Positions 1 through 64,000 of a DNA stretch of 64,000 nt are shown in pieces; within the stretch, counting starts at the first letter, position 1, and the number at the start of each line of letters is the position of its first letter. Origin of the DNA: Nemertoderma westbladi (lineage: Eukaryota > Animalia > Xenacoelomorpha); assembly GCA_032718475.1 (NCBI GenBank), contig JAUCBJ010006459.1, positions 1 through 64,000 of the forward strand, in the 5' to 3' direction. The notes under the pieces were generated by a model, which was given only the letters and a program-made list of their open reading frames with translations, did not search any database and was not told the origin of the DNA. Made by a program: the position numbers and the translations under genes.

Positions 1-58
1 ATACTTGTCATAGACTAAAAAGCAATTTATTATCTAGAAGACATTCTAATTTGGCGGG

Positions 59-3000
59 TTAAACTGCCAAAGGTCTGAAAGCGCGAACATCCTGGTCACT
101 TACCTCTAGTGAACGTATTGGTGCTCTAGTATACCAACCTATGGGAGTTCTACATGCGTAGGGGTTGCCCGCTGTAATAACAGATGGGCGTGTCTCCCAT
201 ACCTGATGTAAGTTAAACTGGTCTGTCCCAATTAACATCGCAATTGAACGATAATTAACAGGACATTCCGGTATTCCAAGATGTCGGAAATACTTACGAT
301 CTTCCGGTGATTGCTCTGGCACAGGGCCGAGCAAGTTACTAAAGTCCTTCGTAGCTGCAAAGGTCAAATTTCTTACCGGAAGTAATGAGCGCTCCTCCTT
401 GCTGTGTTCCGCTTTGGAAAGAAGAGTGTCTAAAGTTAGTTTTACTCTTGTCACAGGAATCGCTCTCTTACCATGCATGCTGCTTACAGTATACTGAGCA
501 GTCTTACCTTGACTCATGTCCGTAACTACGTCGGCTACTTGTTCGTCGACATAGCTATGCGATGACGCAGAGTCTAAGATGGCGTATATACGCTTGCTCC
601 CTCGGGTTCCGGTAATCTTTATAGGAATCACGCTAAACCCTTTCAATTGGTTCTGTGTGAGGAGCGTTATCGATGGCTGTTCCTCACCTGCATGCACGTA
701 GAAAGTGTCGTCTTCCTCCTCGTCCTCGTCCGATGATCCTGACTGATCCATACAGTCGGTATAAAAGGTACGGATCTCGCGCGGCGCATGCTCCTTATAA
801 AGCGCGTCGCATCTAGCCGCTTTATCTGGATGCTCTCGTCGAAAGCGTCTGGTCGGAGTATGACTGGTTGTGTGAAGCAACGCGTCATGGTTACGTCTAC
901 ACAGAGAACATGTATCGTCGCTCGGGCAATCCTTCCGGACGTGTCCTGGCTTCATACATCTCCAACAGGAATCTAGAGATCGGATTTGGAGTCTCCTCTC
1001 CTCGATCCCCAACTCTTTAAAAGCGCGACATCCACGTAGTTTATGTCCGCTATGGTTTCTGCCGTTCCGCTCGCAGTATGAGCATCCCACAAAGTCCGCC
1101 GGCAACTGTTGTCGTGGCTGCGTGGTGCCGATAGCCGTCAGAACTTTAGAAGTCTCAGTAGGGGTGGCGTAAGTAACGGCTTTCGCATTCGTCGGAAACG
1201 GTTTAGTCCGATTCGGCGCAGAAACAGTTATCCCTTCCGCCGCGATATGGTGATCGGTATAGTTCGATCGAGTCTCAATCACGGCCTCCCGTGAAATAAG
1301 TTGATAGACATCGGTGAGTTTTAATAACCCTCCGGCCTCTTCGCGCTGGTACTCGATGCGTCGCCATTCTCGTCGTAGTCGATGGTGAAGTCGACCGATT
1401 ATTCGAATGAGAACCGTCGGTGCGTTAGCGTACTCGAGTTGTCCAATGGACCGTAAAGTCCCTATAGCGTTCTTTATTTCGTCCGCGAGTCGTAAAAGGT
1501 CGATCGGTCTCGAAATGTTGCCTCCTCTGCAGAGGTCTTCAATAATGGATTTAGCCATGGCGACATTACCGCCGTAAATCGAATACAAACGGTCGTACGC
1601 CAATTCAAAGGCATCGGGAACTCCAATAAAGGTTTCCGCTAATCGTTTCGGCTCACCAGACAGAACTTGGAGCAAGTAATTAAACTTCTCCGTCGAGGTG
1701 AAAGCACACTTAGCGATCTGGGACTCTACGTAGTCTACCAGTGTGCGCCAGTGTTTCGCGTTGCCAGAGAACTTCGGCGGTTGCTGTGCCGGTAATCCGT
1801 GTCTAGCCGCGAATTTCGCAATCTCGCTAACTAAATCCAACTGTCCGCGTCCCTGTTCGGCGGCGTCGTCCAGTCGCTCCCTTCCGCGCGTTGTTCGTCG
1901 GTAGGAATTATTAACGGGATCTTCTTCTCGATGTGTCGGAGTCCGTCTAGTCTCCTGTTCTCTCCTCGGTGGTCGATGTTGTCTAGGTTGTTCCAACTCC
2001 ACGCTGGTTCGTGATCGATCCGACGGTTGCGCTTCGAGTCGCTCTTCGAGTTGAGCTATTCTGTCCGTCATCTCGGTGAACTGTTTGGCGCTGATCGTTT
2101 CCGCTGGTTTCAACGTGGGTTTCTGTTGGGGTGTTTCTCGTGGAGGATTGTCGATATAGGGGTTCGTCGATCGTTCCTCCCGTTTGTAATCCGCTGCCGC
2201 TGCCGCTCCAGTACGGAATATTTCCCGTTCCGTCGACTCCGAGTCACTGGATGAATCGCTGTCGTCCGGATAAGGTGGTTGGCGGGTTCGCGTCCGGCGT
2301 ATTATTCTTCGTCGAGTTCGTCGTGGTCTGGGATCTACGGCTCCTCGTTGTTCGGTAGGCTCGCAAGCCTTCCACGAAGTCGTAGGTCTCGTTAAACATT
2401 GGGTGAGAGGTCTAGTAAAAACATCTGAGTTAAGTTCTACTGTAGGTTTATAAATGACTGGGTTCGCGCAGCACGTCACAGGTTTAACTTGCAATGGTTT
2501 ACTCACCTGTTTTACTGTCATAAACGCAGGTTCGTCTCTCTCCACAAGTAAACTACGACTTACTGTAGGTGGACTAGTTATGTTACCTGCTAAAATTGGC
2601 GATGAAGTCGCCCTAGGTTGCGGTATTTCCGTCACAACAAACCTGCTACCTTGCGTCGGGCGCACAGGCGTTATTTCCTTAGGTTTCGTAACAAAGACCG
2701 GTTTTATCGGAGTCGTGGGTTTGAGCATAGGAATAACTTGGGGAAAATGTTTACAGTAATCCTCGACGAACTCCTCTCCTCGATCTATCGCTCCCACGCT
2801 TCCTTCCTCGATTCGCTTCTGGATTCCGCGATATCGAGTCTCCATGCGATCCAGGGCAGACAAGTCGTGTCCAGTTCGAGACCTTATAGATCTATCTCTC
2901 GCGTCGAGTTCGAGGTCCGCTTGCGCGTTCGCTGCCTCGCGCGATCTACGATTCAGTTCGAACTGGAGCTGCATCTCTCTTTCGCGTCGATCTGCTTCCT

Positions 3001-4243
3001 GTTGTTGTGCCGCTAACTCCGCTTCCTGTATCGCTAAACGAGCGTTTATTTGTCGCGCCTCCAACTTGGCCCGAGCGTCGGATGCTGCCTTTTTCCGTGC
3101 TAACTCGTCAGCTGCGTTTACCGCCGCAACTCGTGCTAACTCGTCGGCTGCCTGTCGTGCTAACTCGTCGGCTGCTGTCGCCTGTCGTGCTAACTCGTCG
3201 GCTGCTGCCGCCGCGGCCGCTTCTCGCGCTAAGTCCTCCTCCAGTCTCCGCATCTCTGATGCTTCGAACTCAGCCTGTGCTTGAAGTTTCGCAAGTTTCG
3301 CTACATCCTCTCTGCGCTATTTTTCTCCTTCGATGGCGATCTGTGCCATCTGTAGTTGCGCTTCTTCCTCGGCGACTTGTTGTCGGCGTGCAACCTCCTG
3401 TTGTTGTCGAGTAATTCCAGACGCTGTTCTACTAACGTCGCCAACGTTGCCAACGTCGCTCCGTACGCTAACGAACGATCTATCCAGTGGTGGATGTTGG
3501 TAGGCTCGCGAGCCTTCCGTAGTGAGAACTTCCGTCGTCCCTCGCGGTTCGACTTCCGGTTCGTCGATCGGTACGCCGCATCTACGAAGAAAATTGGTCA
3601 GCGTTTCCAACCTTCCGTCCAGGCAGTAGAGTTCTTCTTCCTCTTCGGGTTGTAACAACGCGTCCGAAACTGACTCACCTAGCAGTTGGTCGAACTGCTC
3701 CTGTTGAGCCAATCTTATCACCGACTTAAACTGGATAAGGCTTTCTCTCGCACTTACCAATTTATCTACTATCTTTACCTGAGTAAAGTTGTCGCCACGC
3801 AACTCTGCAAGTTCGTGCAAACCTTCAAGTTTATCTACGGAGGCATGTACCCTACTTTCTATCCTTACCTGTAAGGTGTAGAACTCGTATCTCGACATCG
3901 GGGCGGTTAACTCGCGTAAAACGCGAAAACCTTCTCCGAGGTTCCGAGTAATCTGGGCCATGTGTCCTCCTATACTTCTAATAACGTTCTCCTGGCTTCC
4001 AGTCGAACTTACCATGTCCGGTTCCCGCGATCTAGTCTGCGGGACGGTAAGGAAATCTTCGATTCTGCCGTCGCCACGCGTTGCGGCTTCCGGTATTTCC
4101 GTTCGGGGTACCGGCGACGCAAGCGGTGTGACATCGGTGGAATCTCGGGTTCTCCTTCTCGGTTCGTCTACTGTCGATCTGTCCGGGTCGCACGAGTCAT
4201 AGTCGGTAGGTGGGTATCTCGTCGAATGGGGTGTGTCACTCAT
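59..4243 (-). pseudogene. Gag-protease of element C, frameshifted near 3300 and ending shortly after the protease
   Basis: Two consecutive ORFs match the single N-terminal frame of A. They contain a DUF1759-like gag core, Cys/His knuckles (CWRCMKPGHVRKDC) and an aspartic protease motif (ILDSAS). Confidence 0.88.
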
Positions 4244-6973
4244 GTCTTATTATATACGTCAAGTACGGATAATAAAATGTCAAAGTGTCTGAATGTTGAA
4301 GTGTCAAACTTACCTAACCGGTACAAATAAATCAACAAGTCAGAATGTCGAAATGTCAAAATGTCGAAATGTACAAATGTCAAACTTACCTTGATATATA
4401 TATATATCATATATATACCCTAACCGGTACAAATAAACTAACAAGGTATATAATAAAATAAGTAGTAATCTAGCCTACCGGCTAAATTTGTACGAATAAG
4501 TGAGATAACGGTATACGTTAACAAAATGTAGATCAACAAGTATAAACAATAGGCCAAAACAGCAACGTCTAACGGGAAAATAAGTACCAACAACACTACT
4601 AATAGACAGTGAAACCCACAAATTTTGAGTACTACTGTGCTTTCTTAAGTTTGAACGACGCGAGTCGTAAAACTTACGTTCCTTTGATCTTCCAGTCGTA
4701 CAAATTCCCAAATACAAACCGGACGTGGGTCTTTCCGTTTTTCGGCGGCGCGGACGAATTTATTGTCTCCCAAACTTTGCGAAAAGCGGTCTAATCCTCG
4801 AAGCGGTCCAGAAATGAGTCCTTGAGTCCTGAAAAGGTCGAAGGTGAGAGTTTTACTTCTACGCTTACGAAAAATCTTCCTAGGTACCGATACAAATTGG
4901 TCTTTAAACCCTATGTACCTTTTCAAGTACCGAAAGTAACACCGCACACACACGGCGTAAAACAAAGTGCTACAAACTAACTGTTAGCTAGTCAAAGATT
5001 AAATACGAAAGTACTAGCTACCCTAAAAGCCTACTGAAGCAGGGGACGTTCTAAATTACTAAATTTACTAACCTTAGTTTTTAAATATCTCCTACTTTCA
5101 ATAGCTAACAATCGAAATAATACTATAAACTACGGCGGAAATACTATATACTAATTTATATAAATACTTCCTACTGTAAGGGTCCAGTAGTATACCGCTT
5201 ACCAGATCCTAGTAACGATGTATCTTACTATGAGACTCTAGTAATGTATACGGGCTTGTACAGTATCTGACAACAAATCCCAGTCCAGGATATCTAAACA
5301 AACAGATACAATACACAAACGACTACTGGCGAGGAACAGAGCCTTGTATCTATTCTATGTACGTGAGCGGGTCTAATGCCTACGTACTAGACAGAAGGAT
5401 ACCTGTCCTCTAACCGGTGAGGCAGATGTACAGTTACAGTAACAGACCAAACTCACGGGAAAACAATCCCCGCGCAGCGAATCCTAACTATCACTGACAG
5501 TCCTAAATACAGTAACTTGCCGCGGTGTGATTTATATGGTTTATATACGAGCTAGTGGGTTAACAGACCTAGCGTAACAACACTGACAGTCCTAAATCAG
5601 TCGAAAAGGGGTCGTACCTAAATGTAACAATAACTGATCCCCCTGTACGAAATCAGTCTAAAAGGTCAGGCCTAAATGTAACAATACCGTTGTCCAGACA
5701 AACAACAGTTTAATAACGAAAGTGAAATACTCCTTATTGCCGCAACTAAATCAGATCCTAATTTTACAAATACAGACAATTTCCACCTAAAGTAATGTAT
5801 AGTACGCTATAGCTAGTAGAACTTTAAGGGCAATATGTTTTAGGGCGTGTGTGTGTGGGTGTGTTACAAATAAAACAATTTCGTGTAATTCCTTTTACTA
5901 GGTTTTAGTGATTTTCTGACTAAATGATACCGTGCGCTAGCTACTAAAATAAACTAGTCGCGTTTGTAGAACTTTATACTCACGAATGACGTCAAAGCTC
6001 TCTCCTTCCTATCCACAACCCAATGGGCAACCACAGTGTTAGTAACTACACCCGTGATCGGCACTAATACCAGATTCTGGTTGTAAGATAAGAATAGGGG
6101 TTAATCGCTACCGTACGTTAGCTGATCTGGTATACTAATTTAATTCTAGAACTTTGTTGCTGCGGTAGTTAGCAGCAATACCTATCAGTACGTGGCAAGG
6201 CGCGGTAGGATATTAATAAACCTCCCTAGGCCAAGCAGTGTGCCGGTAGCAGAAATACTCCTTGCCTGATCAAATAGCTAACTCCAGACAGGGGGGGGGG
6301 GGGGGGGGTGTACTAATGTACGTTCTACAAAGCGAACCGGTACCAAACAGTCAGTGCTATGAATCACTAAATTATGGAACATATGCTGTCCGTACCTAAT
6401 ATGTACTCGCGTACTGACGAATGGCAATAGTTCGCACCTGTAGGAAGTACAGGTTTTAACCCAGGGATTCGTAGGACTTGACAAAGGGGGGGGGGGGGGG
6501 GGTTGTCTGGATATAATTATTTGATCCTAAATTTGCGGCGTCCAGTACGGTGTCACGCTTACCCTGATCTATAGGTCTTACGGCGGGCAAGGGCGTCGAA
6601 CAAAGTCTTACCTTCTCACAAAGCGGGCGCTGCATAGCAAGTGGAGTATTTCGAAGGGGCAAAGGGGGTGCGCGGTCGATCCAATGTGGGCGCTAGCGTG
6701 TTGTGGACATCCCTTCCCTGCGTTGCTTACGGCCTAACGATCTAGGCTGCCATCTCCCTGACGTTCGGCTGTCCCGAAGTAGGACCAAAGGAAAACATGT
6801 CAGGAATTTGCAGTATATTTACAGTTTTACAAAAGGATTTATCAAACGAAGTTTCAACAAGAAACCGAATAAACTAATTTTACAAAAGTAAGAGTTTTAC
6901 AAAGTGGTAAGAAGTGACATAATATAAGGTGTGTGTGACGTGATAACAGGTAATAACGGAAGGCAAACCGGCC

Positions 6974-7220
6974 TTTTATACTAGAAATTGCACATGGAAA
7001 CTAAACAGAATTTTCCACAGCTTCACCATTGAGCAATGAAGTGCTTCGTGCCCTATGATTGGCCCAGCTCATCGTTCAACGCAGTCCGGCCCTTACACTA
7101 ATCTGGGACATGGAATCCTAACAGAATTTTCCACTGCCTCACATTTGAGCAATAAGATAATTTATGCCCTATGATTGGCCTGGCTCATCATTCGCTACGC
7201 TGTACGCTTCTCATTGGCCT
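6974..7220 (-). promoter_or_regulatory. Pol II promoter in LTR C: duplicated ~115-bp unit with CCAAT and GAAnnTTC motifs, TATAAAA at 6980-6974
   Basis: A direct repeat at about 6991-7075 and 7107-7190 carries GAATTTTC and ATTGG in each copy. A third ATTGG is near 7213. TATAAAA reads on the minus strand. Confidence 0.6.
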
Positions 7221-7253
7221 ACCAATTAGCACCACACGAAAATAAATGGCCCC

Positions 7254-7343
7254 AAAATACAAATTTCCCGACTGGGATTCGAACTCGTAACCTATGTAAT
7301 GCACTATGTACTTTAACGCCTTAACCATCTGACCACTACGCCA
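7254..7343 (-). ncRNA. tRNA-like Pol III cassette (A box, B box, T-run) in U3 of LTR C
   Basis: The minus strand reads TGGTCAGATGGTTAAGGC ... GAGTTCGAATCC ... TTTT. The acceptor stem does not pair. Confidence 0.6.
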
Positions 7344-7599
7344 CGAGAGTACCTAAGGGTTTTATGTGTACAAATATGAATAGGCATATTACATTACTGT
7401 AGCTCAATCAAAATACGTCGGATTTTCGAAAGTTTTTACGTTAAAGTTAAACTACAAATGCTATCTTATAGTGAAATAATTCATCACCACGGGGTTAATG
7501 TTGACCCCCCACCCCCCCCCCAAACAATTGCTCATAAGAGTAGCTCTACTACTAGTATCGGCATGCTGCATTGCAGCTGCATTTTTAAGAATGCTGTGC

Positions 7600-7790
7600 C
7601 GGCTTGTGGACAAAATTGCGCCGCCACAATTCCCTATCACCCATGACATTTGCTAGATCATCCGCATCTTCAAGGCCAGTGTCCTTTAAGATCGTCTCAA
7701 GAAAGTCATGGGCTGTCCACCATACTTATTCACTCCGCTTGTTCGGCCTTAGGTATAGTTGAGAGACTGCTAGAGAGGCTTATTGTTGAG
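7600..7790 (-). mobile_element. Possible 3' remnant of an RTE-like LINE
   Basis: One minus frame reads ...DDLANVMGDRELWRRN, which resembles the C-terminus of RTE-clade ORFs. It is short and degenerate. Confidence 0.3.
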
Positions 7791-7814
7791 AGGCTTATTC
7801 ACTCCATGAGGCTG

Positions 7815-7925
7815 CTAAAGTGCCTAGTTGAGCGCCGGTCCTGCAATCTATTGGTTGTAGGTTAAACCCCGCCAGGTTCCTCTCAGCCTTTCAACCACTG
7901 GGGTCGATAAAATGAGTAGCAGTTA
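7815..7925 (+). mobile_element. tRNA-derived SINE fragment with conserved central domain
   Basis: A degenerate B-box (GGTTAAACCCC) is followed by TCAGCCTTTCAACCACTGGGGTCGATAAAATGAGTAGCAG. This resembles the central domain of widespread metazoan SINEs (Meta/Nin-type; recalled, not searched). Confidence 0.45.
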
Positions 7926-7944
7926 AAAATTACTGGAAGCAAAA

Positions 7945-9008
7945 CTTGGGATAGGAGTAGCGCCCACCCCTACCTTCGGGTAGCAGATAGGAGTAGCGTC
8001 CACCCCTACATTCGGGTTGCAGATAGGAATAGCGCCCACCCCTACCTTCGGGTAGCAGATATGAATAGCGCCCACCCCTACCTTCGGGTAGCAGATAGGA
8101 GTAGCGCCTACCCCTACCGTCTGGTAGCAGATAGGAGTAGCGCCCACCCCTACCTTCGGGTAGTAGATAGGAGTAGCGCCCACCCCTACCTTCGGGTAGT
8201 AGATAGGAGTAGCGCCCACCACTACCTTCGGGTAGCAGATAGGAGTAGCGGCCACCCCTACCTTCTGGTAGCAGATAGGAGTAGTAGCGCCCGCCCACCC
8301 CTACCTTTGGGTAGCAGATAGGAGTAGCGCCCACCCCTACACTCGGGTAGCAGATAGGAGTAGCGCCCACCCCTACACTCGGGTAGCAGATAGGAGTAGC
8401 GCCCACCCCTACCTTCGGGTAGCAGATAGGAGTAGCGTCGACCCCCTACCTACGGGTCACAGATAGGAGTAGCGCCCACCCCTACACTCGGGTAGCAGAT
8501 AGGAGTAGCGCCCACCCCTACCCTCGGTTGGCAGATAGGAGTAGCGCCCACCCCTACCTTCGTGTAGCAGATAGGAGGAGCGACCACCCCTACCCTCGGG
8601 TACCAGATAGGAGTAGTGCCCACCCCTACCCTCGTGTAGCAGATAGGATTACCGCCCACCCCTACCTTTGGGTAGCAGATAGGAGTAGCGCCCACCCCTA
8701 CACTCAGGTAGCAGATAGGAGTAGCGCCCACCCCTACCCTCGGGTAGCAGATAGGAGTACCGCCCACCCCTACCTTTGGGTAGCAGATAGGAGTAGCGCC
8801 CACCCCTACACTCAGGTAGCAGATAGGAGTAGCGCCCACCCCTACCCTCGGGTAGCAGATAGGAGTACCGCCCACCCCTACCTTTGGGTAGCAGATAGGA
8901 GTAGCGCCCACCCCTACACTCAGGTAGCAGATAGGAGTAGCGCCCTTCCCTACCCTCGGGTAGCAGATAGGAGTAGTAGCGCCCGCCCACCCCTATCTTT
9001 GGGTAGCA
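7945..9008. repeat. 36-bp minisatellite (GCAGATAGGAGTAGCGCCCACCCCTACCTTCGGGTA)n, about 29 units
   Basis: Head-to-tail units with point variants are directly visible, with no unique spacers. Confidence 0.95.
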
Positions 9009-9519
9009 GCTATCGAGAGAGGAGCCTTTGGGTCGCCTCTGGCTTCGGTCTACTTGATTTTTTGTTAGAAATATACATTATACAGATCTGCGCATTTAAT
9101 AAGGGTGTACTGTACATGTGTTCATGGACTGTTATTTTGCACTCCCCGCCAACTCCTTTTTTCTAGTATCTACTATCAGACTGTGACCGTAGATACTTGT
9201 TACTACTGTTAATGTACCATACACTGCAGTACTGGCGCAATGGTGCTCAACAGAACCTGCAGCCCTACAACAACCCTGGGTACTGGTATATTATAATATT
9301 GTAACAATGAATAATTCTGATATTAGTTGATTTAATTATATTAATTACACTAAACCTGCATATTGGCATATAAATAAAGTAAAATTTTTTGCTTTGTCGC
9401 TTATTCAATATCCAATGAAAACAAAAGATATTGAAAACGTGTGAAATTAATGTTGACATAAATACTTTCTACTAACTATCATTCTTTATTTTAATATTTG
9501 TATTATTTTATAAAATTAG

Positions 9520-9717
9520 GTGTTTGTGGTTGATAGTGTTGATGCTTCTGACCTCAGTAATTTGGCTAACAACACAGACAATATTTGTGGTTCAGTCGAA
9601 GTTACGGCCGTGCAGAGTATAGACTGCAGAGGGAAACCTGGTCGTTATGTCGTTGTGTTCCAGGGCGGCGACACACCCCTGACGCTCTGCGAAGTCCAAG
9701 TGTATCCTCCACAATAG
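9520..9717 (+). CDS. Terminal exon of a host gene with an F-type lectin (fucolectin/FTP) domain C-terminus
   Basis: A T-rich tract and AG acceptor lie at 9518-9519. The translation includes CGS...C.GKPGRYVVV...LTLCEVQVY and a TAG stop, the typical end of an FTP domain. Confidence 0.72.
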   Translation: MFVVDSVDASDLSNLANNTDNICGSVEVTAVQSIDCRGKPGRYVVVFQGGDTPLTLCEVQVYPPQ

Positions 9718-10299
9718 ACACAAAAGTAGCTACAGTACAGTAGGGTATGAAGGAATTGAATATTCTATTCACTGTAGTGACTATCTATATGGTCGTGGGA
9801 TAGTATTTAATGTTAACGGTATGATAATTCTCCAAACAAATACATTGCCTTCCATTAGAACTTCAGTTTTCTGTGCCTTGAACTCACGTCCTTCATCTTA
9901 GAAGACCAACACTCTAACCAACTGAACTTATGGTCGCCAAGAGTGGTGAAAGATGTACCAACTGACATGTAAAAGAACATATAATAATAATCAATCACCA
10001 CAATGATAAACCAATCGTTAAATACTGAATACTGCTAAATATAATATCAATAGTCAATAACACCAGACCGATATCCAATTATTGTTCACACCTCTACATT
10101 ATTCCTGTGTTTCGAGCTGCCTCGATACAAAGTTTCCTGACAAAACCCCCATACATACTCTTACAGTAAGCAACTTCCACAATAACTTATATTGCACAAG
10201 TATGTGGTTACCAATAGAAAGTTGTTTGCCTCTATCAAGTATACAATGTATTGAACAATTTGAACAATCAATCAATCACATGATTTCGGAAGAGCTCTT

Positions 10300-10900
10300 T
10301 TATTTGAGTGTTGTGTTATTCGTAATATTTGTGTTATGTTTTGGGAAGCTAGCAGCAAACTCAGATACATTCGGTGTAGAGTTAAATGCAGCACATTGTC
10401 GATTGACCAGGGAAGCAAAAGATACTCTTTGCTTACGGCCACCTCTTTCTGGTCTCATCAAGGAAAGGTGAAGCATAAGAAGGAGCTTGGACCAAGACTG
10501 GTAATCATTGGACAATAAGACAGCCTGGACACAAGCGTCAAGTGTCTTAGCTACCTGCACTCTTGCCCCATGGGGGACAAACTTCAGGATTCTTGTCTTG
10601 CTGTTTTTAACAACATTGAGTAGAGCCCATGCTTCTTGGAGAGACTGGTCAGAAGGCCTACTTGTAGGTGTCCCAGTTCCCAGGTTATTTGGAACTTCTG
10701 AAGATGAGGTTCTTGTAAGTGTGTGGGATAGCTGATTTAGATTGGCATCAATGATATGTTCACCGGTTTGTGCAATCAAAGAACCGGATCCAGGACAGTA
10801 GGTGCCAGAGAATACTTTATGCCTACGGAGTTTACCATCATGGTTAGTAGAGAAAGGTTTTTTGCAGGAGTGGCAAGTGCGCTTTAAGTTAATATTTGCT
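10300..10900 (-). mobile_element. 5' fragment of a CRE-like (restriction-like endonuclease class) non-LTR retrotransposon ORF
   Basis: A Zn-finger-like CHSCKK...RRHK...C is followed by RILKFVPHGARVQVA...NDYQSWSKLL...RGGRK, which resembles the pre-RT region of CRE elements. No RT is present. Confidence 0.45.
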
Positions 10901-11577
10901 GGATCACTCTGGGAATGGGTGTCTTGTTGGCTGTGAAGGGCATGTATAGTATAGGCGGGGGGGTTGATGAATTATGTGGGAGTGTTTGAGGGATGTGGAC
11001 TGGTGGAGCAGGAATGGTTGGGTTGCGGTTAGTTGCTGGTGCATTGGGTAAAAGAGTTGGAGAGATAGTGGTATGTATGTTTGTTGGAAATGATTGCGCT
11101 ATGGACTAAAAAATATTTGCAATTTAATCAAAGTTAAATTTGCAATTAAACTAATAATTTCAAAATGTCAGGGAAAATATTTTTTAGTTTACGATTGTCA
11201 ATTATATACATTTGCTACAATTATATACAATGAAAACAAACAAAAATCAACAAACAAGCAACAGACGGGTATGGAAAAATTAACATGATTTGATGAAAAA
11301 TATATATGTTACAATTATATACAAATATATATACAACAAACAAATATTATATTATACAACAAACAAACAACAAACTAGCAGCAGGAATTAATATGATTTG
11401 ATTGTAAGGTGTATATATGTTAAAACAAACAATAAGCAGCAGATGGATATGGGGAAATGATTATGATTTGATTATAATGTATGTATGCTACAATTATATA
11501 AATAAACAAACAGCAAGCAATAAACATATGTGATTTATATATACATGCAACAAACAAAATCCCTCAAACAAAAAAAA

Positions 11578-11726
11578 TGCCTCAGTGAGGCGTAGTCTGT
11601 GCCTCAGTGAGGCATAGTCTGTGCCTCAGTGAGGCATAGTCTGTGCCTCAGTGAGGCATACTCTGTGCCTCAGTGCCACAGTGAGGCATAGTCTGTGCCT
11701 CAGTGAGGCATAGTCCATGCCTCAGA
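11578..11726. repeat. 22-bp tandem repeat with palindromic core GCCTCAGTGAGGC
   Basis: About 6-7 copies of GCCTCAGTGAGGCATAGTCTGT. Confidence 0.9.
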
Positions 11727-11765
11727 CCTAAAACTCAAGACTTTAGGAGTGCCTGATGTCTTAAA

Positions 11766-12297
11766 TGTTAGCTTATTCAATCCCGCTAACACCCCATAAA
11801 GTTGTAAGCCGATAAGCAATATTGGGAGCCACGAGATTGGGCAATTAACCAACTCGTGCCATCCCAATAAGAGTGGGAAGGAAGCACACAATAAAGGGTC
11901 AGGGGCCAAACCCCTAACCCAGAGAGTACAGGTGGAGTGAACGGGAACACTCCACGGGGCGCCAACAAGGGTAACAACCAATCAGAGGGGGGCAAGGCAT
12001 CGATTGAGTAGAGCAATAAGGCCACCGTGCAATATAACCAGTAACACAATGTCAGTAATTCAGTTATCTCAGTGCAGTGTAGGTTAGTTAGTTTAGATAG
12101 GGGAGCACGGGACTTTAGTTACCGTATCCCGCCTTCCGTATATTATACTACAGTCATCATATCTATATCTTATACCTATCAATTATTATACACCGAATAT
12201 CAGAACTCATTCACTATTTCCGTTTACTCTTTATACACGGCGGGGACGCGTAAACTAAACACCGGATAAATCGGGATCCCTCCTGGATCCCGTCACA
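11766..12297 (+). repeat. 5' LTR of B (532 bp)
   Basis: Near-identical to 43010-43541 (2 substitutions seen). TATAA lies near 12034 and a TCAGTT Inr near 12060. Confidence 0.97.
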
Positions 12298-12365
12298 GTA
12301 ACTAAATCAGCTGCCGCCCTAGATAAACTCAATAATCAACTAGCACCGAAATCTGCAGAAGAGAG

Positions 12366-15300
12366 ATGAGTCAGTCAGGTGACACGACACCGACGCGGAC
12401 CCCGGACGAAGACCTAACGATCCGCGAGGCCGCAACCAGGCGATACAGGCCCACAACGCCGGACCCATCGGTAACGGGTCATCCGGCAGTTCAGGACGAG
12501 GGGGGCCTGGAACCCGAGGTCGAACCGAGAGAAAGAGAGAGCGGGACGGAGGGAGACGGAGACGAGTCGACACGGGACGGGGGTCGACGCACCGGTGTCG
12601 CCGGCCAGCCACAGGCCGAGGGCGACGAGCGGCCCGCCGAAACGGCGACGGTGGGGCCGACGGTGCGGCCCCGGACGCAGAGAGACGGAGGAGACATCGG
12701 TACCGATGTCGCCGGCCAGCTACAGGCCGAGGGCGACGGACGGCCCACCGGAACGGCGACGGTGGAGCCGCCGGTACGACGTCGAACCCGGAGGGACGGA
12801 GGAGAGGTCGGCGACGAGGACGTCGGGGTTTCAGAGCGACTTCGACGGGCCTACAACGCGACCCGGAAGCTGATGAAGGACGCCAAGAAGGAAGGGGCGA
12901 AGGTAGACGAGGTGAGACTGAGAAAGCGACTAGGTGAGTCGGATAGACACTTTAATTACCTAATACGTTTTGGGCAGAGAGAACTAGCCGAGGAGAGAGC
13001 AAAAGGGGTTGCCGGCGAACTGTTTGAACTATGGGAGTGTGGGAGTATGGAACCTAGCGTAGCGCCAGTGTACATAGGGCCATACTTGGTCGATGCCCGG
13101 GGAGCAAAATTAGTGGGTTGGAGGGGACCCGAGGGGGGCGGATCCGAGGTTAACCCCGAGGATTCGGCCTCGTCGGTCGGAGAAAGTTCCGGGAAGCGGG
13201 GGAAAGTTAGTAGGTCGGGAAGGCGGAGGGGGTCCGCTGTAACCGATAAGTCTGCTACATCCTCCGCGAAAGAAAGAGTGGTGAGAGAGATAGGTGCCGC
13301 ATACCGTCTCAGCATGGTAGAACAAGGTCAGAGGGAAATGGAGGAACGGTTAGAGGAGGGGAGAGTGCGGTTAGCGAGGGAAGCGGCATTGATTAGAGAA
13401 ACCGGAGAGAGGGCCGAAAGGGCTTTGAGAAGCCTTAGGGAGTGTGAGGAAATAGAAGAAAAGGAGTGTAGGGAGCGTGAGGCGAGGGAGCGATAGGGAA
13501 CGCAAAGAGCGTGAGGCGAGGGAGGATAGGGAACGCAAAGAGCGTGAGGCGAGGGAGGATAGGGAACGCAAAGAGCGTGAGGCGGAACGCAAGGAATATG
13601 AGGCGAGAAGGGAAAAGGAACGCAAGGAGCGCGAGGTGAGACGAAGGGAGAGCATTAGGAGTGTAGCGGAGTCGGCCGCCCGGGACACCCAGGAGTGTGA
13701 GAGGAGAATGGGAGAGGCTGAACGAGAGCAAAAGGAATTAAAGAGACGCCAGAATGTGCTTGCGGAAGATAAGATTAGACGGGCGCACGAGTTGCAACTG
13801 GTGCAAGAGTCGCCGTCTGAAAGCGGGGCCGGCTCGAGTGTTTTTGGGGAGCCGGGGGCCGTAGATACATTTATTGATACCCCACTGACAGGGACCGCAC
13901 GACAGACTCAAAACTGGTGCGACCGTACGGGCGGGGGGGGGGGGGGTAATAATGATAATGGTACAGTAGACGTGGTTAATATTAATAGTACCGTATGGGA
14001 CAACTCTAATCAAACCTTTATTACAGGGAATACTTTACCTAGTGGTAGTAATTTAAATTTAAATCAGAACGTCCCTAGTATTAATGTAGAAAATAATTCT
14101 AATATTAATGTAGCTACGCAAAATAATCCAATTAATCAAAGTAATAACCCAAATTCGAACTTACAAAATAATTTAAATAACGCGATTACGCAGAATAATT
14201 CAAATAATTTAAATAATGATCCAAGCCCGAATTTACAAAATAATTCAGATAGTGTAGTCGCGCAATATAATCCAAGTGATTTTATCTCGAACGGACAAAT
14301 TAATTCCGTTTCCAATACAGGTGCTATTAATGTAAATACGTCGGGCGTGTATGGTCAGACAGACGAGGGCCTGGTAGGCCACGTAGTTGGTAGGCAAGGA
14401 GTGGCTGGGTTAGGTAGACCCAGCGAGGGCCTGGTAGGCCACGCAGTTGGTAGGCAGGGAGTGGCTGGGTTAGGTAGACCCAGCGAGGGCCTGGTAGGCC
14501 ACATAGTTGGTAGGCAGGGAGTAGAGGGCCTGGTAGGCCACGCAATAGCAGAGGGAGGGGCGGGGGTGAATAGACCCGACCGCGGTAGGCTTGATGTGTC
14601 GACTGGAGAGGGATATAGTAGCGGGGTGAGGAGTAGCGAAGTTAGATGTGGCGAATGGGGGGGGGGGCTACGAGAACCCCACAACAGCGAGTTAGCGGCG
14701 AAAGGGGGGGGGGGGCAGAGAGTGTCCCACAGCCGTCAGCGGATAATGCGAGGGCCGAAATAGGTAAACCGCAACAACCGGCGACGGAAAGTAATAGGGG
14801 GATTGCGAGTATCCCCAGCGGCGTGCGACCGAGCAGGGAGAGACAGGTTGACGTCGTAAGAGGGCGGACGAAGCGTCGAGCCCGATCAGAAGAGGGAAGA
14901 AGAAGAGTGGGGTTTAACCGGGAGGTCGGCGAGAGATCTCACGAGCGGGAATACTCCACTGAAAGGAGAAGAAGAGAAGACAGTAGTAGAGGTATCGCCG
15001 CGAACGATAGAAGAGCGAGGACGGATGGCGAGCCGTCGGTAGTTGAGATGAGAACGGAGAGTCAGTGGGGTCGGACTCCGGGAGATTGCCGTCGCCCCGG
15101 AGAGATGCGACCCGGCGAGGCGCACTACGCGCCGAGAGAGGGGTACGCGATGTACCGGTACGAAGATGAGAACAGTAGAGAGGGGGGTCGAAGAGAAACT
15201 TTCCGACGGAATACACCTACCGATCGAGAATACGGTAGCCGCGGGGAGGATTATTCGAGAAGAATAAACTTCGATCCCGAACAACACATGCAGACTGTAG

Positions 15301-18300
15301 GACATACTGTAGGCCTTACTGCACATACCGTAGGCCATACTGAGAGAGGCAATGTAGGCGATAGGATAGCGTGGACAATGGGATTAAACCCGGAAGTCGC
15401 GGAATACATACCGGCGGGTAGGCCAGAAGCTGATAGGCCTATACCGGTACCAACACAGCAGTATGACTACAGCATGCAGGGACATAACATATACCCAGGG
15501 GAGGGGGGAATTATTGCGGATAGGTGTATGGGCCCCAACATATTTACATCAACCCCAGTACCAAACATACCGGTGGGGGGTGACAGGGTGACATTCCCCC
15601 ATCACAATATCAACAATATACCCCGATAGTAGCAAGAACAGCGAGACCCTTGGATGAAAACAAGTCGTGTGACACAGACATATGGAGGGGGCCGCTACCC
15701 CCGATGACATACCCAAGCCAGAGAAAGTCAAGAAATAGGACGGACGAACCACACCAGACAGGAGAGACTATACAGCACCCGTCGAATCCATTGGAAGCGC
15801 AGGCGATAGGGATGGCCACGTTGATCGATGCGTTGAAAACGAGGATCGAGTTACCACCCGTGGAACCATTCAAATTCGATGGGAGCAGGCCGGAGGAATA
15901 TCTACAGTTTCGGCGAATGTATAGTAACGAAATACTAACAAAAAACTTGACGCAGGCGGAGTCTACAAGTGTACACGGGAGGCCCAGCATACGACATCGT
16001 GAGGCAATATCAAGGAATAGAGGGCGGCCGCTGAGGGGCATAACGTCGGGTGGCCTACAGGATAATCCTGTTAGCATTAAGACGTTCGCTAACAAAGTCG
16101 AAAAGGCGCTAATCGTGCTGAAGACGCTAGACGCGCCGTACGAGCTCAATGCGTCCAACAACATCACAACGATAGCGCAGGCACTACCAAACTGGCTGCG
16201 CAACAAGTGGAGAAAAATCGCCTTCTCTACTCGAGATAAGAAGGGTGCGGAACCGGGTTTAGAAGAAATGTCAAACTTCTTAAACTACGAGGCTGAACTA
16301 ATAACTGACCCAGTCTATAGCGAAGACAGCCTGGGAAAGGGACCGAAGACAGACTACCATAGACCGAAACCAGAGCACAACACATCGAACGCATTACCGA
16401 GACTCAGGCAATCATTGCCATATGCAGCGACGCAGGGGACTGCAAGTCCACAGCTAGCCGAGGATAAGACAACATCATGGAACGGACAGGGAAACAATAA
16501 TAACACGAATAAACATAACCCCAGTACGTCCAATAGGCAAAACCCAAACAATAAGAATAGTAGGGACTTTGGTACAAACGCAACTGCGATACGCAATGCA
16601 CTGTATAAAGAGGGCTACGACCCAAAGAGCAAATGTCAGCTACACGCAAATGCGCTTCATCAAACTATGAACTGCAGGTACTGGCAGGCGCTACCTAGGC
16701 AAGATCAGATAGATTATGCGTTCAGCAATAAAATCTGCTCGCGATGTGTAATGAGTGGACATAGAGCAAGGGAGTGTAAGGAGAAGCCAATGAAATTTGG
16801 TCAAAGGAGAGGCCAAACGATGGCGACGAGCACAGTAGGGGCGAAGAAGAGAGGAACGGTGCTACTTGGAGTAGTACCAGTACGAGTGATCGGAGAAGGC
16901 AATCGATCAGTAACAACACTAATGCTGGTTGATAGTGGAGCTGCCTTCACATTAGTCGAAGAATGGGTGGCCGTGGAGATAGGATTGAGAACGAGGCCGA
17001 GCAGGATGGCGGTAACAACCATCTCTAGCAAAGATGAGGTCCTGGAGATGAGAACAGGACGGTGCGCAATTGCAGCAGTGGCACCAGGATGCGACTATGG
17101 GGCAACCATCGACCCCATTCAAGTGATAGAGTCAATTAATATCAATGCTAGGCGGCCAACCAACATCGAGGTCGAGCAGTACAAATTCCTGGACAACATT
17201 GACTTCTCAATCCCAGACGTGGACGTTAGGAAGGTGTCCATCCTTATTGGGTATGGACTGCCCAACGGCCCACGAAAGAATGCAAACGGTCTTCGGGGAA
17301 GACAAGCAGAGTGACCCGGTGGCCATATTAACACCATTCGGGTGGACGCTGAGTGGTCCAATTAAGAGCAAGATACCATTTAGGATGTCGGAGACATCAG
17401 GATGCATGTTCGCGGGAACAATGCAGGAAATGGGTGACGAGGGAGCAGAAGAGCAGCTTAAAAGACTGCTCAGACAAGATTTTGAGGGACTGAAACAGAC
17501 AGGGGTCGGGACCTCAGTAGAAGACAAGCAGGCTCTACAAAGCGTGGAGGAATCAATGAGATGCGATGAGGGACGGTATACTATAGGAATGGTATGGAAA
17601 CTACCGAAGATACCGCTGCCCGACAATAGGGGGATGGTGCTCACGAGACTCCGCAAACTGAAACAAACACTAAAACGGAGCCCCGAGAAGAATGAGTATA
17701 TCCACAGAACAATTAAGAAGTACGTCGAGAAAGGATGGGCCGTGGAGTTACCGGTCGACGAGCCGAACACGGATAGAACATATTACCTGCCACTGCACGT
17801 GGCTTTAGATCCAAAGAAAGGTAAACTAAGGATGGTAGTCGACGCATCGGCAAAGACCGACGGAAAATGCTTAAACGATTACATGTTAGAAGGCCCAAAT
17901 ATTTACAATTCGGGCATAGAGGTGTTACTTAGATTTCGAAATGGGAAACACGCCTTCACGTGTGACATAGAAGGCATGTTCAACCAAGTCCGTGTAACGG
18001 AAGAAGATAGCGACAGTCAACGCTTCTTATGGTATAACGGCGAAGAAGAACCGCCGATAATACCAGCATATAAGATGGTAGTACAGAACATGGGGGACAA
18101 GTCGTCTTCATTTACGACGACTATGGCAGTGAGAGACACAGTAAAGGGGAAGGAAGATAGATACAGCAGTAGGGCCGTCGATATGATTCGACGCGGCTTC
18201 TACGTAGACGACGGAATGGAGTCTGGAAATACGGTTAAAGAAATACTGGACACCGGGCGCGAGGTTCGCGACATCCTAAAAGGATCCGGCTTTAACCTGA

Positions 18301-18616
18301 CCAAATTCCAATCCAGTTCAGAAGAATTTATTAAGGCGATAGAGGACAGGAGACCAGAATCGACCATGGACAATCCCACAACAGCCAAAGGGCAGGACAT
18401 GGCGATTAAGAGAACAGAATCTCAACAGAAGGCATTGGGAATCGTGTGGGATAGAGAGACAGACGAACTGAAGTATCAGCTGAGCCAAGAGGGCGCAGAC
18501 ATCCACACGAAGAGGGGCTTTGTATCGTATATAGCAAGGATATACGATCCCCTAGGCCTAGCATCCCCATTATTAGTCACGGGGAAACAGATACTCAAGA
18601 GAGTATACAAATTGAA
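12366..18616 (+). pseudogene. B gag-PR-RT (5' part) with several frameshifts, stops and deletions; interrupted by A
   Basis: Consecutive ORF pieces give a coiled-coil and Asn-rich gag N-terminus, FKFDGS, CSRCVMSGHRAREC, protease LVDSGA, and RT motifs YYLPLH, DIEGMFNQV and FYVDD. Confidence 0.92.
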
Positions 18617-18742
18617 TATAGAATTATATTCCCTAAATGCCGTGGATTTTCAAAATTTGATTTTATTCGGATTAACTTTGTAAAGATTGCTTTGAGTTCT
18701 CATTCGTATTGGTTCTATCATTTGTACATCTATCGGTCAAGT

Positions 18743-18829
18743 GGTTCAGTAGCTCAGTCGGTAGAGCGTTGGAAATTATATGTGTAGTAGGTGTTGAGTT
18801 CGAATCCTAGTAAGTGCGAATTATTTTTT
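18743..18829 (+). ncRNA. tRNA-like Pol III cassette in U3 of the A 5' LTR
   Basis: TAGCTCAGTCGGTAGAGC (A box and D arm), GAGTTCGAATCC (B box, 18796-18807) and T6 at 18824-29. There is no acceptor stem or normal anticodon arm. Confidence 0.7.
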
Positions 18830-18879
18830 GTACAGAATTTCAACTCATTTAAATTAACCGCTACAAATTAATTGCATTT

Positions 18880-19060
18880 ATCTGTACCAATGAGACTGTA
18901 GTTATTTGATTGTAACCAATGTCGTGCAAGTTATATATTAGCTGGACCAATAGCTATCTTTAAAACCCCGTTAGAACCCATAGAACAATCGAGAATTTTC
19001 TCGATTGATTGCGGCACAAATTTGCTATATAAAGGTGCGATTTGTTCATTAGTTATTCAC
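18880..19060 (+). promoter_or_regulatory. Pol II promoter of LTR A: three CCAAT boxes, HSE-like palindrome, TATATAAA at 19026-33
   Basis: CCAAT at about 18887, 18916 and 18947; CAATCGAGAA-TT-TTCTCGATTG at 18986-19007; TATA box followed by TTAGTT about 20 nt downstream. Confidence 0.65.
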
Positions 19061-21340
19061 TTCTACTTCACAGATTATCTTATCAATATTCTGTTGTGCT
19101 TAGTTTATTTCAGATTACATTGTACATATTATTATAATCTTCTGTAATAAAGTCAGAATATTCTCTCAGCTTTTCTATCTGTTTTACTATGGATTCACTA
19201 CGGTGAACTAACTCAGGGACAGGATGGCCGGCTAGAGATCGGGCCGCAGCAATGAACGGGAACATCACGGGAATGTAGACGAGAGACAACCCGCAATACC
19301 ATTTAGAGTTATTCGCCCATCGCCTGAAAGGTTAGACAGCGTTCGATCCTTGCTACCTAAGTGTAAGACCAAAAGATCAAAAGGTAGACGTAGTGACACG
19401 CTGTAAGCCCAAAATTACATCATAGGGACTGTACTGTCTTGATTCAGGAAAACCCACAGTAGACCTTCACATTCCTACGGGGGGGGGGAGAGAGAGCGCA
19501 GGCAGATACTAGTACGCAGATAGGACGTAGGCACACCGGTACAAGGCATACACATTGGTTAGGGTGCAGCAAACTGTACGCTTAACTCTTGCTAAGTACA
19601 GGTGCGTGTGCGACTATTTGCAGTACGACAGTGTCCATTACATCAGAACTTGTAGGCTAGGGGGTTGCTGTGTTTTTACCTGAATTGGGATTGTACCGTT
19701 CGGGCGGTAGGGCAGTTTACGTACTAGGCGCAAATAAATTGAGGCTATCAGGGATATACTAACATCTACCGTGTCCCCGCCAACGCCCTAATAGGAAGTT
19801 ACCCGGACTACCTGGGTGACTAAAATTCTAGATAGGAGCCAGGATAGCTATTAGTACCTGTACGCCTACAGTAGTAAACTAACACATCTCTTCTTAGTAT
19901 CAGGGACCTGGTACCTAAAATTGCCGAATTCTGGGCGTAGTATTAACCTTATGCCTGAATTTGAGTCCTGGAAATACGCAAGAGGGGAAGGAACCTTATC
20001 ATTCGTGAGTATTGGACCTACAAGTTACAAAATTAGAATATTCGTAAATGCACACCGTACCCAGTAATTATATATGTGAAGGAGCAAAACTGTTTTGACC
20101 GTTCAGAATTAACACGCGCGTTAGAAATTATTTACACCTCGAAATATATAAAATTAACTTTTGTCCGTACTGTGCTTTGCCCGCTAGTTAGACATCTCCA
20201 AATCTCTGCCTGTACCTAGCTAGCGTCTCTTTGCCCAACCATATAAATCACACCGCGGCAAGGTATACGAGCCTCTTAGTCCGTCAGTGAGTCAGCCTGA
20301 TTTTAGGATTCGCTGCGCGGGATTTTGTTTTATCGAAGTTTGTCTGCTCGTAGACTGTTTTCTGCCTCACCGGTTATAAGAGATCGATACTGCAATATAT
20401 TCGCTTACTTAGTTTATTGTTTTGGTGAGAAGGTCGGATTTATGATTTGATTTACAAACTTTACAGTAGGATATTGCAGGTATTGTTACCGTCTCTTCGC
20501 ATAGTAGGAATAGGCGTATCTCTTCAATTAGTAGGAATATGTTTTACTGAACTACGGTTCGGTAGGACTAAAGTTATTTGAAAATTCTGTATTTTGAGGT
20601 AAAAATTTGTATTTGATTAGCTAAGTGCTAATTTTTTGAAATAAAATTTGATTTGAACCGCGTGTAAAATATTTTTGGAATTGAATACCGGTGTTTTAAA
20701 AGGGTTTAAATACCATATTGTACCGGTACAAAATTTTCGTAAAAGTAAAACCTAACTCTTTTGTTTTTTCAGGATTCAGAACTCATTTCTAGACTGTAAC
20801 GGGAGCAAGACCGTGTTTAGCAAGTTTGGGAGATAGATAACTCAACAACTTTGGTTGGGAAAATCGCGTTTCGTCCGCAACGTTAAAAACGGAAAGGTTC
20901 ACGTCCGGTTTGTATCTGGGAATCTGTTTTTCTGGAGAATTATTGGAGTGGGTGAGTTCGAAAAGTTGCATAAATAAGTTAGGCATTACCGTATTAGTTA
21001 AAAATTATTGTGGGTTCCACTGTCTCAAGTATTTATGCATTCCGTATGATTTCTTTGTTCATTGCTGAATTAGTCCGTATTATTGTATTTAATTTACCTT
21101 TTGATAACGCATATCGTTATCCGAATTATTTGTTATAAAATTGGCCGCTAGGCTAATTTTATTATATACTTATTCCGTGACATTTATTTGCTGTAAAATT
21201 GGCCGTTTAGGCTAATTTTATCCATCTGCTATAAAATCGGCCGGTAGGCTAATTTTATAAGACTGTAATTAGTACCGTTTAGATAAATACGGTAAACTCG
21301 ATACTTTGACACTCACTTTACTTGACTTACAACTACCGAA

Positions 21341-24300
21341 ATGAGTGACAAACAAGACTATACGAAAAATACACAAACCGACTATGACTCATGTGACGCG
21401 GATAAGTCAGCAGCGGAAGAACAACAGGGGAAGACTCGCGAGCCTACCGAACCTACACCGTGTGCATCACCAGTACATCCAACGGGAGTACCGGATGCCG
21501 TAGTACGAGGCGACGGCAGGACCGAGGACTTTCTAACTGTTCCGCAACCTAGATACAGGGAAACGGAAATGGTAAGTTCAGCAGGAAGCACAGAAAGTGT
21601 GGTTAGAAGCGTCGGTGGATACATGGCGCATATAACCAGGAGTATTGGAGAAGGCCAACGCTTATTAGACGGGTTGACCGCTCCGATGTCTCGATTCGAG
21701 TTCTACACCCTCCAGGTTAGAGTGCAGAGTAAAGTATATAAGTCCGTAGATAATCTAGTTGGCCTACAAGATCTAGCTAGACAGAGACAGGACATGGATA
21801 CTCAACTTAGAATCCTCGAGAAACTAATGATCACTAGAGAGAAACTGATTCAGTTTAAGTCGACGATTAGACAGATACAACAGGAACAAGCGGACCAGTT
21901 GTTAGGTGAGTCAGTTTCGGACGAATTATTACAACCCGAGGAAGAACAGGAACTGTACCGACTGGATGGACAATTGAAACATCTGACGGACCACTTACGC
22001 ATGTGCGGCGAGGACGTCGGAGATTGGGAAACCGTGCCGGAGGCTACGAGGGAAACTTCACTCGCACAAATCAAACCGGTACCGGGAACACTAGATCAAT
22101 CACTGGTGAGTATTCGCAGCGAAATTGGCGAGGTGAGTATGGCTACGTCAGAAATTGCTCGACAACAGCAGATCTACAGACAACAACAGGAGTGGGAGGA
22201 ACAAACTCAACTCATAATGGCACAAGCAGCAGCAGAAGAAGAGAAACTACGCGTTGCGAATGTTGCGAGAATCTCTCACCTGCAAGAACAAGCTGAGTTG
22301 GAAGTAGCCAAAATGGAAAGGTTAGAGTTGGACATTGCACAACAAGCGGCAGCGGCCGAGTTAGCGCAACGAACGGCAGCGGCCGAGTTAGAGCGACAAG
22401 CGGCAGCGGCAGCGGCAGCGTCCGAGTTGGAGCGACAAATGTTAGCTTCAGAAGCGAGAACCGAAATGAAAAAACGGCAAATAAAGGCTCAATCAGCGAT
22501 ACGACAAGCGGAGTTCGAGGCGCAACAACAACAAACGGAACAACGCGAGAAAGAAGTTAAACTTCGTTTCGAACTCGAGAAGAAGGCGAGAGAATTAGCC
22601 AACGCCAAGGAAGACCTGGATCTACAAGCCCGCGATCGATCGATGAGATCTCGAGACGGACATGATTTAGACCGGTTGGAGGTAAGGCACCGCCAAATCC
22701 AGGAACGAATGAAGGAAGGTTCGATAGGAGCACCCGGACGGGAACGACAATTAGTAAAAGACTTGTGTCAACGATTCCCACAAGTAAATCCTATGTTTGC
22801 ACCAGTTACGACTAAGGAACCTGTTTCGATTGCGGGTAGTAGTAACATTTCTCCTATCTATGGTGCGACGGAACACAGGTTTGTTATTCCGGACGAGTTT
22901 ACACCGCCAAGAGCAACGTCGTCGCCTATTCCGAAGGTCAAGGTAAGTAACCCGCCGATTACAGATCGTAGTAGTTTATTAGTCGGACCTGCACTACTGA
23001 CGACTAAACAGGTGAGTCCACCTCTGACGCCACAACCTGTTACACACTACGCTTACCCAATGACGTTTCGACCTACAAGGCCAGTTGATTCAAATGCTGT
23101 CATTCGCCCACCGGTTCAGTTTACATCGCAATCTACGACTTCAAGGAAGACTTGTGAGCCTACCGAACAACGGAGAACAGTGGATATGCGACCGTTCAAC
23201 CAGTTTGCATCGCAATCTACGACTTCGAGGAAGACTTGTGAGCCTACCGAACAACGGAGAACAGTGGATACGCGACCGTTCAACCAGTTTGCATCGCAAT
23301 CTACGACTTCGAGGAAGACTTGTGAGCCTACCGAACAACGGAGATCAGTGGACGATGTTCCAAAGCAAAACGTTAGAATTCGTACGACGCAACGGACGCG
23401 AGCACGTCGACCACCGTATCCAGGTGACAGTAGTACTTCGAGCGAGTCGGATTACCCGGAATGCGAGGTATTTAGAACAGGAGCGGCCGACAAATGTAAA
23501 CGTGAGCGTTCGGATAATTCATTTATCGACAATCCTCCACAGAATACACCAACACAAAAGGCGTTACAACCAACAGACGCGATCAGTACACAACAGTTCG
23601 CCGACATCCTGCGACCAGTTGTTAACAAGTTGGCTCAGATCGAGGAACGTCTAGAGGAAGGTTATACCGACAGTTCGAGAAATTCCGAATTCGAACACAA
23701 TAGACACCCGAAGGAACCACAAAGACCGGTACCTTCAAACCCCACATCGTATCAGGGAAAAGCGCCAAGAAGGGATATCAACAAGGTTACCAACCAAGGA
23801 CGCGAAACTCTGAACGTTGCAGAGGAGATAGCGAAATTCGCAGCCAGACAGGGATTGCCGGTACAACAACCACCGAAGTTTTCCGGTAGCTCAAAACACT
23901 GGCATACTTTCGTAGACTATATCGAATCCCAGATCGCTGTGTGCGCCTTTACATCACGGGAGAAGTTCAATTACCTGCTCCAAACGTTGTCAGGAGAACC
24001 TAAACGTTTGGCGGAGACTTTCGTCGGTGTACCGGACGCTTTCGAACTAGCGTACGATCGTTTAACTTCGATATACGGAGGTACAGTTAGTATGGCCAGG
24101 TCAGTAATAGAGGAACTCTGTAAGGGAGGGGCTATCACTAAACCCGTCGACTTACTAAAACTAGCTGACGAGATCAAGAACGCTATCACTACCTTAAGAT
24201 CAATTGGACAACTTGATTACGGGAATACCCCTACAGTCCTATTAAAGATAATAGGACGACTCCACCATCGACTTCGTCGGGAGTGGAGGAAGGTCGAATA

Positions 24301-27300
24301 CCAGCGAGAAGAGCGGGGAGGATTCTTAAAATTAGAAGATGTGTACCTTTTAATATCCAAGGAGGCAGTAGTAGAAACTAGATCTAACTACACCGACCAG
24401 CACATCGTGGCAGAAGGAATCACACTGCCATCCTCCAACCGACAAAAACCCCAGACAACATCCACTAAGACGGCCACTTACACCACACCGACGGAATCAC
24501 GACAATTCTCGGACGGAGGTAGGGTATCTGCGCCCATTGGGACAAAACAAACGAGACAGCAACTTGGTACCGACTTCAGTGGCTGCCAATACTGCGAGCA
24601 TCTAGGTAAGCGGTATATCGGTCACAAGTTACGAGGTTGTCGACAATTTCGCGAGTTGAACTCGGAAGAACGACGGCTGCAAATACGGCCACTGGACTCT
24701 TGTTGGCAGTGTACGCGACACGGACACGTCCGTAAAGATTGCCCAAATACCGACACTTGTCCATCCTGTGGACGCAACCACGACGGTCTGCTCCACACAG
24801 ACAGCCACACGCCGACAAAACGCTTCGCCAGGGAACACCCGGAAGCAGCAGCGAGATGTGATGCGGCCTATAGAAAACGAGAATCGAAAACGACTCCAAC
24901 CTTCGTGACCCATATTGAGGATTGCTTCTCAGAACAATCCGGATCGTCGGACGAAGAATCAGAAGACGACGAATATTCCAATGGAGACGAACAACCGTCG
25001 ATCGCGCTTCTGACCACTGACCAACTGAAGGGATTCAGTGTAATCCCGATTAAGATCACTGGCACAAAGGGGAGTAAGAGGATCTACGCGATTCTAGATT
25101 CAGCCTCATCTCATAGCTACGTGGATGAAAAGATAGCTGACGTAGTGACGGATCTTAAACAAGGTAAGCATGTCAGTTATACAGTAAGTAGTATGCACGG
25201 ACAGCGTGCAATACCAGTAACACGAGTTAAGTTGGACTTAGACACTCTTCTTCCGAAATCGCAACACAGCGAGAGGGAGAGGTCTTTGTTGCCCTTTAAA
25301 GATCTAACCTTTGCGGCCACGAAGGACTTTAGTAACCTACTAGGTCCAGTGCCGGAACAATCTCTAGAGGACCGTAAGTATTTCAGACACCTTGGTGTAC
25401 CTGAATGTCCTGTCAATTATAGATCGGTAGCAATGCTGATCGGGACAGACCAATTCAACCTACATCAGGTGTGGGAAACCAGACCATCGGCAGTTGTAGC
25501 GGGAAACGCATACGCCTGCAGAACGCCGATAGGGTGGTATACTCGAGCGCCTGTGCGCACACTAGACGTAAGTGACGAGGAAGACGATGTACAGAGTACA
25601 TGTAGTTTATTAACTACAAATTCAATTCATTCCTTCTCACACGACGTGAACCATACTACACTACAGTCGACAAAACATAACAGACGTGTAACTAGTATGA
25701 TAAGTCACAAGGAGCAGCTAATTCACCAGGTGAGTTTAGAACTTGGGGAGAAGACGAGTCAGCTAGAGATTCCATCGACGACAGATGATAGGCTTGCGAG
25801 TCTACCTACCCCAATAACCTCAACAGTGCCCGTCGAGATCGATGATGACGCGTTGAGAAATCATCAGTTGGAACAAGCTGTACTAGACAAGGAATTAACG
25901 GAGAAGACTATCAGGTGGTTAGAACAAGATACAGCTGAACCTGGTAGCTACGAACCTTGTATGTCGGAACAGGAGAAACAATCTCTGAAGATCATGGAAG
26001 ATACTATCCACCAGACGAAAGACGGACATTATGAGGTAGGGATGTTATGGTGTAGCCAAAGTCCTAAACTCATAAACAACTATCCACTGGCTTTAAGACG
26101 TCTACACTCAATACGGCAACGTCTATTAAAGGACGAGAAGGCCCATCTGCAGTACAACACTCAGATGGAGACGTATTTGACTAAGGGATACGCTATCCGA
26201 ATGACTAACCCAGAGATAGAGACTGACCAGACATACTACCTGCCACATCACTATGTGAGACATCCCGACAAACCAGATAAAGTACGCGTAGTCAACGACT
26301 GTGCGGCTCTGTTTGAGGGAATGTCCCTCAATAGTGAGTTGATGGATGGACCAAACATGAATAATTATCTTATGGGGGTGATTATGCGCTTCCGTCAGCG
26401 TCAAGTAGCTTTTACTTGTGACGTTGAAGCGATGTTTCACCAAGTGAGAGCGTTAGAGCGAGACAGAGACAGTTTGCGGTTCCTCTGGTACCCGGAAGGA
26501 GACTTAAGTCTACCACCGGCGACTTACCAAATGCAAGTTCGCGTTTTCGGTGCCAGAGACAGCCCAAATTGCACGATGTACGCCCTAAAGCAGGCCGCTA
26601 GGGATCAGAAACACCTGTATGACCCAGAGATAATTAGGATTGTGGAGCGTGACTTTTATGTAGATGACGGTTTACAGAGTTGCGACACAGTAGAACGTGC
26701 TACAACAGTAGCACATCAATTACGGGACTGCTTAGCGGGCGGAGGTTTTAACCTCACCAAATTCGCCTCAAACAGTGCCGAATTAGTAGACTCATTCGGG
26801 ACGACTGAGCGTGGAGGTGGTGACATAGACCTAGAGTTCGAACCACTACCGACGACTAAGGTGTTGGGGCTCTTTTGGGACCCAAACACAGACAACTTTC
26901 GAGTGAAAGTGAGACTGGACAGTCAAGAGAACACACTGACAAAGAGATCATGCTTGTCAAAGTTGAGCCGATTGTTCGATCCGTTAGGATTCATCAGTCC
27001 AGTGATACTGCAAGCCCGCATTTATATGCGCAGTATATGGAAGGATGGAATAACATGGGATGAGCCGATCTCATCAGACCAAGTGGACTTATGGAAGACC
27101 TGGGAGGCGGAATTATCTTCGCTAGAGGATTATTCCATACCCAGGGTTTACTTTCCATTACAAAGTACATTTCCTGACAACTTGGAACTACACTGTTTTT
27201 CTGACGCCAGCGACAACGGTTTTGGTGTGGCAGCGTACTTGCGCAGACAAGTAGAATCAGACGAGTTCGATGTTTCGCTCATTACTTCTAAGGCTAAGAC

Positions 27301-30033
27301 CATGCCTACTAAGTATATGACGACACCACGAGCCGAGCTACAAGCCGCAACCCTGTCAACCACCATCGTGAACCTCATACAGACAGAACTACAGTCGAGT
27401 TTACAGATATTTTATTGGACTGACGCGACGTTGGTTTTATTTTACATAAACAACGACACACTCGAATTCAAGACATTCGTTGCTAACCGTCGCGCGGAAA
27501 TTCTAGACCGTTCAATAAAAGGGGATTGGCGACATTGTCCCGGACCACAAAACCCAGCTGATATTGCGTCGCGAGGAATGATGCCTGAGGAATTCTGTAA
27601 ACCGGAGAACAAAGAATTTTGGCAACACGGACCCCAGTTCTTGCAGAAATCGACACAAGATTGGCCTCCGTTATACGACAACAAATCTAACACTATCCCA
27701 AAGGACGCCGAAATCAAGAAACCAAAAAAGGGGAAGACAAAGAAAAGGACGACGGCGGCAAAACTCAAGAAAAAACCGAAGGCGAAATGGAAAGATATAA
27801 CTTCAAAGGTCAAGAGAGGAAGACTTGCGAGCCTTTCTACACCAGACATATCGCCAGACGGTCAACCAGACGCGTTACTAGACGGTCAACCAGACATTCT
27901 ACCAGACACTAGTGACATACTGACAAACAGTAAAGCCGCAGTTTCCCTATTGGAGCGGCCTTCTATTGACAAACAACCAGATACGTTACCAGACGTATCG
28001 CCAGACACATTACTAGACAGTCGACTAGACATTTTGTCAGAAACATCACAAAATGTTCTACCGGACATTAGTAATTTATCGACTAACAGTAAAGCCGCAG
28101 TTTCCCTATTGGAGCGGCCTTGTATTGACAAACTACCAATTTTGACACACTTGAGCAACCATAAGCACGGTGAAACCTCATGTATTACAGATGTGGGTAG
28201 TACCTACGCTAATGTAAATACAGGTGTTACTTTGCGCTCAAGAGACATACCGAACTTGCAACCTATGGTGAAACCTGGGATTAATATCGGCAGAAAAATT
28301 AGTTTACCGAAACCCACTGATCCCATAGAGTTCAAACCACCATTAACGATCGACTTACAAAGTACCGACAATCAAGGTAAGAAGACAAAGAAGGACAAAT
28401 TACTTGTAGACCCGGACGGATCAACAGTCAACAAGGGAATACCTACCGGCGGACCCGTGGGCCCTTCTAGTAATTCAAAACCTTCCAAAATCTCAATTGA
28501 CTTACCTGATGACGTCACAAATACTCATGTCGACCGTATTGTAAACCTAACAGATTCTTGGACAAACGCTTGCCGAAAATTAGCGTGGATTGTACGTTTT
28601 GTACAATACGTTAAAGGCAAACGTGACTTTACACGTCGACTTACATTGACTGAGATTGACAGGTGTGAAATTAAATTAATTCGCCATTACCAACTGCGAT
28701 ATTTCGCGCGCGAATTCACATCTATAAATCAAGGTCAACCAATCAAGTCGTCACCAATACTGAGTTGGAGTCCGATTATTTATAATGGCTTAATTTGTCA
28801 TAAATCTCGGCTTCAAAACATTGACTTTAACACAAACTTTAGGTACCCAATAATAATACCGCAACACCACGAACTACAACGTGCAATGATACTGGACGCA
28901 CATCTACATCTGAAACACGCTGGAAGACACCACTGTCTTTCCTACTTACGTACTAGATTTGTATTAATTTGACCCAGTAAAGCATTAAGTTCAGTGACAC
29001 GTACGTGTATTATTTGTAAAAAGGTACATTCTAGAATAGGTACCCAAGAAATGAGTGAACTACCACAAGCACGACTTCAAGCATTCAAACCACCTTTTAC
29101 AGAGACGGGAATTGATTGCTTTGGTCCCATACATACGAAACGTGGACGTATACTAGTAAAACGCTGGGGACTGATTTTCACATGTATGTCCAGTAGGGCA
29201 GTTCACATTGAACGTGTGATGGATCTTTCCACCAACGCGTTTATACTAGCACTGCGGCGATTTATTGCTAGACGCGGACTAGTAAAATGCTTGTACTCAG
29301 ACCAAGGGACAAACTTCGTTGGTGCTCGGAATGAGATTGCTAGAGCCTTTAAGAAATTAGATCATGATCAAATCTCGAACGAACTGCAACCTCACAAGAT
29401 TGTTTGGAAGTTCAATCCTCCAGATAGTCCTTGGAGAGGCGGAGTCTGGGAGAGATTAATTAGATCTATAAAGACAGCCATGGCAAAGGTCATTCCAGTA
29501 AACCACATATTAACAGACGACCAACTGACAACATTGTTGAAATCGAGGCAATACTAAATACTAGACCAATAGTATTAGTACCCGATGACAAACAATCTCA
29601 ATTTGCTTTAACACCAGCACACCTGCTAATGCAGGCACCGACTACTTTGACGCCGATTTCTATTCCAATAGAAAGCGACAGCTACGGTAGAAAAGCGTGG
29701 AAAATCACGCAACTACTAGCTAACAAATTCTGGGAAATATGGCAAAACCATTATTTGCCCTCTATTTCTGCCAGAACAACTTGGTACAATAACACCCGCG
29801 CATTAAAGCCGGGAGATCACGTGCTGTTGGCAGAAGTGAATCTAAAAAGACGCTTCTGGATAACAGGTGTAATTTTAGCCACACATCCATCTATGGATGG
29901 AGTGACAAGAACTGTGACGGTACGGACAATTGACGGTCGTACAGTAGACAGACCGACTCAACGTCTCGTACTTCTTGAAGAGACTCGTAACGAGTCTGGA
30001 GACTACAAATCTCCACCTAATACTAGTAAATAA
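21341..30033 (+). pseudogene. A gag-pol polyprotein (Gag, PR, RT, RNase H, IN); nonsense at 28970 and 4-bp deletion near 29535, both in the integrase region
   Basis: A 2543-aa ORF plus two downstream pieces. Motifs: ILDSAS, FYVDDG, FSDAS...RAEL...WTD...NPAD, H..HAG..CIIC, DCFGP, SDQGTNF, GGVWERLI and a GPY/F-like tail. The lesions are defined by comparison with A'. Confidence 0.95.
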
Positions 30034-30700
30034 TTAGGAGTTTACAAATAGATTTCCACGTACCTGTACACTGTAGTAAGGACAGCGGTGGGATTCCATT
30101 GTCTTTATATGTGAACATTGAGGGTAGTACCCTTATGTGTCACATAGGAGCGGGATTTGTAGGTATAAGAAATGTAATTCTACTTGGAACTCACAATATT
30201 GAGACATTTTTGAAATTTTAGACAATCCATTTGGATTTGAAAATTTTTAAAAATTTTCTCCAGTGAATAGATTTCAGGGTACAGTCGGGTGGAACTTAAA
30301 ATTAGAGAAACAAGAGAGGAAGACTTGCGAGCCTTTCTTAAAAAAAAAATTTTTTAATTAAATTTTACACGGTCTTGTTTCAATAAGTTACGTCGAAATA
30401 GACTCCCCTATATTTATTACTAATTCTTGATTGCTTATTTTCTGATAATAGTTTGGGATCAAAAGGTGAGTATTTTAGACTCACAGCCAGTTTAGCCCAA
30501 ATTCGTTTTTATTTCGGCAAAAAATTTTAGATAAGAAGCAGCGTGTCATTAAAGAAACCTTAGATCTTAGGCTATGGGTAGGAGGTTAGAGCGTTGTCGA
30601 AGCCCAAAGGGCAGACGAAACTCTCACGTCTCCTCACAACTAACTACAAACTCTGTTGTATTCCCTCTAGTAGTAATGATTATGTAACTACACCCTAATT

Positions 30701-33700
30701 ATGGAGAAAGGGATACAAGGAGAGCCGAGATGGGGATATGATATCCAAGAGGAGGCAGCAGCGCCATTCGAAAGATTTGGAGCCAAGGATTATACTATAT
30801 TTGGTATAAAAGAATTATCGGAAAGTACAGCGAAACTCGTGAGAACTAAATATGACTCGAACGTATTAAAGAGAAGGCAAAACGCATTAAACGAAAGAAT
30901 CGAAAGTTTGCGCCAAACCTTCAACGAACTTTACCCGTACGATGCTTTGTGTGATACGGGAGACATTAGCGAAGACCCCGATACTGAAATTAGTCGTTTG
31001 TATCATACCATGCAATACCTAAAGGCGCATGAACCTATGCCCGCGGTACGCGATGAATTCGATGGAATGCATCTTTACAGACGAACTCGAGGGGACGATA
31101 GAGAAACCAAGGAAGCATTTTCAGTTTATAAACTTTATTATCAATGCGGTTCTTGTATGCGCGAACAACGAAATGCGATTCCGATGCGTTTGAATAAGGA
31201 AAATCCCGAACCGATATTGGCGAGGTGTTCGAATCATCAACAACTACGCTACCAGGAAGGAGGGTATCCTTTATCGAATCCATATCATTCATTTGCTATG
31301 ACCGGACCAAAGGCGGGAGAAACTGTCATTTACCCACCTAAGGTTGTTGAACCCGATGTATTTGAACTTACGCTGGACGAGGCGAATCAGTCAACCCGCG
31401 AAAAGAAAGAAGCTCTTAGCCTATACAGAGCCTACAAGGCTTTCGAGAAAGGTGAGATGGAAGAATGGGGTGGAAGACTCGCGAGCCTACCTTGCCATTG
31501 GACGTCACACGATCAAACTTCAGCTAAGGAGATGACACCGGAAGTTTTCGAGAGCATAAACTTTGCTCAAAACGTTATTCAGAGACTACAGATTGCATCC
31601 CCGGAGAGGCCAAGAGAAATGCAACCGTATAGTACTTCAACTACGAAACCATTGAGTACGACACTCAATTTCCCTATTAGTATACCAGTCCGACAGGATA
31701 CGACGTACGAAATACCCATCGTGGATCATCCAGAAATCATTTCAAACTTGGAGTTTCTTCCTGCAGTTGTTTTCAGCGATATGAGTAAGATATATGATTT
31801 ACGTAGACATATTACTCAAAAGGTCGTGCACAACGTTCCACCTCATATTCAAGATTTCAAGGAACTGGATAGAGCTGGTGCCGACATAGCTCCAAGTAAT
31901 CTGAAAGGATATCTAACCAAGACGATTCGTTTATGGATTGGAACCGGAACCTTCGAGTCGGATACAGATATTGCCGCAGATTGGCGAGGTAAGGTTATTC
32001 GTTTCGATGAGGATAAGGATATAGAGAAGATTTGGCAACCTTCGGAAGAATTGTTGGATGAATGGACTAGGACGTTTAGATCGTTTCAGGAAAACGGTTA
32101 TATGTTTTACGATAACGAGGGCGGCAGTCATCAGCAGAGTTTGACTTCTAAGACTATACAAATTAGAGCGGCGGACGGAGTCCTGCACGTTTTCAGTAGA
32201 CAGAGGAGCGACAAACGAATGCCGATACCTCCAGCGAATACAAAGCGACACCATCTTATCACCGATATAGTAAAGAAGATGGACCAAGCCTGTAATATTG
32301 ACGCTAGAATGCTACCGAAGATGGTAAGAAACATGATTTTAGATAAAACTGTTGTAAAGGTTGGATCAGGAGTAAGGGAGGATTTAATTAGCGACTTCGC
32401 CGGCATGACGGACAGCGATGACCGACTACCGACACCATACGTCGACACTCGACCTCTTATTCTGTGGTCTATAGAACAGGGATATTTTCGTGAGTATAAT
32501 ACTCAGAAGACTGGAACTGGATACATTTCCTACCTGTTATTCAATTGGGATTATAAGGAAAATAAGAGAAACAAGTATATTGAAACTTATGGAGAAGGTG
32601 ATACTCCAGATATGAGTGAGTTTGAATCACAGCTTAAATGGAGAGGATGCATGTATTGGGCTATTACGTCACCTCCAAGAGCGGTCTTACAATATTATTT
32701 AGCGATAGAGTCGTCAGTGAATGTTTGCCTAATCGCCGACATTGTGTCTCGGACTCTCAAAAGACATCCACTTTGTCTCGGAGAAGATCATACGTTCTAC
32801 ATGGAAGGGAGAATTCGTACCGACGTGTTTAGACGATTCCTTGAACCCTTCTACAACTCCGACGCTCAGTGTAATGCCTTTACTCGAGCAGGATTTAGCA
32901 TATTTCGAGACGTGTATCTTCGCTGTGCGGGATCTCTTATCGAAAGACCATCTATGTTTACACTGTTACCCAATGAAGGAGAACGTATCGTGGAAATTAC
33001 GGATGAATCACGGCAGACGCGCGCGCCTATCGGTCACCTTGGTGATGAATTCGAAGTAACTACTACGATCGCCGACGATCCTTTAGAGGAACTTCTTGAG
33101 ATAGAAAGGAACCTCCCGAAGAAATCTCAGACGGAGATTCGACAACTTGAAGCAACAGATGCTATAGTTTGTATACAACCTTCAGAAACCTACCAACCCA
33201 TAGACCCAGATGATTACGATTATAGTGTGGGAGGAAGCGCTCGACCGATTGGAGATCTTATATATGAACGAGTGTGGTACCCTGCGAATACGATGTGTAG
33301 TAAATGTGGCGTCGCTGGACATCATATGGCAAAGTGCAGTGGAAAGCACATTACTACGACTCAGCTAATCTGTGGATGGTGTGGGGATCAAGGGTCTCAT
33401 ACCTTTTATACTTGCTGGAGATTTATGGCCCAATGTACTTATTGCAATATAAAGGGACATCGAGCATCTGAATGCCAACTAAGGGACATACCTTATGAAC
33501 ACGAATCTGTAAAACTCGTGAGGAAGTTATTTGATGAGTGGGAAGATTTAGCCGACGAACATGTATCAGCACAAAGAAGACGGTTTCCGTTGAGAGCGCA
33601 TCTCGGATTTTGGGCGGTAAATCCCCAGACGATGATGTCGGAAGGATATATCTCCGCTATGCCCCAATATGACGAACTTATCGAGGTTGTCGATATTTTG

Positions 33701-34426
33701 CCCCACGACAGCGGATTCCGAGTGGTGCGCGAGTATCTGTTACAAATTCACCCGGATAACAAAAACACGTGGAATTTTCAGAAAGTCGTTAATCGGATTA
33801 CGTATGGTGAATTCGATCGTTTCCGAACTGAAAAGCGGAACAAGGGAGCTTGGTTAACCGTCGCATGGGCGTACCGAGCCGCGTTTTACCACAAACGTAT
33901 ACGAGCGAGCGTATTCGAGGAAGAAGAGGTCCTAGAGGCGACAAATATACCAGCCACTCCGGTTGCGCCGTCTGCACGTCACCCTCGGGAGGACGGGCAG
34001 GGTAGGATCATACGGGTCCAAAAGGTGGGCCAACAATTAAAGAAAATTATTAATGTAGAAGAACGCAAAGGAGTTGAGCCGACTATTCGAGTTACTCGGG
34101 ATACGGTATCACTTCCAAGAGAACCAGTAGGAGGGTCGGGACATACACCAGCTGATCAACAGGGGGCGCAAGCTACTCTTGGGTCTGCGTCGTCCGCTTC
34201 TCGCGCGTTCCCAGACGTTCTACCAACTGTAGTGACGACTGATCGGTCACGAGGAATCGGTCGAGGTTTTGGGATGCTAAATAAACGAATTTGCGAGGAA
34301 ATAGTCGCACCGTCTCTCAACGTCCCAAGTAAACCAGTGACTCGCCCCACAAGTCCCATATCGCGAGCAAAGTCACCTGTGCGCAGTTTTCGAGGACGCG
34401 GCAGGGCTCGATCCACTAAGCGATAA
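30701..34426 (+). CDS. Accessory ORF2 of A (1241 aa): DEDDy 3'-5' exonuclease-like domain plus three CCHC zinc knuckles
   Basis: Intact ORF in the env position. FYDNEG (ExoI DxE), LPKMVRNMILDKTVVKVGSGVREDL (ExoII, WRN/EXD-like), YVDT and QYYLAIE (ExoIII-like). Knuckles: CSKCGVAGHHMAKC, CGWCGDQGSHTFYTC, CTYCNIKGHRASEC. Confidence 0.8.
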   Translation: MEKGIQGEPRWGYDIQEEAAAPFERFGAKDYTIFGIKELSESTAKLVRTKYDSNVLKRRQNALNERIESLRQTFNELYPYDALCDTGDISEDPDTEISRLYHTMQYLKAHEPMPAVRDEFDGMHLYRRTRGDDRETKEAFSVYKLYYQCGSCMREQRNAIPMRLNKENPEPILARCSNHQQLRYQEGGYPLSNPYHSFAMTGPKAGETVIYPPKVVEPDVFELTLDEANQSTREKKEALSLYRAYKAFEKGEMEEWGGRLASLPCHWTSHDQTSAKEMTPEVFESINFAQNVIQRLQIASPERPREMQPYSTSTTKPLSTTLNFPISIPVRQDTTYEIPIVDHPEIISNLEFLPAVVFSDMSKIYDLRRHITQKVVHNVPPHIQDFKELDRAGADIAPSNLKGYLTKTIRLWIGTGTFESDTDIAADWRGKVIRFDEDKDIEKIWQPSEELLDEWTRTFRSFQENGYMFYDNEGGSHQQSLTSKTIQIRAADGVLHVFSRQRSDKRMPIPPANTKRHHLITDIVKKMDQACNIDARMLPKMVRNMILDKTVVKVGSGVREDLISDFAGMTDSDDRLPTPYVDTRPLILWSIEQGYFREYNTQKTGTGYISYLLFNWDYKENKRNKYIETYGEGDTPDMSEFESQLKWRGCMYWAITSPPRAVLQYYLAIESSVNVCLIADIVSRTLKRHPLCLGEDHTFYMEGRIRTDVFRRFLEPFYNSDAQCNAFTRAGFSIFRDVYLRCAGSLIERPSMFTLLPNEGERIVEITDESRQTRAPIGHLGDEFEVTTTIADDPLEELLEIERNLPKKSQTEIRQLEATDAIVCIQPSETYQPIDPDDYDYSVGGSARPIGDLIYERVWYPANTMCSKCGVAGHHMAKCSGKHITTTQLICGWCGDQGSHTFYTCWRFMAQCTYCNIKGHRASECQLRDIPYEHESVKLVRKLFDEWEDLADEHVSAQRRRFPLRAHLGFWAVNPQTMMSEGYISAMPQYDELIEVVDILPHDSGFRVVREYLLQIHPDNKNTWNFQKVVNRITYGEFDRFRTEKRNKGAWLTVAWAYRAAFYHKRIRASVFEEEEVLEATNIPATPVAPSARHPREDGQGRIIRVQKVGQQLKKIINVEERKGVEPTIRVTRDTVSLPREPVGGSGHTPADQQGAQATLGSASSASRAFPDVLPTVVTTDRSRGIGRGFGMLNKRICEEIVAPSLNVPSKPVTRPTSPISRAKSPVRSFRGRGRARSTKR

Positions 34427-34499
34427 AAGGGAGGGCAAGGGTGGACGTAAGACTCGTGAGCATTTCTTATGATTTGTGATTTATTTTGAATTATATGTT

Positions 34500-35060
34500 T
34501 TATATTTAGAAAATTTAGTAAAACTTATATTTTATATTTGTGCTTATTCCGAACTTATGCAATTTGTATTGTTCCGAATTTATGAAATTTAGAAATAAGA
34601 ACTTATATTTTGTAAAACTTATATTTAGTAAAACTTATATTTTATATTTGTGATTATTCCGAACTTATGCAATTTATATTATTCCGAACTTATGCAATTT
34701 ATATTGTTCCGAATATTATGCAATTTATATTTTATGAGCAGTATTACAGTGAAACAGAAAGTAAGGGTAGATGGAAGACTCGTGGGCCTTTCTTATAGTT
34801 TCATTTGTAAAGTGTTATTTTGTATTTAGAAAGTTTTATAGTCAGAAATTTGTGCTTAGAAAGACTCATATTTGTAATTATTCCAAACTTATGCAATCTA
34901 CATTTAGGCACGAAAGTATTTGTAATTACTTGAATTTATGCAATATTTGAGATGCAATAGTAGATGGAAGACTCGCGAGCCTTTCTTATTGTTTTCATTT
35001 ATTTGTATTTGTAATTGTTTGAATTTATGCAATATTGAGATGCAATAGATTTATATTGGT
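34500..35060 (+). repeat. AT-rich degenerate repeats (TTCCGAACTTATGCAATTTATA) in the 3' UTR of A
   Basis: About 8 visible variants of GAAyTTATGCAAT; also present in A'. Confidence 0.8.
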
Positions 35061-35280
35061 GAATTTAATTTAGATTTATATTGTACTTACTTAGTAAAGC
35101 CTTAAATACGTAAAGTTTGAATTTGTAATTATTTTGTATCGAATCATTACGTAGAAAGGAAGTATTGTTTGAAATTTAATTGTAAATATGTAAGTACGCC
35201 CTAAGTATTCTATAGTTTAATTGATTATTGGTGAAAACCGTATATTTTATGCACGATAATATCCTGTTTTCATGGAGCGG

Positions 35281-37204
35281 TATAGAATTATATTCCCTAA
35301 ATGCCGTGGATTTTCAAAATTTTATTTTATTCGGATTAACTTTGTAAAGATTGCTTTGAGTTCTCATTCGTATTGGTTCTATCATTTGTACATCTATCGG
35401 TCAAGTGGTTCAGTAGCTCAGTCGGTAGAGCGTTGGAAATTATATGTGTAGTAGGTGTTGAGTTCGAATCCTAGTAAGTGCGAATTATTTTTTGTACAGA
35501 ATTTCAACTCATTTAAATTAACCGCTACAAATTAATTGCATTTATCTGTACCAATGAGACTGTAGTTATTTGATTGTAACCAATGTCGTGCAAGTTATAT
35601 ATTAGCTGGACCAATAGCTATCTTTAAAACCCCGTTAGAACCCATAGAACAATCGAGAATTTTCTCGATTGATTGCGGCACAAATTTGCTATATAAAGGT
35701 GCGATTTGTTCATTAGTTATTCACTTCTACTTCACAGATTATCTTATCAATATTCTGTTGTGCTTAGTTTATTTCAGATTACATTGTACATATTATTATA
35801 ATCTTCTGTAATAAAGTCAGAATATTCTCTCAGCTTTTCTATCTGTTTTACTATGGATTCACTACGGTGAACAAACTCAGGGACAGGATGGCCGGCTAGA
35901 GATCGGGCCGCAGCAATGAACGGGAACATCACGGGAATGTAGACGAGAGACAACCCGCAATACCATTTAGAGTTATTCGCCCATCGCCTGAAAGGTTAGA
36001 CAGCGTTCGATCCTTGCTACCTAAGTGTAAGACCAAAAGATCAAAAGGTAGACGTAGTGACACGCTGTAAGCCCAAAATTACATCATAGGGACTGTACTG
36101 TCTTGATTCAGGAAAACCCACAGTAGACCTTCACATTCCTACGGGGGGGGGGGGGGGGGGGGAGAGAGAGCGCAGGCAGATACTAGTACGCAGATAGGAC
36201 GTAGGCACACCGGTACAAGGCATACACATTGGTTAGGGTGCAGCAAACTGTACGCTTAACTCTTGCTAAGTACAGGTGCGTGTGCGACTATTTGCAGTAC
36301 GACAGTGTCCATTACATCAGAACTTGTAGGCTAGGGGGTTGCTGTGTTTTTACCTGAATTGGGATTGTACCGTTCGGGCGGTAGGGCAGTTTACGTACTA
36401 GGCGCAAATAAATTGAGGCTATCAGGGATATACTAACATCTACCGTGTCCCCGCCAACGCCCTAATAGGAAGTTACCCGGACTACCTGGGTGACTAAAAT
36501 TCTAGATAGGAGCCAGGATAGCTATTAGTACCTGTACGCCTACAGTAGTAAACTAACACATCTCTTCTTAGTATCAGGGACCTGGTACCTAAAATTGCCG
36601 AATTCTGGGCGTAGTATTAACCTTATGCCTGAATTTGAGTCCTGGAAATACGCAAGAGGGGAAGGAACCTTATCATTCGTGAGTATTGGACCTACAAGTT
36701 ACAAAATTAGAATATTCGTAAATGCACACCGTACCCAGTAATTATATATGTGAAGGAGCAAAACTGTTTTGACCGTTCAGAATTAACACGCGCGTTAGAA
36801 ATTATTTACACCTCGAAATATATAAAATTAACTTTTGTCCGTACTGTGCTTTGCCCGCTAGTTAGACATCTCCAAATCTCTGCCTGTACCTAGCTAGCGT
36901 CTCTTTGCCCAACCATATAAATCACACCGCGGCAAGGTATACGAGCCTCTTAGTCCGTCAGTGAGTCAGCCTGATTTTAGGATTCGCTGCGCGGGATTTT
37001 GTTTTATCGAAGTTTGTCTGCTCGTAGACTGTTTTCTGCCTCACCGGTTATAAGAGATCGATACTGCAATATATTCGCTTACTTAGTTTATTGTTTTGGT
37101 GAGAAGGTCGGATTTATGATTTCATTTACAAACTTTACAGTAGGATATTGCAGGTATTGTTACCGTCTCTTCGCATAGTAGGAATAGGCGTATCTCTTCA
37201 ATTA
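35281..37204 (+). repeat. 3' LTR of A (1924 bp), preceded by short PPT GGAGCGG; tRNA-like cassette at 35407-35493
   Basis: Direct repeat of 18617-20530. Confidence 0.95.
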
Positions 37205-37209
37205 TTGAA

Positions 37210-39395
37210 AGATGAGTGGGACGTAGAGGTACCAGAGGAAATCAAGAAACAGTGGAGCAAGTGGACAGGAGACTTGGAGAAGATGGGAACATACAACATG
37301 CCACGGGTGTATGTTCTCCGACGCGTCGTTGGAAGCGTACGGAGCGGCACTCTACTTAGTACAACGAAAAGGGGCTCATAAGCCAAGGCTAGCCTTTAGC
37401 AAAGCAAAGTCAACGCCGCCAGACTCAGCATCTGTTCCCAAGTTAGAATTGACAGCTGCGAGACTAGGAGTAAGAGCCACAGCCTACCTAGTAGATACTA
37501 TTCCCAACATAGTGGAGACACACTACTGGATGGACTCCATGGTAGTGCTCGGTTGGCTACACAACGAAAGGACGAGATATCCGATATTCGTCGCGAATAG
37601 AGTGGACGAAATAAGGGCGAGCACAGAACTGGAAAGGTGGCACTACTGCCAAACAGACGAGAACCCAGCGGACTTGCTGTCGAGGGGCGTGGAACGCCAC
37701 ACTTTCCTGAAGAAGGAAGTATTGTGGCAACATGGGCCACAATTTCTGAGCGATAGGGAGGCCTGGCCGCCGATAAGGAAGGTGGACCCGGGCTCGGAAG
37801 TAGTATCAGAAGGAGAAGAGGGGGATTCAGAGGGAGAAGAGATATACTCCCAGATGGTGAGGGAGATTAGGGACGTGCAACCAGGAAGGGAACTGTGCGA
37901 TAACCCAACGGATAAACTCCTCAGCTACAGTTCTAGTTGGTATAAGACCAAGAAACTAGTAGCGTACTGGAGAGCCTTCGGGAATTTCCTTGCGGGAGTT
38001 GGCAAGGACAAGAAGATCAGGACAACCATAGATCTGGAGGGAGCGGCGAAGGCAGTGATCCGCTATGAACAATGGAAGAACTACGGTGACGAGGTAGAAC
38101 GCGTCGGTAACCAACAGCACCTCCGACGGGACAGCGAGCTGATTACGCTGTCGCCACAACTCAATGATGACGGGATTCTAGTAATGAATTCTAGGGTGGG
38201 ATACAACAATAGCATAGTCGTACCACCGAAACCCATCATCATTCCTACAGGATCGCCAATAGTCCACCAGATTATATGGGACTCCCATAAATCGATATTA
38301 TATGGGGGCACCAACCGAACCCTCACAGAGATAAGGAGGACCTATTGGGTCAAACAATTAAGGAAGAAGGTTAAAGCGGTAGTGGGGCAGTGCCAGACCT
38401 GCCGACGGGCGAAGAAGGAGCGAGCCATACAGGAGATGGCGCCACTACCGGCGAGTAGGGTAAGACAGCACGACCCGCCATTTACGCATTGCGGTGTGGA
38501 CATGTTCGGGCCGATAAAGATCAAGGTGATGCGACACACGGAGAAACGCTACGGTATTATCTTCGTATGCAACAATACGCGGGCGGTAGGGATAGAACTC
38601 GCCCAAGATGCAACCGCATCAGCGTTCATTAACGCCTTAGAAAGGTTTAGGGACCGCAAAGGTGGGACGATCGCAGTGATATACAGCGACAACGGCACCA
38701 ACTTTGTGGGTGCAGAGAGTGAGATGGCAGAGGCCCTGGACATCTTGGAGGGGGAAGAAGTCAAGGCAGCCATGAGGAGACGTCAAGTAAAGTGGGAGAG
38801 ACGGACGCCGTATGCACCACATACACTAGGATGCGTCGAGAGACTGGTGGGCAGTTCAAAGCGTCTAATGACGAAGCTAATGAACACCCACATGGTCACT
38901 GAGGACGTTTTACGGACAGTACTTGCGAAGTGCGAGGGGATCATTAATAGCAGACCGCTATATCCGGAGAATGATGACCCTGAGTCGTTAGACGTGCTGA
39001 CGCCTAGCCATTTCCTGATGGAAAGGCCAGCGACCATCGATATGCGGGGTGTAGACGCAGATGACATACACTCCCGCCAAAGTTGGAAAGTCGCAAAGGC
39101 GATAAGCGCTGAGTATTGGAGGAGATGGGTCGAGGAATACCTACCCACGCTCCATAAGCGAAGCAAATGGAGGAAACCGAACAGGGAGTTAAGAACAGGA
39201 GATCTCGTAATCGTTACGGATGATACTATCATCAACAACCAGTGGCGGTTGGCGAGAGTTGTAGACACCTACTCCGACGAGGACGGAAGAGTCCGATCGG
39301 TAGAAGTGCGGATAGGTGGAAAGATAGGTGCGAAGGACAGAAAAACCTACAGGAGAGCAGTAGGGAAATGCTGTCTTCTAGAAGGGGCACCTTAG
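37210..39395 (+). pseudogene. B pol 3' part: RNase H and integrase
   Basis: FSDASLEAYG, PKLEL, WMDS, NPAD, CQTC, DMFGP, SDNGTNFVG and GCVERLV. There is a frameshifting deletion after PRVY near 37310. Confidence 0.93.
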
Positions 39396-39519
39396 AAGTG
39401 GAGTTAGCGCTTGGTTTAGTCGTCCAAGTTTTGGACTGAGGGGGGTGGGATTGAGGGCGAGACGCCCTTCCCACATATAAAATTTGAAAAATAAAATAAA
39501 AATAAAATAATAGTACATG

Positions 39520-40125
39520 AGTAGGTACGCAGTTAGTAGGCAGAAGGTACGTAGTACCTAATTAGTTAGTAGGTACGTAGTACCTAGAGTTAGTTAGTTA
39601 GTCAGAAGGTACGTAGTACCTAAGTTAGTTAGTAGGTACGTAGTACCTAGAGTTAGTTAGTTAGTTAGAAGGTACGTAGTACCTAATCAGTTAGTAGGTA
39701 CGTAGTACCTAGAGTTAGTTAGTTAGTCAGAAGGTACGTAGTACCTAATTAGTTAGTAGGTACGTAGTACCTAGAGTTAGTTAGTTAGTTAGTAGGTACG
39801 TAGTACCTAGAGTTAGTTAGAGAGTTAGAGGGTACGTGGTACCGTTAGTTAGAGTTAGAGGGTACGTAGTACCGTTAGTTAGAGTTAGAGTTAGAGGGTA
39901 CGTAGTACCGTTAGTTAGAGTTAGAGTTAGAGGGTACGTGGTACCGTTAGTTAGAGTTAGAGTTAGAGGGTACGTAGTACCGTTAGATAGAGTTAGAGTT
40001 AGAGGGTACATAGTACCGTTAGTTAGAGTTAGAGGGTACGTAGTACCGTTAATTAGAGAGTCGGAGGGTACGTAGTACCATTAGTTAGAGAAGAGTTAGA
40101 GTTAGAGGGTATGTGGTACCATTAG
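39520..40125. repeat. Tandem array of GGTACGTAGTACC cores with (TTAG)n/(TTAGAG)n spacers between pol and ORF2 of B
   Basis: Directly visible; about 18 cores. Confidence 0.92.
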
Positions 40126-40614
40126 AGAGAGAGGGAGTAAGAGGTAGAAGGGTATATAAGATATAGATATTAGTTAGCAGTTAGTAGCGAGAGGGGGGCA
40201 TATGAGTACAGCTGGGTAAATCGTGTGGCCACACGACGCATACTGCTGTACTGCATAGACCCACAGAGTAGGCCAGAATGTGGATTAGAGAATAGAATAA
40301 TCCATAGGCAGTAGTAAGTAGTAGGACAGTAGAATCAAATTAAAATAGATAAATAAATAGAATAGGGCTGAAAGTTGTGAAATAGTGGCAACATAAGGGA
40401 AGTTATTCTAGAACATAATAAAAGTAACGGACAGAAATTGTAAATTACGCTCATTTACTAGCTTCAAAATTAATTAGGAATAATTTAGGTTAAAAGGCGC
40501 AGTTAAGTAGAAGTAGGCCATTATCGAACTGTACAGAACATCCTAGATACATCACTCATCTGTATTGCGCCTTGGTAAGGCACCACCTTGCAGGTGAGCG
40601 AGTGAACGTTCGGA

Positions 40615-42298
40615 ATGGCGAGTAAGTTGATCAGAAAGAGAAAGGCGGAGTCAGGAGGAAAGGAGATACTGGTGGATTTCACCGAGAGACATCCGGAAGA
40701 GAAGACGAGAGGATACTACGAGAGGTTGGAAAGGGGTCACGCGGCACGAGCGTTGCAGGATCACTTCCGGGAGGCGCACGAACAGCGGCTGGTCGGGACC
40801 TACGGGACCCCGTCGCTAGACAACGCGATCTTCCAACATTTCCACTACGTAGTGAAAGGGGACGAGGCGAAGTTCGGGATTCCGAAGTACCCGAGGGAAT
40901 CACCGAGGAAGGACTGGAAGAGGTTCATAGAGTCCGTCAACAGAGGAGGATATATGATCCTAGATGACGAGGGAACCGTGGAGGACGAAGCGGGTTCGAG
41001 ACGAGGAACGGCAGGGTCGGCCAGGACCATACTCCTACATTTGGCCGCGCCAAATGGGGACATCTTCTTATTCGACCTAGGGACGTATGGGAAGAAGGAC
41101 GGGCCGAAATTAGACCGATTACCGAAAGCGGTACAAGTCTTAGTAAGAGAGAAGTCGACGACGAAAGTGGGATCGGCGATTCGCGAGGACGCGGAGAGGA
41201 TCATCGGTCCGGACGCCACCAACCTCCTGGATATGCAGAAAGTCTTTATGGCTATGACGGCACCGGATGGATTGGGGGTAGTCGGAAACACAGGCCAATG
41301 CGGGGCGGTGGCGATGGGCCAATTATTGGGGCTCGTATGCCACAAACCGATGGACTGGGGGAAGTTTAGGGAAGAATACGGAGCAGAACTAGCGAACTCG
41401 CTAAAGTGGGGAGCGAGACCGGGAAAGCAGGAGGTATATCAATTCCGCAGAGGAGCGATAAAGGTATATCAGAAGCGATATATCCTACAGGAAGACTGGA
41501 TCATGATAAGTTTGCTTAACTTATTTATGACCGTGGTTATCGAGAGGGAACCAGGGGCATTTCTGTTATCGGGATCACCCCTAAGCTACAGGAGAGCCTT
41601 TAAGACGGCCTTTGACGGTCTGGTAGACCACCCGGGGCTGAAGGGTGAGTCGGTATACTATAACAGCCGGCATCTGGTAGACGGGGAGACAGATACACCG
41701 TATCAGAGATGGGAGCAGTTAGAAGCGGATAGACGAGAAGCAAAGGGGACACTACGGACGCGAGTGCGACTGGATGAACGACGAGGAGAAGTTCACAAGG
41801 TTCGAGGAGTGGGCCGACGTCGGGGCCATGACGCGCCAGCGCATGAAGGCCCAGGAGTTTAAGTGGGGTTTCTTCCTTATCAATCAGGAGACTCACATGG
41901 AAATCATAAAGCGGAGGCTACCGTTTACCTACCAAGAGGTAGCAACGGCGGCGTCGTACGCTGGAGTGATGAACACGCAAAGGTATCTGGACAGGTGGAC
42001 GCCAGACAACCGAAGGGAGTTTAGGGATTTCTTGGCGGAGCACGTACCAAAGGCAATGAAAATGATCCTATGGGACGCCACTAGAGGGAGACAACCGGGC
42101 CACTCTGAGGGGCCACCGGCGAAGCGATATCGGGCACTAATAACACCAGCGCCCAAGGAGCCAACGACCGGGATCAGCAGGGAGGTGGCGGCGAAGGTCC
42201 GAAAACAGAAGGCGGATAATGCCAGAGGAACGGTGATAACCAAGAAACGACCCAGGGAAGAGGACGCCAGGGGGAACTATCCCCAGAGGAACAGATAG
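40615..42298 (+). pseudogene. Accessory ORF2 of B: DEDDy exonuclease-like, homologous to A ORF2; frameshifting deletion near 41735
   Basis: GYMILDDEG, LHLAAPNGDIFLFD, RLPKAVQVLVREKSTTKVGSAIREDA and LLDMQ. The second frame resumes with a half knuckle (KQRGHYGREC) and FEEWAD...WGFFLIN, matching A's FDEWEDLAD...LGFWAVN. Confidence 0.8.
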
Positions 42299-43009
42299 GT
42301 TCCCGAGTCGAGGGAGAGAGACTGGGACTTGGACGTGGTACGCCTGGAAGGCGCCGCGTGGGACGTACGAACTATTAAGTACAAATCTAATTAATGCAAA
42401 TAATCATATAAGTGCAATTTGTATGTACGTACGTAGTAATTAGTAATCTAGAAATATATACGTTCGGAGTAAGTACTATAGTCATACAACCTTTCTCAAT
42501 TAGCTACTGGGACTGGGGGATAACTGACTATGGGACTATGGACGAGACACCAGACAATTCCACACTTCTTGAGTGCGACGGCACAAGAGGGGGGGGGGGG
42601 AGATTCTGTCAGAAGGGATGGGACAGTCAGAGTGAGGTTGAGGGACGGAATAATAGTGCGGAGTGCGGAGAGAGTGCGGACGCAATTCTAGTGTGGGGGG
42701 GGGAGAATAAGAGGCTGAGCGAGGGACGAGGAGGTCCGAGTGTGAGAGAGTTAGGGTGAGAGTGAAGGTGAGATAGGGCGGAAGTGTTGGGGAAACAAAA
42801 GTTGCGTGAAAGGTGAGCGCGATCGGCCCGACATGAGACGCCAGGCACACAGGGTAGCGTTATCATACCCATAGGGGGCGGCCTGGAAAGCCGGCTCCAA
42901 GAGAAAAGAATTCCACCCCACACCCGATACTAGATCGGGATCCAGCGGGATTGTAGCGCACTTTTTGGTTGATGCTATCTTCTTACCGGGAAGATAGCAT
43001 GGGGGGGAG

Positions 43010-43541
43010 TGTTAGCTTATTCAATCCCGCTAACACCCCATAAAGTTATAAGCCGATAAGCAATATTGGGAGCCACGAGATTGGGCAATTAACCAACTCG
43101 TGCCATCCCAATAAGAGTGGGAAGGAAGCACACAATAAAGGGTCAGGGGCCAAACCCCTAACCCAGAGAGTACAGGTGGAGTGAACGGGAACACTCCACG
43201 GGGCGCCAACAAGGGTATCAACCAATCAGAGGGGGGCAAGGCATCGATTGAGTAGAGCAATAAGGCCACCGTGCAATATAACCAGTAACACAATGTCAGT
43301 AATTCAGTTATCTCAGTGCAGTGTAGGTTAGTTAGTTTAGATAGGGGAGCACGGGACTTTAGTTACCGTATCCCGCCTTCCGTATATTATACTACAGTCA
43401 TCATATCTATATCTTATACCTATCAATTATTATACACCGAATATCAGAACTCATTCACTATTTCCGTTTACTCTTTATACACGGCGGGGACGCGTAAACT
43501 AAACACCGGATAAATCGGGATCCCTCCTGGATCCCGTCACA
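43010..43541 (+). repeat. 3' LTR of B (532 bp) preceded by PPT GGGGGGGAG
   Basis: Direct repeat of 11766-12297, followed by TSD TTAAA. Confidence 0.97.
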
Positions 43542-43597
43542 TTAAATCAAAGTCTTACAAATTCGAACGTCAACGAACAACTTCGAACGTTACTGTC

Positions 43598-43700
43598 CCA
43601 CCTTGGTGTAGTGGTTGCGTTGAATTCACATCTCCCATAGTTCATGGGTTCAAACCCCGCATGGACCAGGGCAGATTTCGTTCGGTCAGCAATAGGCCTA
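43598..43700 (+). mobile_element. tRNA-derived SINE-like head
   Basis: A box TGGTGTAGTGG and B box GGTTCAAACC at tRNA-like spacing; no cloverleaf. Confidence 0.45.
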
Positions 43701-45009
43701 AGTATACAAAATGCAGTATTATTGCCTAGTAACCAATTCATAGCTACTATATGGTTTTCACTTTGAGAAATTTCGCCCTCTAGTGGCAGACTGGGGAACT
43801 TCAGACTACTCTGTGACTCCGCAAAAGATATAGCCTATATTGTAATAGATACCGAGTGGGGGGGGGGGGGTCAAAATTAAGTAATAATATATCTAAATAA
43901 GTCTCAAACATCTTGCCTCATGGCTCGCCCCTCAGAACTCTTAAACAATATAGGTTCATAGTTTTTAAGGAAAACTGGTAAACGAGATTTGTTAATAGTT
44001 AATAGAAAACAATATATAAAGTAAAAGTAATACAAATAATTAAAGTAAAAGTAAATACAAATATTTAATTTAAAATTAAATACAAATAAATAAATTAAAA
44101 TGAAATACAAATAAATAAGTATCAATAAATAAAAGAGCTGAGGTGTCACTTATGACACCCTCTTGGGCAGCTTTGTGACAGTTGGACAACACAGACACCA
44201 TTGCGTGTTAGGGCGCTAATCAGTCTGATTAATTAGGATAATCAATTAAACCCTAACTAGGAGTCATAAGACAACTATTAGGATGTTGATTAATTTTCCT
44301 CCATGATCATCTTTTAGGTTGTAATCTAAGAGATGAATATAATTTTCAGAAGCCTCAATATCGATTGTACTTAAAACTTTCCTTGCTTTTTCAGAAAAAA
44401 ACAATTTTATAATTATCATCACCTCGACGGGAAATAGTATAATCAATAATAATATACGGCTCGCCATCTTCTGAAAAAAATTAATGTCTTACTATTGGCA
44501 TATCCATATCAGAAGACATTATTTAATTTATTTTAATGTAAATCAAACAAAGTAAAAACTTTTTAATCTAAAACCATTATGCGCAGTTGATTATCGATCG
44601 TCGATTCTTTCAAGTATATGATGCGAGTAGCAGATGGTCGTCGTAGAGTGGAATTGAGTGAATTTCAATAGTCCTCCCTACGGGATGTCCCTTGAAAAGC
44701 ATAGGGAGGACATCCTTCTACTACTGGGGCGTGTCACTGAATTACGACACTATAAGTAGTATAGACTTGGGTGGCTTTGTGACACTTAGACCAAACTGAC
44801 TGGCGCCAGACTGTCTGGGTGACACCCAATGTCACCCTATGGGTGTCATTTGGCACCTCCTAATTAGGCTATTTAGACCCTAATTGACAGGTGTCATCCA
44901 TAAAATAGTACAATTAAACCATAATTTCGTAGGGATAGATGTCGATCTAGTTTTATTTCAAACTTTTCACCACCCTCGTTGTATTGCATAATAACAATTA
45001 ACTCGTCTA

Positions 45010-47490
45010 TCATTGATAATAGTAAGGAGGTATGTTGGGATTATATTTGTTCGTGTTGTTATTTTGTTTCTGTCCCTGCCACGGTGTGGCCCTACTCCCA
45101 GCTAACTGTGGACTTGTAGTCCCCTGCGTGGCCGCATGCGTTAGTGATTGCCTCACTTTAGGAAATGCATCTGCCGGACTATGTTCCAGTTTAGGTCGGC
45201 TGCATTCCGCATTCGGTACTTTGCCTAGACTGTCCTCACTATAGACTGGATCCGTTATTAGCTCCGCCTCGTAGTTTAGGAAGTTCGACATCTCCTCCAA
45301 CCCTGGCTCCGCACCCTTCTTCTCTCGAGTGGAGAAAGCGATCTTTCTCCATTTGTTCCTTTACCAAATCGGTAGTGCCTGCGCTATGTTCTAGTGCCTG
45401 CGCTAGTGCCTTGTTCTATGCACTTAGTTCGTATGGTGCATCTAGGGTCTTTAAGACTATCAGCACCTTTTCTACTCTGTTAGCAAAAGTCTTGATGCTA
45501 ACAGGGTTATCTGCGAGTCCGCCTGATGTTATTTCCCTTAAGGTTTGTCGGATATAATCTTAGCAGGATGGCCAAATTACCTGTCCAGGGCTCTCCACGC
45601 AGTTGTAAATCCTCCTTCAATTCCTTGGTATTGCCTTACGATGTCATAGGCTGGACCCCCTGTATAGACATGTAGATATTTTAGGCACTCCGCCTGTGTG
45701 TGATTTTTCATCAAAATCTCATTGCTGTACATCCTCCAGAACTGTAGATATTCTCCCGGCTTGCTACCATCAAACTTAAAAGGCTCCTCTGGTGGCAGCT
45801 CTATTCTAGTTTTCAGCGCGTCGATGAGTGTTGCTATTGCCATCGCTTTAATTTACAGCGTGCTCAATGGTACGGATGCAGGCTCCTTCAATGTTGACTG
45901 TGCTTCACCTCTCGGGTTTGTCGACTTTCCCTGAGTGGGATATATCATCGGGGGTGGCGGTACCTCCATATCTCCGTGTCATATGATTTATTTGTATCTG
46001 AGGGGGTCGGGGTTTTTAATTTTGGTTGTGTGTGTGGATACAGTAATGGGGGGAATGTCACCATGCCCCCCCCCCCCCCCCCCCACCGATGTTATATTTG
46101 ACATTGGGGTAGATGTCATTTTGTTGGGGCCCATACACCTATCTGCAATACCCCCCCCCCCCCTCCCCTGGGTATGTGTTATATCCCTGCATATTATAGT
46201 CATACAAGTGTGCAGGTACCGGTATAGGCCTAACAGGTTCCTGCATACTCACCGGTATGTAAGCCGCGACCTCCGGGTCAAATCCCGGCATTCACGCTAC
46301 CCTATCACCTACACTATCTCTCCCAACATGGCCTATAGTATGTGCAGTGAGACTTACAGTATGTCCTGCAGTCTGCCTATGTTCCTCAGGATCGAAGTTT
46401 AATCTTCTCGAATATTCCGAGAACACCTCCCCGCAACTACCATATCGTCGATCGGCAGCTACGTTCCGACGGGAAGTTTCCTTCAGATCCCTTCCTCTGT
46501 CTTCCTCCTCATACCGGTACACTCTGTACCCCTCACCCGGTGTGGTATATTTCGCCAGGTTGTGTTTCTCCGGGGCGACGGCAATATCCCGAAGTACGAC
46601 CCCACTGGCTCTCCCCCTCTAGTTCAACTAGCGACGGTTCACTGTCCGTCCTATCTCGATGTCTCTGGTTGCCCGTAGCAACATTTCCTCATTTCTCCTC
46701 GCATCCTCTGGTTTCGGCGCCATATCCACGTTCATGAGGTCTCGTATCGACCTCCTGGATGAACTCTACTGTTCTCCTTCCATCTTCTGAGTGGGCTCAA
46801 CGTTTTCTCATTTGGCTGCTTACGGCACCAATGTCCCTCCCTCTGCCCAGTTGTATGGCCTCGCGGATATTCGTTGCCCTTCTACTATCCTCCGTCGTCG
46901 GGTGCCACAGTTCACTTAACCCACCGCACGCATTTCCCGCAGACATTCGTGAGGTGTCTGCCCCCCCTCTATTCTCCACTGTCGTTGGGAGCCCCGGTTC
47001 ATTTGAATCACCGCGCATATTTCCCGTCGACATCCTATTGCGGTGGGGTGCCCTTCCCCCCCCCACCCGTCACTTCGCCCCACCCCCCTGCCCATGTTCC
47101 CCTCTAGTCGAGTTACTTCTGTTCTCCCTGGGTTCATTCGCCTGCGTTTCTCCCTGCGCAACCGCGTGGCCTTGTAGGCCCCCGCTAGGCGAATTACCTA
47201 TTTCCCCAACGTTTGTATTAATCATACCGCCACTAGCCTCACCCTCATCATTCATTATATTATTACTTGCATTATTTTGATTAATTTCAGCGGGATTATT
47301 CATAATATTGTTATTTCTGTACCACCACTCGCGGTATTATTAAATTATTTTGGTTATCTGGCGCAGCAATATTTACATTATTACTATTTATTAAAACATT
47401 ATTTCCTGCAAGAAATGTTTCATTATTGTTAGGGTTATCTACTACGGTATTATTAATATTAACGTTTTCATTGAACGTATTGTCGTGTAT
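45010..47490 (-). pseudogene. Degenerate gag fragment of a B-related BEL/Pao element (B')
   Basis: Minus-strand pieces match B gag: IATLIDALKTRIELPP, EEMSNFLNYEAELITDPVYSEDSLGK and NFDPEEHRQT. Confidence 0.88.
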
Positions 47491-47574
47491 GTTCAGTATT
47501 GCTTCAGTCGACCAAGGTCAAGATGGATCAAAGATTGGATATATCTTTTTACATAACACAGCAGAACACAGTAG

Positions 47575-47620
47575 AACACAGCAGAACACAGTAGAACACA
47601 GCAGAACACAATAGAATACA
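47575..47620. repeat. 10-bp microsatellite (ACACAGYAGA)n
   Basis: Directly visible. Confidence 0.8.
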
Positions 47621-47699
47621 GGCGGAACATAGGCGAACACAGCTGTAATTAAAATCTACACCAAAAAATAACACATTTGGGAAAGTAGGCCTACCGGAT

Positions 47700-49331
47700 T
47701 TAATCATACAACTGTAAGATGTCAATTACATATTTAAATTTAATGGCGGTTTTCCATATCCTCCAAAATAAATTACTTCTCATTATCCGCTATACTAAAG
47801 GCTAAAAACAAACTGCGGCATTCTGATTCACATTCAAATGTTTACGTATCACCTGATTTGACCCGACTTCAGTCTGAACAGGCATTCCTTCGACGTAAAT
47901 CAAATCGCGATTCGAACAATGTTGGGCGAAGTTCAGGAGGCGAAACATCAAACCCGATTGCCACCCCCACTGAAAGTTCGGACTCGGAAAACCACTAAAG
48001 GGAGAAAATTCCCGTAATTCAAACCCGCTTGTACAGTGTTGTACTTTTAATGCTCAGTCATTGGGTAACAAACTATTGGATCTTGAACTGTTTTTATCCG
48101 ATTCAAGATGTGACTTAATCGGTATTACCGAATCGTGGTTAACTGATGATATTACCGACGAGATGTTAAGTGGCGATGGGAAATTTAATGTGTATAGAAA
48201 TGACCGTACTACTAGAGGTGGCGGTGTGGTCTTACTTGTTAAAAAAGAAATAATTGCTATAAAGGTTCCCCTAAATAACATGAAGTATGGTAGCGATATT
48301 GAAGTTGTTGCAGTAGATTTACTAAGTAACACTCCATCTCGTGTAATATGTGCATATAGATCGCCATCTTCTAGTATAGATACTGATACCCGTTTTTGTA
48401 AATATTTATCAGATTTATGTGAGGTACAGTACCCAGTCGCACTCTGTGGTGATTTTAATCTCAGACTATTTGACTGGCAAACAAATTCACACCCAGACAG
48501 TCCATTGTATAATCTATTTGCAAACTTTATCCTGGATAATGGTTTAACTCAATTACAGTACAACCCCACACGATTGAGTAGTGTTCTTGATTTGGTGTTT
48601 ACGTCAGATGAGTTATTTATTTCTAATGTTCATGTTTCTGCTGGTTTAGGTACGAGTGATCACGATGGATCAGTATTTTTTAGCATTTTCACCCCGCAAC
48701 CGGAAACTTATGATGACCGCGATTTTTATTATGATTTTAAAAATGCAGATTATGTAAACTTTTCTAGATTTGTTGATAATAATAATTGGGTATCCGAGTA
48801 TGAATCATGTATATCTGTTAATGACTACTGGACAACATTTAGTAATATTTTAAAATCTGGTATAGAACGTTTTGTTCCTCGAATTTTACTGCGAAAGTCA
48901 AATAAGAGATCATATCCGGCTTACGTACGAACTCTTCAAAAAAGAAAAAAAATAGCGTGGCGGCGAAGACACACTGTAGATGGCCAGGCCGAATACAAAA
49001 GGTGTGCCAAAGCAGCTTCAAAGGCGGTTTACCGTGCCGCATGTATTCGTGAAAATAAGATACTAAGTTCTGGTAAGTCGGATGCAATTTTCTCTTACGT
49101 AAATTCAAAGCGTAACAATCGAGCTGGTATTTCCGCTTTTAAGTACAATGGTAGTATTATTGTTGACGATTGCGCGAGAGCTAATATACTTGCAAGTGTG
49201 TTTACAGAAAATTTCACCACTGATGATAATGTTTTGCCAAATTTTACCAATAAAGTATCTTCTAGTGTGCATATATCGAATATAGACTTTTCACCTGTTA
49301 ATGTTTTTTCAGTTCTTCGTAAATTAGAGCC
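47700..49331 (+). mobile_element. CR1/L2-group LINE fragment: end of ORF1 and APE endonuclease part of ORF2, interrupted by A'
   Basis: ORF1 tail ILKAKNKLR...VYVSPDLT. ORF2 has FNAQSL, IGITESWL, YRNDR..RGGGV, YRSP, GDFN, PTR..SVLDLVF and SDHD. It breaks at LRKLE, just before the RT. Confidence 0.88.
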
Positions 49332-51231
49332 TATTGGAAGAGACAGTAACAATACCTGCAATATCCTACTGTAAAGTTTGTGAATCAAATCATAAATCCG
49401 ACCTTCTCACCAAAACAGTAAACTCTAAGTAAGCGAATATATTGCAGTATCGATCTCTTATAACCGGTGAGGCAGAAAACAGTCTACGAGCAGACAAACT
49501 TCGATAAAACAAAATCCCGCGCAGCGAATCCTAAAATCAGGCTGACTCACTGACGGACTAAGGGGCTCGTATACCTTGCCGCGGTGTGATTTATATGGTT
49601 GGGCGAAGAGACGCTAGCTAGGTACAGAGGCAGATATTTGGAGATGTCTAACTAGCGGGCAAAGCACAGTACGGACAAAGTTAATTTTATATATTTCGAG
49701 GTGTAAATAATTTCTAACGCGCGTGTGTTAATTCTGAACGGTCAAACAGTTTTGCTCCTTCACATATATAATTACTGGGTACGGTGTGCATTTTACGAAT
49801 ATTCTAATTTTATAACTTGTAGGTCCAATACTCACGAATGATAAGGTTCCTTCCCCTCTTGCGTATTTCCAGGACTCAAATTCAGGCATAAGGTTAATGC
49901 TACGCCCAGAATTCGGCAATTTTAGGTACCAGGTCCCTGATACTAAGAAGAGATGTGTTAGTTTACTACTGTAGGCGTACAGTTACTAATAGCTATCCTG
50001 GCTCCTATCTAGAATTTTAGTCACCCAGGTAGTCCGGGTAACTTCCTATTAGGGCGTTGGCGGGGACACGGTAGATGTTAGTATATCCCTGATAGCCTCA
50101 ATTTATTTGCGCCTAGTATGTAAACTGCCCTACCGCCCGAACGGTACAATCCTAATTCAGGTGAAAACACAATAACCCTCCTAGCCTACAAGTTCTGATG
50201 TAATGGACACCGTTGTACGGCAAATAGTCACAGACGCACCTGTACTTAGCAAGAGTTAAGCGTACAGTTTGCTGCACCCTAACCAATTTGTATGCTTCGT
50301 ACCGGTGTGCCTACGTCCTATCTGCATACTAGTATCTGCCTGCGCTCTCCCTCCCCCGTAGGAATGTGAAGGTCTACTGTAGGTTTTCCTGAATCAAGAC
50401 AGTACAGTCCCTATGATGTAATTTTGGGCTTACAGCGTGTCACTACGTCTACCTTTTGATCTTTTGGTCTTACACTTAGGTAGCAAGGATCGAACGCTGT
50501 CTAACCTTTCAGGCGATGGGCGAATAACTCTAAAATGGTATTGCGGGTTGTCTCTCGTCTACATTCCCGTGATGTTCCCGTTCATTGCTGCGGCCCGATC
50601 TCTAGCCGGCCATCCTGTCCCTGAGTTTGTTCACCGTAGTGAATCCATAGTAAAACAGATAGAAAAGCTGAGAGAATATTCTGACTTTATTACAGAAGAT
50701 ACAATTATAATACAATGCAATCTGAGAATAAACTAAGCACGACAGAATATTGATAAGATAATCTGTGAAGTAGAGATGTAAGTGAAGAAGTGAACTAATG
50801 AACGAAATCGCACCTTTATATACTAAATTTGTGCCGCAATCAATCGAGAAAATTCTCGATTGTTCTATAGATTCTAACAAGGTTTTAAAGATAGCTATTG
50901 GTCCAGCTAATATATAACTTGCACGACATTGGTTACAATCAAATAACTACAGCCTCATTGGTACAGACAAATGCAATTAATTTGTAGCGGTTAATTTAAA
51001 TGAGTTGAAATTCTGCACAAAAAATAATTCGCACTTACTAGGATTCGAACTCGATACCTACTACACATATAATTTCCAACGCTCTACCAACTGAGCTACT
51101 GAACCACTTGACCGATAGATGTACAAATGATAGAACCAATACGAATGAGAACTCAAAGCAATCTTTACAAAGTTAATTCGAATAAAATAAAATTTTGAAA
51201 ATCCACGGCATTTAGGGAATATAATTCTATA
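49332..51231 (-). repeat. 3' LTR of A' (about 1900 bp, TATAG...CAATA); tRNA-like cassette at 51105-51019
   Basis: Reverse-complement match to the A LTRs, ending about 27 nt earlier than they do. Confidence 0.92.
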
Positions 51232-52103
51232 CCGCTCCATGAAAACAGGATATTATCGTGCATAAAATATACGGTTTTCACCAATAATCAATCAAACTAT
51301 AGAATACTTAGGGCGTACTTACATATTTACAATTAAATTTCAAACAATACTTCCTTTCTACGTAATGATTCGATACAAAAATAATTACAAATTCAAACTT
51401 TACGTATTTAAGGCTTTACTAAGTAAGTACAATATAAATCTAAATTAAATTCACCAATATAAATCTATTGCATCTCAATATTGCATAAATTCAAACAATT
51501 ACAAATACAAATAAATGAAAACAATAAGAAAGGCTCGCGAGTCTTCCATCTACTATTGCATCTCAAATATTGCATAAATTCAAGTAATTACAAATACTTT
51601 CGTACCTAAATGTAGATTGCATAAGTTTGGAATAATTACAAATATGAGTCTTTCTGAGCACAAAATTTTCTATCTATAAAACTTTCTAAATACAAAATAT
51701 AACACTTTACAAATGAAACTATAAGAAAGGCCCACGAGTCTTCCATCTACTCTTACTTTCTATTTCACTGTAAATACAAATACTGCTTATAAGATATAAA
51801 TTGCATAATATTCGGAACAATATAAATTGCATAAGTTCAGAATAATATAAATTGCATAAGTTTTGAATAATTACAAATATAAAATATAAATTCTTACTAA
51901 ATATAAGTCGTACTAAATACAGATATAAGCTGCTTTCTAAATTTCATAAATTCGGAACAATACAAATTGCATAAGTTCGGAATAAGCACAAATATAAAAT
52001 ATAAGTTTTACTAAATTTTCTAAACATAAAACATATAATTCAAAATAAATCACAAAATCATAAGAAAGGCCCACGAGTCTTCCGTCCACCCTTGCCCTCC
52101 CCT

Positions 52104-55100
52104 TTATCGCTTAGTGGATCGAGCCCTGCCGCGTCCTCGAAAACTGCGCACAGGTGACTTTGCTCGCGATATGGGACTTGTGGGGCGAGTCACTGGTTTA
52201 CTTGGGACGTTGAGAGACGGTGCGACTATTTCCTCGCAAATTCGTCTATTTGGCATCCCAAAACCTCGACCGATTCCTCGTGACCAATCAGTCGTCACTA
52301 CAGTTGGTAGAACGTCTGGGAACGCGCGAAAGGCGGACGACGCAGACCCAAGAGTAGCTTGCGCCCCCTGTTGATCAGCTGGTGTATGTCCCGACCCTCC
52401 TACTGGTTCTCTTGGAAGTGATACCGTATCCCGAGTAACTCGAATAGTCGGCTCAACTCCTTTGCGTTCTTCTACATTAATAATTTTCTTTAATTGTTGG
52501 CCCACCTTTTGGACCCGTATGATCCTACCCTGCCCGTCCTCCCGAGGGTGACGTGCAGACGGCGCAACCGGAGTGGCTGGTATATTCGTCGCCTCTAGGA
52601 CCTCCTCTTCCTCGAATACGCTCGCTCGTATACGTTTATGGTAAAACGCGGCTCGGTACGCCCATGCGACGGTTAACCAAGCTCCCTTGTTCCGCTTTTC
52701 AGTTCGGAAACGATCGAATTCACCATACGTAATCCGATTAACGACTTTCTGAAAATTCCACGTGTTTTTGTTATCCGGGTGAATTTGTAACAGATACTCG
52801 CGCACCACTCGGAATCCGCTGTCGTGGGGCAAAATATCGACAACCTCGATAAGTTCGTCATATTGGGGCATAGCGGAGATATATCCTTCCGACATCATCG
52901 TCTGGGGATTTACCGCCCAAAATCCGAGATGCGCTCTCATCAGAAACCGTCTTCTCTGTGCCGATACATGTTCGTCGGCCAAATCTTCCCACTCATCAAA
53001 TAACTTCCTTACGAGTTTTACAGATTCGTGTTCATAAGGTATGTCCCTTAGTTGGCATTCAGATGCTCGATGTCCCTTTATATTGCAGTAAGTACATTGA
53101 GCCATAAATCTCCAGCAAGTATAAAAGGTATGAGACCCTTGATCCCCACACCATCCACAGATTAGCTGAGTCGTAGTAATGTGCTTTCCACTGCACTTTG
53201 ACATATGATGTCCAGCGACGCCACATTTACTACACATCGTATTGGCAGGGTACCACACTCGTTCGTATATAAGATCTCCAATCGGTCGAGCGCTTCCTCC
53301 CATACTATAATCGTAATCATCTGGGTCTATGGGTTGGTAGGTTTCTGAAGGTTGTATACAAACTATAGCATCTGTTGCTTCAAGTTGTCGAATCTCCGTC
53401 TGAGATTTCTTCGGGAGGTTCCTTTCTATCTCAAGAAGTTCCTCTAAAGGATCGTCGGCGATCGTAGTAGTTACTTCGAATTCATCACCAAGGTGACCGA
53501 TAGGCGCGCGCGTCTGCCGTGATTCATCCGTAATTTCCACGATACGTTCTCCTTCATAGGGTAACAATGTAAACATAGATGGTCTTTCGATAAGAGATCC
53601 CGCACAGCGAAGATACACGTCTCGAAATATGCTAAATCCTGCTCGAGTAAAGGCATTACACTGAGCGTCGGAGTTGTAGAAGGGTTCAAGGAATCGTCTA
53701 AACACGTCGGTACGAATTCTCCCTTCCATGTAGAACGTATGATCTTCTCCGAGACAAAGTGGATGTCTTTTGAGAGTGCGAGACACAATGTCGGCGATTA
53801 GGCAAACATTCACTGACGACTCTATCGCTAAATAATATTGTAAGACCGCTCTTGGAGGTGACGTAATAGCCCAATACAATACACGCATCCTCTCCATTTA
53901 AGCTGTGATTCAAACTCACTCATATCTGGAGTATCACCTTCTCCATAAGTTTCAATATACTTGTTTCTCTTATTTTCCTTATAATCCCAATTGAATAACA
54001 GGTAGGAAATGTATCCAGTTCCAGTCTTCTGAGTATTATACTCACGAAAATATCCCTGTTCTATAGACCACAGAATAAGAGGTCGAGTGTCGACGTATGG
54101 TGTCGGTAGTCGGTCATCGCTGTCCGTCATGCCGGCGAAGTCGCTAATTAAATCCTCCCTTACTCCTGATCCAACCTTTACAACAGTTTTATCTAAAATC
54201 ATGTTTCTTACCATCTTCGGTAGCATTCTAGCGTCAATATTACAAGCTTGGTCCATCTTCTTTACTATATCGGTGATAAGATGGTGTCGCTTTGTATTCG
54301 CTGGAGGTATCGGCATTCGTTTGTCGCTCCTCTGTCTACTGAAAACGTGCAGGACTCCGTCCGCCGCTCTAATTTGTATAGTCTTAGAAGTCAAACTCTG
54401 CTGATGACTGCCGCCCTCGTTATCGTAAAACATATAACCGTTTTCCTGAAACGATCTAAACGTCCTAGTCCATTCATCCAACAATTCTTCCGAAGGTTGC
54501 CAAATCTTCTCTATATCCTTATCCTCATCGAAACGAATAACCTTACCTCGCCAATCTGCGGCAATATCTGTATCCGACTCGAAGGTTCCGGTTCCAATCC
54601 ATAAACGAATCGTCTTGGTTAGATATCCTTTCAGATTACTCAGAGCTATGTCGGCACCAGCTCTATCCAGTTCCTTGAAATCTTGAATATGAGGTGGAAC
54701 GTTGTGCACGACCTTTTGAGTAATATGTCTACGTAAATCATATATCTTACTCATATCGCTGAAAACAACTGCAGGAAGAAACTCCAAGTTTGAAATGATT
54801 TCTGGATGATCCACGATGGGTATTTCGTACGTCGTATCCTGTCGGACTGGTATACTAATAGGGAAATTGAGTGTCGTACTCAATGGTTTCGTAGTTGAAG
54901 TACTATACGGTTGCATTTCTCTTGGCCTCTCCGGGGATGCAATCTGTAATCTCTGAATAACGTTTTGAGCAAAGTTTATGCTCTCGAAAACTTCCGGTGT
55001 CATCTCCTTAGCTGAAGTTTGATCGTGTGACGTCCAATGGCAAGGTAGGCTCGCGAGTCTTCCACCCCATTCTTCCATCTCACCTTTCTCGAAAGCCTTG

Positions 55101-55834
55101 TAGGCTCTGTATAGGCTAAGAGCTTCTTTCTTTTCGCGGGTTGACTGATTCGCCTCGTCCAGCGTAAGTTCAAATACATCGGGTTCAACAACCTTAGGTG
55201 GGTAAATGACAGTTTCTCCCGCCTTTGGTCCGGTCATAGCAAATGAATAATATGGATTCGATAAAGGATACCCTCCTTCCTGGTAGCGTAGTTGTTGATG
55301 ATTCGAACACCTCGCCAATATCGGTTCGGGATTTTCCTTATTCAAACGCATCGGAATCGCATTTCGTTGTTCGCGCATACAAGAACCGCATTGATAATAA
55401 AGTTTATAAACCGAAAATGCTTCCTTGGTTTCTCTATCGTCCCCTCGAGTTCGTCTGTAAAGATGCATTCCATCGAATTCATCGCGTACCGCGGGCATAG
55501 GTTCGTGCGCCTTTAGGTATTGCATGGTATGATACAAACGACTAATTTCAGTATCGGGGTCTTCGCTAATGTCTCCCGTATCACACAAAGCATCGTACGG
55601 GTAAAGTTCGTTGAAGGTTTGGCGCAAACTTTCGATTCTTTCGTTTAATGCGTTTTGCCTTCTCTTTAATACGTTCGAGTCATATTTAGTTCTCGCGAGT
55701 TTCGCTGTACTTTCCGATAATTCTTTTATACCGAATATAGTATAATCCTTGGCTCCAAATCTTTAGAATGGCGCTGCTGCCTCCTCTTGGATATCATATC
55801 CCCATCTCGGCTCTCCTTGTATCCCTTTCTCCAT
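52104..55834 (-). pseudogene. ORF2 (exonuclease-knuckle) of A', disrupted
   Basis: Near-identical to 30701-34426, with a GAA>TAA change near 55764 and a 5-bp duplication frameshift near 53880. Confidence 0.92.
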
Positions 55835-56499
55835 AATTAGGGTGTAGTTACATAATCATTACTACTAGAGGGAATACAACAGAGTTTGTAGTTAGTTGTG
55901 AGGAGACGTGAGAGTTTCGTCTGCCCTTTGGGCTCGACAACGCTCTAACCTCCTACCCATAGCCTAAGATCTAGGGTTTCTTTAATGACACGCTGCTTCT
56001 TATCTAAAAATTTTTTTTTGCCGAAATAAAAACGAATTTTGGGCTAAACTGGCTGTGAGTCTAAAATACTCACTTTTTGATCCCAAACTATTATCAGAAA
56101 ATAAGCAGTCAAGAATTAGTAATAAATATAGGGGAGTCTATTTTGACGTAACTTATTGAAACAAGACCGTGTAAAATTTAATTAAAAATTTTTAAGAAAG
56201 GCTCGCAAGTCTTCCTCTCTTGTTTCTCTAATTTTAAGTTCCACCCGACTGTACCCTGAAATCTATTCACTGGAGAAAATTTTAAAATTTTTTCAAATCC
56301 AAATGGATTGTCTAAAATTTCGAAAATGTCTCAATATTGTGAGTTCCAAGTAGAATTCCATTTCTTAAACCTACAAATCCCGCTCCTATGTGACACATAA
56401 GGGTACTACCCTCAATGTTCACATATAAAGACAATGGAATTCTACCGCTGTCCTTACTACGGTGTACAGGTACGTGGAAATCTATTTGTAAACTCCTAA

Positions 56500-59400
56500 T
56501 TATTTACTAGTATTAGGTGGAGATTTGTAGTCTCCAGACTCGTTACGAGTCTCTTCAAGAAGTACGAGACGTTGAGTCGGTCTGTCTACTGTACGACCGT
56601 CAATTGTCCGTACTGTCACAGTCCTTGTCACTCCATCCATAGATGGATGTGTGGCTAAAATTACACCTGTTATCCAGAAGCGTCTTTTTAGATTCACTTC
56701 TGCCAACAGCACGTGATCTCCCGGCTTTAATGCGCGGGTGTTATTATACCAAGTTGTTCTGGCAGAAATAGAGGGCAAATAATGGTTTTGCCATATTTCC
56801 CAGAATTTGTTAGCCAGTAGTTGCGTGATTTTCCACGCTTTTCTACCGTAGCTGTCGCTTTCTATTGGAATAGAAATCGGCGTCAAAGTGGTCGGTGCCT
56901 GCATTAGCAGGTGTGCTGGTGTTAAAGCGAACTGAGATTGTTTGTCATCGGGTACTAATACTATTGGTCTAGTATTTAGTATTGCCTCGATTTCAACAAA
57001 CAATGTTGTCAGTTGGTCGTCTGTTAATATGTGGTTTACTGGAATGACCTTTGCCATGGCTGTCTTTATAGATCTAATCAATCTCTCCCAGACTCCGCCT
57101 CTCCAAGGACTATCTGGAGGATTAAACTTCCAAACAATCTTGTGAGGTTGTAGTTCGTTCGAGATTTGATCATGATCTAATTTCTTAAAGGCTCTAGCAA
57201 TCTCATTCCGAGCACCAACAAAGTTTGTCCCTTGGTCTGAGTACAAGCATTTCACTAGTCCGCGTCTAGCGATAAATCGCCGCAGTGCTAGTATAAACGC
57301 GTTGGTGGAAAGATCCATCACACGTTCAATGTGAACTGCCCTACTGGACATACATGTGAAAATCAGTCCCCAACGTTTTACTAGTATACGTCCACGTTTC
57401 GTATGTATGGGACCAAAGCAATCAATTCCAGTCTCTGTAAAAGGTGGTCTGAATGCTTGAAGTCGTGCTTGTGGTAGTTCACTCATTTCTTGGGTACCTA
57501 TTCTAGAATGTACCTTTTTACAAATAATACACGTACGTGTCACTGAACTTAACGCTTTACTGGGTCTAATCAATACAAATCTTGTACGTAAGTAGGAAAG
57601 ACAGTGGTGTCTTCCAGCGTGTTTCAGATGTAGATGTGCGTCCAGTATCATTGCACGTTGTAGTTCGTGGTGTTGCGGTATTATTATTGGGTACCTAAAG
57701 TTTGTGTTAAAGTCAATGTTTTGAAGCCGAGATTTATGACAAATTAAGCCATTATAAATTATCGGACTCCAACTCAGTATTGGTGACGACTTGATTGGTT
57801 GACCTTGATTTATAGATGTGAATTCGCGCGCGAAATATCGCAGTTGATAATGGCGAATTAATTTAATCTCACATCTGTCAATCTCAGTCAATGTAAGTCG
57901 ACGCGTAAAGTCGCGTTTGCCTTTAACATATTGTACAAAACGTACAATCCACGCTAATTTTCGGCAAGCGCTTGTCCAAGAATCTGTTAAGTTTACAATA
58001 CGGTCGACATGAGTATTTGTGACGTCATCAGGTAAGTCAATGGAGATTTTGGAAGGTTTTGAATTACTAGAAGGGCCCACGGGTCCGCCGGTAGGTATTC
58101 CCTTGTTGACTGTTGATCCGTCGGGGTCTACAAGTAATTTGTCCTTCTTCGTCTTCTTACCTTGATCGTCAGTACTTTGTAAGTCGATCGTTAATGGTGG
58201 TTTGAACTCTATGGGGTCAGCAGGTTTCGGTAAACTTATTTTCCTGCCGACATTAATCCCAGGTCTCACCATAGGTTGCAAGTTCGGTATGTCTCTTGAG
58301 CGCAAAGTAACACCTGTATTTACATTAGCGTAGGTACTACCCACATCTGTAATACATGAGGTTTCACCGTGCTTATGGTTGCTCAAGTGTGTCGAATTTG
58401 GTAGTTTGTCAATACAAGGCCGCTCCAATAGGGAAACTGCGGCTTTATTGTTAGTCGATACATTACTAATGTCCGGTAGAACATTTTGTGATGTTTCTGA
58501 CAAAATGTCTAGTCGACTGTCTAGTAATGTGTCTGGCGATACGTCTGGTAACGTATCTGGTTGTTTGTCAATAGAAGGCCGCTCCAATAGGGAAACTGCG
58601 GCTTTACTGTTTGTCAGTGTGTTACTAGCGTCTGGTGGAACATTTTGTGATATGTCTGGCAAAATGTCTGGTTGGCTGTCTAGTAACATGTCTGGTTGAC
58701 CGTCTGGTAACGTGTCTGGTTGACCGTCTGGCGATATGTCTGGTGTAGAAAGGCTCGCAAGTCTTCCTCTCTTGACCTTTGAAGTTATATCTTTCCATTT
58801 TGCCTTCGGTTTCTTCTTGAGTTTTGCCGCCGTTGTCTTTTTCTTTGTCTTCCCCTTTTTTGGTTTCTTGATTTCGGCGTCCTTTGGGATAGTGTTGGAT
58901 TTGTTGTCGTATAACGGAGGCCAATCTTGTGTCGATTTCTGCAAGAATTGGGGTCCGTGTTGCCAAAATTCTTTGTTCTCCGGTTTACAGAATTCCTCAG
59001 GCATCATTCCTCGCGACGCAATATCAGCTGGGTTTTGTGGTCCGGGACAATGTCGCCAATCCTCTTTTATTGAACGGTCTAGAATTTCCGCGCGACGGTT
59101 AGCTACGAATGTCTTGAATTCGAGTGTGTCGTTGTTTATGTAAAATAAAACCAACGTCGCGTCAGTCCAATAAAATATCTGTAAACTCGACTGTAGTTCT
59201 GTCTGTATGAGGTTCACGATGGTGGTTGGCAGGGTTGCGGCTTGTAGCTCGGCTCGTGGTGTCGTCATATACTTAGTAGGCATGGTCTTAGCCTTAGAAG
59301 TAATGAGCGAAACATCGAACTCGTCTGATTCTACTTGTCTGCGCAAGTACGCTGCCACACCAAAACCGTTGTCACTGGCGTCAGAAAAACAGTGTAGTTC

Positions 59401-62400
59401 CAAGTTGTCAGGAAATGTACTTTGTAATGGAAAGTAAACCCTGGGTATGGAATAATCCTCTAGCGAAGATAATTCCGCCTCCCAGGTCTTCCATAAGTCC
59501 ACTTGGTCTGATGAGATCGGCTCGTCCCATGTTAGTCCATCCTTCCATATACTGCGCATATAAATGCGGGCTTGCAGTATCACTGGACTGATGAATCCTA
59601 ACGGATCGAACAATCGGCTCAACTTTGACAAGCATGATCTCTTTGTCAGTGTGTTCTCTTGACTGTCCAGTCTCACTTTCACTCGGAAGTTGTCTGTGTT
59701 TGGGTCCCAAAAGAGCCCCAACACCTTAGTCGTCGGTAGTGGTTCGAACTCTAGGTCTATGTCACCACCTCCACGCTCAGTCGTCCCGAATGAGTCTACT
59801 AATTCGGCACTGTTTGAGGCGAATTTGGTGAGGTTAAAACCTCCGCCCGCTAAGCAGTCCCGTAATTGATGTGCTACTGTTGTAGCACGTTCTACTGTGT
59901 CGCAACTCTGTAAACCGTCATCTACATAAAAGTCACGCTCCACAATCCTAATTATCTCTGGGTCATACAGGTGTTTCTGATCCCTAGCGGCCTGCTTTAG
60001 GGCGTACATCGTGCAATTTGGGCTGTCTCTGGCACCGAAAACGCGAACTTGCATTTGGTAAGTCGCCGGTGGTAAACTTAAGTCTCCTTCCGGGTACCAG
60101 AGGAACCGCAAACTGTCTCTGTCTCGCTCTAACGCTCTCACTTGGTGAAACATCGCTTCAACGTCACAAGTAAAAGCTACTTGACGCTGACGGAAGCGCA
60201 TAATCACCCCCATAAGATAATTATTCATGTTTGGTCCATCCATCAACTCACTATTGAGGGACATTCCCTCAAACAGAGCCGCGCAGTCGTTGACTACGCG
60301 TACTTTATCTGGTTTGTCGGGATGTCTCACATAGTGATGTGGCAAGTAATAGGTTTGGTCAGTCACTATCTCCGGGTTAGTCATTCGGATAGCGTATCCC
60401 TTAGTCAAATACGTCTCCATCTGAGTGTTGTACTGCAGATGGGCCTTCTCGTCCTTTAATAGACGTTGCCGTATTGAGTGTAGACGTCTTAAAGCCAGTG
60501 GATAGTTGTTTATAAGTTTAGGACTTTGGCTACGCCATAACATCCCTACCTCATAATGTCCGTCTTTCGTCTGGTGGATAGTATCTTCCATGATCTTCAG
60601 AGATTGTTTCTCCTGTTCCGACATACAAGGTTCGTAGCTACCAGGTTCAGGTGTATCTTGTTCTAACCACCTGATAGTCTTCTCCGTTAATTCCTTGTCT
60701 AGCACAGCTTGTTCCAACTGATGATTTCTCAACGCGTCATCATCGATCTCGACGGGCACTGTTGAGGTTATTGGGGTAGGTAGACTCGCAAGCCTATCAT
60801 CTGTCGTCGATGGAATCTCTAGCTGACTCGTCTTCTCCCCAAGTTCTAAACTCACCTGGTGAATTAGCTGCTCCTTGTGACTTATCATACTAGTTACACG
60901 TCTGTTATGTTTTGTCGACTGTAGTGTAGTATGGTTCACGTCGTGTGAGAAGGAATGAATTGAATTTGTAGTTAATAAACTACATGTACTCTGTACATCG
61001 TCTTCCTCGTCACTTACGTCTAGTGTGCGCACAGGCGCTCGAGTTTACCACCCTATCGGCGTTCTGCAGGCGTATGCGTTTCCCGCTACAACTGCCGATG
61101 GTCTGGTTTCCCACACCTGATGTAGGTTGAATTGGTCCGTCCCGATCAGCATTGCTACCGATCTATAATTGACAGGACATTCGGGTACACCAAGGTGTCT
61201 GAAATACTTACGGTCCTCTAGAGATTGTTCCGGCACTGGACCTAGTAGGTTACTAAAGTCCTTCGTGGCCGCAAAGGTTAGATCTCTAAAAGGTAACAAA
61301 GACCTCTCCCTCTCGCTGTGCTGCGATTTTGGAAGAAGAGAGTCTAAGTCCAACTTAACTCGTGTCACTGGTATTGCACGCTGTCCGTGCATACTACTTA
61401 CTGTATAACTGACGTGCTTACCTTGCTTAAGATCCGTCACTACGTCAGCTATCTTTTCATCCACGTAGCTATGAGATGAGGCTGAATCTAGAATCGCGTA
61501 GATCCTCTTACTCCCCTTTGTGCCAGTGATCTTAATCGGGATTACACTGAATCCCTTCAGTTGGTCAGTGGTCAGAAGCGCGATCGACGGTTGTTCGTCT
61601 CCATTAGAATATTCGTCGTCGTCTTCTGATTCTTCGTCCGACGATCCGGATTGTTCTGAGAAGCAATCCTCAATATGGGTCACGAAGGTTGGAGTCGTTT
61701 TCGATTCTCGTTTTCGGTAAGCCGCATCACATCTCGCTGCTGCTTCCGGGTGTTCCCTGGCGAAGCGTTTCGTCGGCGTGTGGCTGTCTGTGTGGAGCAG
61801 ACCGTCGTGGTTGCGTCCACAGGATGGACAAGTGTCGGTATTTGGGCAATCTTTACGGACGTGTCCGTGTCGCGTACACCGCCAACAAGAGTCCAGTGGC
61901 CGTATTTGCAGCCGTCGTTCTTCCGAGTTCAACTCGCGAAATTGTCGACAACCTCGTAACTTGTGACCGATATACCGCTTACCTAGATGCTCGCAGTATT
62001 GGCAGCCACTGAAGTCGGTACCAAGTTGCTGTCTCGTTTGTTTTGTCCCAATGGGCGCAGATACCCTACCTCCGTCCGAGAATTGTCATGATTCCGTCGG
62101 TGTGGTGTAAGTGGCCGTCTTAGTGGATGTTGTCTGGGGTTTTTGTCGGTTGGAAGATGGCAATGTGATTCCTTCTGCCACGATGTGCTGGTCGGTGTAG
62201 TTAGATCTAGTTTCTACTACTGCCTCCCTGGATATTAAAAGGTACACATCTTCTAATTTTAAGAATCCTCCCCGCTCCTCTCGCTGGTATTCGACCTTCC
62301 TCCACTCCCGACGAAGTCGATGGTGGAGTCGTCCTATGATTTTTAATAGGACTGTAGGAGTATTCCCGTAATCAAGTTGTCCAATTGATCTTAAGGTAGT

Positions 62401-62889
62401 GATAGCGTTCTTGATCTCGTCAGCTAGTTTTAGTAAGTCGACGGGTTTAGTGATAGCCCCTCCCTTACAGAGTTCCTCTATTACTGACCTGGCCATGCTC
62501 ACTGTACCTCCGTATATCGAAGTTAAACGATCGTACGCTAGTTCGAAAGCGTCTGGTACACCGACGAAAGTCTCCGCCAAACGTTTAGGTTCTCCTGACA
62601 ACGTTTGGAGCAGGTAATTGAACTTCTCCCGTGATGTGAAGGCGCACACGGCGATCTGGGATTCGATATAGTCTACGAAAGTATGCCAGTGTTTTGAGCT
62701 ACCGGAAAACTTCGGTGGTTGTTGTACCGGCAATCCTTGTCTGGCTGCGAATTTCGCTATCTCCTCGGCAACGTTCAGAGTTTCGCGTCCTTGGTTGGTA
62801 ACCAGGTTGATATTCTCCCTTCTTGGCGCTTTTCCCTGATACGATGTGGGGTTTGAAGGTACCGGTCTTTGTGGTTCCTTCGGGTGTCT
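56500..62889 (-). pseudogene. gag-pol of A'; RT-RH-IN portion (61032-56500) open, stops at 62086 and 61045
   Basis: Near-identical protein to A with an intact integrase; CGA>TGA and TAT>TAA changes lie upstream. Confidence 0.93.
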
Positions 62890-64000
62890 TAGGGTGCATC
62901 AAATTTTGAAATGTTGGAAATTGATTATGCCTGGGTGATGTTTGTGTTCCATTTGGGGAATTATGATGTGTGGACAAAAATTGTTCAATTCTGACGACAT
63001 TTAGAGGTCCCACACCACCATGTTATATTTTAGCAACGGGCGATAAAACGCGATCAATATAGTTTCCACGAACGATCAAAATATCAATGTGCATGTATTT
63101 AGAAAAGTTTTGAAGTAATATTTATGTAAGAATTGTAATTTGCTTTAAAATGATATGCTGCATGATGTACTTCAGAACATATATAAAGGACATAGCAGAT
63201 ATCAGCGTCTGGCTTCAGCCGAGCTGTATTTTTAGGTTTAGACCAATATAGATCTATATAGCATGGAAGTAGCTTTGCTGATATAGTTTATACAATTAAA
63301 CATATTTTAATAATGTTAATTTAGATTTCAAAACTTTTCAAAATTTCCTTATCATATTAAGTTTTTTTCCTAATTCTTGTTCAAATAACACAAATAACTT
63401 CAAATAACTAATTGCAAACGGCAGAGATGTGATTGCGATATTCGATTAAACAGTAAATTTGAACTCAAATTGAATATGAAAACATTTATGTGATAGCATC
63501 AACATTGATATATTCAAGAAATCAAGGTATATTAAATTATATGAATAATTGTTCCTAGGTGAAAATATTTATGGGCATAATAAGACACTGGATAGAAATA
63601 TATAGAACATTCACAATTACCAATTATAGTATTAACAATATTTATATCAATTATTTATTGAATTCTACACTAATACTATATAAAATATCACTCTAAATGG
63701 GTTAGGCAGACATATATAATATACACATATAGTACAATTGTTTATCAATCAGTCTTTTTGTTTATTTAGTCTTTTACATTTCCGTATATTTGGTCTCATT
63801 TTACTCCGTAAGTTTGGTCTCATTTTACGATCTTTCTCAACAACTTGCAGGACGTTTTGAAAATGTTCTTCTGATTTGGCTGCTGACAGAAAGTCGCTGG
63901 TGAGCTTAACACCCCTTTCAGGACCATCGTTCAAAACATTCACTGAAGTAGCACGTGCTTTGCTTAATGCAAAGGCTGGATCGTTACACCAGTCTTTAAC
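62890..64000 (-). mobile_element. hAT-superfamily (hATm-like) DNA transposon, 3' end with transposase C-terminus (63749 to beyond 64000)
   Basis: The A' match stops abruptly at a TAGGGTG terminus. The ORF VLNDGPERGVKLTSDF...QNVLQVVEKDRK resembles the hATm transposase C-terminus (recalled, not searched). Confidence 0.6.

Follow-up and report, generated by a model that had tools for sequence, protein, structure and literature searches.

A putative self-primer in the LTR of a BEL/Pao retrotransposon and its intron-split counterparts in relatives

The window, a stretch of 64,000 nucleotides from Nemertoderma westbladi, contains a nest of BEL/Pao LTR retrotransposons. Element B1 (18617-37204, 18.6 kb) has been inserted into pol of element A (11766-43541), and B2 (49331-62889), a copy in inverted orientation, is truncated at its 5' end. 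The DNA between these elements holds a decayed A-like piece and an endonuclease ORF of the LINE type (45036-46805, 47974-49374). The 5' LTR of B1 (18617-20530, plus strand) has its partner at 35281-37204, with the target-site duplication TTGAA, and the 5' LTR of A (11766-12297, plus strand) is paired with 43010-43541. The B LTRs start with TA and end with TA rather than forming a TG...CA frame (18617; 49332-51231), and two relatives described below, L019 and L064, also end in TATA. Moreover, the window carries a tandem array of 36-bp units at 7842-9121 and a very high-copy, SINE- or MITE-like short repeat with many different flanks at 7546-7736.

Judged by its sequence, the third element, C, is a BEL/Pao LTR retrotransposon. 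It lies on the minus strand, where its 5' LTR (5175-7486; 2312 bp, TG...CA) is followed by a gag-protease part (59-4243) with a DUF1759 domain (E 1.3e-09 in a domain search). The gag-protease frame is broken in this copy by an in-frame stop at 3319-3317 and ends at position 59, past which the element continues beyond the start of the window, so that its reverse transcriptase and any extra ORF are located outside. The gag-protease parts of C and B share 56% identity over 1147 columns. In the sister element B, the domain search detected DUF1759, Peptidase_A17, Integrase_H2C2 and DUF5641. When the RT-RNase H region of B (not of C) was used as a query, all 120 matches listed were BEL/Pao polyproteins of marine invertebrates carrying PF05380; among these matches, the identity was 40-44% for 118 and 30-33% for two.

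The partner LTR of C is outside the window, and the LTR end at 5175 rests on contigs, on depth and on the TG...CA frame. A contig of run X5 stops exactly at 5175, and the summed contig depth, which is a sum of depths and not a copy number, approximately doubles or more across this position in the runs X1, X2 and X3. However, three of the contig pieces listed (two from X1, one from X6) begin at 5182. At the LTR start (7486), three X3 contigs diverge from the window into a string resembling that before the 3' LTR of B. Thus, the LTR end placed here by an earlier note made from the DNA alone is supported. The possibility that the real LTR end lies elsewhere, next to a TGG-containing primer binding site (PBS), was also considered; no such arrangement turned up, because the motif CA-N0-3-TGG is absent from the whole minus strand between 5699 and 4300. 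Furthermore, none of the three elements C, B1 and A has a TGG within 30 nt downstream of the LTR. The statement of the earlier note that C has no tRNA-type PBS therefore holds.

A TATA-like box at 6974-6980 (minus) in the C LTR aligns with a TATA-like box in the B LTR, and transcription of C would accordingly start near 6950. The B and C LTRs are most conserved in a block (5411-5541, minus, and 20237-20376; 73% over 145 columns) with another TATA-like motif, which is located about 300-370 nt upstream of the LTR end and may be a second promoter. A splice-acceptor-like site in the 5' leader of C (4829-4840, minus) is conserved with B, where it ends at 20772; splicing from a donor in the LTR to this site (4829, minus; 20772) would drop the PBS from the mRNA. 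A tRNA-like A-box/B-box stretch is present in U3 of C (7275-7343, minus) and B (about 18740-18812), with the B-box common to both, and is followed by T runs; it may be a Pol III unit or an insulator. This stretch was rejected as an encoded primer because it gave no tRNA call, no Rfam match, no cloverleaf and no complement of the PBS.

On the minus strand, the LTR of C ends with ...CCCTTACA, which is directly followed (offset 0) by the candidate PBS GTAGGAAGTA (5165-5174), containing no TGG. A perfect 10-nt complement of the PBS, TACTTCCTAC, is located inside the LTR of C itself at 6440-6449 (minus), 1265 nt before the LTR end, and is likely to represent the 3' end of a self-primer. Both GTAGGAAGTA and TACTTCCTAC occur once in the 64-kb window. 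The pairing stops at the LTR boundary, where A is opposite A, as had been pointed out earlier, and a G-U pair (5164 with 6450) at the other end lengthens the helix to 11 bp. The chance of about 0.002 originally assigned to this match was too low: 10 nt at offset 0 were reached in 16 of 3000 dinucleotide shuffles of the C LTR (about 0.005), and in 32 of 3000 if offsets 0-3 were admitted. Under a loose rule, which accepts offsets 0-4 and matches that are either contiguous or formed across any GT-AG join, 13 of 100 shuffles of the C LTR succeeded. Taken alone, the match in C is real but modest, and it is not significant under the loose rule; its support is therefore comparative and comes from A, B and more distant relatives.

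The site in C lies about 500 nt past the TATA-like box (its end is 540 nt after the box) and, unlike that of Tf1, is thus unlikely to lie at the very 5' end of the transcript. A start of transcription at the site, with an initiator motif, was considered as well and dropped after an upstream exon and an intron had been found in the relatives. The reverse idea, that the site is the 3' end of an RNA, is not favoured because poly(A)-like signals follow the site, at a distance of 13-98 nt, in 9 of 13 relatives; in C, no AATAAA is present after the site. According to fold predictions, the primer site is held in a 7-bp hairpin (6436-6454, minus) with five of its bases in the loop, and the PBS falls in another hairpin. 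The predicted site-PBS duplex of C (-15.1 kcal/mol) falls among the values of the spliced relatives. This helix does not appear when the 1816-nt 5' RNA of C is folded in silico, and forcing it costs 12.9 kcal/mol.

The neighbouring elements have a similar layout. In B1, the own-LTR complement ATTCCTAC (19471-19478, plus) pairs with the post-LTR sequence GTAGGAAT at 20531; the match is perfect over 8 nt, extends to 10 of 11 nt with one mismatch and is identical across all three B LTRs of the window. In A, the 9-nt complement TTTAGTTAC (12114-12122, plus) pairs with GTAACTAAA at 12298. Shuffling reached the 8 nt of B1 in 103 of 3000 cases (29 of 100 under the loose rule) and the 9 nt of A in 15 of 3000 cases (10 of 200 under the loose rule). 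Thus, an own-LTR complement at offset 0 is found in all three elements (C 10 nt, B1 8 nt, A 9 nt), and their post-LTR sequences differ. If the partners are swapped, the PBS of C with the LTR of B and the PBS of B with the LTR of C both stop pairing at 7 nt, precisely at the position of the one compensatory change that distinguishes the PBS and site of C from those of B. The B and C LTRs align poorly in the region of the site, and about 120 nt further on B contains another segment of similar appearance that is not complementary. The site is 1052 nt (B) and 1265 nt (C) away from the LTR end, as opposed to 62-216 nt in the relatives. Both B1 LTRs end with about 27 extra bases (20504-20530, 37178-37204) including a second copy of the PBS start, and the 3' LTR of B2 (ending near 49332) stops before these bases. 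They look like the product of a mis-primed or slipped round of replication that lengthened the LTR.

Relatives of these elements were collected by scanning metagenomes with an alignment of 24 reverse transcriptase sequences, by which 79 loci were kept; a search of viral contigs yielded nothing. Both LTR ends are visible at 14 loci; L030 was dropped for belonging to the same family as L028, which left 13 relatives without mutual LTR similarity. In 12 of the 13 relatives no TGG follows the LTR, the exception being L025, which reads TTGG. A complement of 10-15 nt, starting 0-4 nt after the LTR end, is present in the own LTR of every one of the 13 relatives. This complement is contiguous in only three of them (L053, L064 and L068); in the other ten it exists solely across a GT-AG join. 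Although the join search required only GT and AG, the introns, 67-186 nt in length, begin with GTAAG in 7 of the 10 spliced relatives and have a T-rich acceptor in all of them. Moreover, the last two letters of the site are AC in 13 of the 16 elements, C included. The duplex predicted between site and PBS is strengthened by splicing in 10 of 10 spliced relatives, and the predicted probability of the helix after splicing is at least 0.45 in six and at most 0.05 in four of them.

None of 100000 permutations with swapped LTRs equalled the matches of the 16 elements to their own LTRs, and the match length observed in a relative was reached in 0-6 of 200 shuffles each. In nine of the ten spliced relatives the GT-AG join performed better than all five decoy joins, with a tie in L043. 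However, a decoy join reached 14 nt in L064, a relative with a contiguous site, and single joins can thus mislead. A fixed rule was also applied blindly to 16 further loci with a known LTR start, of which 14 were matched, compared with 22 of 320 mononucleotide shuffles. Six of the 16 loci repeat a family already counted; the ten new families comprise six spliced ones, two contiguous ones and two, L018 and L011, without a match. In L018, a TATA end is followed by a TGG-containing site (at about 2924) with a 10-nt complement upstream. The other 49 loci had no usable LTR and were left out of the counts. Taken together, the two sites covary across A, B, C and the relatives, a point on which the earlier note had asked for evidence. 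Its claim that C carries a perfect complement in its own LTR is confirmed, and its proposal that the RNA of the element supplies the minus-strand primer is supported by the missing TGG and by the covariation, priming itself being a step that the pattern suggests. The proposal also has to be refined: an intron interrupts the complement in the majority of the relatives, and some copies of the C family alter or lack the site.

On a reverse transcriptase tree of 25 rows, A and B form long branches outside the 23 relatives, and the contiguous state is scattered, requiring six changes. This distribution fits with repeated loss of the intron; because of the midpoint root and the long branches of A and B, the direction of change is one that we infer. 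The best match in C is likewise contiguous rather than formed across a join, and C looks like a member of the intron-free type.

The variation within the C family cuts against a fixed site in C. In one shallow X5 contig, four of the ten letters of the site are changed, and about 6438-6592 is missing from a deep X6 contig, together with the primer site and the acceptor at 6477; the PBS is visible in neither contig. Both variants may be covarying subfamilies or dead copies, and the X6 contig is a candidate for a subfamily, a solo LTR or a sequence from a related species.

Both A and B possess an extra ORF after pol. The ORF of B (30680-34426, plus) encodes a DEDD 3'-5' exonuclease-like domain (about 31967-32869) together with three CCHC-like zinc knuckles, and the ORF of A (40606-41862, plus), also DEDD 3'-5' exonuclease-like, is homologous to it (E 6e-07). 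Nine homologues of the extra ORFs were found. Of the DEDDy motifs (ExoI D-x-E, ExoII D, ExoIII Y-x3-D), the D-x-E, D and Y residues are invariant in alignments of 7 and 11 of the proteins, and the last acid is E in A, B and one homologue and D in four. Pfam gave no match for the extra ORFs, and sequence searches of the PDB returned nothing useful. The Atlas places the ORF of A near 3'-5' exonucleases (0.94, with 178 of 256 features shared), PF01612 being found on 34% of the cluster. The structural model of the domain is poor (pLDDT 47.6; 32.8 for a single-sequence model of the B domain), and the best Foldseek hit is not significant (E 0.12); the hits ranked 1-12 are, to judge from their titles, presumably nucleases of the DEDD 3'-5' exonuclease type. 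No longer homologues of the exonuclease alignment were found among proteins of 1891-5000 aa, which is a weak test. Furthermore, no homologue of the extra ORF is detectable in the 79 relative loci, and the ORF is thus not needed for the primer layout.

The paired sites, their covariation and the layout of the introns are observed, and from these we infer the steps of splicing, cleavage and priming, which may proceed as follows. Pol II would start upstream of the site and thereby place it within R. The 5' copy of the LTR would be spliced in most of the clade, and the exon junction would complete the primer; the C lineage would have lost the intron and carry the primer ready-made. Once the local hairpins are opened, probably by the nucleocapsid of Gag, the site could pair with the PBS. 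A cut of the RNA immediately behind the last C of the site would then follow, for which the RNase H of the element is the most likely enzyme by analogy with Tf1, as far as this can be taken from the available parts of PMC7175516. In a less likely variant of this step, the DEDD-like extra protein would trim the primer end. The reverse transcriptase would extend the primer, and the first strand transfer could take place via the stretch of R that extends from the cut to the poly(A) site. The intron would persist if the 3' LTR is copied unspliced and be lost if it is copied spliced; an unspliced 3' copy would also be kept from competing for the PBS. Finally, a PBS recopied from the primer would enforce covariation, as expected from the general scheme of LTR replication.

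That element C is primed by some RNA derived from its own LTR appears very likely. More specifically, it probably uses the contiguous internal site of the LTR in a Tf1-like manner. The broader reading, which we somewhat favour, is that a wide animal clade of BEL/Pao elements has dropped tRNA priming and that an intron in the LTR splits the complement of the PBS, so that the spliceosome would build the primer, only spliced 5' ends would start reverse transcription and the unspliced 3' copy could not compete. In this broader reading, C and its neighbours would be derived forms that have no intron, possess giant LTRs and have captured a DEDD exonuclease, which may finish the 3' end of the primer.

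Four other explanations have to be weighed. The primer of C might also be built by splicing: removal of a possible 346-nt GT-AG intron (6477-6822, minus) gives a second complement of 9 nt at offset 0 that ends in AC, and the contiguous 10-mer would be redundant. The putative donor is situated 158 nt after the TATA box, which compares with 140 nt in L028 and L049, and a long pyrimidine run precedes the acceptor. However, the 9 nt are not above chance for the C LTR, in which unrelated PBSs and decoy joins reach 8-12 nt. With a matrix trained on the relatives, the donor (5.0) and the acceptor (-11.0) obtain low scores. Moreover, no corresponding join is found in B, and this acceptor, too, is missing from the deep X6 variant. 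A splice-built primer in C is thus rather unlikely. The primer could instead be a separate short LTR transcript acting in trans, the tail of which is trimmed by the DEDD-like exonuclease; this would be a variant of the cutting step in the preferred explanation. Such a role would suit the DEDD-like ORFs of A and B with their preserved acidic motifs, and a loop in cis is less easy to form in B and C, where the site is far from the LTR end. Yet the ORF has no detectable homologue in any of the 79 relative loci, which have the primer layout in common, and ORFs of this kind occur in Gypsy-type elements of rotifers for which the available portion of PMC5408684 reports no link to priming. Hence, a primer supplied in trans is judged unlikely.

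Priming of C by a host RNA, be it a tRNA half, an unusual tRNA end or another small RNA, would turn the match in the LTR into a chance event. The BEL/Pao family is indeed described by the ICTV as tRNA-primed (PMC8742986), half-tRNA priming exists in Copia lineages according to the accessible sections of PMC6317226, the match in C alone has a p value of 0.005-0.13 and some variants lack the site. However, a host primer would demand separate coincidences in A, B and C, and it gives no account of the different PBSs of 13 of 13 relatives that match their own LTRs, mostly across splice junctions; we regard it as quite improbable. The least probable of the four, and a highly improbable one, is that the two sites do pair, but for the sake of RNA structure, dimerisation or the packaging of spliced RNA rather than for priming. 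The internal position of the site, away from the 5' end, and its location in a predicted hairpin loop suited to a kissing contact would agree with such a role. But the duplex always begins 0-4 nt from the LTR end, exactly where a primer must end, and elements without a tRNA-type site would still need another primer. Self-priming from an LTR-derived RNA thus remains the preferred explanation for C.

Self-priming as such is a known kind of replication start. It has been reported for Tf1/sushi elements and predicted for the plant Tcn1 and TAR lineages (PMC6317226, PMC7175516 and PMC3601003, each as far as its text was available). Like C, Tf1 and Tf2 of Schizosaccharomyces pombe have no tRNA site and a PBS directly after the LTR, and a complement of about 11 nt is located inside their own LTR, from which a cut is needed to free the primer end (accessible parts of PMC7175516 and PMC6317226). 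In contrast to Tf1/sushi as portrayed there, the elements studied here are BEL/Pao, the site appears to be internal to R and most relatives assemble it across an intron. Its position relative to the transcript start probably differs as well, since the site of C ends 540 nt after the TATA-like box and an upstream exon precedes the site in ten relatives. Moreover, pol of Tf1/sushi is of the Ty3/gypsy chromovirus type whereas the domains of the C group are those of BEL/Pao; C would thus work alike without being a member. For the plant lineages Tcn1 (gypsy) and TAR, Houba and Osr-1 (copia), self-priming has been predicted from a complement of at least 10 nt in the own LTR, starting 0-5 bp after the LTR (available sections of PMC6317226). 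Complements of this length are present in C and in 13 of 13 relatives, while those of B1 (8 nt) and A (9 nt) are slightly too short. These plant lineages belong to other superfamilies, and the method takes contiguous sites only, the same sections of PMC6317226 making no mention of an intron-split primer.

In other respects the elements resemble the Belpaoviridae of the ICTV, with a DUF1759 gag, Peptidase_A17, DUF5641, an integrase, a single gag-pol frame and TG...CA LTRs (PMC8742986), as well as a 5-bp target duplication in B (TTGAA in B1) and paired LTRs in A. In the ICTV profile, the PBS has 18 nt and corresponds to tRNA-Arg or tRNA-Gly, the LTRs measure 0.2-1.2 kb and the genomes 4.2-10 kb; C differs by having no tRNA site and a 2.3-kb LTR, and B1 by its 18.6 kb. 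Since replication of BEL/Pao elements is only assumed in this profile (PMC8742986), the 18-nt tRNA PBS is taken as descriptive and not as defining the family. The extra ORFs are reminiscent of the DEDDy ORF3 of Juno and Vesta from bdelloid rotifers, which also follows pol, has a DEDD-type fold and has been suggested to act in RNA 3'-end processing (PMC5408684, available portion). According to that portion, Juno and Vesta belong to clades other than BEL/Pao, and it states no role in priming, whereas here the ORF accompanies self-complementary PBSs.

A literature search outside subscription journals, Repbase and GyDB also returned no report of self-priming or of an intron-split primer in BEL/Pao elements. 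The accessible text of PMC554778, PMC3118150 and PMC6238403 has no passage on the PBS or on tRNA priming, and that of PMC8220671 and bioRxiv 2023.10.26.564294 contains nothing on BEL/Pao self-priming or an intron-split primer. Thus, the kind of priming is known, and what is new is its proposed occurrence in a superfamily not described as self-priming together with a primer that would be assembled by splicing in most relatives. If this is true, BEL/Pao would become the third LTR superfamily with predicted or demonstrated self-primers. A splice-assembled primer would, moreover, couple the onset of reverse transcription to the processing of RNA, and the papers found describe no such control for LTR elements. 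Self-priming would explain the apparent absence of a PBS in many marine BEL/Pao elements, and the own-LTR complement could provide a simple rule for locating BEL/Pao LTR ends. The proposed reading predicts specific splice junctions and RNA ends, and the exonuclease-like ORF is a candidate for the maker of the primer end. A partial precedent for tRNA-independent priming in BEL/Pao may exist in elements of the Cer7 type of C. elegans, which reportedly have a PBS matching no host tRNA, a candidate for an element-encoded primer and an exonuclease-like extra domain. This candidate is said to derive from an internal 3' region and not from the LTR, and no splicing is said to be involved.

Finally, a variant of C was observed in the runs X1 and X2 (corresponding to 5147-5181 of the window), in which the LTR end and the PBS are repeated. 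The 30 letters between the repeats resemble inverted copies of the PBS, and the variant is possibly a trace of template switching at the priming site.

Follow-up and report, generated by a model that had tools for sequence, protein, structure and literature searches.

We propose that three long terminal repeat (LTR) elements of the BEL/Pao superfamily, here called A, B, and C, prime their own reverse transcription without a tRNA, as the original prediction had it, a reading that is well supported by their sequence. Three observations carry it: the first 8-10 bases past each LTR pair perfectly with a stretch inside the element's own LTR, the primer-binding site (PBS) so formed starts at the first base past the LTR, and no TGG lies within 40 nt of the LTR end in any of the three elements. 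All three lie in a 64,000-nucleotide stretch of Nemertoderma westbladi DNA (GCA_032718475.1 JAUCBJ010006459.1:1-64000), hereafter the window, to which the coordinates refer.

BEL/Pao elements with a PBS that pairs with the LTR

By the ancestry of their Pol, A, B, and C are placed as a variant of BEL/Pao. A Pfam search found the Pao-type Pol domains Peptidase_A17, DUF1759, and DUF5641 in A and B, with Pol in the order PR-RT-RH-IN, and no match to a chromodomain; C has DUF1759 and is 63-69% identical to A in DNA sequence. Both A and B have two LTRs, 5-bp target-site duplications (TSDs), and a polypurine tract, and identity between their reverse transcriptases (RTs) is only 37%; of C, the window includes one LTR.

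Element B (plus strand) has a 532-bp 5' LTR (11766-12297, TG...CA) that differs at 2 sites from its 3' LTR (43010-43541), and a gag-pol (12368-39395) with several frameshifts that is split by the insertion of A1. The A1 copy (plus strand) has a 1914-bp 5' LTR (18617-20530), a 3' LTR (35281-37204), and a gag-pol (21341-30033) interrupted within the integrase region by one stop and one frameshift; its LTR ends are TA...TA, not TG...CA. A second, 5'-truncated copy of family A, A2 (49331-62889, minus strand), is 97% identical. Element C (minus strand) has a 2352-bp 5' LTR (5175-7526, TG...CA) homologous to that of A, and the 5' part of a gag-pol (59-4246) with DUF1759, zf-CCHC, and an in-frame stop near 3317, which runs off the window.

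All six PBS and complement motifs of the original prediction were found where it had put them, with each PBS flush with the LTR edge and each complement ending opposite the first PBS base. In A, the PBS (20531-20541) and its complement (19468-19478, second copy 36132-36142) form 8 perfect base pairs, an A.C mismatch, and 2 more pairs; in B (PBS 12298-12306, complement 12114-12122, second copy 43358-43366) there are 9 perfect pairs, and in C (PBS 5165-5174, complement 6440-6449, the predicted end of the self-primer, both on the minus strand) 10 perfect pairs and one G-U. Dinucleotide shuffles matched the real pairing in 94 of 2000 cases for A, 6 of 2000 for B, and 8 of 1000 for C. The pairing in A is marginal when taken alone, and 1 of 30 slid leader starts likewise gave 8 bp.

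The pairing is lineage-specific, the PBSs of A and C pairing over only 4 bp with the B LTR. Covarying pairs had been described in three families, and compensated differences are indeed present at positions 4-6 (B versus A and C) and position 8 (A versus C); however, homology between the LTRs of A and C extends over their whole length, and self-pairing therefore represents two independent lineages rather than three. Diverged relatives of B depart from it right after the PBS: among the 8 joints listed, 5 start at 12306-12310 and 2 more at 12304, that is, at the end of the 9-nt PBS, and none of the 40 listed variants (of 146) falls within the PBS or its complement. In A, the LTR end follows the PBS motif, as A1 carries in both LTRs a 27-bp end duplication (20504-20530 in the 5' LTR, with a spare PBS-like copy inside it) that A2 does not have, the LTR of A2 stopping one unit short, ahead of the upstream copy. 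Counting against self-priming, the minimum-energy fold from the predicted start does not contain the duplex, with a pair probability of at most 0.05 in A, B, and C. With the RNA folded from 60 nt upstream of the complement, the energy cost of forcing the primer-PBS duplex is 1.6 kcal/mol for B and 0 for A; in C, forcing it costs 14 kcal/mol.

Outside the window, all 3 contigs with a readable BEL/Pao LTR end (L007, L008, and L009) have a CA|GT site and lack any TGG within 20 nt. A complement is readable in L008 and L009: in L008 a GT-AG intron assembles one of 13 bp (0 of 40 shuffles were as good), and the splice-built junction of L009 is weak by itself (12 of 40). These elements are 33-45% identical in RT, and the RT tree, in which B is a long branch, does not resolve the branching, so they need not work as A-C do. 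An RT scan of metagenomes gave 6 short loci lacking a readable 5' LTR end, which were excluded from the PBS count; viral contigs gave no match to the RT or to a 23-nt LTR motif.

A DEDDy-like ORF downstream of pol

Both complete families carry a second ORF (A1, 30701-34426; B, 40615-42298, frameshifted at about 41723-41862), and the two proteins are homologous; the 3' half of C is beyond the window, and statements on ORF2 cover A and B. Each had been described as a DEDDy exonuclease joined to knuckles. A homologous DEDDy-like domain is assigned to both (in A1, ExoI at about 32105, ExoII at 32372, ExoIII at 32693), but three CCHC knuckles are found in A only, neither frame piece of B having an intact one, and Pfam gave no exonuclease match for either ORF2. 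The evidence behind the DEDDy assignment is weaker than a Pfam match would be: Atlas feature scores were 0.88 for A and 0.94 for B (24 of 30 matches PF01612), the best PDB match of the domain was EXD2 (E 0.059), and the predicted structures were failed folds (pLDDT 31 and 36). The ExoI D-x-E and the ExoII D are invariant in all four aligned proteins (A, B, and the relatives P0001 and P0003), and ExoIII reads YxxxE in A and B versus YxxxD in P0001 and P0003. With E in place of the last catalytic D, we call ORF2 DEDDy-like and regard its catalytic activity as uncertain.

One search for ORF2 homologues gave 4 matches, 2 of them true exonuclease-knuckle relatives, both singletons without gene context, and 2 knuckle-only; further searches gave 0, 0, and 1. 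Scans of viral and metagenome contigs gave no match for ORF2. As a control, a profile built without A and B still finds both (E 4e-19 and 1e-4), and this ORF2 profile scan found no exonuclease ORF in L007, L008, or L009. The predicted coupling of the primer to an exonuclease is thus unsupported, as all three outside BEL/Pao elements with a non-tRNA CA|GT site lack the ORF. Since relatives without it show self-pairing, ORF2 is probably an accessory nuclease that is not needed for making the primer.

Formation of the primer

How, then, might the primer end be made? We favour, with somewhat better than even confidence, self-priming in which the element's own Pol cuts the primer end as in Tf1, the primer has a long 5' extension, and ORF2 is accessory. 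The 9-11-base LTR stretch would pair with the bases directly after the 5' LTR and prime minus-strand DNA, its end freed by the RT-RNase H cutting just 3' of the stretch; cleavage of the self-primer by RNase H is established for Tf1, according to the accessible part of the source (PMC7175516). The complements lie about 50 nt (B), 410 nt (A), and 500 nt (C) from starts predicted from TATA boxes, in line with the original estimate, and if these starts are right the primer would retain, 5' of the paired stretch, about 50 nt in B and 400-500 nt in A and C. DNA synthesis would proceed from the PBS as far as the cut and then transfer to the 3' R, so that the genomic RNA would have to extend past the complement. 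A Tf1-type cut in the 5' copy requires the poly(A) hexamer to come after the complement, as it does in L008, L009, and the B relatives. Element A has a canonical AATAAA 320 nt upstream of the complement, and should most of its transcripts terminate at this hexamer, cleavage in cis would leave the PBS and R on different molecules. Read depth in one run (X4) drops past the first AATAAA in A, a drop that is not counted as evidence here, because RNA ends cannot be placed from contig depth.

A leader intron (GT..AG, 19331-20772) takes the complement, the rest of the LTR, and the PBS out of the gag-pol RNA of A. Its joint was seen in one contig of X4, a run that is labelled 'DNA?' and was judged RNA-like only from this GT-AG joint and an A-to-G-rich contig, and it was absent from runs X1, X3, and X5. 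Both the donor and the acceptor align with sites in C, where by homology a leader intron spanning the complement and the PBS is predicted (4829-6611, minus strand); for a candidate leader intron in B, no splice joint was seen at low cover, and run X7 yielded no aligned contig. With primer and PBS stripped from the gag-pol mRNA in A, and by homology in C, only unspliced RNA could be copied. A splice-built primer was also considered for A-C and rejected: in A and B, every GT/GC-AG junction falls short of the pairing that the unspliced RNA offers, and in C a single weak junction with a GC donor gives 11 against 10.

Under Pol cleavage, the likeliest jobs for ORF2 would be the removal of unpaired 3' flaps, such as plus-strand DNA that overran the long primer, or action on host silencing RNAs. 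A stronger dependence is conceivable, if rather doubtful: the A/B/C lineage may have swapped a splice-built primer for a long internal one and come to depend on a captured exonuclease-knuckle protein to finish the primer or trim the DNA flap. Were this true, it would be the first case of a retroelement that devotes a nuclease to priming without tRNA, within a broad BEL/Pao self-priming radiation.

The original prediction gave ORF2 the central part: either the complement's 3' copy or a short transcript from the LTR would anneal to the PBS, and ORF2 would trim the unpaired 3' tail back to the duplex. We consider this unlikely. That the exonuclease makes the primer is not supported, given the 3 outside elements with a non-tRNA site and no ORF2, although trimming could still operate in A and C. 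Both complete families keep a homologous ORF2 despite their distant RTs, the ExoI and ExoII residues are invariant, the upstream AATAAA of A would suit a primer supplied in trans, and the readable outside self-primers are splice-built where those of A-C are not, so that A-C could use another route. However, the YxxxE of ExoIII leaves activity uncertain, and the ORF2 of B is broken even though its LTRs have barely diverged (trans complementation could account for this). A further point against trimming is the short overhang that DEDD trimmers often leave. Moreover, the DEDDy ORFs of rotifer Gypsy-like elements and Athena have no reported link to priming (PMC5408684).

A second transcription start at the complement would give the plain Tf1 geometry, with the upstream TATA promoter driving only the spliced mRNA. 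As the original prediction noted for this alternative, an initiator-like match (YYANWYY) does lie at the start of the A complement, but C has no clean match, and none of the three complements has a TATA-like box about 30 nt before it. Tf2 is described, in the accessible part of the source (PMC5341516), as using different start sites that include or omit the self-primer, and the A intron already separates mRNA from genomic RNA; however, its donor is upstream of the complement, so the spliced RNA that was observed began further upstream. We hold this to be quite unlikely.

It is more improbable still that priming is done by a host RNA, either a tRNA half or another small RNA, and that the LTR complement is only a regulatory helix masking the PBS. 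Priming by half-tRNAs and anticodon loops is known in other LTR elements, as far as the accessible portions of the sources go (PMC6317226; PMC10886601), but in the present elements the PBS varies between lineages and the LTR complement changes along with it, each complement ends opposite the first base after the LTR, and in L008 a splice junction completes the complement. It is scarcely credible that an excised LTR intron, shortened by two bases, supplies its 3' end as the primer: in C, a textbook acceptor (AG|G) directly follows the complement, about 175 nt past the conserved donor, but no acceptor follows the complement in A (a G run) or B (CG), and no such joint was seen for A.

Comparison with known elements

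The ICTV profile of Belpaoviridae describes BEL/Pao elements as poorly understood and as primed by tRNA-Arg or tRNA-Gly, the 3' end of which pairs with an 18-nt PBS (PMC8742986). A-C share with this family a single gag-pol with DUF1759, Peptidase_A17, and DUF5641, LTRs, a polypurine tract, and an extra ORF downstream of pol, but they lack the 18-nt site, and the extra ORF is nuclease-like and not env-like. They also exceed the stated sizes (LTR 0.2-1.2 kb, element 4.2-10 kb; PMC8742986), with LTRs of up to 2.35 kb and an element A of 18.6 kb.

To our knowledge, biochemical proof of self-priming exists only for Tf1, with self-priming inferred for a few Gypsy and copia lineages. Like Tf1, Tf2, Tj1, and the wider Tf1/sushi group (Ty3/Gypsy chromoviruses), A-C have no tRNA site and a PBS flush with the LTR end that can pair with about 9-11 nt of the LTR, with a putative cut 3' of the primer. 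Unlike that group, they have a BEL/Pao Pol, no chromodomain match, and the extra ORF2, and their complement is predicted, from TATA-based starts, to lie 50-500 nt inside the transcript and not at its first base. Nor does a shuffle test support the three-duplex pretzel for A-C: Tf1-like accessory helices were no better than shuffled queries (9 tests), the best being a possible second helix in B (4 of 60 shuffles), with none significant in A or C. In plant TAR copia and Tcn1, self-priming has likewise been inferred from LTR-PBS complementarity of at least 10 bp, in more than one superfamily; these belong to other superfamilies, and the accessible part of the source mentions no exonuclease ORF (PMC6317226).

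The U3 of A contains a tRNA-like A-box/B-box element (18745-18830; C homologue about 7265-7345, minus strand), at which, as in the rest of the window, neither ARAGORN nor Rfam called a tRNA gene. A tRNA-like A/B-box sequence within the LTR is also described for Helenus TRIMs, which are non-autonomous and tRNA-primed as far as the source could be consulted (PMC10886601), whereas the BEL/Pao elements A and C have coding capacity and a TATA promoter.

Our literature search found neither BEL/Pao self-priming nor a BEL/Pao DEDDy ORF in print. If distant BEL/Pao elements share the CA|GT site and ready-made or splice-built self-primers, a third superfamily self-primes, and annotation tools that require a tRNA PBS miss such elements. 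In turn, an internal primer with a long 5' tail poses the testable question of how plus-strand transfer finishes. Whatever the role of ORF2, the DEDDy-knuckle ORF extends captured exonucleases to BEL/Pao: as in rotifer Juno/Vesta ORF3 and Athena/Terminons, an RNase D-like 3'-5' exonuclease ORF lies downstream of pol and has a D-to-E change in the catalytic set (PMC5408684), and, comparing by description only, the ORF here differs in being in BEL/Pao, in its fusion to three CCHC knuckles in A, and in having the E at ExoIII.

Nested BEL/Pao elements

The window holds nested BEL/Pao retrotransposons. Family B (11766-43541; 532-bp LTRs differing at 2 sites; 5-bp TSD) has a copy of family A, A1 (18617-37204; LTRs of 1914 and 1924 bp with TA...TA ends; 5-bp TSD), inserted within its pol, while a second, 5'-truncated copy, A2, lies on the minus strand (62889-49331) and family C is present as a 5' LTR (7526-5175) and the start of gag-pol, the remainder lying past the window edge. 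The LTRs of A and C can be aligned end to end, and A/C and B are therefore two lineages; the RT regions of A and B are 37% identical. LTR termini in family A are TA (18617 and 20530, 37204) rather than the TG...CA retained by the related C. The window also contains the degenerate remains of a gag gene from a fourth BEL family (45036-47300, minus strand; ~71% identity to B), an Exo_endo_phos endonuclease ORF of a LINE-like element adjoining the A2 LTR end (47974-49374, plus strand), a tRNA-like A/B-box sequence 60 bp downstream of B (43598-43675, plus strand), probably a SINE or another LTR, and tandem arrays at 7950-9013 (36/108-bp units), 11578-11725 (palindromic, immediately upstream of B) and 39531-40144 (between pol and ORF2 of B).

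Pairing of the primer site with its own LTR

The proposal that the primer site (PBS) pairs with a complement in its own LTR and is not a tRNA site is borne out: perfect leader-LTR pairing begins at the first base 3' of the same LTR in A (8 bp), B (9 bp) and C (10 bp), and TGG is absent within 40 nt in all three leaders. Dinucleotide shuffles equalled this pairing in 94/2000 cases for A, which taken alone is marginal, in 6/2000 for B and in 8/1000 for C. When sites were exchanged, those of A and C found only 4 bp in the B LTR, and that of B found 6-7 bp elsewhere within the long LTRs of A and C.

Two further observations point to a function for the pairing. First, seven of the eight joints listed in B-relative contigs begin where the 9-nt PBS ends (five at 12306-12310, two at 12304), and PBS and complement are free of variants both in B relatives (among the 40 listed of 146 variant rows) and in A contigs (40 of 162). 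Second, both A1 LTRs carry a 27-bp end duplication that includes a spare PBS-like copy and the A2 LTR ends one unit earlier, thus the LTR end follows the motif. Counting against function, unconstrained folding from the predicted starts gave a duplex probability of at most 0.05 in A, B and C; when the duplex was forced, there was no energy cost in A, with the RNA begun 60 nt upstream of the complement, and a cost of 1.6 kcal/mol in B and 14 kcal/mol in C. Helices like the accessory-helix pretzel of Tf1 (bioRxiv 10.1101/2022.12.06.519325) scored no better than shuffled queries (best of 9 tests 4/60, in B). In the minimum-energy fold the complement is instead paired to a near-copy of the B PBS within the LTR (12250-12259), a possible switch; in B relatives this position reads as the poly(A) hexamer.

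Judged by sequence, self-priming of A, B and C is very probably real. No published report of self-priming or of an exonuclease ORF in BEL/Pao was found in the literature covered, which excluded most subscription journals and Repbase Reports. Repbase notes are said to describe a self-primed Gypsy in sea anemone, and an element-encoded primer has reportedly been proposed for nematode Cer7, on which the literature search found nothing.

Primer formation and the exonuclease-like ORF

ORF2, downstream of pol, is homologous between A and B (23% identity, E 6e-7); a profile without B recovers B ORF2 at E 1e-11, and one without A and B recovers both. Neither has a Pfam exonuclease match, the Atlas match to PF01612 is 0.88 for A (a lead only) and 0.94 for B (24/30 hits), and among PDB entries the domain matches EXD2 best (E 0.059). 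ExoI D-x-E and ExoII D are invariant in four proteins (A, B and two relatives), but ExoIII reads YxxxE in A and B. Both ORFs are thus likely DEDDy-like, with putative nuclease activity. The exonuclease-knuckle ORF originally predicted for both families is half borne out: CCHC knuckles are found in A (three) and not in B, whose ORF2 is frameshifted at the expected position.

How might the primer arise? The leading candidate, which we favour by a modest degree, is that the element's own Pol cuts 3' of the complement, by analogy with Tf1, the model for such a cut (PMC7175516 and PMC4600332). The primer would then keep a long 5' tail, and plus-strand synthesis would not meet the stop provided by a tRNA or 11-mer, so that flap trimming by ORF2, as a putative accessory step, is a reasonable alternative. 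An AC|GT junction recurs in elements that carry ORF2 and in those that do not, which suggests shared machinery. In A, the complement is preceded by the canonical AATAAA (19146), and cutting in cis would therefore require read-through genomic RNA, perhaps ending at the later AATAAA (19733) or the TATAAA block near 20242 conserved with C, or else a second RNA copy. This difficulty leaves some room for the original prediction, in which ORF2 trims the unpaired 3' tail of an annealed LTR copy to create the primer, a route that we nonetheless consider unlikely.

Scanning genome contigs for RT yielded three outside BEL/Pao contigs (L007, L008 and L009), all filed in bacterial bins and probably eukaryotic DNA; six short metagenome loci, having no readable 5' LTR end, were left out of the PBS count. 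The pol-to-LTR stretch is complete in all three (185-335 nt, with, in L009, a 100-N gap bordered by an 11-nt overlap), and none has ORF2 or a match to its profile under E 1. All three have a CA|GT LTR end, as in B and C, and no TGG within 20 nt. A GT-AG LTR intron assembles a 13-bp complement in L008 (best of 104 candidate ends, 0/40 shuffles) and one of 11 bp in L009 (best of 168 ends; 12/40 shuffles, weak alone), the latter supported by an LTR end like that of B and a textbook acceptor; the LTR middle of L007 is missing from its contig. These splice-junction self-primers lie at L008:5459-6291 and L009:3239-4185, bacterial-bin contigs of probable host DNA. Both elements have a poly(A) hexamer downstream of the complement, and B relatives have a canonical one at the matching place. 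Self-primer-type ends without ORF2 mean that BEL/Pao self-priming needs no such exonuclease. The proposed coupling is unsupported, leaving ORF2 as a notable passenger. This comparison is limited by distance: the readable outside primers are splice-built and those of A-C are not, and RT identity between the two sets is 33-45%, in a tree without resolved branching. Between PBS and gag, L009 also has a 238-aa ORF (L009:4231-4947) without Pfam or PDB match, whose motifs, by eye, we take to be SGNH/GDSL esterase-like.

Leader splicing and known elements

In A, a single contig from run X4, at depth 250, joins 19330 to 20773 (GT..AG) with 26 letters on the shorter side, a joint not seen in runs X1, X3 and X5; donor and acceptor align with matching C sites. 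This joint and an A-to-G-rich contig suggest that X4, labelled 'DNA?', is RNA-like. The intron contains the complement, the remaining LTR and the PBS, hence spliced A RNA would be translatable and not reverse-transcribable. Candidate B splice sites (12083 and ~12358) gave no joint in the contigs. Both A (20773-20951) and C (4828-4677, minus strand) have a conserved non-coding second leader exon and GT donor, suggesting a two-intron leader. A 701-nt X4 contig with 91 differences has a dense A-to-G cluster (20074-20190) like ADAR hyper-editing of LTR RNA. Strongly conserved A/C LTR blocks with a TATAAA-like motif at their start (20235-20376; 5411-5544, minus strand) may be a second promoter, late poly(A) signal or packaging element. 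The LTRs of A (18745-18830 and 35409-35494, plus strand) and C (~7265-7345, minus strand) have, ahead of their TATA box, a tRNA-like A-box/B-box followed by a T run, not called as tRNA by ARAGORN or Rfam, which may drive Pol III transcription or serve as a chromatin barrier.

An LTR A/B-box is known from non-autonomous Helenus, whereas A and C are coding families. Belpaoviridae as defined by ICTV have an 18-nt tRNA-Arg/Gly PBS (PMC8742986), unlike the TGG-free leaders of A, B and C. DEDDy ORFs, with activity not demonstrated, are published in rotifer Gypsy-like and Athena elements (PMC5408684, where a motif search of the text turned up neither PBS nor self-priming), whereas A and B are BEL/Pao. 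Finally, the spliced and unspliced A RNAs parallel the short and long transcripts of Tf2 (PMC5341516).

Follow-up and report, generated by a model that had tools for sequence, protein, structure and literature searches.

Two families of BEL/Pao retrotransposons, A and C, which are sister families by sequence comparison, contain in the U3 region of their LTRs a tRNA-like cassette of A box, B box and T run. The cassette is present in all four A and C LTRs of the window (the complete 64-kb stretch of DNA analysed) and in 0/2 family B LTRs. In family C it occupies positions 7343-7254 of the minus strand and comprises A boxes, a 31-nt body, a B box and a T4 run; as the first-pass annotation had described, all three signals lie in sense orientation, with the gag ORFs (59-4246) on the same strand. 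Two overlapping A-box-like motifs (7343-7318, minus strand), which start at 7343 (TGGCGTAGTGG) and 7335 (TGGTCAGATGG) and were judged against the A-box consensus, include a 3-bp D-stem-like hairpin. They are followed on the minus strand by the inter-box body (7317-7287), the B box GAGTTCGAATCC (7286-7275), which is identical in both families and represents the fifth longest exact word common to their LTRs, and the T4 run (7257-7254), a predicted Pol III terminator that is a T6 run in family A. Homologous cassettes lie in the 5' LTR (18617-20530) and 3' LTR (35281-37204) of the full-length family A copy A1, at 18742-18829 and 35406-35493 of the plus strand, and in the 3' LTR of a second copy, A2, at 51019-51106 of the minus strand.

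The box assignments follow the A-box and B-box consensus patterns. By these patterns, the layout is that of a type 2 Pol III promoter, with A box, B box, tRNA-like spacing and a T-run terminator; in both families the boxes are 48-51 nt apart and the T run lies about 20 nt past the B box. The A boxes begin 144/152 nt and the B box 201 nt into the family C LTR, compared with 126/134 and 180 nt in family A, so the earlier placement at 110-130 nt from the LTR start does not hold for family C and fits family A only roughly. The word GTTCGAATCC has exactly four occurrences in the window, one per A or C LTR. Likewise, a pattern of A box, B box and T4, with spacing limits chosen after the cassettes had been seen, matches solely in these four LTRs, while 3 of 200 block shuffles had one match and none had two. 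Downstream of the cassette, three CCAAT boxes and a TATA box (7217-6976, minus strand) mark by their motif positions a predicted Pol II promoter region.

The elements concerned are nested LTR retrotransposons with the Pao-type domains DUF1759, Peptidase_A17 and DUF5641 (domain search of the 64-kb window). Their membership in BEL/Pao (Belpaoviridae) is indicated by this domain set and by BEL-type homologues, with 88/88 protein matches carrying PF05380; the best named protein matches, at 35-40% identity, belong to a soft coral, a limpet, a bryozoan and a hydrozoan, which makes an invertebrate host probable. Belpaoviridae are characterized by an 18-nt primer site for tRNA-Arg or -Gly, LTRs of 0.2-1.2 kb and genomes of 4.2-10 kb (PMC8742986). 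The present elements exceed these norms, with LTRs of 1.9-2.3 kb and a length of 18.6 kb for A1, and they lack a TGG primer site; judged by protein, they are BEL/Pao elements, but atypical ones. A reverse-transcriptase query against viral contigs found no relative. A1 is inserted within family B, its LTR pair differs by 3 substitutions in 1924 columns, and TTGAA is duplicated at both flanks; A2 is inverted relative to A1. Family A has termini TA...TA with the 5-bp duplication TTGAA, 1.9-kb LTRs and a length of 18.6 kb, the termini of its sister family C being TG...CA, and a short duplication shifts the LTR end of A1 relative to that of A2 by about 26 nt. An ORF of 1248 aa (30680-34426, plus strand) downstream of the family A integrase had no Pfam match; it has no hydrophobic segments above 1.6 and two N-glycosylation motifs, and is not obviously an envelope protein. 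Elsewhere, the window holds tandem arrays at 7842-9121 (36-bp units), 11552-11747 (22-bp) and 39537-40144 (30-63-bp), a LINE fragment bearing an endonuclease (47974-49374, plus strand; domain search), and, by eye, a lectin-like exon fragment (9520-9720, plus strand), called from its motif.

Family C lies on the minus strand and enters the window from its left edge, showing a single LTR there. Its gag-protease ORFs (59-4246, minus strand) encode DUF1759 and zf-CCHC domains, with a stop at 3316, and share with family A 57% identity over 1144 protein columns (Gag-protease) and 68% in coding DNA. The 5' LTR of family C spans 5175-7486 of the minus strand (2312 bp, TG...CA). Its start was set at the TG at 7486 because contigs from public runs have loose ends at this position, beyond which their flanks vary, and 3'-LTR contigs resume at 7488, with their loose ends in a polypurine tract resembling that of family A. 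Its end at 5175 was inferred from the CA dinucleotide, one contig ending at this position and homology to family A.

An alignment of the A and C cassettes extends over their full length, with 62/96 columns identical and 0/1000 shuffles scoring as well. The U3 sequence upstream is also alignable (81/148 columns; 9/1000 shuffles), whereas over the 100 nt downstream the match is no better than chance (889/1000). The B box agrees at 12/12 positions, as claimed earlier; taken alone, the other parts are each weak (A-box part, 104/1000 shuffles; body, 69/1000; tail, 51/1000). The inter-box part, previously described as different between the families, is indeed variable, being an indel hot spot with about 8 extra bases in the window copy relative to most bridging contigs, but it can still be aligned with family A at 20/34 identical columns (69/1000 shuffles, as given above). 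In this comparison, made between two families of a single genome, the cassette comes fourth among the distinct conserved islands of the LTR and ranks 8 among 75 windows by local scores; a global MAFFT alignment of both LTRs misplaced a known conserved U5 block. The most conserved A/C block (5541-5411, minus strand; 20237-20376, plus strand) contains exact words of 26, 19 and 16 nt and a TATA-like word, and may be a second promoter or an RNA element; the 3' half of the B box has its sole complement there. A second conserved island (6650-6560, minus strand; 19320-19400, plus strand) contains in each family an isolated B-box-like word, with no A box seen, 130-150 nt upstream of a candidate self-primer. 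An 18-nt U5 word common to both families occurred at 15 metagenome loci, and 15/15 were chance matches confined to the word.

Family C copies were drawn from contigs of three studies (X1=X3, X2 and X6), of which X1 is possibly the source sample. Among the 12 indel rows listed, of 15, 10 fall within 7296-7313, between the boxes, and none in the boxes. Of the 29 substitution rows, the flanks account for 21, the body for 5, the tail for 2 and the B box for 1, at its last base, whereas the A boxes have 0; the interval 7315-7348 likewise has none (0/29). The boxes are not significantly depleted relative to the flanks (1/38 vs 21/227; p=0.14), and the difference from the inter-box part is borderline (1/38 vs 5/31; p=0.06). 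Between A1 and A2, 3/48 substitutions fall in the 90-nt cassette, which amounts to no depletion, and none is in the B box. One diverged contig has 0/30 differences on the A-box side compared with 11/95 upstream (p=0.04), and a single X2 contig joins 7294 to 7367 through other letters, representing a variant in which U3 and the B box are the same and the 5' part has been replaced. The proposal that the boxes rather than the body are constrained is supported by the invariant B box between families and the placement of the indels, but the substitution counts by themselves do not reach significance.

In contigs of public runs, compared at >=80-85% identity, there was no sign of an independent high-copy SINE, the cassette showing no depth peak of its own and no pile of loose ends. 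Summed contig depth over the cassette was 1.43 (X1), 1.33 (X2) and 0.64 (X6) relative to the three next LTR bins, whereas the repeat at 7546-7736 was deeper by 15, 17 and 35 times, respectively, and one of its borders had 214 and 171 loose ends; contig depth is no copy number, and therefore only this contrast was used. The repeat (minus strand), which served as the positive control, is of very high copy, with a short TAG-repeat tail, and is by eye a LINE 3' end. In X6, the cassette reached 7.8 times the median LTR depth, as did the whole U3 stretch. The several-fold greater depth of this stretch (6921-7526) than of U5 in X6 could reflect sister subfamilies, or a short derivative, with U3 in common. 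At 80% identity, contigs cross both cassette borders, those only partly aligned numbering 18/547, 19/206, 18/280 and 2/17, and no pile at the borders was found among the 21 of 49 loose-end rows listed. No free SINE copies with borders of their own were seen at >=80-85% identity, although more diverged ones may exist, and neither a SINE tail nor a target-site duplication was visible around 7254-7350. Heads of tRNA-derived SINEs keep their boxes and lose the cloverleaf, as the cassette does; unlike a tRNA-derived SINE, the cassette lacks a body, a tail, a target-site duplication and any free copies seen. The outcome set beforehand as contradicting an LTR origin, a separate high-copy SINE absent from most LTRs, was not encountered. 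The view of the cassette as an ancestral LTR component rather than a chance SINE insertion is upheld by its presence in 4/4 A and C LTRs and the homologous U3 upstream, although this status is no proof of function. Its ultimate origin is likely an old SINE or tRNA insertion in the common ancestor of A and C. Another head with A-box-like and B-box-like motifs, unrelated to the LTR cassette, lies at 9860-9945 (minus strand) and is possibly a true tRNA-derived SINE.

The cassette is not a tRNA gene, its cloverleaf having been lost. ARAGORN reported 0 tRNA genes, and the Rfam tRNA model had no match at E<=5 in the window or E<=10 in 201-nt stretches; a wider Rfam search of 4900-7200 found no ribozyme or other family. 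Only 2/5 T-stem pairs remain in family C and 3-4/7 acceptor-stem pairs. A hairpin resembling a D-stem can be read from the sequence of each family, with 4 bp in A and 3 bp in C, although its letters are not the same in the two. The cassette folds no better than shuffles (z -0.97 to +0.97) and forms no stable pre-miRNA-like stem-loop, unlike a miRNA gene of the foamy-virus type, where such a stem-loop precedes the terminator. The 3' half of the family C cassette is complementary to a U5 stretch (5297-5277, minus strand), the best site in this element (-29.2 kcal/mol; 12/300 shuffles, and 0/200 for a region picked afterwards). The corresponding family A tail reached 179/300 and 24/200 with its own U5, and the cross pair of A tail and C region scored as well (6/200). 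Pairing between tail and U5 was accordingly dismissed as a shared feature; it is confined to family C, where it remains a lead. Each LTR has a single GGATTCG, the complement of the 3' half of the B box, within a 19-nt block that is the same in both families.

In all three families, the 30 nt after the 5' LTR lack a TGG, and each family contains within its LTR a complement of its own primer site. In family C, the primer-binding-site position (5174-5165, minus strand) begins with GTAGG, and the candidate self-primer (6449-6440, minus strand) is a 10-nt perfect complement of the post-LTR bases (5/2000 shuffles) that aligns with the family A site; another complement near 6915-6907, good by eye, came second to it and was set aside. 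The candidates in family A (19471-19478 with 20531-20538; 8 nt perfect, 53/2000) and family B (12114-12122 with 12298-12306; 9 nt perfect, 9/2000) are shorter. Among 300 leader start points, as long a complement was found at 29 in A, 2 in C and 1 in B. The A and C sites are homologous and one compensated pair apart (8 and 10 nt with their own partners, 7 in the cross), and the own-family duplex is the best in 3/3 families. The helix is part of the minimum-energy fold in A only (pair probability 0.83-0.99), and is absent from that of B (0) and of C (<=0.02). These complements, a post hoc observation in which A and C are not independent, hint at self-priming of the Tf1 type; that this BEL/Pao lineage swapped host-tRNA priming for fold-back self-priming appears evenly poised between true and false. 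The nematode BEL/Pao element Cer7 reportedly encodes a tRNA-like primer, and the U3-R of HIV-1 carries a tRNA-like sequence. A combined scheme, in which a self-priming BEL/Pao element makes its own tRNA-mimicking Pol III RNA from U3 that anneals to U5 and replaces tRNA as the activator of reverse transcription, would be quite improbable.

At a likelihood we place slightly short of even, the cassette is predicted to be a Pol III promoter of ancestral, tRNA-derived origin that U3 has retained to dock TFIIIC and Pol III, not as a tRNA. A tRNA gene or the head of a tRNA-derived SINE would have entered U3 once, in the common ancestor of A and C, and reverse transcription would since have copied it to both ends of each new insertion. 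TFIIIC would occupy the boxes, TFIIIB would load at the outer LTR border, and transcription by Pol III would give a short unstructured RNA of about 85-95 nt ending at the T run, following general Pol III biology, in which TFIIIC binds the boxes, TFIIIB loads upstream and a short RNA stops at a T run. The selected effect would lie at the DNA level, as an open, barrier-like site that separates the chromatin of flanking repeats from the Pol II promoter with its CCAAT and TATA boxes, 40-300 nt further downstream, and so helps to keep the element's own promoter open. This is the likeliest selected function because the cassette body varies freely; barrier activity is established for tRNA genes and TFIIIC sites. 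The docking site is favoured by a cassette that stays alignable beside chance-level downstream sequence and by a perfect B box despite only 68% identity in coding DNA. Against it count the minimal T4 terminator of family C and the success of family B in the window without a cassette, and the retained D-stem-like hairpin is more than a pure DNA role needs. A neutral relic, an old tRNA or SINE head carried along in U3 and slowly decaying, is somewhat unlikely; it would suit the non-significant substitution depletion within families, the missing RNA structure, the cassette-free family B and the alignable upstream U3, but not the perfect B box and kept T run amid chance-level downstream sequence or the indels that avoid the boxes.

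The short Pol III RNA itself could be the selected product, as a trans decoy, a source of small RNAs or a helper annealing to the element's U5. This prediction, which we consider unlikely, accords with a complete unit including its terminator, the D-stem-like hairpin of both families, the U5 pairing in C and the sole GGATTCG per LTR, yet the body is the most variable part, no stable pre-miRNA-like hairpin is formed, family A has no site of its own and the cross pair is as good. Transcription of a template RNA, for the element or for a short non-autonomous derivative as in Cassandra and Helenus, is very improbable: although the anatomy is that of Helenus LTRs (PMC10886601), and the several-fold excess of U3 depth in X6 is what a U3-sharing derivative would give, a T6 or T4 run directly follows the B box, 11-12 runs of T4 or longer are listed per LTR, A1 is 18.6 kb long with gag-pol, and CCAAT and TATA boxes are present. 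Hardly credible is a cassette encoding the element's own reverse-transcription primer, even in elements without a TGG-type tRNA primer site. In family A, the cassette pairs with the 20 nt after the LTR at -12.8 kcal/mol (13/300 shuffles), through its 5' and middle parts rather than its 3' end; in family C the corresponding value is -6.0 (238/300), on which this candidate was rejected, and every LTR, including that of cassette-less family B, offers a better partner elsewhere. Since A, B and C have complements in their own LTRs, the cassette is not needed as a primer. If such a Pol III promoter is conserved in autonomous BEL/Pao elements, a protein-coding retrotransposon would carry a second polymerase system in its U3, providing a testable case of an element that brings its own chromatin barrier; self-priming, if true, would contradict the standard description of BEL/Pao as primed by tRNA-Arg or -Gly.

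Pol III promoters in LTRs have so far been described in short non-autonomous elements (Cassandra, Helenus and Ajax) and in foamy viruses. No report of a Pol III cassette or of self-priming in autonomous BEL/Pao elements was found among the top listings of a literature search, which covered neither subscription journals nor Repbase entries, and passages of PMC3601003, PMC6238403, PMC13524379, PMC554778 and PMC9094657 mention neither such cassettes nor the primer sites of BEL/Pao. The Tf1/Tj1 elements similarly have a primer site complementary to a segment of their own LTR, but are of the Ty3/gypsy type, in which the 5' end of the RNA provides the primer (PMC4600332), whereas the candidates in the BEL/Pao families A, B and C lie mid-LTR. 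Simian foamy virus LTRs contain Pol III miRNA genes, with boxes and terminator beside the Pol II unit of an autonomous retroelement; their RNAs are expressed stem-loops processed to miRNAs (PMC3993851), whereas the cassette has no stable hairpin. Cassandra and Ajax, 5S-derived TRIMp3 elements, resemble families A and C in having a Pol III promoter in both LTRs, but this is a 5S-type promoter in a non-autonomous element with an LTR-to-LTR transcript (PMC10886601). The closest known system is Helenus, a TRIMp3 element (Kojima 2024, PMC10886601), in which a tRNA-like sequence likewise lies in the LTR with conserved boxes and no primer complementarity. Families A and C differ from Helenus/TRIMp3 in size and coding capacity, with LTRs of 1914 and 2312 bp and gag-pol ORFs, and in having no tRNA-complementary primer site, the 30 nt after the LTR being free of TGG. 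Helenus itself is described there as non-autonomous, shorter than 1 kb, without coding capacity and dependent on Gypsy or Copia for mobilisation, with a promoter proposed to drive a template RNA, whereas the A and C cassette has a terminator right behind it (PMC10886601). If their promoter is conserved, cassette-bearing BEL/Pao elements could be the missing source of Helenus-like elements.

Follow-up and report, generated by a model that had tools for sequence, protein, structure and literature searches.

Element B, a BEL/Pao retrotransposon of the xenacoelomorph Nemertoderma westbladi, probably primes reverse transcription with its own RNA, whether with a 5' fragment or with the 3' end of that RNA; judging from its sequence, we put the probability of this reading at about 0.7. 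The window, that is, the whole stretch of DNA analysed, comprises 64,000 nucleotides (contig JAUCBJ010006459.1, positions 1 to 64,000 of the forward strand). Where the 5' LTR ends is fixed by both LTRs and the target site duplication: the LTR closes with GTCACA, and GTAACTAAA follows at the primer-binding position (12298-12306). Its exact 9-nt complement, TTTAGTTAC, lies inside the LTR at 12114-12122, and the last base of that complement pairs with the base that directly follows the LTR (12298). The 9-mer TTTAGTTAC occurs three times in the window, at 12114, at 43358 and, on the minus strand, as the primer-binding site (PBS) itself, and the longest exact LTR complement found at leader offsets 0-69 is the one at offset 0. 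The original prediction had described this arrangement with coordinates that were all correct; its estimate that a 9-mer would arise by chance with a probability of 0.002 was too low, since the 9-mer turned up in 84 of 20,000 dinucleotide-shuffled LTRs (0.004). Its claim that the complementarity supports self-priming is borne out by a stronger signal than it had stated, as an extended complement, described below, beats 2,000 of 2,000 shuffles.

The CCA ends of tRNAs need a TGG in the template. As had been predicted, the primer-binding position is without one, and none occurs in 12298-12400; since there is no TGG within 100 nt past the LTR, the 3' end of a mature tRNA cannot bind there, and the 18-nt site for tRNA-Arg or tRNA-Gly that marks BEL/Pao elements is lacking over the same interval. 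ARAGORN found no tRNA in the whole window, and Rfam gave no match at an E value of 1 across 11700-21400. The search of tRNA 3' ends that the original prediction had proposed agrees: four 7-mers from the sites of B and of the neighbouring elements A and C were absent from all seven supplementary files of PMC13524379, which include metazoan tRNA 3' 12-mers and test mature 3' ends only.

The class of the element was read from its proteins, and its PBS departs from the family profile. Comparison of the window with itself revealed nested LTR elements. Element B runs from 11766 to 43541 on the forward strand and is flanked on both outer sides by TTAAA (11761-11765 and 43542-43546). Its LTRs (11766-12297 and 43010-43541) are of the TG...CA form, 532 bp each, and differ at two positions (99.6% identity); the 3' LTR carries the second copy of the 9-mer at 43358-43366. 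The region from gag through protease and reverse transcriptase (RT) to the start of the RNase H region occupies 12336-18616, and the remainder of pol, with Peptidase_A17 (RNase H region), integrase and DUF5641, resumes at 37227-39395. Between the two, a nested BEL/Pao element, A, is inserted in the RNase H region (18617-37204, forward strand, with LTRs at 18617-20530 and 35281-37204). An extra open reading frame in the env position (40606-41862) is followed by a purine-rich tract (42986-43009) that ends in GGGGGGGAG and directly abuts the 3' LTR at 43010, as in BEL/Pao elements. Because the Pfam domains stand in BEL/Pao order (Asp_protease_2, Peptidase_A17, Integrase_H2C2, rve, DUF5641; Asp_protease_2 just below and rve also below the Pfam cut-off) and PF05380 is present in 14 of 16 homologues of its RT, B is a BEL/Pao retrotransposon. 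In an RT tree of 15 rows, which contains neither named reference elements nor an outgroup, A and B have 34% identity in their RTs.

The coding region of B (12336-18683) is split over five frames despite LTRs that are 99.6% identical, which points either to errors in the assembly or to a defective copy that was mobilised in trans, and because of this splitting the copy in the window may not reflect an active element. Tandem arrays occur inside B between the integrase and the extra open reading frame (39531-40144, units of 30-63 nt), as well as at 7842-9121 (36-nt units) and 11552-11747 (22-nt units). On the minus strand, 45013-47500 holds a degraded piece of gag that shares about 71% identity with B and has no LTR.

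Just inside the LTR end, the GC-rich 8-bp hairpin that had been noted at 12272-12292 is indeed present, with pair probabilities of 0.7-1.0 in 35 of 35 folds; it lies in the deepest contig block and shows substitutions at 12279 and 12282. Since another 8-bp hairpin is found at 11932-11955, this type of hairpin is not unique in the LTR, which also opens with a 7-bp hairpin (11766-11791, TGTTAGC...GCTAACA). A repeat of the 5' arm of the LTR-end hairpin, ATCGGGATCC, lies near the purine tract at 42934-42943; it could pair with the 3' arm of that hairpin and is a possible circularisation signal.

Complementarity between leader and LTR continues beyond the 9-mer. Up to about 12354, the leader (12298-12369) mirrors LTR positions 12062-12122, the predicted primer segment, as a degenerate reverse complement in colinear order: between 57 nt of leader and 61 nt of LTR, 44 of 62 alignment columns match, the first nine perfectly, and a weak alignment fringe reaches back to 12037. 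The score of the local DNA alignment, 46, is reached by 0 of 2,000 LTR shuffles, whose highest value is 37, and without the 9-mer core the alignment still scores 34 against a shuffle maximum of 30 (0 of 2,000). Chance as the source of the extended match is excluded. When folded as RNA, 12064-12122 pairs with 12298-12369 in a rod with interruptions that comprises 45 pairs, over an interval picked after the fold had been seen, and 44 of these pairs are of the Watson-Crick type, which 1 of 1,000 shuffles matched; the modelled leader pairing extends across the first ATG (12366). An anchored duplex with 45 nt on each side has an energy of -33.4 kcal/mol (1 of 1,000 shuffles), and with the core fixed the duplex reaches -46.3 kcal/mol against about -31, a value as good being found in 6 of 2,000 and 3 of 2,000 shuffles, depending on the side shuffled. 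Taken separately, the distal part of the rod is significant (8 of 2,000 shuffles) and the proximal extension is not (810 of 2,000), and for anchored energies over 25 nt offset 0 only tied for eighth place among 400 leader offsets, many of which are GC-rich. The surplus of pairing energy over shuffles levels off at about 12044-12064, near the predicted transcription start.

That start is predicted near 12062 from an AATATAA (12031-12037) and a TCAGTT (12060-12065), found by motif search, which resemble TATA and initiator consensus sequences and may be promoter elements of B; a CCAAT lies upstream at 11978. With these motifs as a guide, the 9-mer is predicted to occupy about +53 to +61 of the transcript. 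The 9-mer has a second potential partner, GTAAACTAAA at 12250-12259, which is nearly a copy of the PBS and competes with it, and in the uncut RNA of this copy of B the 9-mer favours the internal near-copy (12253-12259) over the PBS. Across 35 choices of start and end, the probability of the primer helix in uncut RNA is 0-0.23, and the primer fold is at best 1.6 kcal/mol worse than the competing fold; once a nick is modelled at 12122|12123, the pair probability of the primer helix becomes 0.9. A predicted stem of 12123-12133 with 12239-12248, which begins one base past the primer end and encloses the variable central part of the LTR, has both arms in blocks of high contig depth; against shuffles it is not significant (832 of 2,000).

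Six or seven public sequencing runs hold part of the stretch, all as contigs and none recorded as RNA; four of the seven were compared with the window in one analysis and two, X1 and X3, in another, in which they have 377 and 294 contigs, respectively, on 12092-12326. Where the 5' LTR begins, on its left side, contig depth increases roughly tenfold. Past 12307 it falls from 35,847 to 4,962 in X1 and from 23,737 to 4,181 in X3, about 6-7-fold, and some B subfamilies diverge directly past 12307-12308. Summed depth, which is not a copy number and to which X1 may contribute the window's own sample, is 57,000-71,000 over 12108-12131 and 1,100-2,200 at 12148-12155. The complete table of 28 substitutions for X1 and X3, which holds those at 1% or more and can hide rarer variants in very deep blocks and near contig ends, has none in 12092-12144 or 12283-12326. 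Among the 12 indels listed out of 43 in these two runs, an extra T just before the 9-mer reaches about 5%. Both 9-mers thus look conserved in the B family while their surroundings vary; depth suggests that the sequence of the distal rod is not conserved. The covariation that the original prediction proposed to look for was not seen in X1 or X3, where neither 9-mer has a substitution at 1% or more. The sole candidate is a rare variant in X3 (two contigs, with depths of 38 and 13) that departs from B after 12304 and whose PBS is altered from the eighth base on; it is not linked to an LTR. A further run, X6, which we guessed to be RNA, is without cover over 12107-12513 and is uninformative either way. 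Outside these runs, a search of viral contigs for relatives of the B RT gave three pattern matches and no relatives, and seven loci in metagenome contigs that match the hairpin pattern were set aside as chance matches, as none was similar to the window.

The competing site varies in the family: substitutions and insertions occur at 12254-12262 among the family contigs, and loose ends at 12261 (14 and 8 contigs) reveal family variants with an AATAAA hexamer at the position of the near-copy. Given this variability and the AATAAA, the competing fold may be weaker in other copies. The hexamer (position 12252-12260) is likely a poly(A) signal by its sequence, and, as the poly(A) site would then likely lie downstream of the 9-mer, the 9-mer would be part of R and strand transfer would be possible after a cut.

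Elements A and C offer support for self-priming that is weaker than that from B. The LTR of B is unlike either, as had been claimed: blastn against A returns one 12-mer (E 0.12) and against C nothing. Given LTRs without meaningful similarity and RTs of A and B as distant as noted above, B stands as support independent of A and C. At the PBS position, A has a complement of 8 nt in its own LTR and C one of 10 nt; the complements of A and C do not align column to column and so are not counted as compensatory change. Because the second LTR of C lies outside the window, its LTR end is inferred rather than fixed. Anchored energies for C are significant (1, 4 and 8 of 300 shuffles, the last value at another site), and those for A are marginal (19, 15 and 121 of 300); forcing the LTR-PBS pairing in full-length folds costs 8.4 kcal/mol for A and 14.6 kcal/mol for C. 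Element A carries tandem GTAGGA motifs at 20466, 20504, 20531 and 20562, and its LTR ends just before 20531, while a minus-strand sibling stops matching at the 20504 motif. The LTR ends of these two siblings are offset by 27 nt and fall at separate copies of GTAGGA, so that the motif seems to dictate where the LTR stops, which is what a primer site would do, and is silent on whose RNA primes.

Several further features of these elements were observed. The differing GTAGGA ends (20466-20570) suggest growth of the LTR of A by slippage of the primer site, and this LTR starts and ends with TA rather than with TG...CA. A second complement between LTR and leader of A pairs 20152-20170 with 20562-20580, at the fourth GTAGGA (3 of 300 shuffles). 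Stretches resembling a tRNA A-box and B-box occur in U3 of A (18740-18825, plus strand) and of C (about 7375-7265, minus strand), and a similar tRNA-like stretch lies beside B at about 43600-43670; ARAGORN scored none of the three, and Rfam did not score that of A. A second copy of A, 5'-truncated and 97% identical, occupies 49331-62889 on the minus strand and adjoins an open reading frame for a LINE-type endonuclease (47974-49374).

In the form of self-priming that we favour, with somewhat better than even confidence, the primer would be a 5' fragment of about 61 nt of the RNA of B, freed by a cut after 12122. This fragment is the likely one because the mirrored LTR stretch starts near the TATA-like and initiator-like site. 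First, transcription would begin near 12062. The first 61 nt of the RNA would then pair back onto 12298-12369 as an interrupted rod, and a second stem starting at 12123 would place the bond 12122|12123 at a helix junction. A nuclease, by analogy with Tf1 the RNase H of B, would cut this bond and leave a 3'-OH paired to 12298. From there the RT would copy 12297 back to 12123, and the resulting strong-stop DNA would jump to the 3' end of the RNA (43367 up to the poly(A) site behind the hexamer). Finally, plus-strand synthesis would recopy the last primer bases in each cycle, so that the 9-mer stays perfect; the remaining leader may have descended, with decay, from an excessively long primer copy produced when plus-strand synthesis once extended deep into the primer, or may be kept for pairing. 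A primer built by splicing was considered and rejected for B, as no GT/GC-AG junction gives an edge-flush complement longer than the unspliced 9 nt; for C an 11-nt spliced, edge-flush complement exists only with a weak GC donor. Sites resembling splice donors do lie in the LTRs upstream of the complement (A, 19331; C, 6611 on the minus strand; B, 12083), and an intron from such a site into the leader would strip both complement and PBS from the mRNA.

We consider it unlikely that the primer is a host RNA fragment, such as a tRNA half or another small RNA with a ...UAC end, and that the rod is a regulatory switch hiding both PBS and start codon. Certain copia lineages are known to prime with half-tRNAs (PMC6317226), a host primer would likewise keep the PBS constant across the B family, two near-equal folds exist, and GTA opens the PBS position in each of A, B and C. 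However, the three elements would then require two or more distinct host RNAs, the LTR of each element matches the PBS of that element (over 8, 9 and 10 nt in A, B and C), and the exact end of the perfect match at the LTR edge would be left unexplained; the absence of the four 7-mers from the seven tRNA files also argues against this explanation, as far as mature 3' ends are concerned.

Less probable still is priming from the 3' end of the RNA, in which 43306-43366 would pair with the leader after the RNA tail had been cut or trimmed to 43366, possibly by the product of the extra open reading frame, and R would be 12062-12122. The same 61 nt in the 3' LTR do bind the intact leader in a two-strand fold, with a gain of 9.6 kcal/mol. 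The extra open reading frames of B and A (30680-34426) are homologous (E 6e-7) and share the motifs D-x-E, KVG...D and Y...D/E, which are reminiscent of those of DEDD 3'-5' exonucleases; that of A also has zinc-knuckle-like stretches. If this protein is an exonuclease, priming from a trimmed 3' copy at 43366 is allowed, and DEDDy ORF3s are reported from rotifer LTR elements (PMC5408684). Yet the resemblance to DEDD 3'-5' exonucleases is weak: one of two members matches DNA polymerase III epsilon at E 0.032, an alignment with RNase D is in register, hhalign probabilities are 7% and 0.2%, Pfam gives no hit, PDB holds no match under E 0.3, and the predicted fold (pLDDT 30) is unusable. Among 1.84 billion representatives no real relative was found, the one hit being driven by a repeat, and a word search found none. 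Furthermore, about 130 nt separate the 9-mer from the likely poly(A) hexamer downstream, so that much of the tail, a predicted stem included, would have to be trimmed away, and the pairing of the 5' fragment in cis is local and should win kinetically.

A broader scheme strikes us as doubtful: the BEL/Pao lineages of this animal would have replaced tRNA priming with a long self-primer of about 60 nt, all of which was at one time copied into the leader, together with an exonuclease of their own, encoded in the env position, that trims the RNA 3'-5' to the end of the duplex; there would be no cut of the Tf1 type, and the competing fold, which overlaps the poly(A) signal, would act as the switch. 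That the leader is left over from a single inverted duplication event, or arose by chance, and has no present role in priming is very improbable: its nearly pure Watson-Crick colinearity does fit descent by copying, its distal part appears not to be conserved and the LTR segment is rich in TTAG units, but none of 2,000 shuffles reached the extended match, a relic would not retain a perfect match, without listed variants, at just the nine edge bases, and a primer of some kind would still be required.

Should a fragment of its own RNA prime B, as we favour, BEL/Pao would be the third LTR superfamily with Tf1-like priming, and the definition of the family would change. A self-primed branch may explain why annotation based on the PBS misses such elements, and it would escape host control exerted through tRNA fragments. 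The mirror leader of about 60 nt would provide a route, from sequence only, to the length of the primer in other families, and B offers exact coordinates at which RNA ends can be tested (12062, and 12122/12123 or 43366). No report of a self-primed BEL/Pao element was found in the literature within our search, outside of which lay most subscription papers and Repbase entries. In the accessible text of a BEL/Pao survey (PMC3118150) and an annelid survey (PMC8556966) we found no mention of PBS, tRNA or priming, and that of PMC3286476 and PMC13524379 contains nothing on self-priming. Where self-priming is discussed in the portions available of PMC3601003, PMC5443660 and PMC5445492, it is tied to Tf1, chromoviruses or a hypothetical ancestor.

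The ICTV profile of the Belpaoviridae describes an 18-nt PBS for tRNA-Arg or tRNA-Gly and priming by a host tRNA, and calls BEL/Pao replication poorly understood (PMC8742986). Element B resembles this family in LTRs within 0.2-1.2 kb, the order PR-RT-RH-IN, the purine tract, the Pfam domains and an animal host. In contrast, it lacks the 18-nt tRNA PBS, measures about 13 kb without its insert where the family spans 4-10 kb, and carries an extra open reading frame that is not env-like (PMC8742986). Fungal GalEa elements of the copia type, as described in PMC5445492, have a Conserved Hairpin Site and no LTR sequence complementary to it; B is similarly without a tRNA PBS and has a hairpin near the LTR end but, unlike GalEa, possesses an LTR complement. 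Self-priming has been predicted for plant Tcn1 (Ty3/gypsy) and TAR/Houba/Osr-1 (Ty1/copia) (PMC6317226), and for these, as for B, it is deduced from complementarity between LTR and PBS, apart from Tf1. B belongs to another superfamily and host, and the accessible text describes no long mirror leader for the plant elements.

The closest likeness is to the Tf1/sushi type. The primer of Tf1 is the first 11 bases of its own RNA, cut by RNase H (PMC7175516), and Tj1 has been proposed to self-prime in the same manner (PMC4600332). Like Tf1 and Tf2 of Schizosaccharomyces pombe, Tj1 and the Tf1/sushi elements in general, B has no tRNA PBS, and the sequence behind its LTR is complementary to a segment of that LTR, flush with the LTR end. 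Priming of the Tf1/sushi type requires a cut at the end of the segment, which for B is predicted only. In contrast to the 11-mer at +1 of Tf1, the perfect match of B is 9 nt long, is predicted at about +53 to +61 and forms part of a mirror of about 60 nt. Nor is the pol of B of the Ty3/gypsy chromovirus type that defines Tf1/sushi, its domains being those of BEL/Pao. By analogy, B most likely works like Tf1 without being a member of the Tf1/sushi group.

Follow-up and report, generated by a model that had tools for sequence, protein, structure and literature searches.

Introduction

Pol III transcripts are known from the LTRs of Drosophila mdg1 and of Moloney virus. Pol III promoters of LTRs have been reported from tiny, gene-less elements, as their sole promoter, and from retroviral miRNA cassettes. 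The closest described system is Helenus (TRIMp3; Kojima 2024, PMC10886601), for which the sections of that paper drawn upon here describe tRNA-derived sequence in both LTRs, conserved boxes A and B without a functional tRNA fold, no primer-site match and, often, a T-run just behind. The locus described here resembles Helenus in each of these respects. Helenus elements, in contrast, are non-autonomous and 311–1263 bp long, Gypsy or Copia mobilise them, and the unit, close to their LTR's 3' end, is their presumed only promoter, whereas here it occupies the 5' end of U3, and its carrier is an 18.6-kb Bel/Pao element that encodes gag-pol and an extra ORF and keeps its Pol II motifs. It is a Helenus-like Pol III promoter whose carrier has no need of it as a promoter. 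Membership of Helenus/TRIMp3 itself was rejected: the boxes are in the LTRs, but the element is not non-autonomous, protein-free and about 1 kb long or less, nor, as judged at the sequence level, is its genomic RNA likely to be a Pol III product.

The original prediction for this locus cited Cassandra and foamy viruses as analogies and missed Helenus, with its tRNA-derived LTR promoter. Cassandra and Ajax TRIMs have likewise captured an internal Pol III promoter with conserved boxes in their LTRs, but theirs is 5S-derived (type 1), the elements are non-autonomous and the promoter makes the genomic RNA, as summarised in PMC10886601. Foamy virus cassettes, which also belong to an autonomous element, have an A box, a B box and a terminator within the U3 of its long LTR, and their short transcript is separate from the Pol II genome, as proposed here (PMC3993851, in the parts consulted). 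This analogy holds for position and promoter type; it fails for the product, as foamy virus cassettes make stem-loop or dumbbell miRNA precursors, while the unit here is without a long hairpin and keeps a tRNA D arm. The TMERs of gammaherpesviruses are also tRNA-like Pol III units in a parasite genome that are not working tRNAs; they differ in belonging to a DNA virus and in having a full tRNA-like fold followed by miRNA hairpins (PMC4337559, in part). Host tDNA and ETC barriers act through A and B boxes, via TFIIIC, next to Pol II promoters and silent chromatin, like the mode proposed below (PMC7990762 and PMC4228148, in the portions used). Those are host loci of demonstrated activity, whereas the unit here is mobile, is present in every new insertion and has a presumed activity.

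According to the Helenus paper, autonomous partners should rely on Pol II promoters, without such shared LTR sequence; it also states that not a few Repbase LTRs bear a likeness to part of a tRNA, and its analysis covered only elements below 1000 bp, so autonomous cases outside that range may exist (PMC10886601, in part). A literature search that included passages of PMC554778, PMC3286476, PMC3601003, PMC3118150 and PMC1874656 did not turn up any autonomous Bel/Pao element reported to have a tRNA-type promoter in U3; the sequences of the 7,861 Bel/Pao elements of PMC3118150 may hold further cases.

The family A element and its LTRs

The window, i.e. the whole stretch of 64,000 nucleotides that was analysed, comes from an animal and consists of nested Bel/Pao LTR retrotransposons. 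The closest relatives in the RT region are 39–44% identical, the named ones being from molluscs, echinoderms, a nemertean and cnidarians. Family A is represented by a complete element of 18.6 kb (18617–37205), inserted in the RT of a Bel/Pao element of family B. Its gag-pol domains, its paired LTRs and a 5-bp target duplication flanking the element on both sides place it in Bel/Pao. In the gag-pol of this copy there is a stop at 28972, and the frame changes near 29500, in the integrase. The coordinates of the features are collected in Table 1.

Table 1. Features of the Pol III-type units and of the elements that carry them
Feature	Position	Strand	Remarks
Family A, 5' LTR	18617–20531 (about 1915 bp)	+	99.3% identical to 35281–37204; 4 substitutions in 1915
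Second A-box-like motif	18742–18752	+	One mismatch; overlaps the main A box; motif scan
A box	18750–18761	+	With a 4-bp D stem; A box/D arm spans 18750–18767; motif scan
Spacer	18768–18795	+	In place of anticodon and variable arms; without tRNA fold
B box	18796–18807	+	12/12 nucleotides the same in family C
T6, predicted Pol III terminator	18824–18829	+	No contig variant among those listed falls here
Pol II motifs, family A	18887–19033	+	CCAAT at 18887, 18916 and 18947; TATAAA at 19028; motif matches only
AATAAA, predicted polyadenylation signal	19146–19151	+	R region
Bel/Pao gag-pol	21326–30033	+	Pfam PF05380, PF03564, PF18701
Extra ORF, 1248 codons	30680–34426	+	CCHC zinc knuckles (PF00098); possible 3'-5' exonuclease domain (Atlas lead)
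Family A, 3' LTR	35281–37205	+	Carries the same Pol III-type unit
Unit of the family A 3' LTR	A box 35414, B box 35460–35471, T6 35488–35493	+	
Third family A LTR	49331–51231	-	95.9%
Unit of the third family A LTR	51098–51019	-	A box 51098, B box 51052, T-run 51024
Family C gag-protease region	59–4265	-	68% nucleotide and 57% amino acid identity to family A
Family C, U3 of the LTR	6975–7486	-	TG start at 7486; CCAAT at 7217, 7178 and 7062; TATAAA at 6980
Homologous unit of the family C LTR	7254–7343	-	A box 7343–7333, second A-like motif 7335–7325, B box 7286–7275, T4 7257–7254

The family A LTR begins and ends with TA (18617, 20531, 37205, 49331) instead of TG...CA, while the LTR of the sister family C starts with TG. 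A 27-nt duplication at the 3' end of the family A LTR distinguishes its copies. U5 is very long (about 1.35 kb; 19200–20531) and has blocks in common with family C (6800–4400, minus strand), one of them an exact match of 26 nt at 20237/5541. A possible splice donor is located near 19330 and a possible acceptor near 20772, and there are small UNCG-type hairpins near 19196.

The Pol III-type unit of the family A LTRs

A motif scan of the window located the A box with its paired 4-bp D stem, the B box and the T6 run in three of three family A LTR copies, as originally predicted. In the third copy the D loop differs by one change and the spacer by two; its boxes are otherwise intact. The scan used A and B box patterns that we take to be the consensus. 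With the strict pattern the pair of boxes appeared in one of 5000 dinucleotide shuffles of the 1.9-kb family A LTR, and with a loose pattern plus a T4 run at most 40 nt away in eight of 5000. Over the whole window there were four strict matches: the three family A copies and a minus-strand site (7343) that belongs to the family C LTR.

The sequence characters of a type 2 Pol III unit are present: boxes with zero mismatches in both families, tRNA-like spacing and a downstream T-run. The distance from the A box to the B box is 48 nt in family A and 59 nt in family C; TFIIIC tolerates differing distances between the two boxes. The family A unit is set 133 nt into the LTR, with the TATA box 221 nt downstream. 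It is in U3, as proposed before, provided that the CCAAT, TATA and AATAAA motifs are those used by the element. The predicted family A RNA would be approximately 85–95 nt long, a length that is a prediction only.

The first 217 nt of the family A LTR (18617–18833), which have a CA end directly behind T6, resemble a complete Helenus-type LTR preceding an ordinary U3. A short motif from the start of the LTR reappears at 18814–18826. The Helenus-type appearance of this stretch is possibly a trace, if a weak one, of how the unit was gained.

The family C counterpart

The unit in family C was not part of the original prediction. In four of four sequencing runs contig cover stops at 7486–7488, and loose contig ends at this point match the motif that precedes the family A 3' LTR; together, these observations place the start of the family C LTR and show the unit to be part of a multi-copy LTR. 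The zero-mismatch A box is found 143 nt inside this LTR, and T4 follows 18 nt beyond the B box. In both families the two boxes lie 130–150 nt inside the LTR and 220–295 nt upstream of the TATA box, and a second A-like motif is offset by 8 nt from the main A box. The two main A boxes differ in sequence, each fitting the consensus perfectly. A pair of A and B boxes arises in 0.05% and 0.13% of U3 shuffles, while a nearby T4 arises by chance at 10–17% of U3 positions.

Conservation and variation of the unit

Families A and C agree at 106 of 305 fourfold sites of the gag-protease region (35%), i.e., their silent sites are nearly saturated. The B box, by comparison, is identical at all 12 positions and constitutes the longest exact match between the two U3s. 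For a position fixed in advance, twelve identical bases at the fourfold rate would have a probability of about 3 × 10−6; when any position in the U3s is allowed, 31 of 1000 shuffles yield a 12-mer common to both. Alignment of one unit to the other scores 77, against a shuffled mean of 42 (none of 1000 as good), and blastn of one U3 region against the other returns the unit alone (E 0.027). Nothing in U3 is better conserved than the B box, but this does not extend to the whole LTR, as the conserved blocks of R/U5 are longer (26 nt). Neutral decay of the boxes, the outcome that was to speak against a function, is not what we observe in this comparison of two families from one genome: the boxes have been kept while silent sites were nearly randomised.

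The spacer behaves differently, and between the two families it is unalignable. In family C (32 nt) it contains 8 of 31 substitution sites where 3.3 are expected (P 0.01; contigs from four runs and three samples) and nine of the twelve indels listed, while the 37 box nucleotides contain a single variant site, at less than 1% of depth. The family A spacer is not enriched among the variants listed (P 0.44); contig variants are present at 18793 and 18795, together with a variant in which the spacer is shortened. Loose contig ends reveal subfamilies that join other spacers to the same B box. Within families, the boxes are not significantly poorer in variants, with 1 seen against 1.5 expected among the 21 family A U3 sites listed (P 0.56) and 1 against 3.9 expected in family C (P 0.08).

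These within-family results for the boxes are compatible with a neutral or nearly neutral relic, in which a SINE head or a piece of a Helenus-like LTR entered U3 and the likeness between families A and C reflects a recent swap or two captures, not selection. Retroelements readily recombine, and a SINE-like head resembling the family C unit is present in the window: it has A and B boxes but no T-run and is situated just outside the family B 3' LTR (43604–43656, plus strand). Its alignment with the family C unit scores 54, against a mean of 33 (none of 500 shuffles as good), and it may be related to the source of that unit. A recent swap, however, would have left the whole unit alike, whereas the A boxes differ while fitting the consensus and the spacers do not align. 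There is no tail behind the T-run, and contig depth, in itself a weak measure, is flat across U3 and over the unit no higher than over the LTR start; a depth not raised over the unit is unlike that of a free, high-copy SINE at 80% identity. We regard the relic as quite improbable. On the reading preferred below, the unit was likely captured a single time, from a tRNA gene or a SINE head.

Structure of the predicted RNA

The expectation that the unit is not tRNA-like, and that a tRNA finder would return a pseudogene or nothing, was borne out. ARAGORN finds no tRNA gene in the window. Against the Rfam tRNA model the family A unit scores 11.7 bits (cut-off 29; E 8.5), with only its 5' end and D arm aligned, and the family C unit has no tRNA match in Rfam. 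To the acceptor and anticodon arms, already described as not tRNA-like, the T stem can be added, which is likewise not properly paired. A tRNA gene, for which a cloverleaf with acceptor, anticodon and T stems is needed, was rejected on these results, and a functional tRNA, a miRNA hairpin, a vault RNA and a Y RNA were rejected with nothing near the Rfam cut-offs. Folding z-scores of the predicted RNAs are between −0.4 and −1.2, no better than those of shuffled sequences; with neither a long hairpin nor a dumbbell precursor in the unit, a retroviral type of Pol III miRNA cassette was also rejected. The RNAs of families A and C are predicted to fold differently, and in the consensus fold of three sequences the covariation term is only −0.44, with 5 of 14 pairs broken in family C.

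These folding results bear on the possibility that the product is what matters: an abundant, tRNA-like Pol III RNA of 85–100 nt serving in trans as a decoy that draws off small-RNA or RNA-surveillance proteins of the host, in the manner of VA, EBER and TMER RNAs. There is precedent for such a role (PMC4337559, as far as cited here), and the kept terminator and partly kept D stem are equally expected of a functional RNA, which counts against a role of the DNA alone. Folding at the level of shuffles, folds that differ between families, broken pairs, a hypervariable spacer and the lack of a pre-miRNA hairpin are not what such an RNA would lead one to expect, and we consider the decoy unlikely. 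A spacer free to change and no conserved fold are the pattern of a promoter and not of a structured RNA; selection appears, from these sequence comparisons, to act on the promoter rather than on the RNA product.

The site behind the 5' LTR

Pairing of the 3'-terminal 25 nt of the family A RNA with the 20 nt that follow the 5' LTR is no better than that of shuffled sequences (38% of them as good), in agreement with the original statement that the 3' end is not complementary there. The site is, moreover, not a TGG-type primer site. A junction A|GT is found behind the 5' LTR in family A (20532), in family B (12298) and in several marine Bel/Pao loci.

The missing TGG site would be explained if the short RNA were the element's own primer for reverse transcription. 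A 12-bp helix is possible between the 5' part of the family A RNA and 20544–20555, ranking 45th of 3712 windows. This helix begins 13 nt from the LTR end, while the RNA 3' end is left unpaired, and it has no counterpart in family C, where the aligned site ranks approximately 420–510 of 1492 (placed by alignment, with the LTR end not fixed). Lack of a TGG site and a CA|GT junction are also common to family B and to three metagenome loci (L040, L055 and L063), all of which are without the unit. Section 3.6 of the Helenus paper reports no such match in Helenus either (PMC10886601). Taken together, a role as primer is hardly probable at all.

Distribution

Family B has no such unit in the window, as judged by motif scan. 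Among 78 more distant Bel/Pao loci from metagenomes, 29 of which have a terminal repeat and 21 of which were judged by eye to hold a whole LTR (some of the same family), the strict pattern was found nowhere (0.25 expected) and the loose one three times (3.6 expected), in each case inside the element and never at an LTR. The unit is therefore lineage-specific. An exact search of the metagenome contigs with the LTR-start motif of families A and C returned no match, a shorter version returned six viral loci of unrelated context, and a search for RT in viral contigs gave 0 of 39. Targeting of tRNA genes by insertions was rejected as well: the family A copies lie inside the RT of another Bel/Pao element and inside a LINE ORF, in a window without tRNA genes.

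Possible function

Neither of the reasons for which LTRs are known to carry Pol III promoters applies here, and the conservation of the boxes therefore calls for a third use. Between the two functions originally proposed, a small regulatory RNA and a TFIIIC-bound insulator, a spacer free to vary and a fold that is not conserved make the latter, at the level of DNA, the better fit and the former the poorer. We propose, with a probability of slightly more than one half (about 0.52), that the unit is kept as a DNA platform for TFIIIC, TFIIIB and Pol III upstream of the Pol II promoter of the LTR. TFIIIC would bind the A and B boxes in U3, and Pol III would transcribe about 85–100 nt up to the T-run, short of the CCAAT/TATA region; this RNA would be largely a by-product. 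The benefit would be a nucleosome-free, barrier-like site that keeps the Pol II promoter both open and shielded in repeat-dense chromatin; the platform would also stop read-in from flanking DNA, and full-length genomic RNA would still come from Pol II. The portions of the literature used here describe tDNAs as nucleosome-free and, in a manner conserved from yeast to human, as barriers that depend on intact A and B boxes (PMC7990762), and Pol III complexes as stopping read-through and altering neighbouring Pol II promoters (PMC4228148, PMC9703767). It counts against a platform that the element's own genomic transcript could meet a Pol III complex in the 3' LTR and be hindered by it.

The promoter might instead work as in Helenus or Cassandra and make the RNA that is retrotransposed, either that of the element itself or that of a short non-autonomous derivative with the same LTR end. 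The LTR anatomy is the same, and in many fungal Helenus LTRs a T4 can be seen by eye just behind the tRNA-like part (PMC10886601, Data S1). Here, T6 follows right behind the B box and 79 further runs of T4 or more come between it and the 3' LTR, making Pol III an unlikely maker of the genomic RNA. The unit, besides, belongs to an 18.6-kb coding element with CCAAT, TATA and AATAAA downstream and stands at the 5' end of a 1.9-kb LTR, against a position near the 3' end of a Helenus LTR of 120–320 bp (as given in the consulted part of PMC10886601), and no short derivative was seen in the window. We consider this mode highly improbable.

If the unit were a self-carried TFIIIC barrier, as in the platform reading, it would offer a testable answer to how young elements stay active amid silenced repeats. 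A transposon would then spread insulators at high copy, and the finding would bear on the origin of Helenus-type LTRs.

The extra ORF and other features of the window

The extra ORF occupies the position of env but shows no sign of it, and a second copy is found at 52104–55762 on the minus strand. Nothing in Pfam matches its middle domain. Look-alikes of this domain in the Atlas are 3'-5' exonucleases of the DNA_pol_A_exo1 type (PF01612 clusters; 0.92, 24 of 30 matches), a lead only towards an exonuclease-like domain. Two length-limited searches returned no sequence homologues of the ORF, there was no match in the PDB and the single-sequence fold, with a pLDDT of 31.5, is too poor for use. A literature search found no exonuclease accessory gene in Bel/Pao.

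More speculatively, and with little probability, the element might carry an anti-silencing kit in two parts: a tRNA-gene mimic in each LTR, acting as a portable TFIIIC/Pol III barrier and as the source of a decoy RNA, plus a zinc-knuckle protein resembling 3'-5' exonucleases. LTRs of this kind, and not insertions of SINEs into TRIMs, could then be the source of Helenus-type promoters, and the host genome would gain two insulators with every insertion.

Tandem arrays are present at 7842–9121 and at 39537–40144, with a 36-nt unit and with mixed 36- and 62-nt units; the second is within family B, where it separates pol from a further ORF. Between the elements, at 9470–9720 on the plus strand, there is a short exon-like stretch that we take to resemble an F-type lectin or F5/8 domain.

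Follow-up and report, generated by a model that had tools for sequence, protein, structure and literature searches.

A BEL/Pao retrotransposon of Nemertoderma westbladi that likely primes reverse transcription from its own LTR RNA

Described self-priming elements and the anatomy of element A

Self-priming has been described or predicted for Tf1/Tf2, Tj1, the Tf1/sushi group, Tcn1 and the plant TAR/Houba elements, as far as the available parts of the sources go (PMC4600332, PMC6317226, PMC6934838, PMC7175516), and according to the same parts it has been shown solely for Tf1/Tf2 and is predicted for the Tf1/sushi, Tcn1 and TAR groups. RNase H of Tf1 cuts the RNA between bases 11 and 12 (PMC7175516, available part), and for Tf2 the accessible part of PMC5341516 gives both priming-competent and priming-incompetent start sites, with a short RNA that cannot prime. 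For the plant Ty1/copia TAR lineage (Houba, Osr-1), self-priming is predicted from an LTR complement of at least 10 nt to sequence located 0-5 bp below the 5' LTR, and no intron-split primer is described for this lineage in the part of PMC6317226 that was available. For BEL/Pao elements we found no report of self-priming or of an intron-split primer in the full-text literature searched: the terms 'primer', 'tRNA', 'PBS' and 'intron' are absent from the BEL/Pao survey PMC3118150, the term 'tRNA' is absent from the Sinbad paper PMC554778, and the accessible parts of PMC3601003, PMC8220671 and PMC6431247 added nothing on priming.

The DNA analysed here (the window) is a stretch of 64,000 nt from Nemertoderma westbladi (contig JAUCBJ010006459.1), and contains element A, an 18.6-kb BEL/Pao LTR retrotransposon. 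Its 5' LTR (18617..20530, forward strand, 1914 bp) and 3' LTR (35281..37204, forward strand) are 99.3% identical, differing by three substitutions and 10 G, and are flanked by a 5-bp target site duplication (TTGAA at 18612-18616 and 37205-37209). The LTR end was placed at 20530, the point where the sequences following the 5' and 3' LTR diverge, and a short purine tract of polypurine type precedes 35281. The LTR termini are the non-canonical TA...TA, with TG...CA found in C and D, the other elements compared below; the LTRs of two metagenome relatives (L022 and L029) likewise end in TA. The gag-pol gene (21341..30033, forward strand) encodes DUF1759, CCHC knuckles, protease, reverse transcriptase, Peptidase_A17/RNase H and DUF5641, with DUF1759, Peptidase_A17 and DUF5641 all above cut-off as in BEL/Pao members, and carries two interruptions, a stop (28970-28972) and a change of frame (near 29464-29557). 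These three domains and the 5-bp target site duplication are shared with the BEL/Pao elements (Belpaoviridae) that have a tRNA-type primer binding site (PBS), but A, C, D and most relatives of marine-invertebrate type lack the TGG, and A also differs in its 1.9-kb LTRs, its TA...TA ends and an extra ORF. The RT-RNase H region of A is 40-44% identical to the best 120 of 1731 homologues, and the nearest RT-RNase H proteins with a named source come from mussels, sea urchins, a sea cucumber, corals and other cnidarians, and a brachiopod. In a quick unrooted tree, which served only to group families, A and its sister copy B form a long branch; together with the 40-44% identity, this means that carrying the family result over to A rests on anatomy and not on close kinship. 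A viral contig collection yielded no relatives.

Three further elements of the window were used for comparison. Element B is a sister copy of A (96-97% identical, truncated at 62889), and its 3' LTR (49331..51231, reverse strand) is 96% identical to that of A. Element C, with its 5' LTR at 5175..7486 (reverse strand), is a more distant relative (~68% in coding DNA), and a contig break in one sequencing run supports its LTR end at 5175. Element A itself sits inside the pol gene of a Pao element, D (5' LTR 11766-12297 and PBS 12298-12308, forward strand), which extends over 11766-43541 with LTRs that are 99.6% identical and a TTAAA target site duplication; a decayed, inverted relative is present at ~45036-46805. 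The window also contains tandem arrays at 7842-9121 (36 bp), 11552-11747 (22 bp) and 39537-40144 (36/62 bp), the last of them inside element D, downstream of pol and ahead of the 3' LTR, as well as an ORF for an APE-type endonuclease of a non-LTR element (47974-49374, forward strand) and a non-LTR-like ORF fragment (10300-10971, reverse strand).

Complementarity between the primer binding site and the LTR

The PBS of A, GTAGGAATATG (20531..20541, forward strand), is flush with the LTR end and lacks TGG, and is therefore not a standard tRNA site. Its complement, the candidate self-primer CACATTCCTAC with 3' end ...AC, is located at 19468..19478 (forward strand), and the same complement recurs in the 3' LTR at 36132-36142 and in the 3' LTR of B at 50368-50358. 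Counted from the primer 3' end, the duplex has eight perfect pairs, one C-A mismatch and two further pairs, so that the 10/11 pairing with eight contiguous pairs reported in the first-pass annotation is borne out at 19468-19478 and 20531-20541. The complement had also been said to end flush with the LTR edge, which is correct for the start of the PBS (20531) and incorrect for the complement itself, as this lies 851 nt inside the LTR. The end of U5 and the PBS are duplicated in tandem in A (20489-20541, of which 20489..20530 on the forward strand belongs to the LTR, with an inner PBS-like copy at 20504-20514), which explains why the LTR of A is 27 nt longer than that of B; since the LTR of B ends at the inner PBS copy, the LTR boundary has shifted with the PBS used.

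An LTR segment of about 11 nt complementary to a PBS adjoining the LTR end is also what characterises the Tf1/sushi group in the available parts of the sources, and such a segment is found in A (10/11), C (10/10) and D (9/9). The PBS of C, GTAGGAAGTA (5174-5164, reverse strand), pairs with 6449-6440 and gains one additional G-U pair, and the complement of the PBS of D is at 12114-12122. All three sites start without the TGG expected for a tRNA primer, with GTAGG in A and C and GTAAC in D. Against the TAR definition, as given in the available part of PMC6317226, C and the relatives described below have the required length, whereas A, with eight contiguous pairs and 10/11 overall, is below the cut-off.

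False PBS positions served as controls for these matches. In the long LTR of A, 56/764 positions reach eight contiguous pairs and 14/769 reach 10/11 without a mismatch in the eight 3' pairs, and the match of A taken alone thus has a chance level of 2-7%; the corresponding counts are 1/824 positions reaching 10 for C and 0/654 reaching 9 for D. When ranked by stability, the site is the best partner of the PBS in the whole LTR in A, C and D alike, with -11.2 kcal/mol versus -9.0 for the next best in A, -16.5 versus -10.8 in C and -8.8 versus -5.2 in D. A first unconstrained scan had ranked chance matches above the true sites of A and C, and the primer site and the PBS stayed unpaired with each other in a global fold of 19440-20600, which at that length is weak evidence. 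The primer sites of A and C align locally, and the joint change of both sites noticed in the first-pass annotation (GGAAT/ATTCC versus GGAAG/CTTCC) is a genuine two-sided change, albeit in a single pair of elements; non-homology of the two sites, as a long alignment had suggested, was dropped after the local alignment. A search for a primer built across a splice junction in A yielded at best 9 nt for a canonical junction (offset 1, atypical end), and the contiguous site is preferred. No canonical junction beats the contiguous site, and A is therefore of the ready-made primer type. Element C has a second candidate, of junction type, with nine perfect pairs (donor 6822, acceptor 6477, reverse strand), a GTAAA donor, a poly-C tract with an AAG acceptor, and a distance to the TATA box like that of the relatives. 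The contigs of one sequencing run contain no splice joints in A or C and leave 19338-19605 uncovered, which carries no weight either way.

The search was extended to metagenome relatives, where 577/603 candidate stretches passed and the best 80 of the 577 BEL/Pao loci were used. For ten families the LTR end could be set by comparing the 5' and 3' copies, blind to the pairing, and nine of these ten have a perfect complement of 10-12 nt in their own LTR, to a sequence starting 0-4 nt after the LTR. The complement exists only across a GT-AG intron of 71-149 nt in five of the nine (L012, L016, L017, L022 and L045) and is contiguous in four (L029, L038, L065 and L075), while the tenth family (L021) has a TGG tRNA-type PBS. 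Swapping PBS and LTR between families gave 0/90 pairs of at least 10 nt, or 2/154 with the long window LTRs included. In 12/12 fixed-end matches, A included, the last two primer bases are AC or AT (AC in A and 10/11 of the others, AT in one), and the distance to the LTR end is 0-4 nt.

A wider scan covered 43 of the best 80 of the 577 loci, the 37 dropped being 10 further family copies and 27 loci without usable LTR or gag-start DNA. Under a rule chosen after seeing the data (primer end ACA or ATA, PBS start GT or AT), at least 11 nt were found in 21/43 families versus 30/1806 cross pairs, and at least 10 nt in 23 families (15 junction-type, 8 contiguous), counts which are not fully independent since the surveyed families are related. 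All 15 junction-type primers have GTAAG donors and introns of 71-426 nt, with the primer extending 4-7 nt into the second exon. An unconstrained scan without this rule gave at least 11 nt in 23/46 own versus 269/2070 cross pairs, a permissive null, and 16/46 versus 108/2070 when limited to junctions. Many of the 20 families with less than 10 nt have a partial LTR on the contig, and L065 was lost to the window limit of the scan; a TGG-type site was recognised by eye in four loci (L021, L025, L062 and L072). The PBS differs in every family, and each is matched by the family's own LTR.

In most of the related families the primer is predicted to be assembled by splicing of an LTR intron. One locus, L075 (1-326 and 6694-7103), has one LTR copy which keeps the 3' end of the intron and another in which the primer is contiguous, joined at the exact junction predicted for L067/L069; this apparent precise intron loss speaks for genuine splicing and subsequent reverse transcription. 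Another locus (L070:260-640) has two nested pairings, one of junction type recognised by eye and a contiguous one of 13-14 nt near the inferred RNA start. We conclude that the pairing of A is genuine and forms part of a tRNA-independent arrangement shared across the clade.

Putative promoters, proposed priming and competing readings

Two TATA boxes are conserved in A, B and C: an upstream box at 19026..19032 (forward strand; 6980 in C) and a downstream box at 20242..20248 (forward strand), the latter in a 26-nt block that is identical in A and C. The upstream box is the putative promoter of a priming-competent full-length RNA. Promoters, A- and B-boxes and splice sites were assigned by general consensus sequences. 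There is no TATA box ~30 nt above 19468, the conserved one being 442 nt upstream, and the primer is probably not the first 11 nt of the RNA, as it is in Tf1. A 5'-terminal primer of the Tf1 type is therefore unlikely in A, whose primer probably has an internal position, some 440 nt downstream of the conserved TATA box. An AATAAA at 19733..19738 (forward strand), 255 nt below the primer end, would mark the end of R, and C has an ATTAAA 296 nt below its primer site. Another AATAAA (19146), which shares bases with a donor-like GT (19144), lies ~90 nt downstream of the proposed start (19139-19151); R can include the primer site only if this signal is disregarded in the 3' LTR.

U3 contains a module of tRNA origin, with A-box, B-box and a T6 run (18742..18829, forward strand), also present in C (7343-7254, reverse strand), with the B-box block identical over 12 nt in A and C. 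It is not a tRNA gene according to ARAGORN and Rfam and has no significant fold, and its conservation suggests a retained Pol III promoter or an insulator. Further downstream, a GC-rich block at ~19190-19480 is conserved between A and C and contains a B-box-like motif (19341 in A, 6601 in C), with stretches free of T4 at 19186-19672 in A and 6791-5950 in C. Neither Rfam nor ARAGORN detected a ribozyme or tRNA gene in the LTRs, and three aligned rows gave no convincing consensus structure for the A/C conserved block; because of these negative results, ribozyme cleavage at the primer was set aside.

Taken together, A likely starts reverse transcription from its own LTR RNA and not from a host tRNA. 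Transcription from the TATA box at 19026 would start ~30 nt below it and give a full-length RNA with an R region of about 19055-19755, in which the segment 19468-19478 would fold onto the PBS over a distance of about 1050 nt. The RNA would then be cut just after 19478, probably by the RNase H of the element by analogy with Tf1, so that a free 3'-OH would sit exactly at the LTR end. From there, reverse transcriptase would copy U5 and then R as far as the G run that directly follows the primer. The strong-stop DNA would jump to the 3' R, which would reach as far as the poly(A) signal at 19733. Like the short Tf2 RNA, an RNA starting at the second TATA box (20242) would have neither the primer nor the terminal redundancy, and would make protein without being able to prime. 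Most of the related families would assemble their primer by splicing an LTR intron, with A, C and D carrying theirs contiguously. A self-primer with its 3' end at 19478 was already implied by the first-pass annotation and is supported by C, D and the family survey, although that annotation overlooked both the lack of a TATA box ~30 nt above 19468 and the primers split by an intron in relatives.

In this respect A works like Tf1, but outside the Tf1 group. Judging from the available parts of the sources, A shares with Tf1/Tf2 of Schizosaccharomyces pombe, Tj1 and Tcn1 the lack of a tRNA-type PBS (PMC7175516, PMC4600332), and by its two TATA boxes would resemble Tf2 in having alternative starts above and below the primer (PMC5341516). 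In contrast to the Tf1/sushi elements, which are Ty3/gypsy members with a chromovirus-related pol, A has Pao-type domains and belongs to a different superfamily, and many of its relatives have a predicted intron-split primer. Counting against self-priming, the duplex of A is modest with eight contiguous pairs, and no precedent for cleavage of an internal primer was found in the literature searched.

Other explanations of the pairing are possible, the closest being a self-encoded primer acting in trans, in which a short LTR transcript, with its 3' end set at 19478 by termination or trimming, base-pairs with the PBS of a second RNA molecule. Its source could be the upstream TATA box or a Pol III-like unit at the B-box at 19341, with trimming possibly by the exonuclease-like product of the extra ORF. 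The conserved GC-rich block (19190-19480) with its B-box-like motif and long T4-free stretches would suit such a transcript, as would the resemblance of the extra ORF to DEDDy 3'-5' exonucleases; however, there is no convincing A-box, B has a T4 run just upstream of its B-box, Rfam is negative and no conserved structure emerged, and the ORF was found in none of the best 80 of the 577 metagenome loci, many of which share the PBS pairing, so that we regard a primer in trans as improbable. Priming of A by a half-tRNA or other host RNA, with the LTR complement as a chance match or relic, is very improbable, even if the 2-7% chance level leaves room for it when A is viewed in isolation and half-tRNA primers without TGG exist in Ty1/copia lineages (PMC6317226, available part). 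Chance or relic status is hard to reconcile with A, C, D and 23 relatives, where each distinct PBS is matched by its own LTR, or with the changes on both sides of the helix between A and C, and the complement is not part of the tRNA-like module in U3.

The least probable of these alternatives is that the pairing is real and structural, serving in packaging, dimerisation or translation control (compare the long-range leader pairings of retroviruses), and does not provide a primer. The long distance between the primer site and the inferred 5' end would fit a structural role, and the duplex can be lengthened by the G/GA-rich stretch together with U5 pyrimidines, but the end of the helix is invariably within 0-4 nt of the LTR end, the position at which the minus strand has to be started, and this position offers no other primer site. 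Self-priming from the LTR RNA therefore remains our preferred reading for A.

The G run, the extra ORF and implications for BEL/Pao elements

Directly 3' of the candidate primer is a run of 10 G (19479..19488, forward strand), which has 20 G in the 3' LTR of A (36143-36162) and 5 G in the 3' LTR of B (50357-50353), confirming in the assembly the lengths of about 10, about 20 and 5 given in the first-pass annotation. The role implied there for the poly-G could not be established, as the run is absent from C, D and 24/24 relatives, and the earlier interpretation is thus supported in part, for self-priming and not for the G run. We consider homopolymer slippage or assembly error the most likely cause of the length differences. 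It is possible, if unlikely, that the length varies because the run is the end of the strong-stop DNA, with untemplated additions or slippage at the first strand transfer. The run begins exactly at the predicted cut, and 3/27 families have a perfect tandem repeat that starts at the primer end, versus 109/9519 background positions (1.1%; p about 0.004 with A and 0.04 without A). These repeats include a 9-bp repeat from the predicted primer end in L045/L049, which varies between copies; in L004, a 3-bp repeat of 44 nt starts exactly at this position. However, a single transfer gives both LTRs the same sequence, yet those of A differ by 10 G; G or C runs of at least 8 nt are common (14 in the window); and 24/27 families have no such repeat, with indels between the LTR copies of relatives showing no clustering at the primer end and lying mostly elsewhere. 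The link of the G run to strand transfer is thus possible but weak.

The extra ORF of A (30680..34426, forward strand) encodes 1248 aa with a putative DEDDy-like 3'-5' exonuclease region and, after it, three CCHC knuckles. It occupies the env position, is also present in B (55855-52107, reverse strand), and is open in A and broken near 53879 in B; identity as env was rejected, as there was no env-like match. A protein atlas grouped aa 468-690 with 3'-5' exonucleases (0.93, 176 shared features, PF01612 in 92% of the cluster), and we take aa 479/481, 568 and 673-677 to be candidate ExoI-III motifs. Pfam and PDB sequence searches with the ORF were negative, two word-index searches gave no matches, and single-sequence folds had a pLDDT of about 30. 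A profile-free library search gave two weak matches, of which the distant protein P0124 shares the exonuclease-like region and a knuckle, and the other, a C2-repeat protein, was judged spurious. The bdelloid elements Juno and Vesta likewise have an exonuclease-like ORF, the DEDDy ORF3, which takes the place of env downstream of pol and ahead of the 3' LTR (PMC5408684, available part). These belong to other LTR lineages, and the ORF of A is distinguished by its 1248 aa with three CCHC knuckles; the likeness described here is one of layout. The ORF was not detected in the best 80 of the 577 metagenome BEL/Pao loci, many of which have the pairing, and the nuclease is therefore not needed for pairing in the clade; that it trims the primer in A is speculation.

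A more far-reaching scenario, which we regard as doubtful, is that this animal BEL/Pao clade dropped the tRNA and has its primer built by the spliceosome, with A as a giant derived member whose ready-made primer is buried hundreds of nucleotides deep in the RNA, released at the G run and finished by a captured 3'-5' exonuclease. The LTR intron would in that case be a replication switch. Junction primers, if real, would tie the replication of the relatives to host splicing, and the LTR intron would survive reverse transcription, as the strong-stop DNA would end below the intron and the 3' LTR would serve as the template for copying it anew. In A, an internal primer would call for a cut far from the 5' end of the RNA, and each point of the model predicts an exact RNA end. 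BEL/Pao is the third large LTR superfamily, and self-priming there would be new to the literature searched. If true, it would explain the many animal BEL/Pao elements without a recognisable PBS, which are missed by PBS-based annotation, and such elements would escape control by tRNA supply or tRNA fragments.

Follow-up and report, generated by a model that had tools for sequence, protein, structure and literature searches.

A candidate self-primer and TA...TA termini in a young BEL/Pao retrotransposon of Nemertoderma westbladi

Introduction

What fixes the right end of a long terminal repeat (LTR) that finishes in TA, and which RNA primes DNA synthesis behind it? This question is raised by a BEL/Pao retrotransposon, here called A, in a contig of Nemertoderma westbladi (JAUCBJ010006459.1), of which the first 64,000 nucleotides were analysed (the window). 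The ICTV describes BEL/Pao elements as tRNA-primed and their replication as poorly understood (PMC8742986). According to excerpts of the relevant papers, self-priming has been described for Tf1/sushi elements and proposed for Copia TAR (PMC6317226, PMC7175516, PMC5341516); Tf1 and Tf2 take an 11-nt primer from their own LTR RNA, which acts on a non-tRNA site behind the LTR (PMC7175516, PMC5341516). Excerpts of further sources describe TA...TA termini as a TATA class in lotus, Arabidopsis and grape Copia elements (PMC9804982) and in annelid elements (PMC8220671), and report that Zam-type gypsy elements also lack TG...CA (PMC3601003). The primer site goes unmentioned in the excerpted parts of PMC554778 and PMC3118150. 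In the openly accessible literature covered by the searches, we found neither TA...TA termini for BEL/Pao nor a BEL/Pao self-primer or spliced primer.

Nested BEL/Pao elements in the window

The window is made up of nested transposable elements in animal-type DNA (Table 1). Element A (18617-37204, +) sits inside the RNase H region of a host element, B (11766-43541). A second copy, A', is 97% identical to A and spans 62889 to 49332 on the minus strand, with its 3' LTR inside a LINE endonuclease ORF. A sister element, C, occupies the start of the window on the minus strand and shows 68% identity across the coding region; its LTR end is a predicted one, and its 3' LTR falls outside the window. 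BEL/Pao domains are present in all three families (A, B and C). The domains PF03564, PF05380 and PF18701 of A, together with the order PR-RT-RH-IN, identify its long frame as a BEL/Pao (Belpaoviridae) gag-pol. The window copy of this gag-pol is broken by a stop codon (28970) and changes frame near 29464-29557. A protein homologue search returned 939 homologues of A at E<=1e-20, and its RT-RH region is 40-45% identical to those of fish, echinoderm, cnidarian, hemichordate and snail elements. In a quick tree of 33 rows, A formed a long unplaced branch (1.22), the tree holding no named reference elements for placement in a sub-lineage (Sinbad, Suzu, Dan). Direct LTRs and a target-site duplication (TSD), as expected of BEL/Pao, flank A. 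Three mismatches in 1914 aligned positions separate its two LTRs (99.8% identity), the 3' LTR exceeding the 5' LTR by 10 nt and having the longer poly-G run. A is thus a young, recently inserted BEL/Pao element.

Several other features of the window were observed. The sequence at 62890-64000, which has a coding remnant and is possibly a DNA transposon, interrupts A'. At 45036-46805 (-) lies a degenerate piece of gag that resembles B (about 71% identity), and a perfect 8-bp hairpin (12272-12292) stands immediately ahead of the B LTR end. A and C share a conserved block of U5 (20237-20376 in A, 5541-5411 (-) in C) that includes 25 identical nt, within LTRs that otherwise do not align.

Table 1. 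Coordinates of the features discussed, in window positions
Feature	Position	Strand
5' LTR of sister element C, ends predicted as TG...CA	5175..7486	-
tRNA-like cassette, C U3	7375-7255	-
5' LTR of host element B, BEL/Pao, TG...CA, 5-bp TSD	11766..12297	+
Left TSD of A, TTGAA (5-bp reading)	18612..18616	+
5' LTR of A, 1914 bp, TA...TA	18617..20530	+
tRNA-like cassette in A U3 (A-box, B-box, T run)	18744..18828; 35408-35492	+
TATA box behind CCAAT boxes	19026..19033	+
AATAAA upstream of primer; its use would contradict the model	19146..19151	+
GT..AG intron removing both primer and primer site	19331..20772	+
Predicted self-primer, 11-nt complement of primer site	19468..19478	+
AATAAA, 255 nt past the primer end, consistent with the model	19733..19738	+
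Motif 1, probable relic junction after CA, pairs 8/11	20466..20476	+
Duplication unit 1: LTR-end-like bases and 9/11 primer-site copy (motif 2)	20492..20518	+
Duplication unit 2: LTR end in use and primer site	20519..20545	+
Putative primer-binding site (motif 3), without TGG; 10/11 in window copy	20531..20541	+
BEL/Pao gag-pol of A (DUF1759, Peptidase_A17, DUF5641)	21326..30033	+
Integrase codons W, R at E-6, E-5	29432..29437; A' 57105-57100	+; A' -
Extra ORF of A, 1241 aa	30701..34426	+
Short purine-rich tract ahead of 3' LTR of A	35272..35280	+
3' LTR of A, 1924 bp, TA...TA	35281..37204	+
Right TSD of A, TTGAA	37205..37209	+
3' LTR of B	43010-43541	+
3' LTR of A', TA...TA, short form without duplication	49332..51231	-
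tRNA-like cassette, A' U3	about 51100-51020	-

TA...TA termini and target-site duplication

The original prediction held that A and A' both begin with TATAG and that their LTRs run from TA to TA. Both statements are borne out, and the termini are common to further copies in contigs of public runs (X1 to X5, of which X1 and X2 are one sample). On the left, three X4 contigs with differing flanks break at 18617, and X5 shows the purine-tract junction there. On the right, three X4 contigs pass into flanking sequence, each at a different point: one behind a 5-mer ending in TA that follows 20498, one past 20503 and one past 20530. One X3 contig has a CA end. The terminal TA is constant among copies, and the bases directly preceding it vary; conserved 7 nt at 20519-20525 directly precede the variable terminal 5 nt of the LTR. 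Since the LTRs differ at only 3 of 1914 positions, the TA...TA ends of A are not a product of decay, which places the element in the non-TGCA class. An origin of TA through RIP-like decay was considered and is ruled out by the 2548-aa open frame and the near-identity of the LTRs.

The TSD of A is most likely 5 bp. A 6-bp reading had been called formally possible, and it is; readable TSDs of BEL/Pao elements disfavour it, being 5 bp in all four cases (B, L005, L010 and L011, three of three among the relatives described below), while L004, L006 and L024 have no readable TSD. The other A' junction, where a TSD matching GAGCC would be expected, is absent from the window, in which A' breaks off at 62889.

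The duplicated right end of the LTR

Three primer-site-like motifs had been placed at 20466, 20504 and 20531, and all three are there. Their density exceeds chance, with three AGTAGGA in 115 nt where 0.007 would be expected. A single 27-bp tandem duplication, whose units agree at 18 of their first 21 nt, accounts for motifs 2 and 3, which are therefore not independent. The duplication spans the U5/primer-site junction, and its first unit now lies within both LTRs of A. The A' end does adjoin GAGCC (49327-31) at 49332; its assignment to the second motif proved not to be specific, A' aligning about equally well to either unit. The corresponding motif of C, confirmed at 5174 on the minus strand, follows CA at what is a predicted LTR end.

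Shorter forms of this junction exist in other copies. Copies lacking the 27-bp unit on the left are found in 5, 3 and 3 contigs of X1, X2 and X3, and a unit-1 end leading through a full primer site into internal sequence is found in 1, 2 and 4. No LTR end occurs at motif 1 among the contig loose ends listed, and its anchored pairing run is 6; it may be an older junction, placed after CA as at the C end. The proposal that GTAGGAA at 20531 is the primer site is supported by its position against the LTR end and by the LTR complement described below. The further claim that the LTR boundary follows whichever GTAGGAA is primed stands in so far as the end abuts whichever intact primer site follows, in short and long forms alike; motif 1 gives no sign of use. 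It is likely, judging from these copies, that the LTR end of A was moved at least once by the 27-bp duplication, with the downstream site now in use.

A candidate self-primer in the LTRs of A, B and C

No TGG occurs in the first 9 bases of the primer sites of A, B or C. Instead, each site has a complement in the LTR of its own element, anchored at the first base after the LTR. In the window copy of A, 10 of 11 positions pair (an anchored 8 nt, a mismatch, then 2). The anchored 8 nt were reached in 94 of 2000 shuffles, barely under the 5% level, and the full 11-mer of other copies in 11 of 5000. Full pairing in other copies of A had been predicted beforehand and was then found: copies differing at 20539 pair 11 of 11 in 15, 14, 11 and 1 contigs of X1, X2, X3 and X4, and make up 27-31% of summed depth across three samples. 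X3 contigs with different internal sequence retain just the 11-nt site. B carries a 9-nt complement of its own primer site (12114-12122; 6 of 2000 shuffles), and C one of 10 nt (6449-6440 (-); 12 of 2000). For all three LTRs, the best match is the element's own primer site. At positions 8-10, where the sites of A and C are unlike, each tracks the LTR of its own element.

A purine run behind the 11-mer (19479-19496) can pair with the conserved 20519-20525 and could extend a priming helix.

Taken together, the termini, the duplication, both of its forms, the complement, the start of the complement and the covariation between families argue, at the level of sequence, that A probably self-primes with 11 nt of its own LTR RNA (19468-78 on 20531), that the right end of its LTR would be set by primer pairing and that the 27-bp duplication likely lengthened the LTR.

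Spliced and contiguous complements in BEL/Pao relatives

Twenty-five BEL/Pao loci were collected from animal-type DNA inside MAG records, and 15 of them have a readable LTR and primer site; 10 were dropped before counting (L003, L009, L014, L015, L016, L017, L021, L023, L025 and L026). Under one uniform rule, 11 of the 15 reach an 11-13 nt complement of their own site; it is contiguous in one, and in the other 10 it is complete only once a GT..AG intron within the LTR is removed. Among controls, none of 72 slid windows passed, and of 306 cross pairs 3 did, one being a same-family pair and two being chance matches in the long LTR of C. Those that miss are L008, L010, L018 and L020, the last of which had 11 nt under an earlier rule and fails the stricter acceptor filter. 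Relatives with two LTRs pass in 6 of 8 cases; for the remaining 7 of the 15, the LTR end was set by eye, not blind, after the matches were known. Between L004 and L006, two compensatory changes link the exon end and the primer site. The first 9 bases lack TGG in 14 of the 15 relatives (17 of 18 elements with A, B and C).

Of the 11 passing relatives, 9 have a poly(A) signal behind the primer end, in 8 of them within 33 nt, an arrangement that would fit the need of strand transfer after an internal cut. The LTR continues behind the primer for 1.05 kb in A and 1.27 kb in C, compared with 44-252 nt in the passing relatives. Among the two-LTR relatives, seven of eight end in CA, L024 is ambiguous and none is TA...TA.

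The records that hold these loci (L002-L026) are prokaryote MAGs, and their animal-type BEL/Pao elements are most likely host contamination. Two scans of viral contigs found no relatives, and L001, a metagenome pattern match, was rejected as having no similarity to the window. L022 has an extra ORF between LTR and gag (4231-4947), hydrolase-like by eye and with no Pfam match above cut-off, and L020 contains a nested LTR element on the opposite strand (1443-6162) with a 5-bp TSD.

Leader RNA and a proposed priming cycle

Transcription of A is predicted, from the TATA box, to start near 19058, which places the primer about 410 nt behind the start. Poly(A) signals of A are listed in Table 1; C has a downstream ATTAAA only. 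The splice joint 19331-20772 is seen in one X4 contig, with a short side of 26 nt. X4 is on record, questionably, as DNA, yet it has this GT..AG joint and an A>G-rich contig; over 19662-20362, that contig has 91 differences, most of them A>G, which resembles RNA hyper-editing of U5. In folding predictions, the priming helix of A forms (p about 0.8) only when folding begins at 19461, not at the predicted start, and it is absent when the whole leaders of B and C are folded. A Tf1-type primer at the predicted start of A was also tried and rejected, the helix being only 6-7 bp.

In the proposed cycle, the 11-mer of unspliced A RNA would pair with the primer site, and the RNA would presumably be cut or trimmed just behind the 11-mer. 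Copying would then proceed from 20530, fixing the right end of the LTR, and strand transfer would use the sequence between the cut and the downstream poly(A) site (AATAAA 19733). Splicing of 19331-20772 may yield an mRNA without primer or primer site.

The U3 cassette and the extra ORF

The U3 regions of A, A' and C share a tRNA-like cassette. Neither ARAGORN nor Rfam called it in A. All four window matches of its 10-nt B-box lie within the LTRs of A, A' and C, and the LTRs of the relatives hold no such cassette except for a B-box-like match in L010. The cassette is possibly a Pol III promoter or insulator.

Behind gag-pol, the extra ORF of A has a DEDDy-exonuclease-like region at about aa 420-720 and three zinc-knuckle-like motifs; in A' it lies in two pieces (55762-52104 (-)). 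It gave no Pfam match and no homologue in a word-index search. A search among representatives returned two weak matches. One protein, P0122, is an architectural relative with which the motif-like residues align, and 24 of 30 Atlas matches carry PF01612 (0.93); the fold model has a pLDDT of 29. No search found env-likeness.

Alternative primers and alternative ends

The primer could be sought outside the LTR. Priming might come from a host RNA, such as half of a tRNA cleaved in its anticodon loop (Arg-CCU type, for example), with the LTR complement serving a structural or regulatory role. The 7 nt common to A and C might be read as such an anticodon loop, half-tRNA priming is known from excerpts of PMC6317226 and PMC10886601, and tRNA-Arg or tRNA-Gly is listed by the ICTV for the family (PMC8742986). 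We regard this source as unlikely, given that positions 8-10 follow the element's own LTR in both A and C, and that the sites vary widely among B and the relatives, with each LTR matching the site of its own element. Far less probable still, and hardly to be entertained, is priming by the tRNA-like U3 RNA of the element itself. The cassette is kept in both A and C, and the 5' 11 nt of its RNA can pair with 20545-55; this pairing, however, involves the 5' end of the RNA and sets in only 14 nt past the LTR end, C has no such pairing, and the X3 copies with other sequence there keep only the 11-nt site.

The ends, too, might be read otherwise. Tandem primer-site copies could at present be primed alternately, so that one template gives LTRs of different lengths. 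LTR ends do exist at both 20503 and 20530 positions, motif 2 keeps 9 of 11 pairs, and motif 1 is preceded by CA as at the C end. Against such active sliding, single-site short-form templates exist and account for the short ends, the listed ends include none at motif 1, and unit 1 is contained in both LTRs of A; we consider it improbable, though somewhat less so than a host primer. As for the TA itself, the ends might be TA...TT with a 6-bp TSD, a reading compatible with the flanks of A and implying the same empty site, or TA might be decay or an assembly error. This is very unlikely: the readable TSDs are 5 bp, the LTRs of A are nearly identical, and A' and three X4 ends likewise terminate in TA, with A at the 20530 position. 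The LTR 11-mer begins its pairing at G20531, not at A20530. Priming from the LTR RNA of A, at a downstream site created by duplication, remains the preferred reading.

The integrase of the TA-ended element

Both 3' ends of A are TA, compared with CA in B, in C (where it is predicted) and in the relatives, and the original proposal that this integrase accepts TA follows from the termini of A. The integrase of A and A' carries W and R six and five residues ahead of the catalytic glutamate (E-6 and E-5). Of 120 homologues, 97 have the motif, and all 97 carry H at E-6, as do 14 of 15 loci and B; none of the 97 has R at E-5. The integrase model of A (pLDDT 81) matches PFV intasome structures at E 4e-9; a phmmer search of the integrase core against PDB sequences gave no match, and profile matches were only weak (E 0.03-1). 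Counting from Glu221, with a weak profile alignment to HIV integrase, W and R correspond to PFV 215-216, beside Pro214. These two residues we take to lie in helix eta2. Excerpts of the structural literature equate PFV P214/Q215 with HIV P145/Q146 (PMC2920056) and describe helix eta2 and its loop as inserted between the two strands where the viral DNA ends, residues 212-214 being in contact with the scissile dinucleotide (PMC3395085). By this correspondence, the W/R loop would map to the DNA-end-splitting loop of foamy-virus integrase. The change may be what lets TA ends be used; the correlation comes from one lineage, and on so long a branch the change may be one of many. The integrase of C, which would make the best control, lies beyond the window.

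Comparison with known systems

The nearest parallel to A is Tf1/sushi. A complement of at least 10 nt in the LTR, to a site 0-5 nt behind it, is the mark of a self-primer according to an excerpt of PMC6317226, and it is reached in other copies of A (11 of 11) and in C (10), with B falling below it at 9 nt. The systems differ in lineage, Tf1/sushi being Ty3/gypsy, whereas the domains and homologues of A are BEL/Pao and its RT is not of the chromovirus lineage. They differ also in layout: the Tf1 primer is the first 11 bases, the one proposed for A lies deep in the LTR, and in most relatives of A the primer is split by an intron. Cleavage in A is putative.

Within Belpaoviridae, A conforms in its gag-PR-RT-RH-IN order, Pao-specific Pfam domains and direct LTRs. 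It departs from the family in size (LTR of 1.9 kb and element of 18.6 kb, against 0.2-1.2 kb and 4.2-10 kb; PMC8742986), in its TA...TA ends and extra ORF, and in lacking the 18-nt tRNA 3'-end primer site that the ICTV gives as a trait; the protein evidence still places it in BEL/Pao. Judging from excerpts on the plant elements with TA...TA ends, these are mostly Copia with short LTRs, unlike A, and in the excerpts on plant and annelid elements we noticed no integrase correlate comparable to the W/R change. Helenus TRIMs also have a tRNA-like sequence inside the LTR, but are non-autonomous and tRNA-primed (PMC10886601, excerpt), and the DEDDy exonuclease ORF3 of bdelloid rotifer retrotransposons belongs to other LTR lineages (PMC5408684, excerpt). 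A joins a tRNA-like LTR cassette and a DEDDy-like ORF in one protein-coding BEL/Pao family.

Implications

A bolder reading, which we hold to be doubtful, is that this BEL/Pao lineage re-tuned both ends of its replication. It would have an intron-free self-primer deep in a 1.9-kb LTR, which a DEDDy exonuclease encoded by the element would trim to its 3' end and which splicing would remove from the mRNA, together with an integrase loop (H to W, x to R) switching CA to TA. Search programs that expect TG...CA ends and a tRNA site would overlook elements like A or trim them wrongly. How integrase reads the near-universal CA could well be studied in a family such as this one, young and abundant, with TA...TA ends and a single conspicuous change in its integrase. 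If the self-primer is real, it would explain how such LTR ends shift, and a self-primer often built by splicing would revise the picture of BEL/Pao elements as tRNA-primed.

Follow-up and report, generated by a model that had tools for sequence, protein, structure and literature searches.

We analyzed a stretch of 64,000 nucleotides from Nemertoderma westbladi (GCA_032718475.1, JAUCBJ010006459.1:1-64000; hereafter the window), in which a retroelement, element A, occupies positions 18617..37204 on the plus strand. Element A spans 18,588 bp, carries a 5-bp target-site duplication (TTGAA) and is inserted into the pol gene of another element, D. Its long terminal repeats (LTRs; 5' LTR, 1.9 kb, 18617..20530; 3' LTR, 35281..37204; both plus strand) are 99.3% identical and have the termini TA...TA, not TG...CA. 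The gag-pol gene (21341..30033, plus strand) matched DUF1759 (E 6e-11), Peptidase_A17 (E 1e-42) and DUF5641 (E 4e-22) in Pfam and encodes Pao-type gag/pol domains in the order PR-RT-RH-IN; it is disrupted at two points, through an in-frame stop (near 28970) and a break in the frame (near 29500). Its RT-RH region is 36-43% identical to those of 80 related loci. We conclude that element A is a BEL/Pao LTR retrotransposon belonging to a large family. It is unusually long: its transcript, estimated at 16-17 kb, would be about double the length typical of BEL elements.

Downstream of pol, element A carries a second open reading frame, ORF2 (30701..34426, plus strand), of about 1240 aa with a predicted DEDD domain and three CCHC knuckles. 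Element B (49331..62889, minus strand) belongs to the A family, with 97% identity, but is broken and truncated at its 5' end, and element C is a sister element 68% identical to A. In element D, another palindrome, of 13 nt and odd length (GGTAC-GTA-GTACC type), is repeated 18 times in a tandem array (39546..40120, plus strand) between pol and the element's own ORF2, which is split over two frames (40606..42298, plus strand).

A 20-nt motif is dispersed through element A

The first-pass annotation had described a quasi-palindrome occurring 11 times in element A irrespective of reading frame. The motif was present at all 11 places, and its conserved unit is 20 nt long (GGAAG-R-CT-YGYG-R-GCCT-WY-C). 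One copy lies at the N-terminus of gag (21429..21448, read as KTREPT) and three lie in a gag linker, one in each unit of an 84-nt tandem triplication (23145..23164, 23229..23248 and 23313..23332). In pol, a variant copy in the protease-RT linker starts at 25787 (25787..25806, DRLASL) and reads equally well inverted, and another lies in the RNase H-integrase linker (27818..27837, GRLASL). The latter shares 28 identical nt with the site at 30311, which contains the non-coding copy of the pol-ORF2 spacer (30318..30337), as had been claimed. A further copy lies in ORF2 (31472..31491, GRLASL), and the 3' UTR contains a decayed copy (34447..34466), with three differences from the intact copy in B, and two others (34773..34792 and 34966..34985). 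An ORF2 linker may hold a weak, degenerate twelfth site (33012..33031), whose matrix score of 19 compares with at most 12.6 in shuffled sequence, these scores being partly circular because the matrix was trained on the motif sites themselves. All of these sites are on the plus strand.

Every copy in A falls within the transcribed internal region; neither LTR nor the 5' UTR contains one. Coding sequence holds seven of the 11 copies, and all six in-frame gag-pol copies occupy linkers of below-median conservation. Because the gag trio lies in the tandem triplication and the 3' UTR trio in AT-rich duplicated units, the 11 copies amount to seven clusters. These are spaced 1.2-3.2 kb apart, more evenly than random (CV 0.30, P = 0.006, seven clusters), a regularity confounded by the linkers that hold the gag-pol copies, which are themselves domain-spaced.

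Exact matches to a 17-nt pattern were obtained for nine of the 11 copies (21429, 23145, 23229, 23313, 27818, 30318, 31472, 34773 and 34966), with about 1e-5 (8e-6) expected in the internal region. Fourteen of the 20 columns are invariant across all nine compared sites, and flank columns agree in just 3-6 of the nine. In 596 Gb of prokaryote genomes the pattern gave 30 single matches, which is the chance level. A chance origin of the copies is rejected on the basis of the expected count, this background and the partly circular matrix scan. Protein-coding constraint as the cause is ruled out by the non-coding copies and by the use of three frames, two in A (KT[RC]EPT in gag; [GD]RLASL in pol and ORF2) and a third in C (EGSRAY), which bears out the frame independence noted at first.

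The window yielded no Rfam match at gathering score and no tRNA. A BANP/Kaiso-like core (TCTCGCGAGA) was also considered and appears unlikely: the flanking bases differ and TG variants are frequent. In viral contigs, the pattern gave 11 single matches, all of them perfect hairpins unrelated to element A, and no Pol relative of the element was found there.

Motif sites turn over between families

Element C carries the motif, as previously described, at two sites on the minus strand of the window: 2354..2373 (KACEPT), orthologous to the copy at 23145 in A, and 3499..3518 (EGSRAY), where A has no motif at the corresponding place. The place corresponding to the gag N-terminal copy is degenerate or empty in C. 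At position 6, ten of the 11 copies in element A have A, and both copies in C have G. While A and C are synonymously saturated (145 of 383 4-fold sites identical, 38%), their orthologous motif site is identical at 18 of 20 nt and is one of three blocks containing the 12 of 4001 comparison windows with at least 19/20 identity. In B, the motif occupies seven places orthologous to A (51528, 51725, 52064, 55044, 56196, 58748 and 60779), and the three substitutions in eight sites, against about 2.6 expected, reveal no constraint. Among the 40 variant places listed of 942, none falls in the motif (about 0.6 expected), a number too small to have power. The pol-ORF2 spacer site is intact in a diverged subfamily, with no listed substitution across 98 nt that include the flanks, a comparison that does not bear on constraint.

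Absence from relatives had been named as evidence against a function; the motif is absent from all 80 distant BEL loci, and its peptides from all six distant BEL polyproteins, but it is present in the sister element C, which is 68% identical to A. We conclude that motif sites are gained, lost and homogenised family by family. This turnover, the sharp 20-nt edges, the mixture of three frames and non-coding sites, and the 18/20 identity at saturated synonymous divergence support the earlier inference that the motif is maintained at the nucleotide level.

It is rather unlikely that the copies are neutral, with the quasi-palindrome provoking pausing and template switching of the reverse transcriptase, copying itself and surviving in linkers and UTRs. 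Such self-copying would fit the 28-nt identity, which includes 7 nt of flank, the tandem triplication and the inverted copy, as well as the location of all in-frame sites in variable linkers, the one decayed copy in A, the lack of A/B constraint and the 80 motif-free distant loci. However, in most pairs identity ends at the 20-nt edges, fourteen columns are invariant, none of the other palindromes in A has spread, and the orthologous site outlasted a divergence that saturated synonymous sites. If the motif were merely self-copying, this would still be an unusual concerted evolution of a 20-mer within one retroelement.

Symmetry, predicted folding and possible pairing of the motif

The first-pass annotation had offered an RNA hairpin as one form of the signal. 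By folding predictions, the lone hairpin is not stable in A: three canonical copies gave -0.4, -2.0 and -2.0 kcal/mol, and 171, 135 and 146 of 200 shuffles folded as well. In a context of 60-220 nt, the hairpin was predicted for only two of the 11 copies, and at most sites the antisense strand folds better than the sense strand. In C the predicted hairpin is stable (-7.6, z -2.0) and in A it is marginal; the position-6 change in the A family disrupts a sense-strand pair present in C.

Predicted duplexes between copies (-8 to -30 kcal/mol) exceed the hairpins (-0.4 to -4 kcal/mol), and every other canonical copy has its best predicted partner in the variant at 25787 (-20 to -30). The copies could pair with each other, within or between the two packaged genomes, and dimerise, align or compact the transcript with no dedicated protein. 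The centre variants C9U, C11U and A13G, which preserve G.U pairs on the sense strand, would suit such pairing, and short palindromes are described as driving Ty1 and retroviral dimerisation (PMC5035971). Nevertheless, any palindrome yields such energies by construction, and antisense duplexes score equally. In addition, pairing of like with like is weakened by mismatches that are conserved at positions 3 and 6, although both are third codon positions of the GRLASL frame, where repair would be free. We consider pairing of this kind quite improbable.

At the centre of the motif, G10 and G12 are invariant on the sense strand in all 11 copies of A and both copies of C, and C9 and C11 vary to T; if the copy at 25787 is read as inverted, its G12 becomes A. 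This sense-strand asymmetry, which contrasts with the even split of A/B CpG transitions between the strands (24 vs 20), favours a role of the motif as RNA. If the copies derive from each other, however, the bias at the centre may reflect as few as two mutation events, which weakens that argument.

A further possibility, though a rather unlikely one, is that a dimeric protein, either a host transcription or chromatin factor or a product of the element, binds the motif as double-stranded DNA, and that the repetition of this site along the provirus would keep it open or insulated from silencing. The motif has 20-bp dyad symmetry, as is typical of dimer sites, and tolerance of CpG-to-TpG changes is common among DNA motifs. 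Each copy in A, including 25787 if read inverted, combines one half with A and one with G at position 6, which suits orientation independence, and cluster orientations (6 vs 1) show no significant bias. Precedents are the palindromic repeats of Sireviruses and the VANC and TnpA motifs, and the array of element D precedes D ORF2 much as clusters in Sireviruses precede env. Against a DNA site, the 1.9-kb LTRs, the seat of transcription control, are free of copies; a co-evolving homodimer should alter both halves, whereas the A-family change affects one; and methylation pressure looks low because CpG decay is mild (1.5-fold; 56/1378 vs 116/4351). Moreover, no dsDNA-binding domain was found in Gag-Pol or ORF2 by Pfam.

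ORF2 and Gag as candidate readers

The predicted DEDD 3'-5' exonuclease domain of ORF2 lies at about aa 460-700 of the protein (P0001), and the CCHC knuckles at aa 873, 898 and 919; knuckles are also encoded in Gag. Of the DEDD motifs ExoI (D-x-E), ExoII (D) and ExoIII (Y-x3-D), residues D58, E60, D148 and Y253 are invariant in all seven aligned proteins, whereas at the final acidic position A has E or a shifted residue. In Atlas, 24 of 30 feature hits belonged to a PF01612 set (score 0.91). A Pfam search with ORF2 of A itself gave no exonuclease domain match. Structure models were of low confidence (pLDDT 31 and 38), a Foldseek search with these models returned no match, and PDB sequence searches were empty or spurious. 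The exonuclease-like region of A ORF2 is homologous to D ORF2 (23% identity, pairwise E 6e-7). No other relatives of ORF2 were found in word-indexed searches or metagenome contigs, nor by tblastn in the 80 BEL loci, many of whose contigs stop shortly past pol. ORF2 looks like an RNA-acting protein.

The 20-mer of A is absent from element D, although D has a related ORF2, an observation that speaks against the RNA-tag reading proposed below.

A tentative model for the motif

The copies of the motif, their spread and turnover, and their homogenisation within each family are shown by the comparisons above. As the reading we prefer, tentatively and from sequence features, we propose that the 20-mer may be a family-specific, repeated cis-element of a BEL/Pao clade whose copies serve as docking tags on the sense RNA, with the N-G-N-G centre predicted to be read by CCHC knuckles of a protein that the element itself encodes, Gag or ORF2. 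The knuckles of HIV NC bind G at tetraloop positions 2 and 4 (PMC7599994). The restriction of the copies to the transcribed internal region, their even spacing, the intact spacer site of the diverged subfamily and the negative Pfam result for dsDNA-binding domains also fit this reading. The copies may have moved in short stretches, through template switching or ectopic conversion, as suggested by the 28-nt identity of two sites 2.5 kb from each other, the tandem amplification and the one inverted copy. They would last where the protein accepts seven foreign residues, and selection may hold about one cluster per 2 kb, as a transcript of this length could need to be docked at many points if it is to be selectively packaged, compacted or protected. 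The weak stem would form solely upon protein binding. Site gain and loss and the difference between A6 and G6 suit an element-encoded reader. The distributed RNA signal is the half of the originally proposed function that held up better; the lone hairpin and the likeness to VANC motifs fared worse.

In a broader and more speculative version, which we regard as improbable, animal BEL/Pao elements would practice self-recognition: an exonuclease-knuckle protein encoded by the element would read a palindromic family tag on its own RNA (in A, B and C the dispersed 20-mer, in D the tandem 13-mer) and protect, package or de-silence its own family only, with tag and reader co-evolving. The motif bears on how LTR retrotransposons select and handle their own RNA and on the role of extra exonuclease ORFs: an exact, short, repeated candidate signal adjoins candidate readers within one element, and sister families provide natural variants (A6 vs G6; the D palindrome). 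It also shows how a cis-element is pasted into protein-coding linkers in any frame.

Comparison with known systems

The known systems nearest to the motif are Sirevirus repeats, dispersed viral packaging signals and VANC motifs, and it appears to belong to none of them. Sirevirus repeats, from plant Ty1/copia elements, cluster in LTRs and upstream of env; like the motif, their RM boxes are palindromic, high-copy, CpG-containing and restricted to one LTR-retrotransposon lineage, and extra clusters lie beside an additional ORF, as in element D (PMC2829016). Unlike these, the motif described here is missing from the LTRs, occurs across coding sequence in all three frames, has no CGG-CCG core and resides in a BEL/Pao host.

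Dispersed packaging signals of ssRNA viruses are loosely degenerate, and others cluster in the 5' leader, whereas here the copies are near-exact 20-mers whose stem is weak in A. What they share with the motif is the presence of many short signals on a long RNA, overlapping coding sequence (PMC6281560, 10.64898/2026.06.18.733228), and the NC-bound GGAG/GGUG tetraloops of HIV-1 resemble its four-base centre in having G as the second and fourth base (PMC7599994).

In bdelloid rotifers, the LTR elements Juno and Vesta, and Athena elements, likewise have an additional ORF after pol (ORF3), which encodes a 3'-5' exonuclease domain of the DEDD type (DEDDy) (PMC5408684). They are likened to A by domain only: they are not BEL/Pao elements, and ORF2 of A is much longer and has three CCHC knuckles; "hairpin" and "palindrom" do not occur in the main text on them (PMC5408684). 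Egalitarian/BicD signals are stem-loops read by a protein with exonuclease homology and are used by the I factor retrotransposon; they require a pair of A-form helices, each at least 6 bp long, with 3' bulges between them (PMC13186709). The 20-mer, in contrast, has at most one 8-bp mismatched stem.

VANDAL/VANC (PMC5735166) and Spm TnpA (10.64898/2026.08.24.746577) share with element A a family-specific motif, tandem amplification and an extra ORF. VANC motifs, however, are 8-9 nt long, non-palindromic, non-coding and linked to demethylation in plant DNA transposons (PMC5735166), whereas the motif here is a 20-nt dyad with 7 of 11 copies in coding sequence. The analogy is weakened further by ORF2, which is unrelated in the searches run and looks RNA-acting, and by the mild CpG decay. 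Self-recognition by tag and reader, as outlined above, would be the RNA-level counterpart of VANC.

A 20-nt quasi-palindrome recurs throughout element A

The first-pass annotation had placed a quasi-palindrome at 11 positions in the BEL/Pao LTR retrotransposon A, and we found it at every one (11 of 11); the variant copy, put at about 25788, is present and starts at 25787. An earlier 17-nt pattern holds exactly in nine copies of A, while the copy at 34447 is decayed. We compared nine sites, seven of A (with each gag tandem set counted once) and two of its sister element C, leaving out 25787, 34447 and 33012. The boundaries are those of a 20-nt unit: 14 of 20 columns are invariant, and in the ten columns on each side just 3-6 of the nine sites agree. 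The expected number of chance matches in the 14.7-kb internal region of A is 8e-6. A search of 596 Gb of prokaryote genomes with a 20-nt version of the motif gave 30 single matches, close to the 35 expected by chance.

The 11 copies form seven clusters, with three copies within an 84-nt tandem triplication in gag and three in the 3' UTR, within AT-rich units that are duplicated. The 5' UTR and both LTRs of A are free of the motif. The clusters are evenly spaced (gaps 1.15-3.2 kb, CV 0.30, P = 0.006), and two sites 2.5 kb apart share 28 identical nt. We conclude that the motif is a real, lineage-specific repeated cis-element of an unusual BEL/Pao clade.

Two other short repeats were observed in A. 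Another small hairpin (-6 to -11 kcal/mol), with a GGCC/GGCT-type stem, a GGTA-like loop and a stretch complementary to the right half of the motif, lies in the 5' UTR at 21139, 21198 and 21237 (+), with one orthologous copy in C (4468-4487, -). An 11-mer found three times in coding sequence (22124, 31216 and 31980, +) has unrelated flanks and may be due to chance.

The motif lies in a nest of retroelements

The window is a nest of retroelements. A (18617-37204; BEL/Pao by Pfam) has 1.9-kb LTRs that are 99.3% identical, a target-site duplication TTGAA, and an insertion site within pol of D, also a BEL element. On the opposite strand, B is a truncated copy (97% identical), and the sister C (68% identical) is cut by the window edge; all of these elements are broken in at least one ORF. 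The nearest named polyproteins, from a nemertean and a jellyfish, matched a fifth of the query at about 44% identity; the host is presumably an invertebrate animal. Contigs of four sequencing runs revealed a large and diverse A family (run X1: 17,933 contigs on 14.3 kb, 1,368 of these less than 90% alike).

The LTRs of A (18617-20530, 1.9 kb) end in TA...TA, not TG...CA, and no TGG-type primer binding site follows; the TGG start is missing in D too. A tRNA-like A-box and B-box occur in the LTRs of A (35407-35480, +, and its 5' LTR twin) and at the LTR of C (7260-7350, -). ARAGORN called no tRNA in these sequences, which are possibly a captured SINE head or a Pol III/TFIIIC site. Between its RNase H and integrase, A has a long insertion formed by 12-nt coding repeats (27841-28150, +); B and the reads have these repeats in other copy numbers. 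Just outside the 5' LTR of D is a 22-nt tandem repeat built on a palindrome (11574-11725, +). A minisatellite (7950-9012, +; 36-nt unit, about 29 units) has open frames on both strands, and its Pfam matches were dismissed as repeat artefacts. Additionally, we observed one more fragment of a BEL element, with 71% identity to D (44600-46900, -), a non-LTR endonuclease ORF adjoining B (47974-49374, +), another non-LTR-like fragment (10300-10971, -), and a possible host exon presumably resembling a fucolectin/F5-8 domain (9530-9710, +).

Turnover of the motif and evidence for and against selection

Fourfold-degenerate sites in same-residue codons are identical between A and C in 145 of 383 cases, and amid this divergence the orthologous motif site (A 23145, C 2354) is kept at 18 of 20 positions. 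The site falls within one of the three blocks holding all 12 of 4001 windows at ≥19/20; local protein conservation may contribute. The motif turns over: one site of C has no counterpart in A, and at the equivalent of A 21429, C shows just a 13/20 remnant. Ten of 11 copies of A have A at position 6, and both copies of C have G there; the motif has thus been homogenised per family. The spacer site is intact in a subfamily of about 88% identity, in which two extra bases immediately precede the site and position 9 is C; in a more distant contig type, the alignment runs to the motif end and then diverges.

Each of the six in-frame copies in gag-pol is found in a linker conserved less than the median, a placement that could by itself give the even spacing. 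Between A and B, eight motif sites carry 3 substitutions (2.6 expected). Judged from these comparisons, the orthologous site, turnover, per-family homogenisation, subfamily retention and even spacing would argue for selection, and linker placement and the A/B substitutions would argue against it. That the motif is a neutral self-copying sequence appears quite unlikely to us.

The motif as a putative RNA docking tag

An RNA hairpin, as previously suggested, is a weak candidate for the signal in A. The sense hairpin of the C motif reaches -7.6 kcal/mol (7 of 200 shuffles as good) and those of three canonical copies of A -0.4 to -2.0 kcal/mol (135-171 of 200), marginal because A6 faces C15. Folding in context predicted a hairpin for 2 of the 11 copies, and at most copies of A the antisense strand folds better than the sense strand. 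Therefore, a pure structure signal is unlikely. Pairing of the copies with one another as RNA gave strong predicted duplexes (-8 to -30 kcal/mol), but any palindrome gives such values, and we regard this explanation as improbable.

Dyad symmetry and the inverted copy at 25787 would fit a DNA site bound by a dimer. We nevertheless consider such a site rather doubtful, since the LTRs are without the motif, no DNA-binding domain was found in the element and CpGs show mild decay (4.1% vs. 2.7%, P = 0.011).

The motif centre reads Y-G-Y-G on the sense strand in 13 of 13 copies of A and C, although CpG transitions across the family show no strand preference (24 vs. 20). As few as two events could underlie this bias, and 25787, taken as an inverted copy, breaks the rule. 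HIV NC knuckles read this G pattern in tetraloops (PMC7599994), and A encodes CCHC zinc knuckles in both Gag and ORF2, an extra ORF. Our preferred reading, held at somewhat less than even confidence, is that the copies are RNA docking tags with putative binding to these knuckles. The knuckles of Gag or ORF2 would read Y-G-Y-G tags on sense RNA, and a transcript of some 16-17 kb would need many docking points. The motif may have spread as copied patches (28 identical nt at sites 2.5 kb apart, the tandem units and one inverted copy), with copies probably retained in linkers tolerant of insertion.

ORF2 is likely an exonuclease-knuckle protein

ORF2 of A (about 1,240 aa) follows pol. D carries a homolog (23% identity, pairwise E = 6e-7), and searching 1.84 billion proteins with a profile of the two gave five hits, all unnamed (E = 2.5e-5 to 6.6e-4). 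Residues D58, E60, D148 and Y253 are invariant in the seven-way alignment, in what we take to be the order of the DEDD exonuclease motif. Atlas placed 24 of 30 feature hits in the PF01612 3'-5' exonuclease set (score 0.91, a level shuffled proteins reach in 4-10 of 100). Three CCHC knuckles lie downstream of the exonuclease-like region; both structure models were unusable. ORF2 is likely an exonuclease-knuckle protein. Two unnamed proteins (P0010, P0012) show the same layout, exonuclease then knuckles, so the family occurs in other organisms. Tag and exonuclease-knuckle reader could form a self-recognition system with putative recognition, a reading we consider improbable.

An exonuclease ORF occurs in some BEL elements of nematodes. 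Our literature search (main texts, mostly non-subscription) found no paper on one in BEL/Pao elements. In rotifer LTR elements of other clades, DEDDy ORFs follow pol (PMC5408684).

Range of the motif and comparison with known systems

The first-pass annotation had tied its reading to presence in relatives: the motif is present in the sister C, and at ≤3 mismatches none of 80 distant BEL loci contains it (611 kb; best 80 of 494). Those best 80 of 494 hold no comparable dispersed repeat either, and the motif was not found in D. In D, a 13-nt odd palindrome is repeated 18 times in tandem in the pol-ORF2 spacer, directly upstream of ORF2 (39546-40120, +; 14 identical, 4 variants). Its outer bases, GGTA/TACC, resemble those of the A/C motif. 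A repeated palindrome, differing in form, is thus found in both ORF2-bearing lineages of the window, two cases that make no rule.

We found no paper on a dispersed palindrome in BEL/Pao elements (main texts, mostly non-subscription). The nearest sequence-level precedent is the Sirevirus repeated motifs, which sit in LTRs and before env (PMC2829016), whereas the A motif is not in the LTRs. The proposed VANC analogy holds for family specificity and tandem amplification, but VANC motifs are short, non-palindromic and non-coding (PMC5735166). Egl signals require two helices (PMC13186709). The closest functional analogue is dispersed packaging signals (PMC6281560 and 10.64898/2026.06.18.733228).
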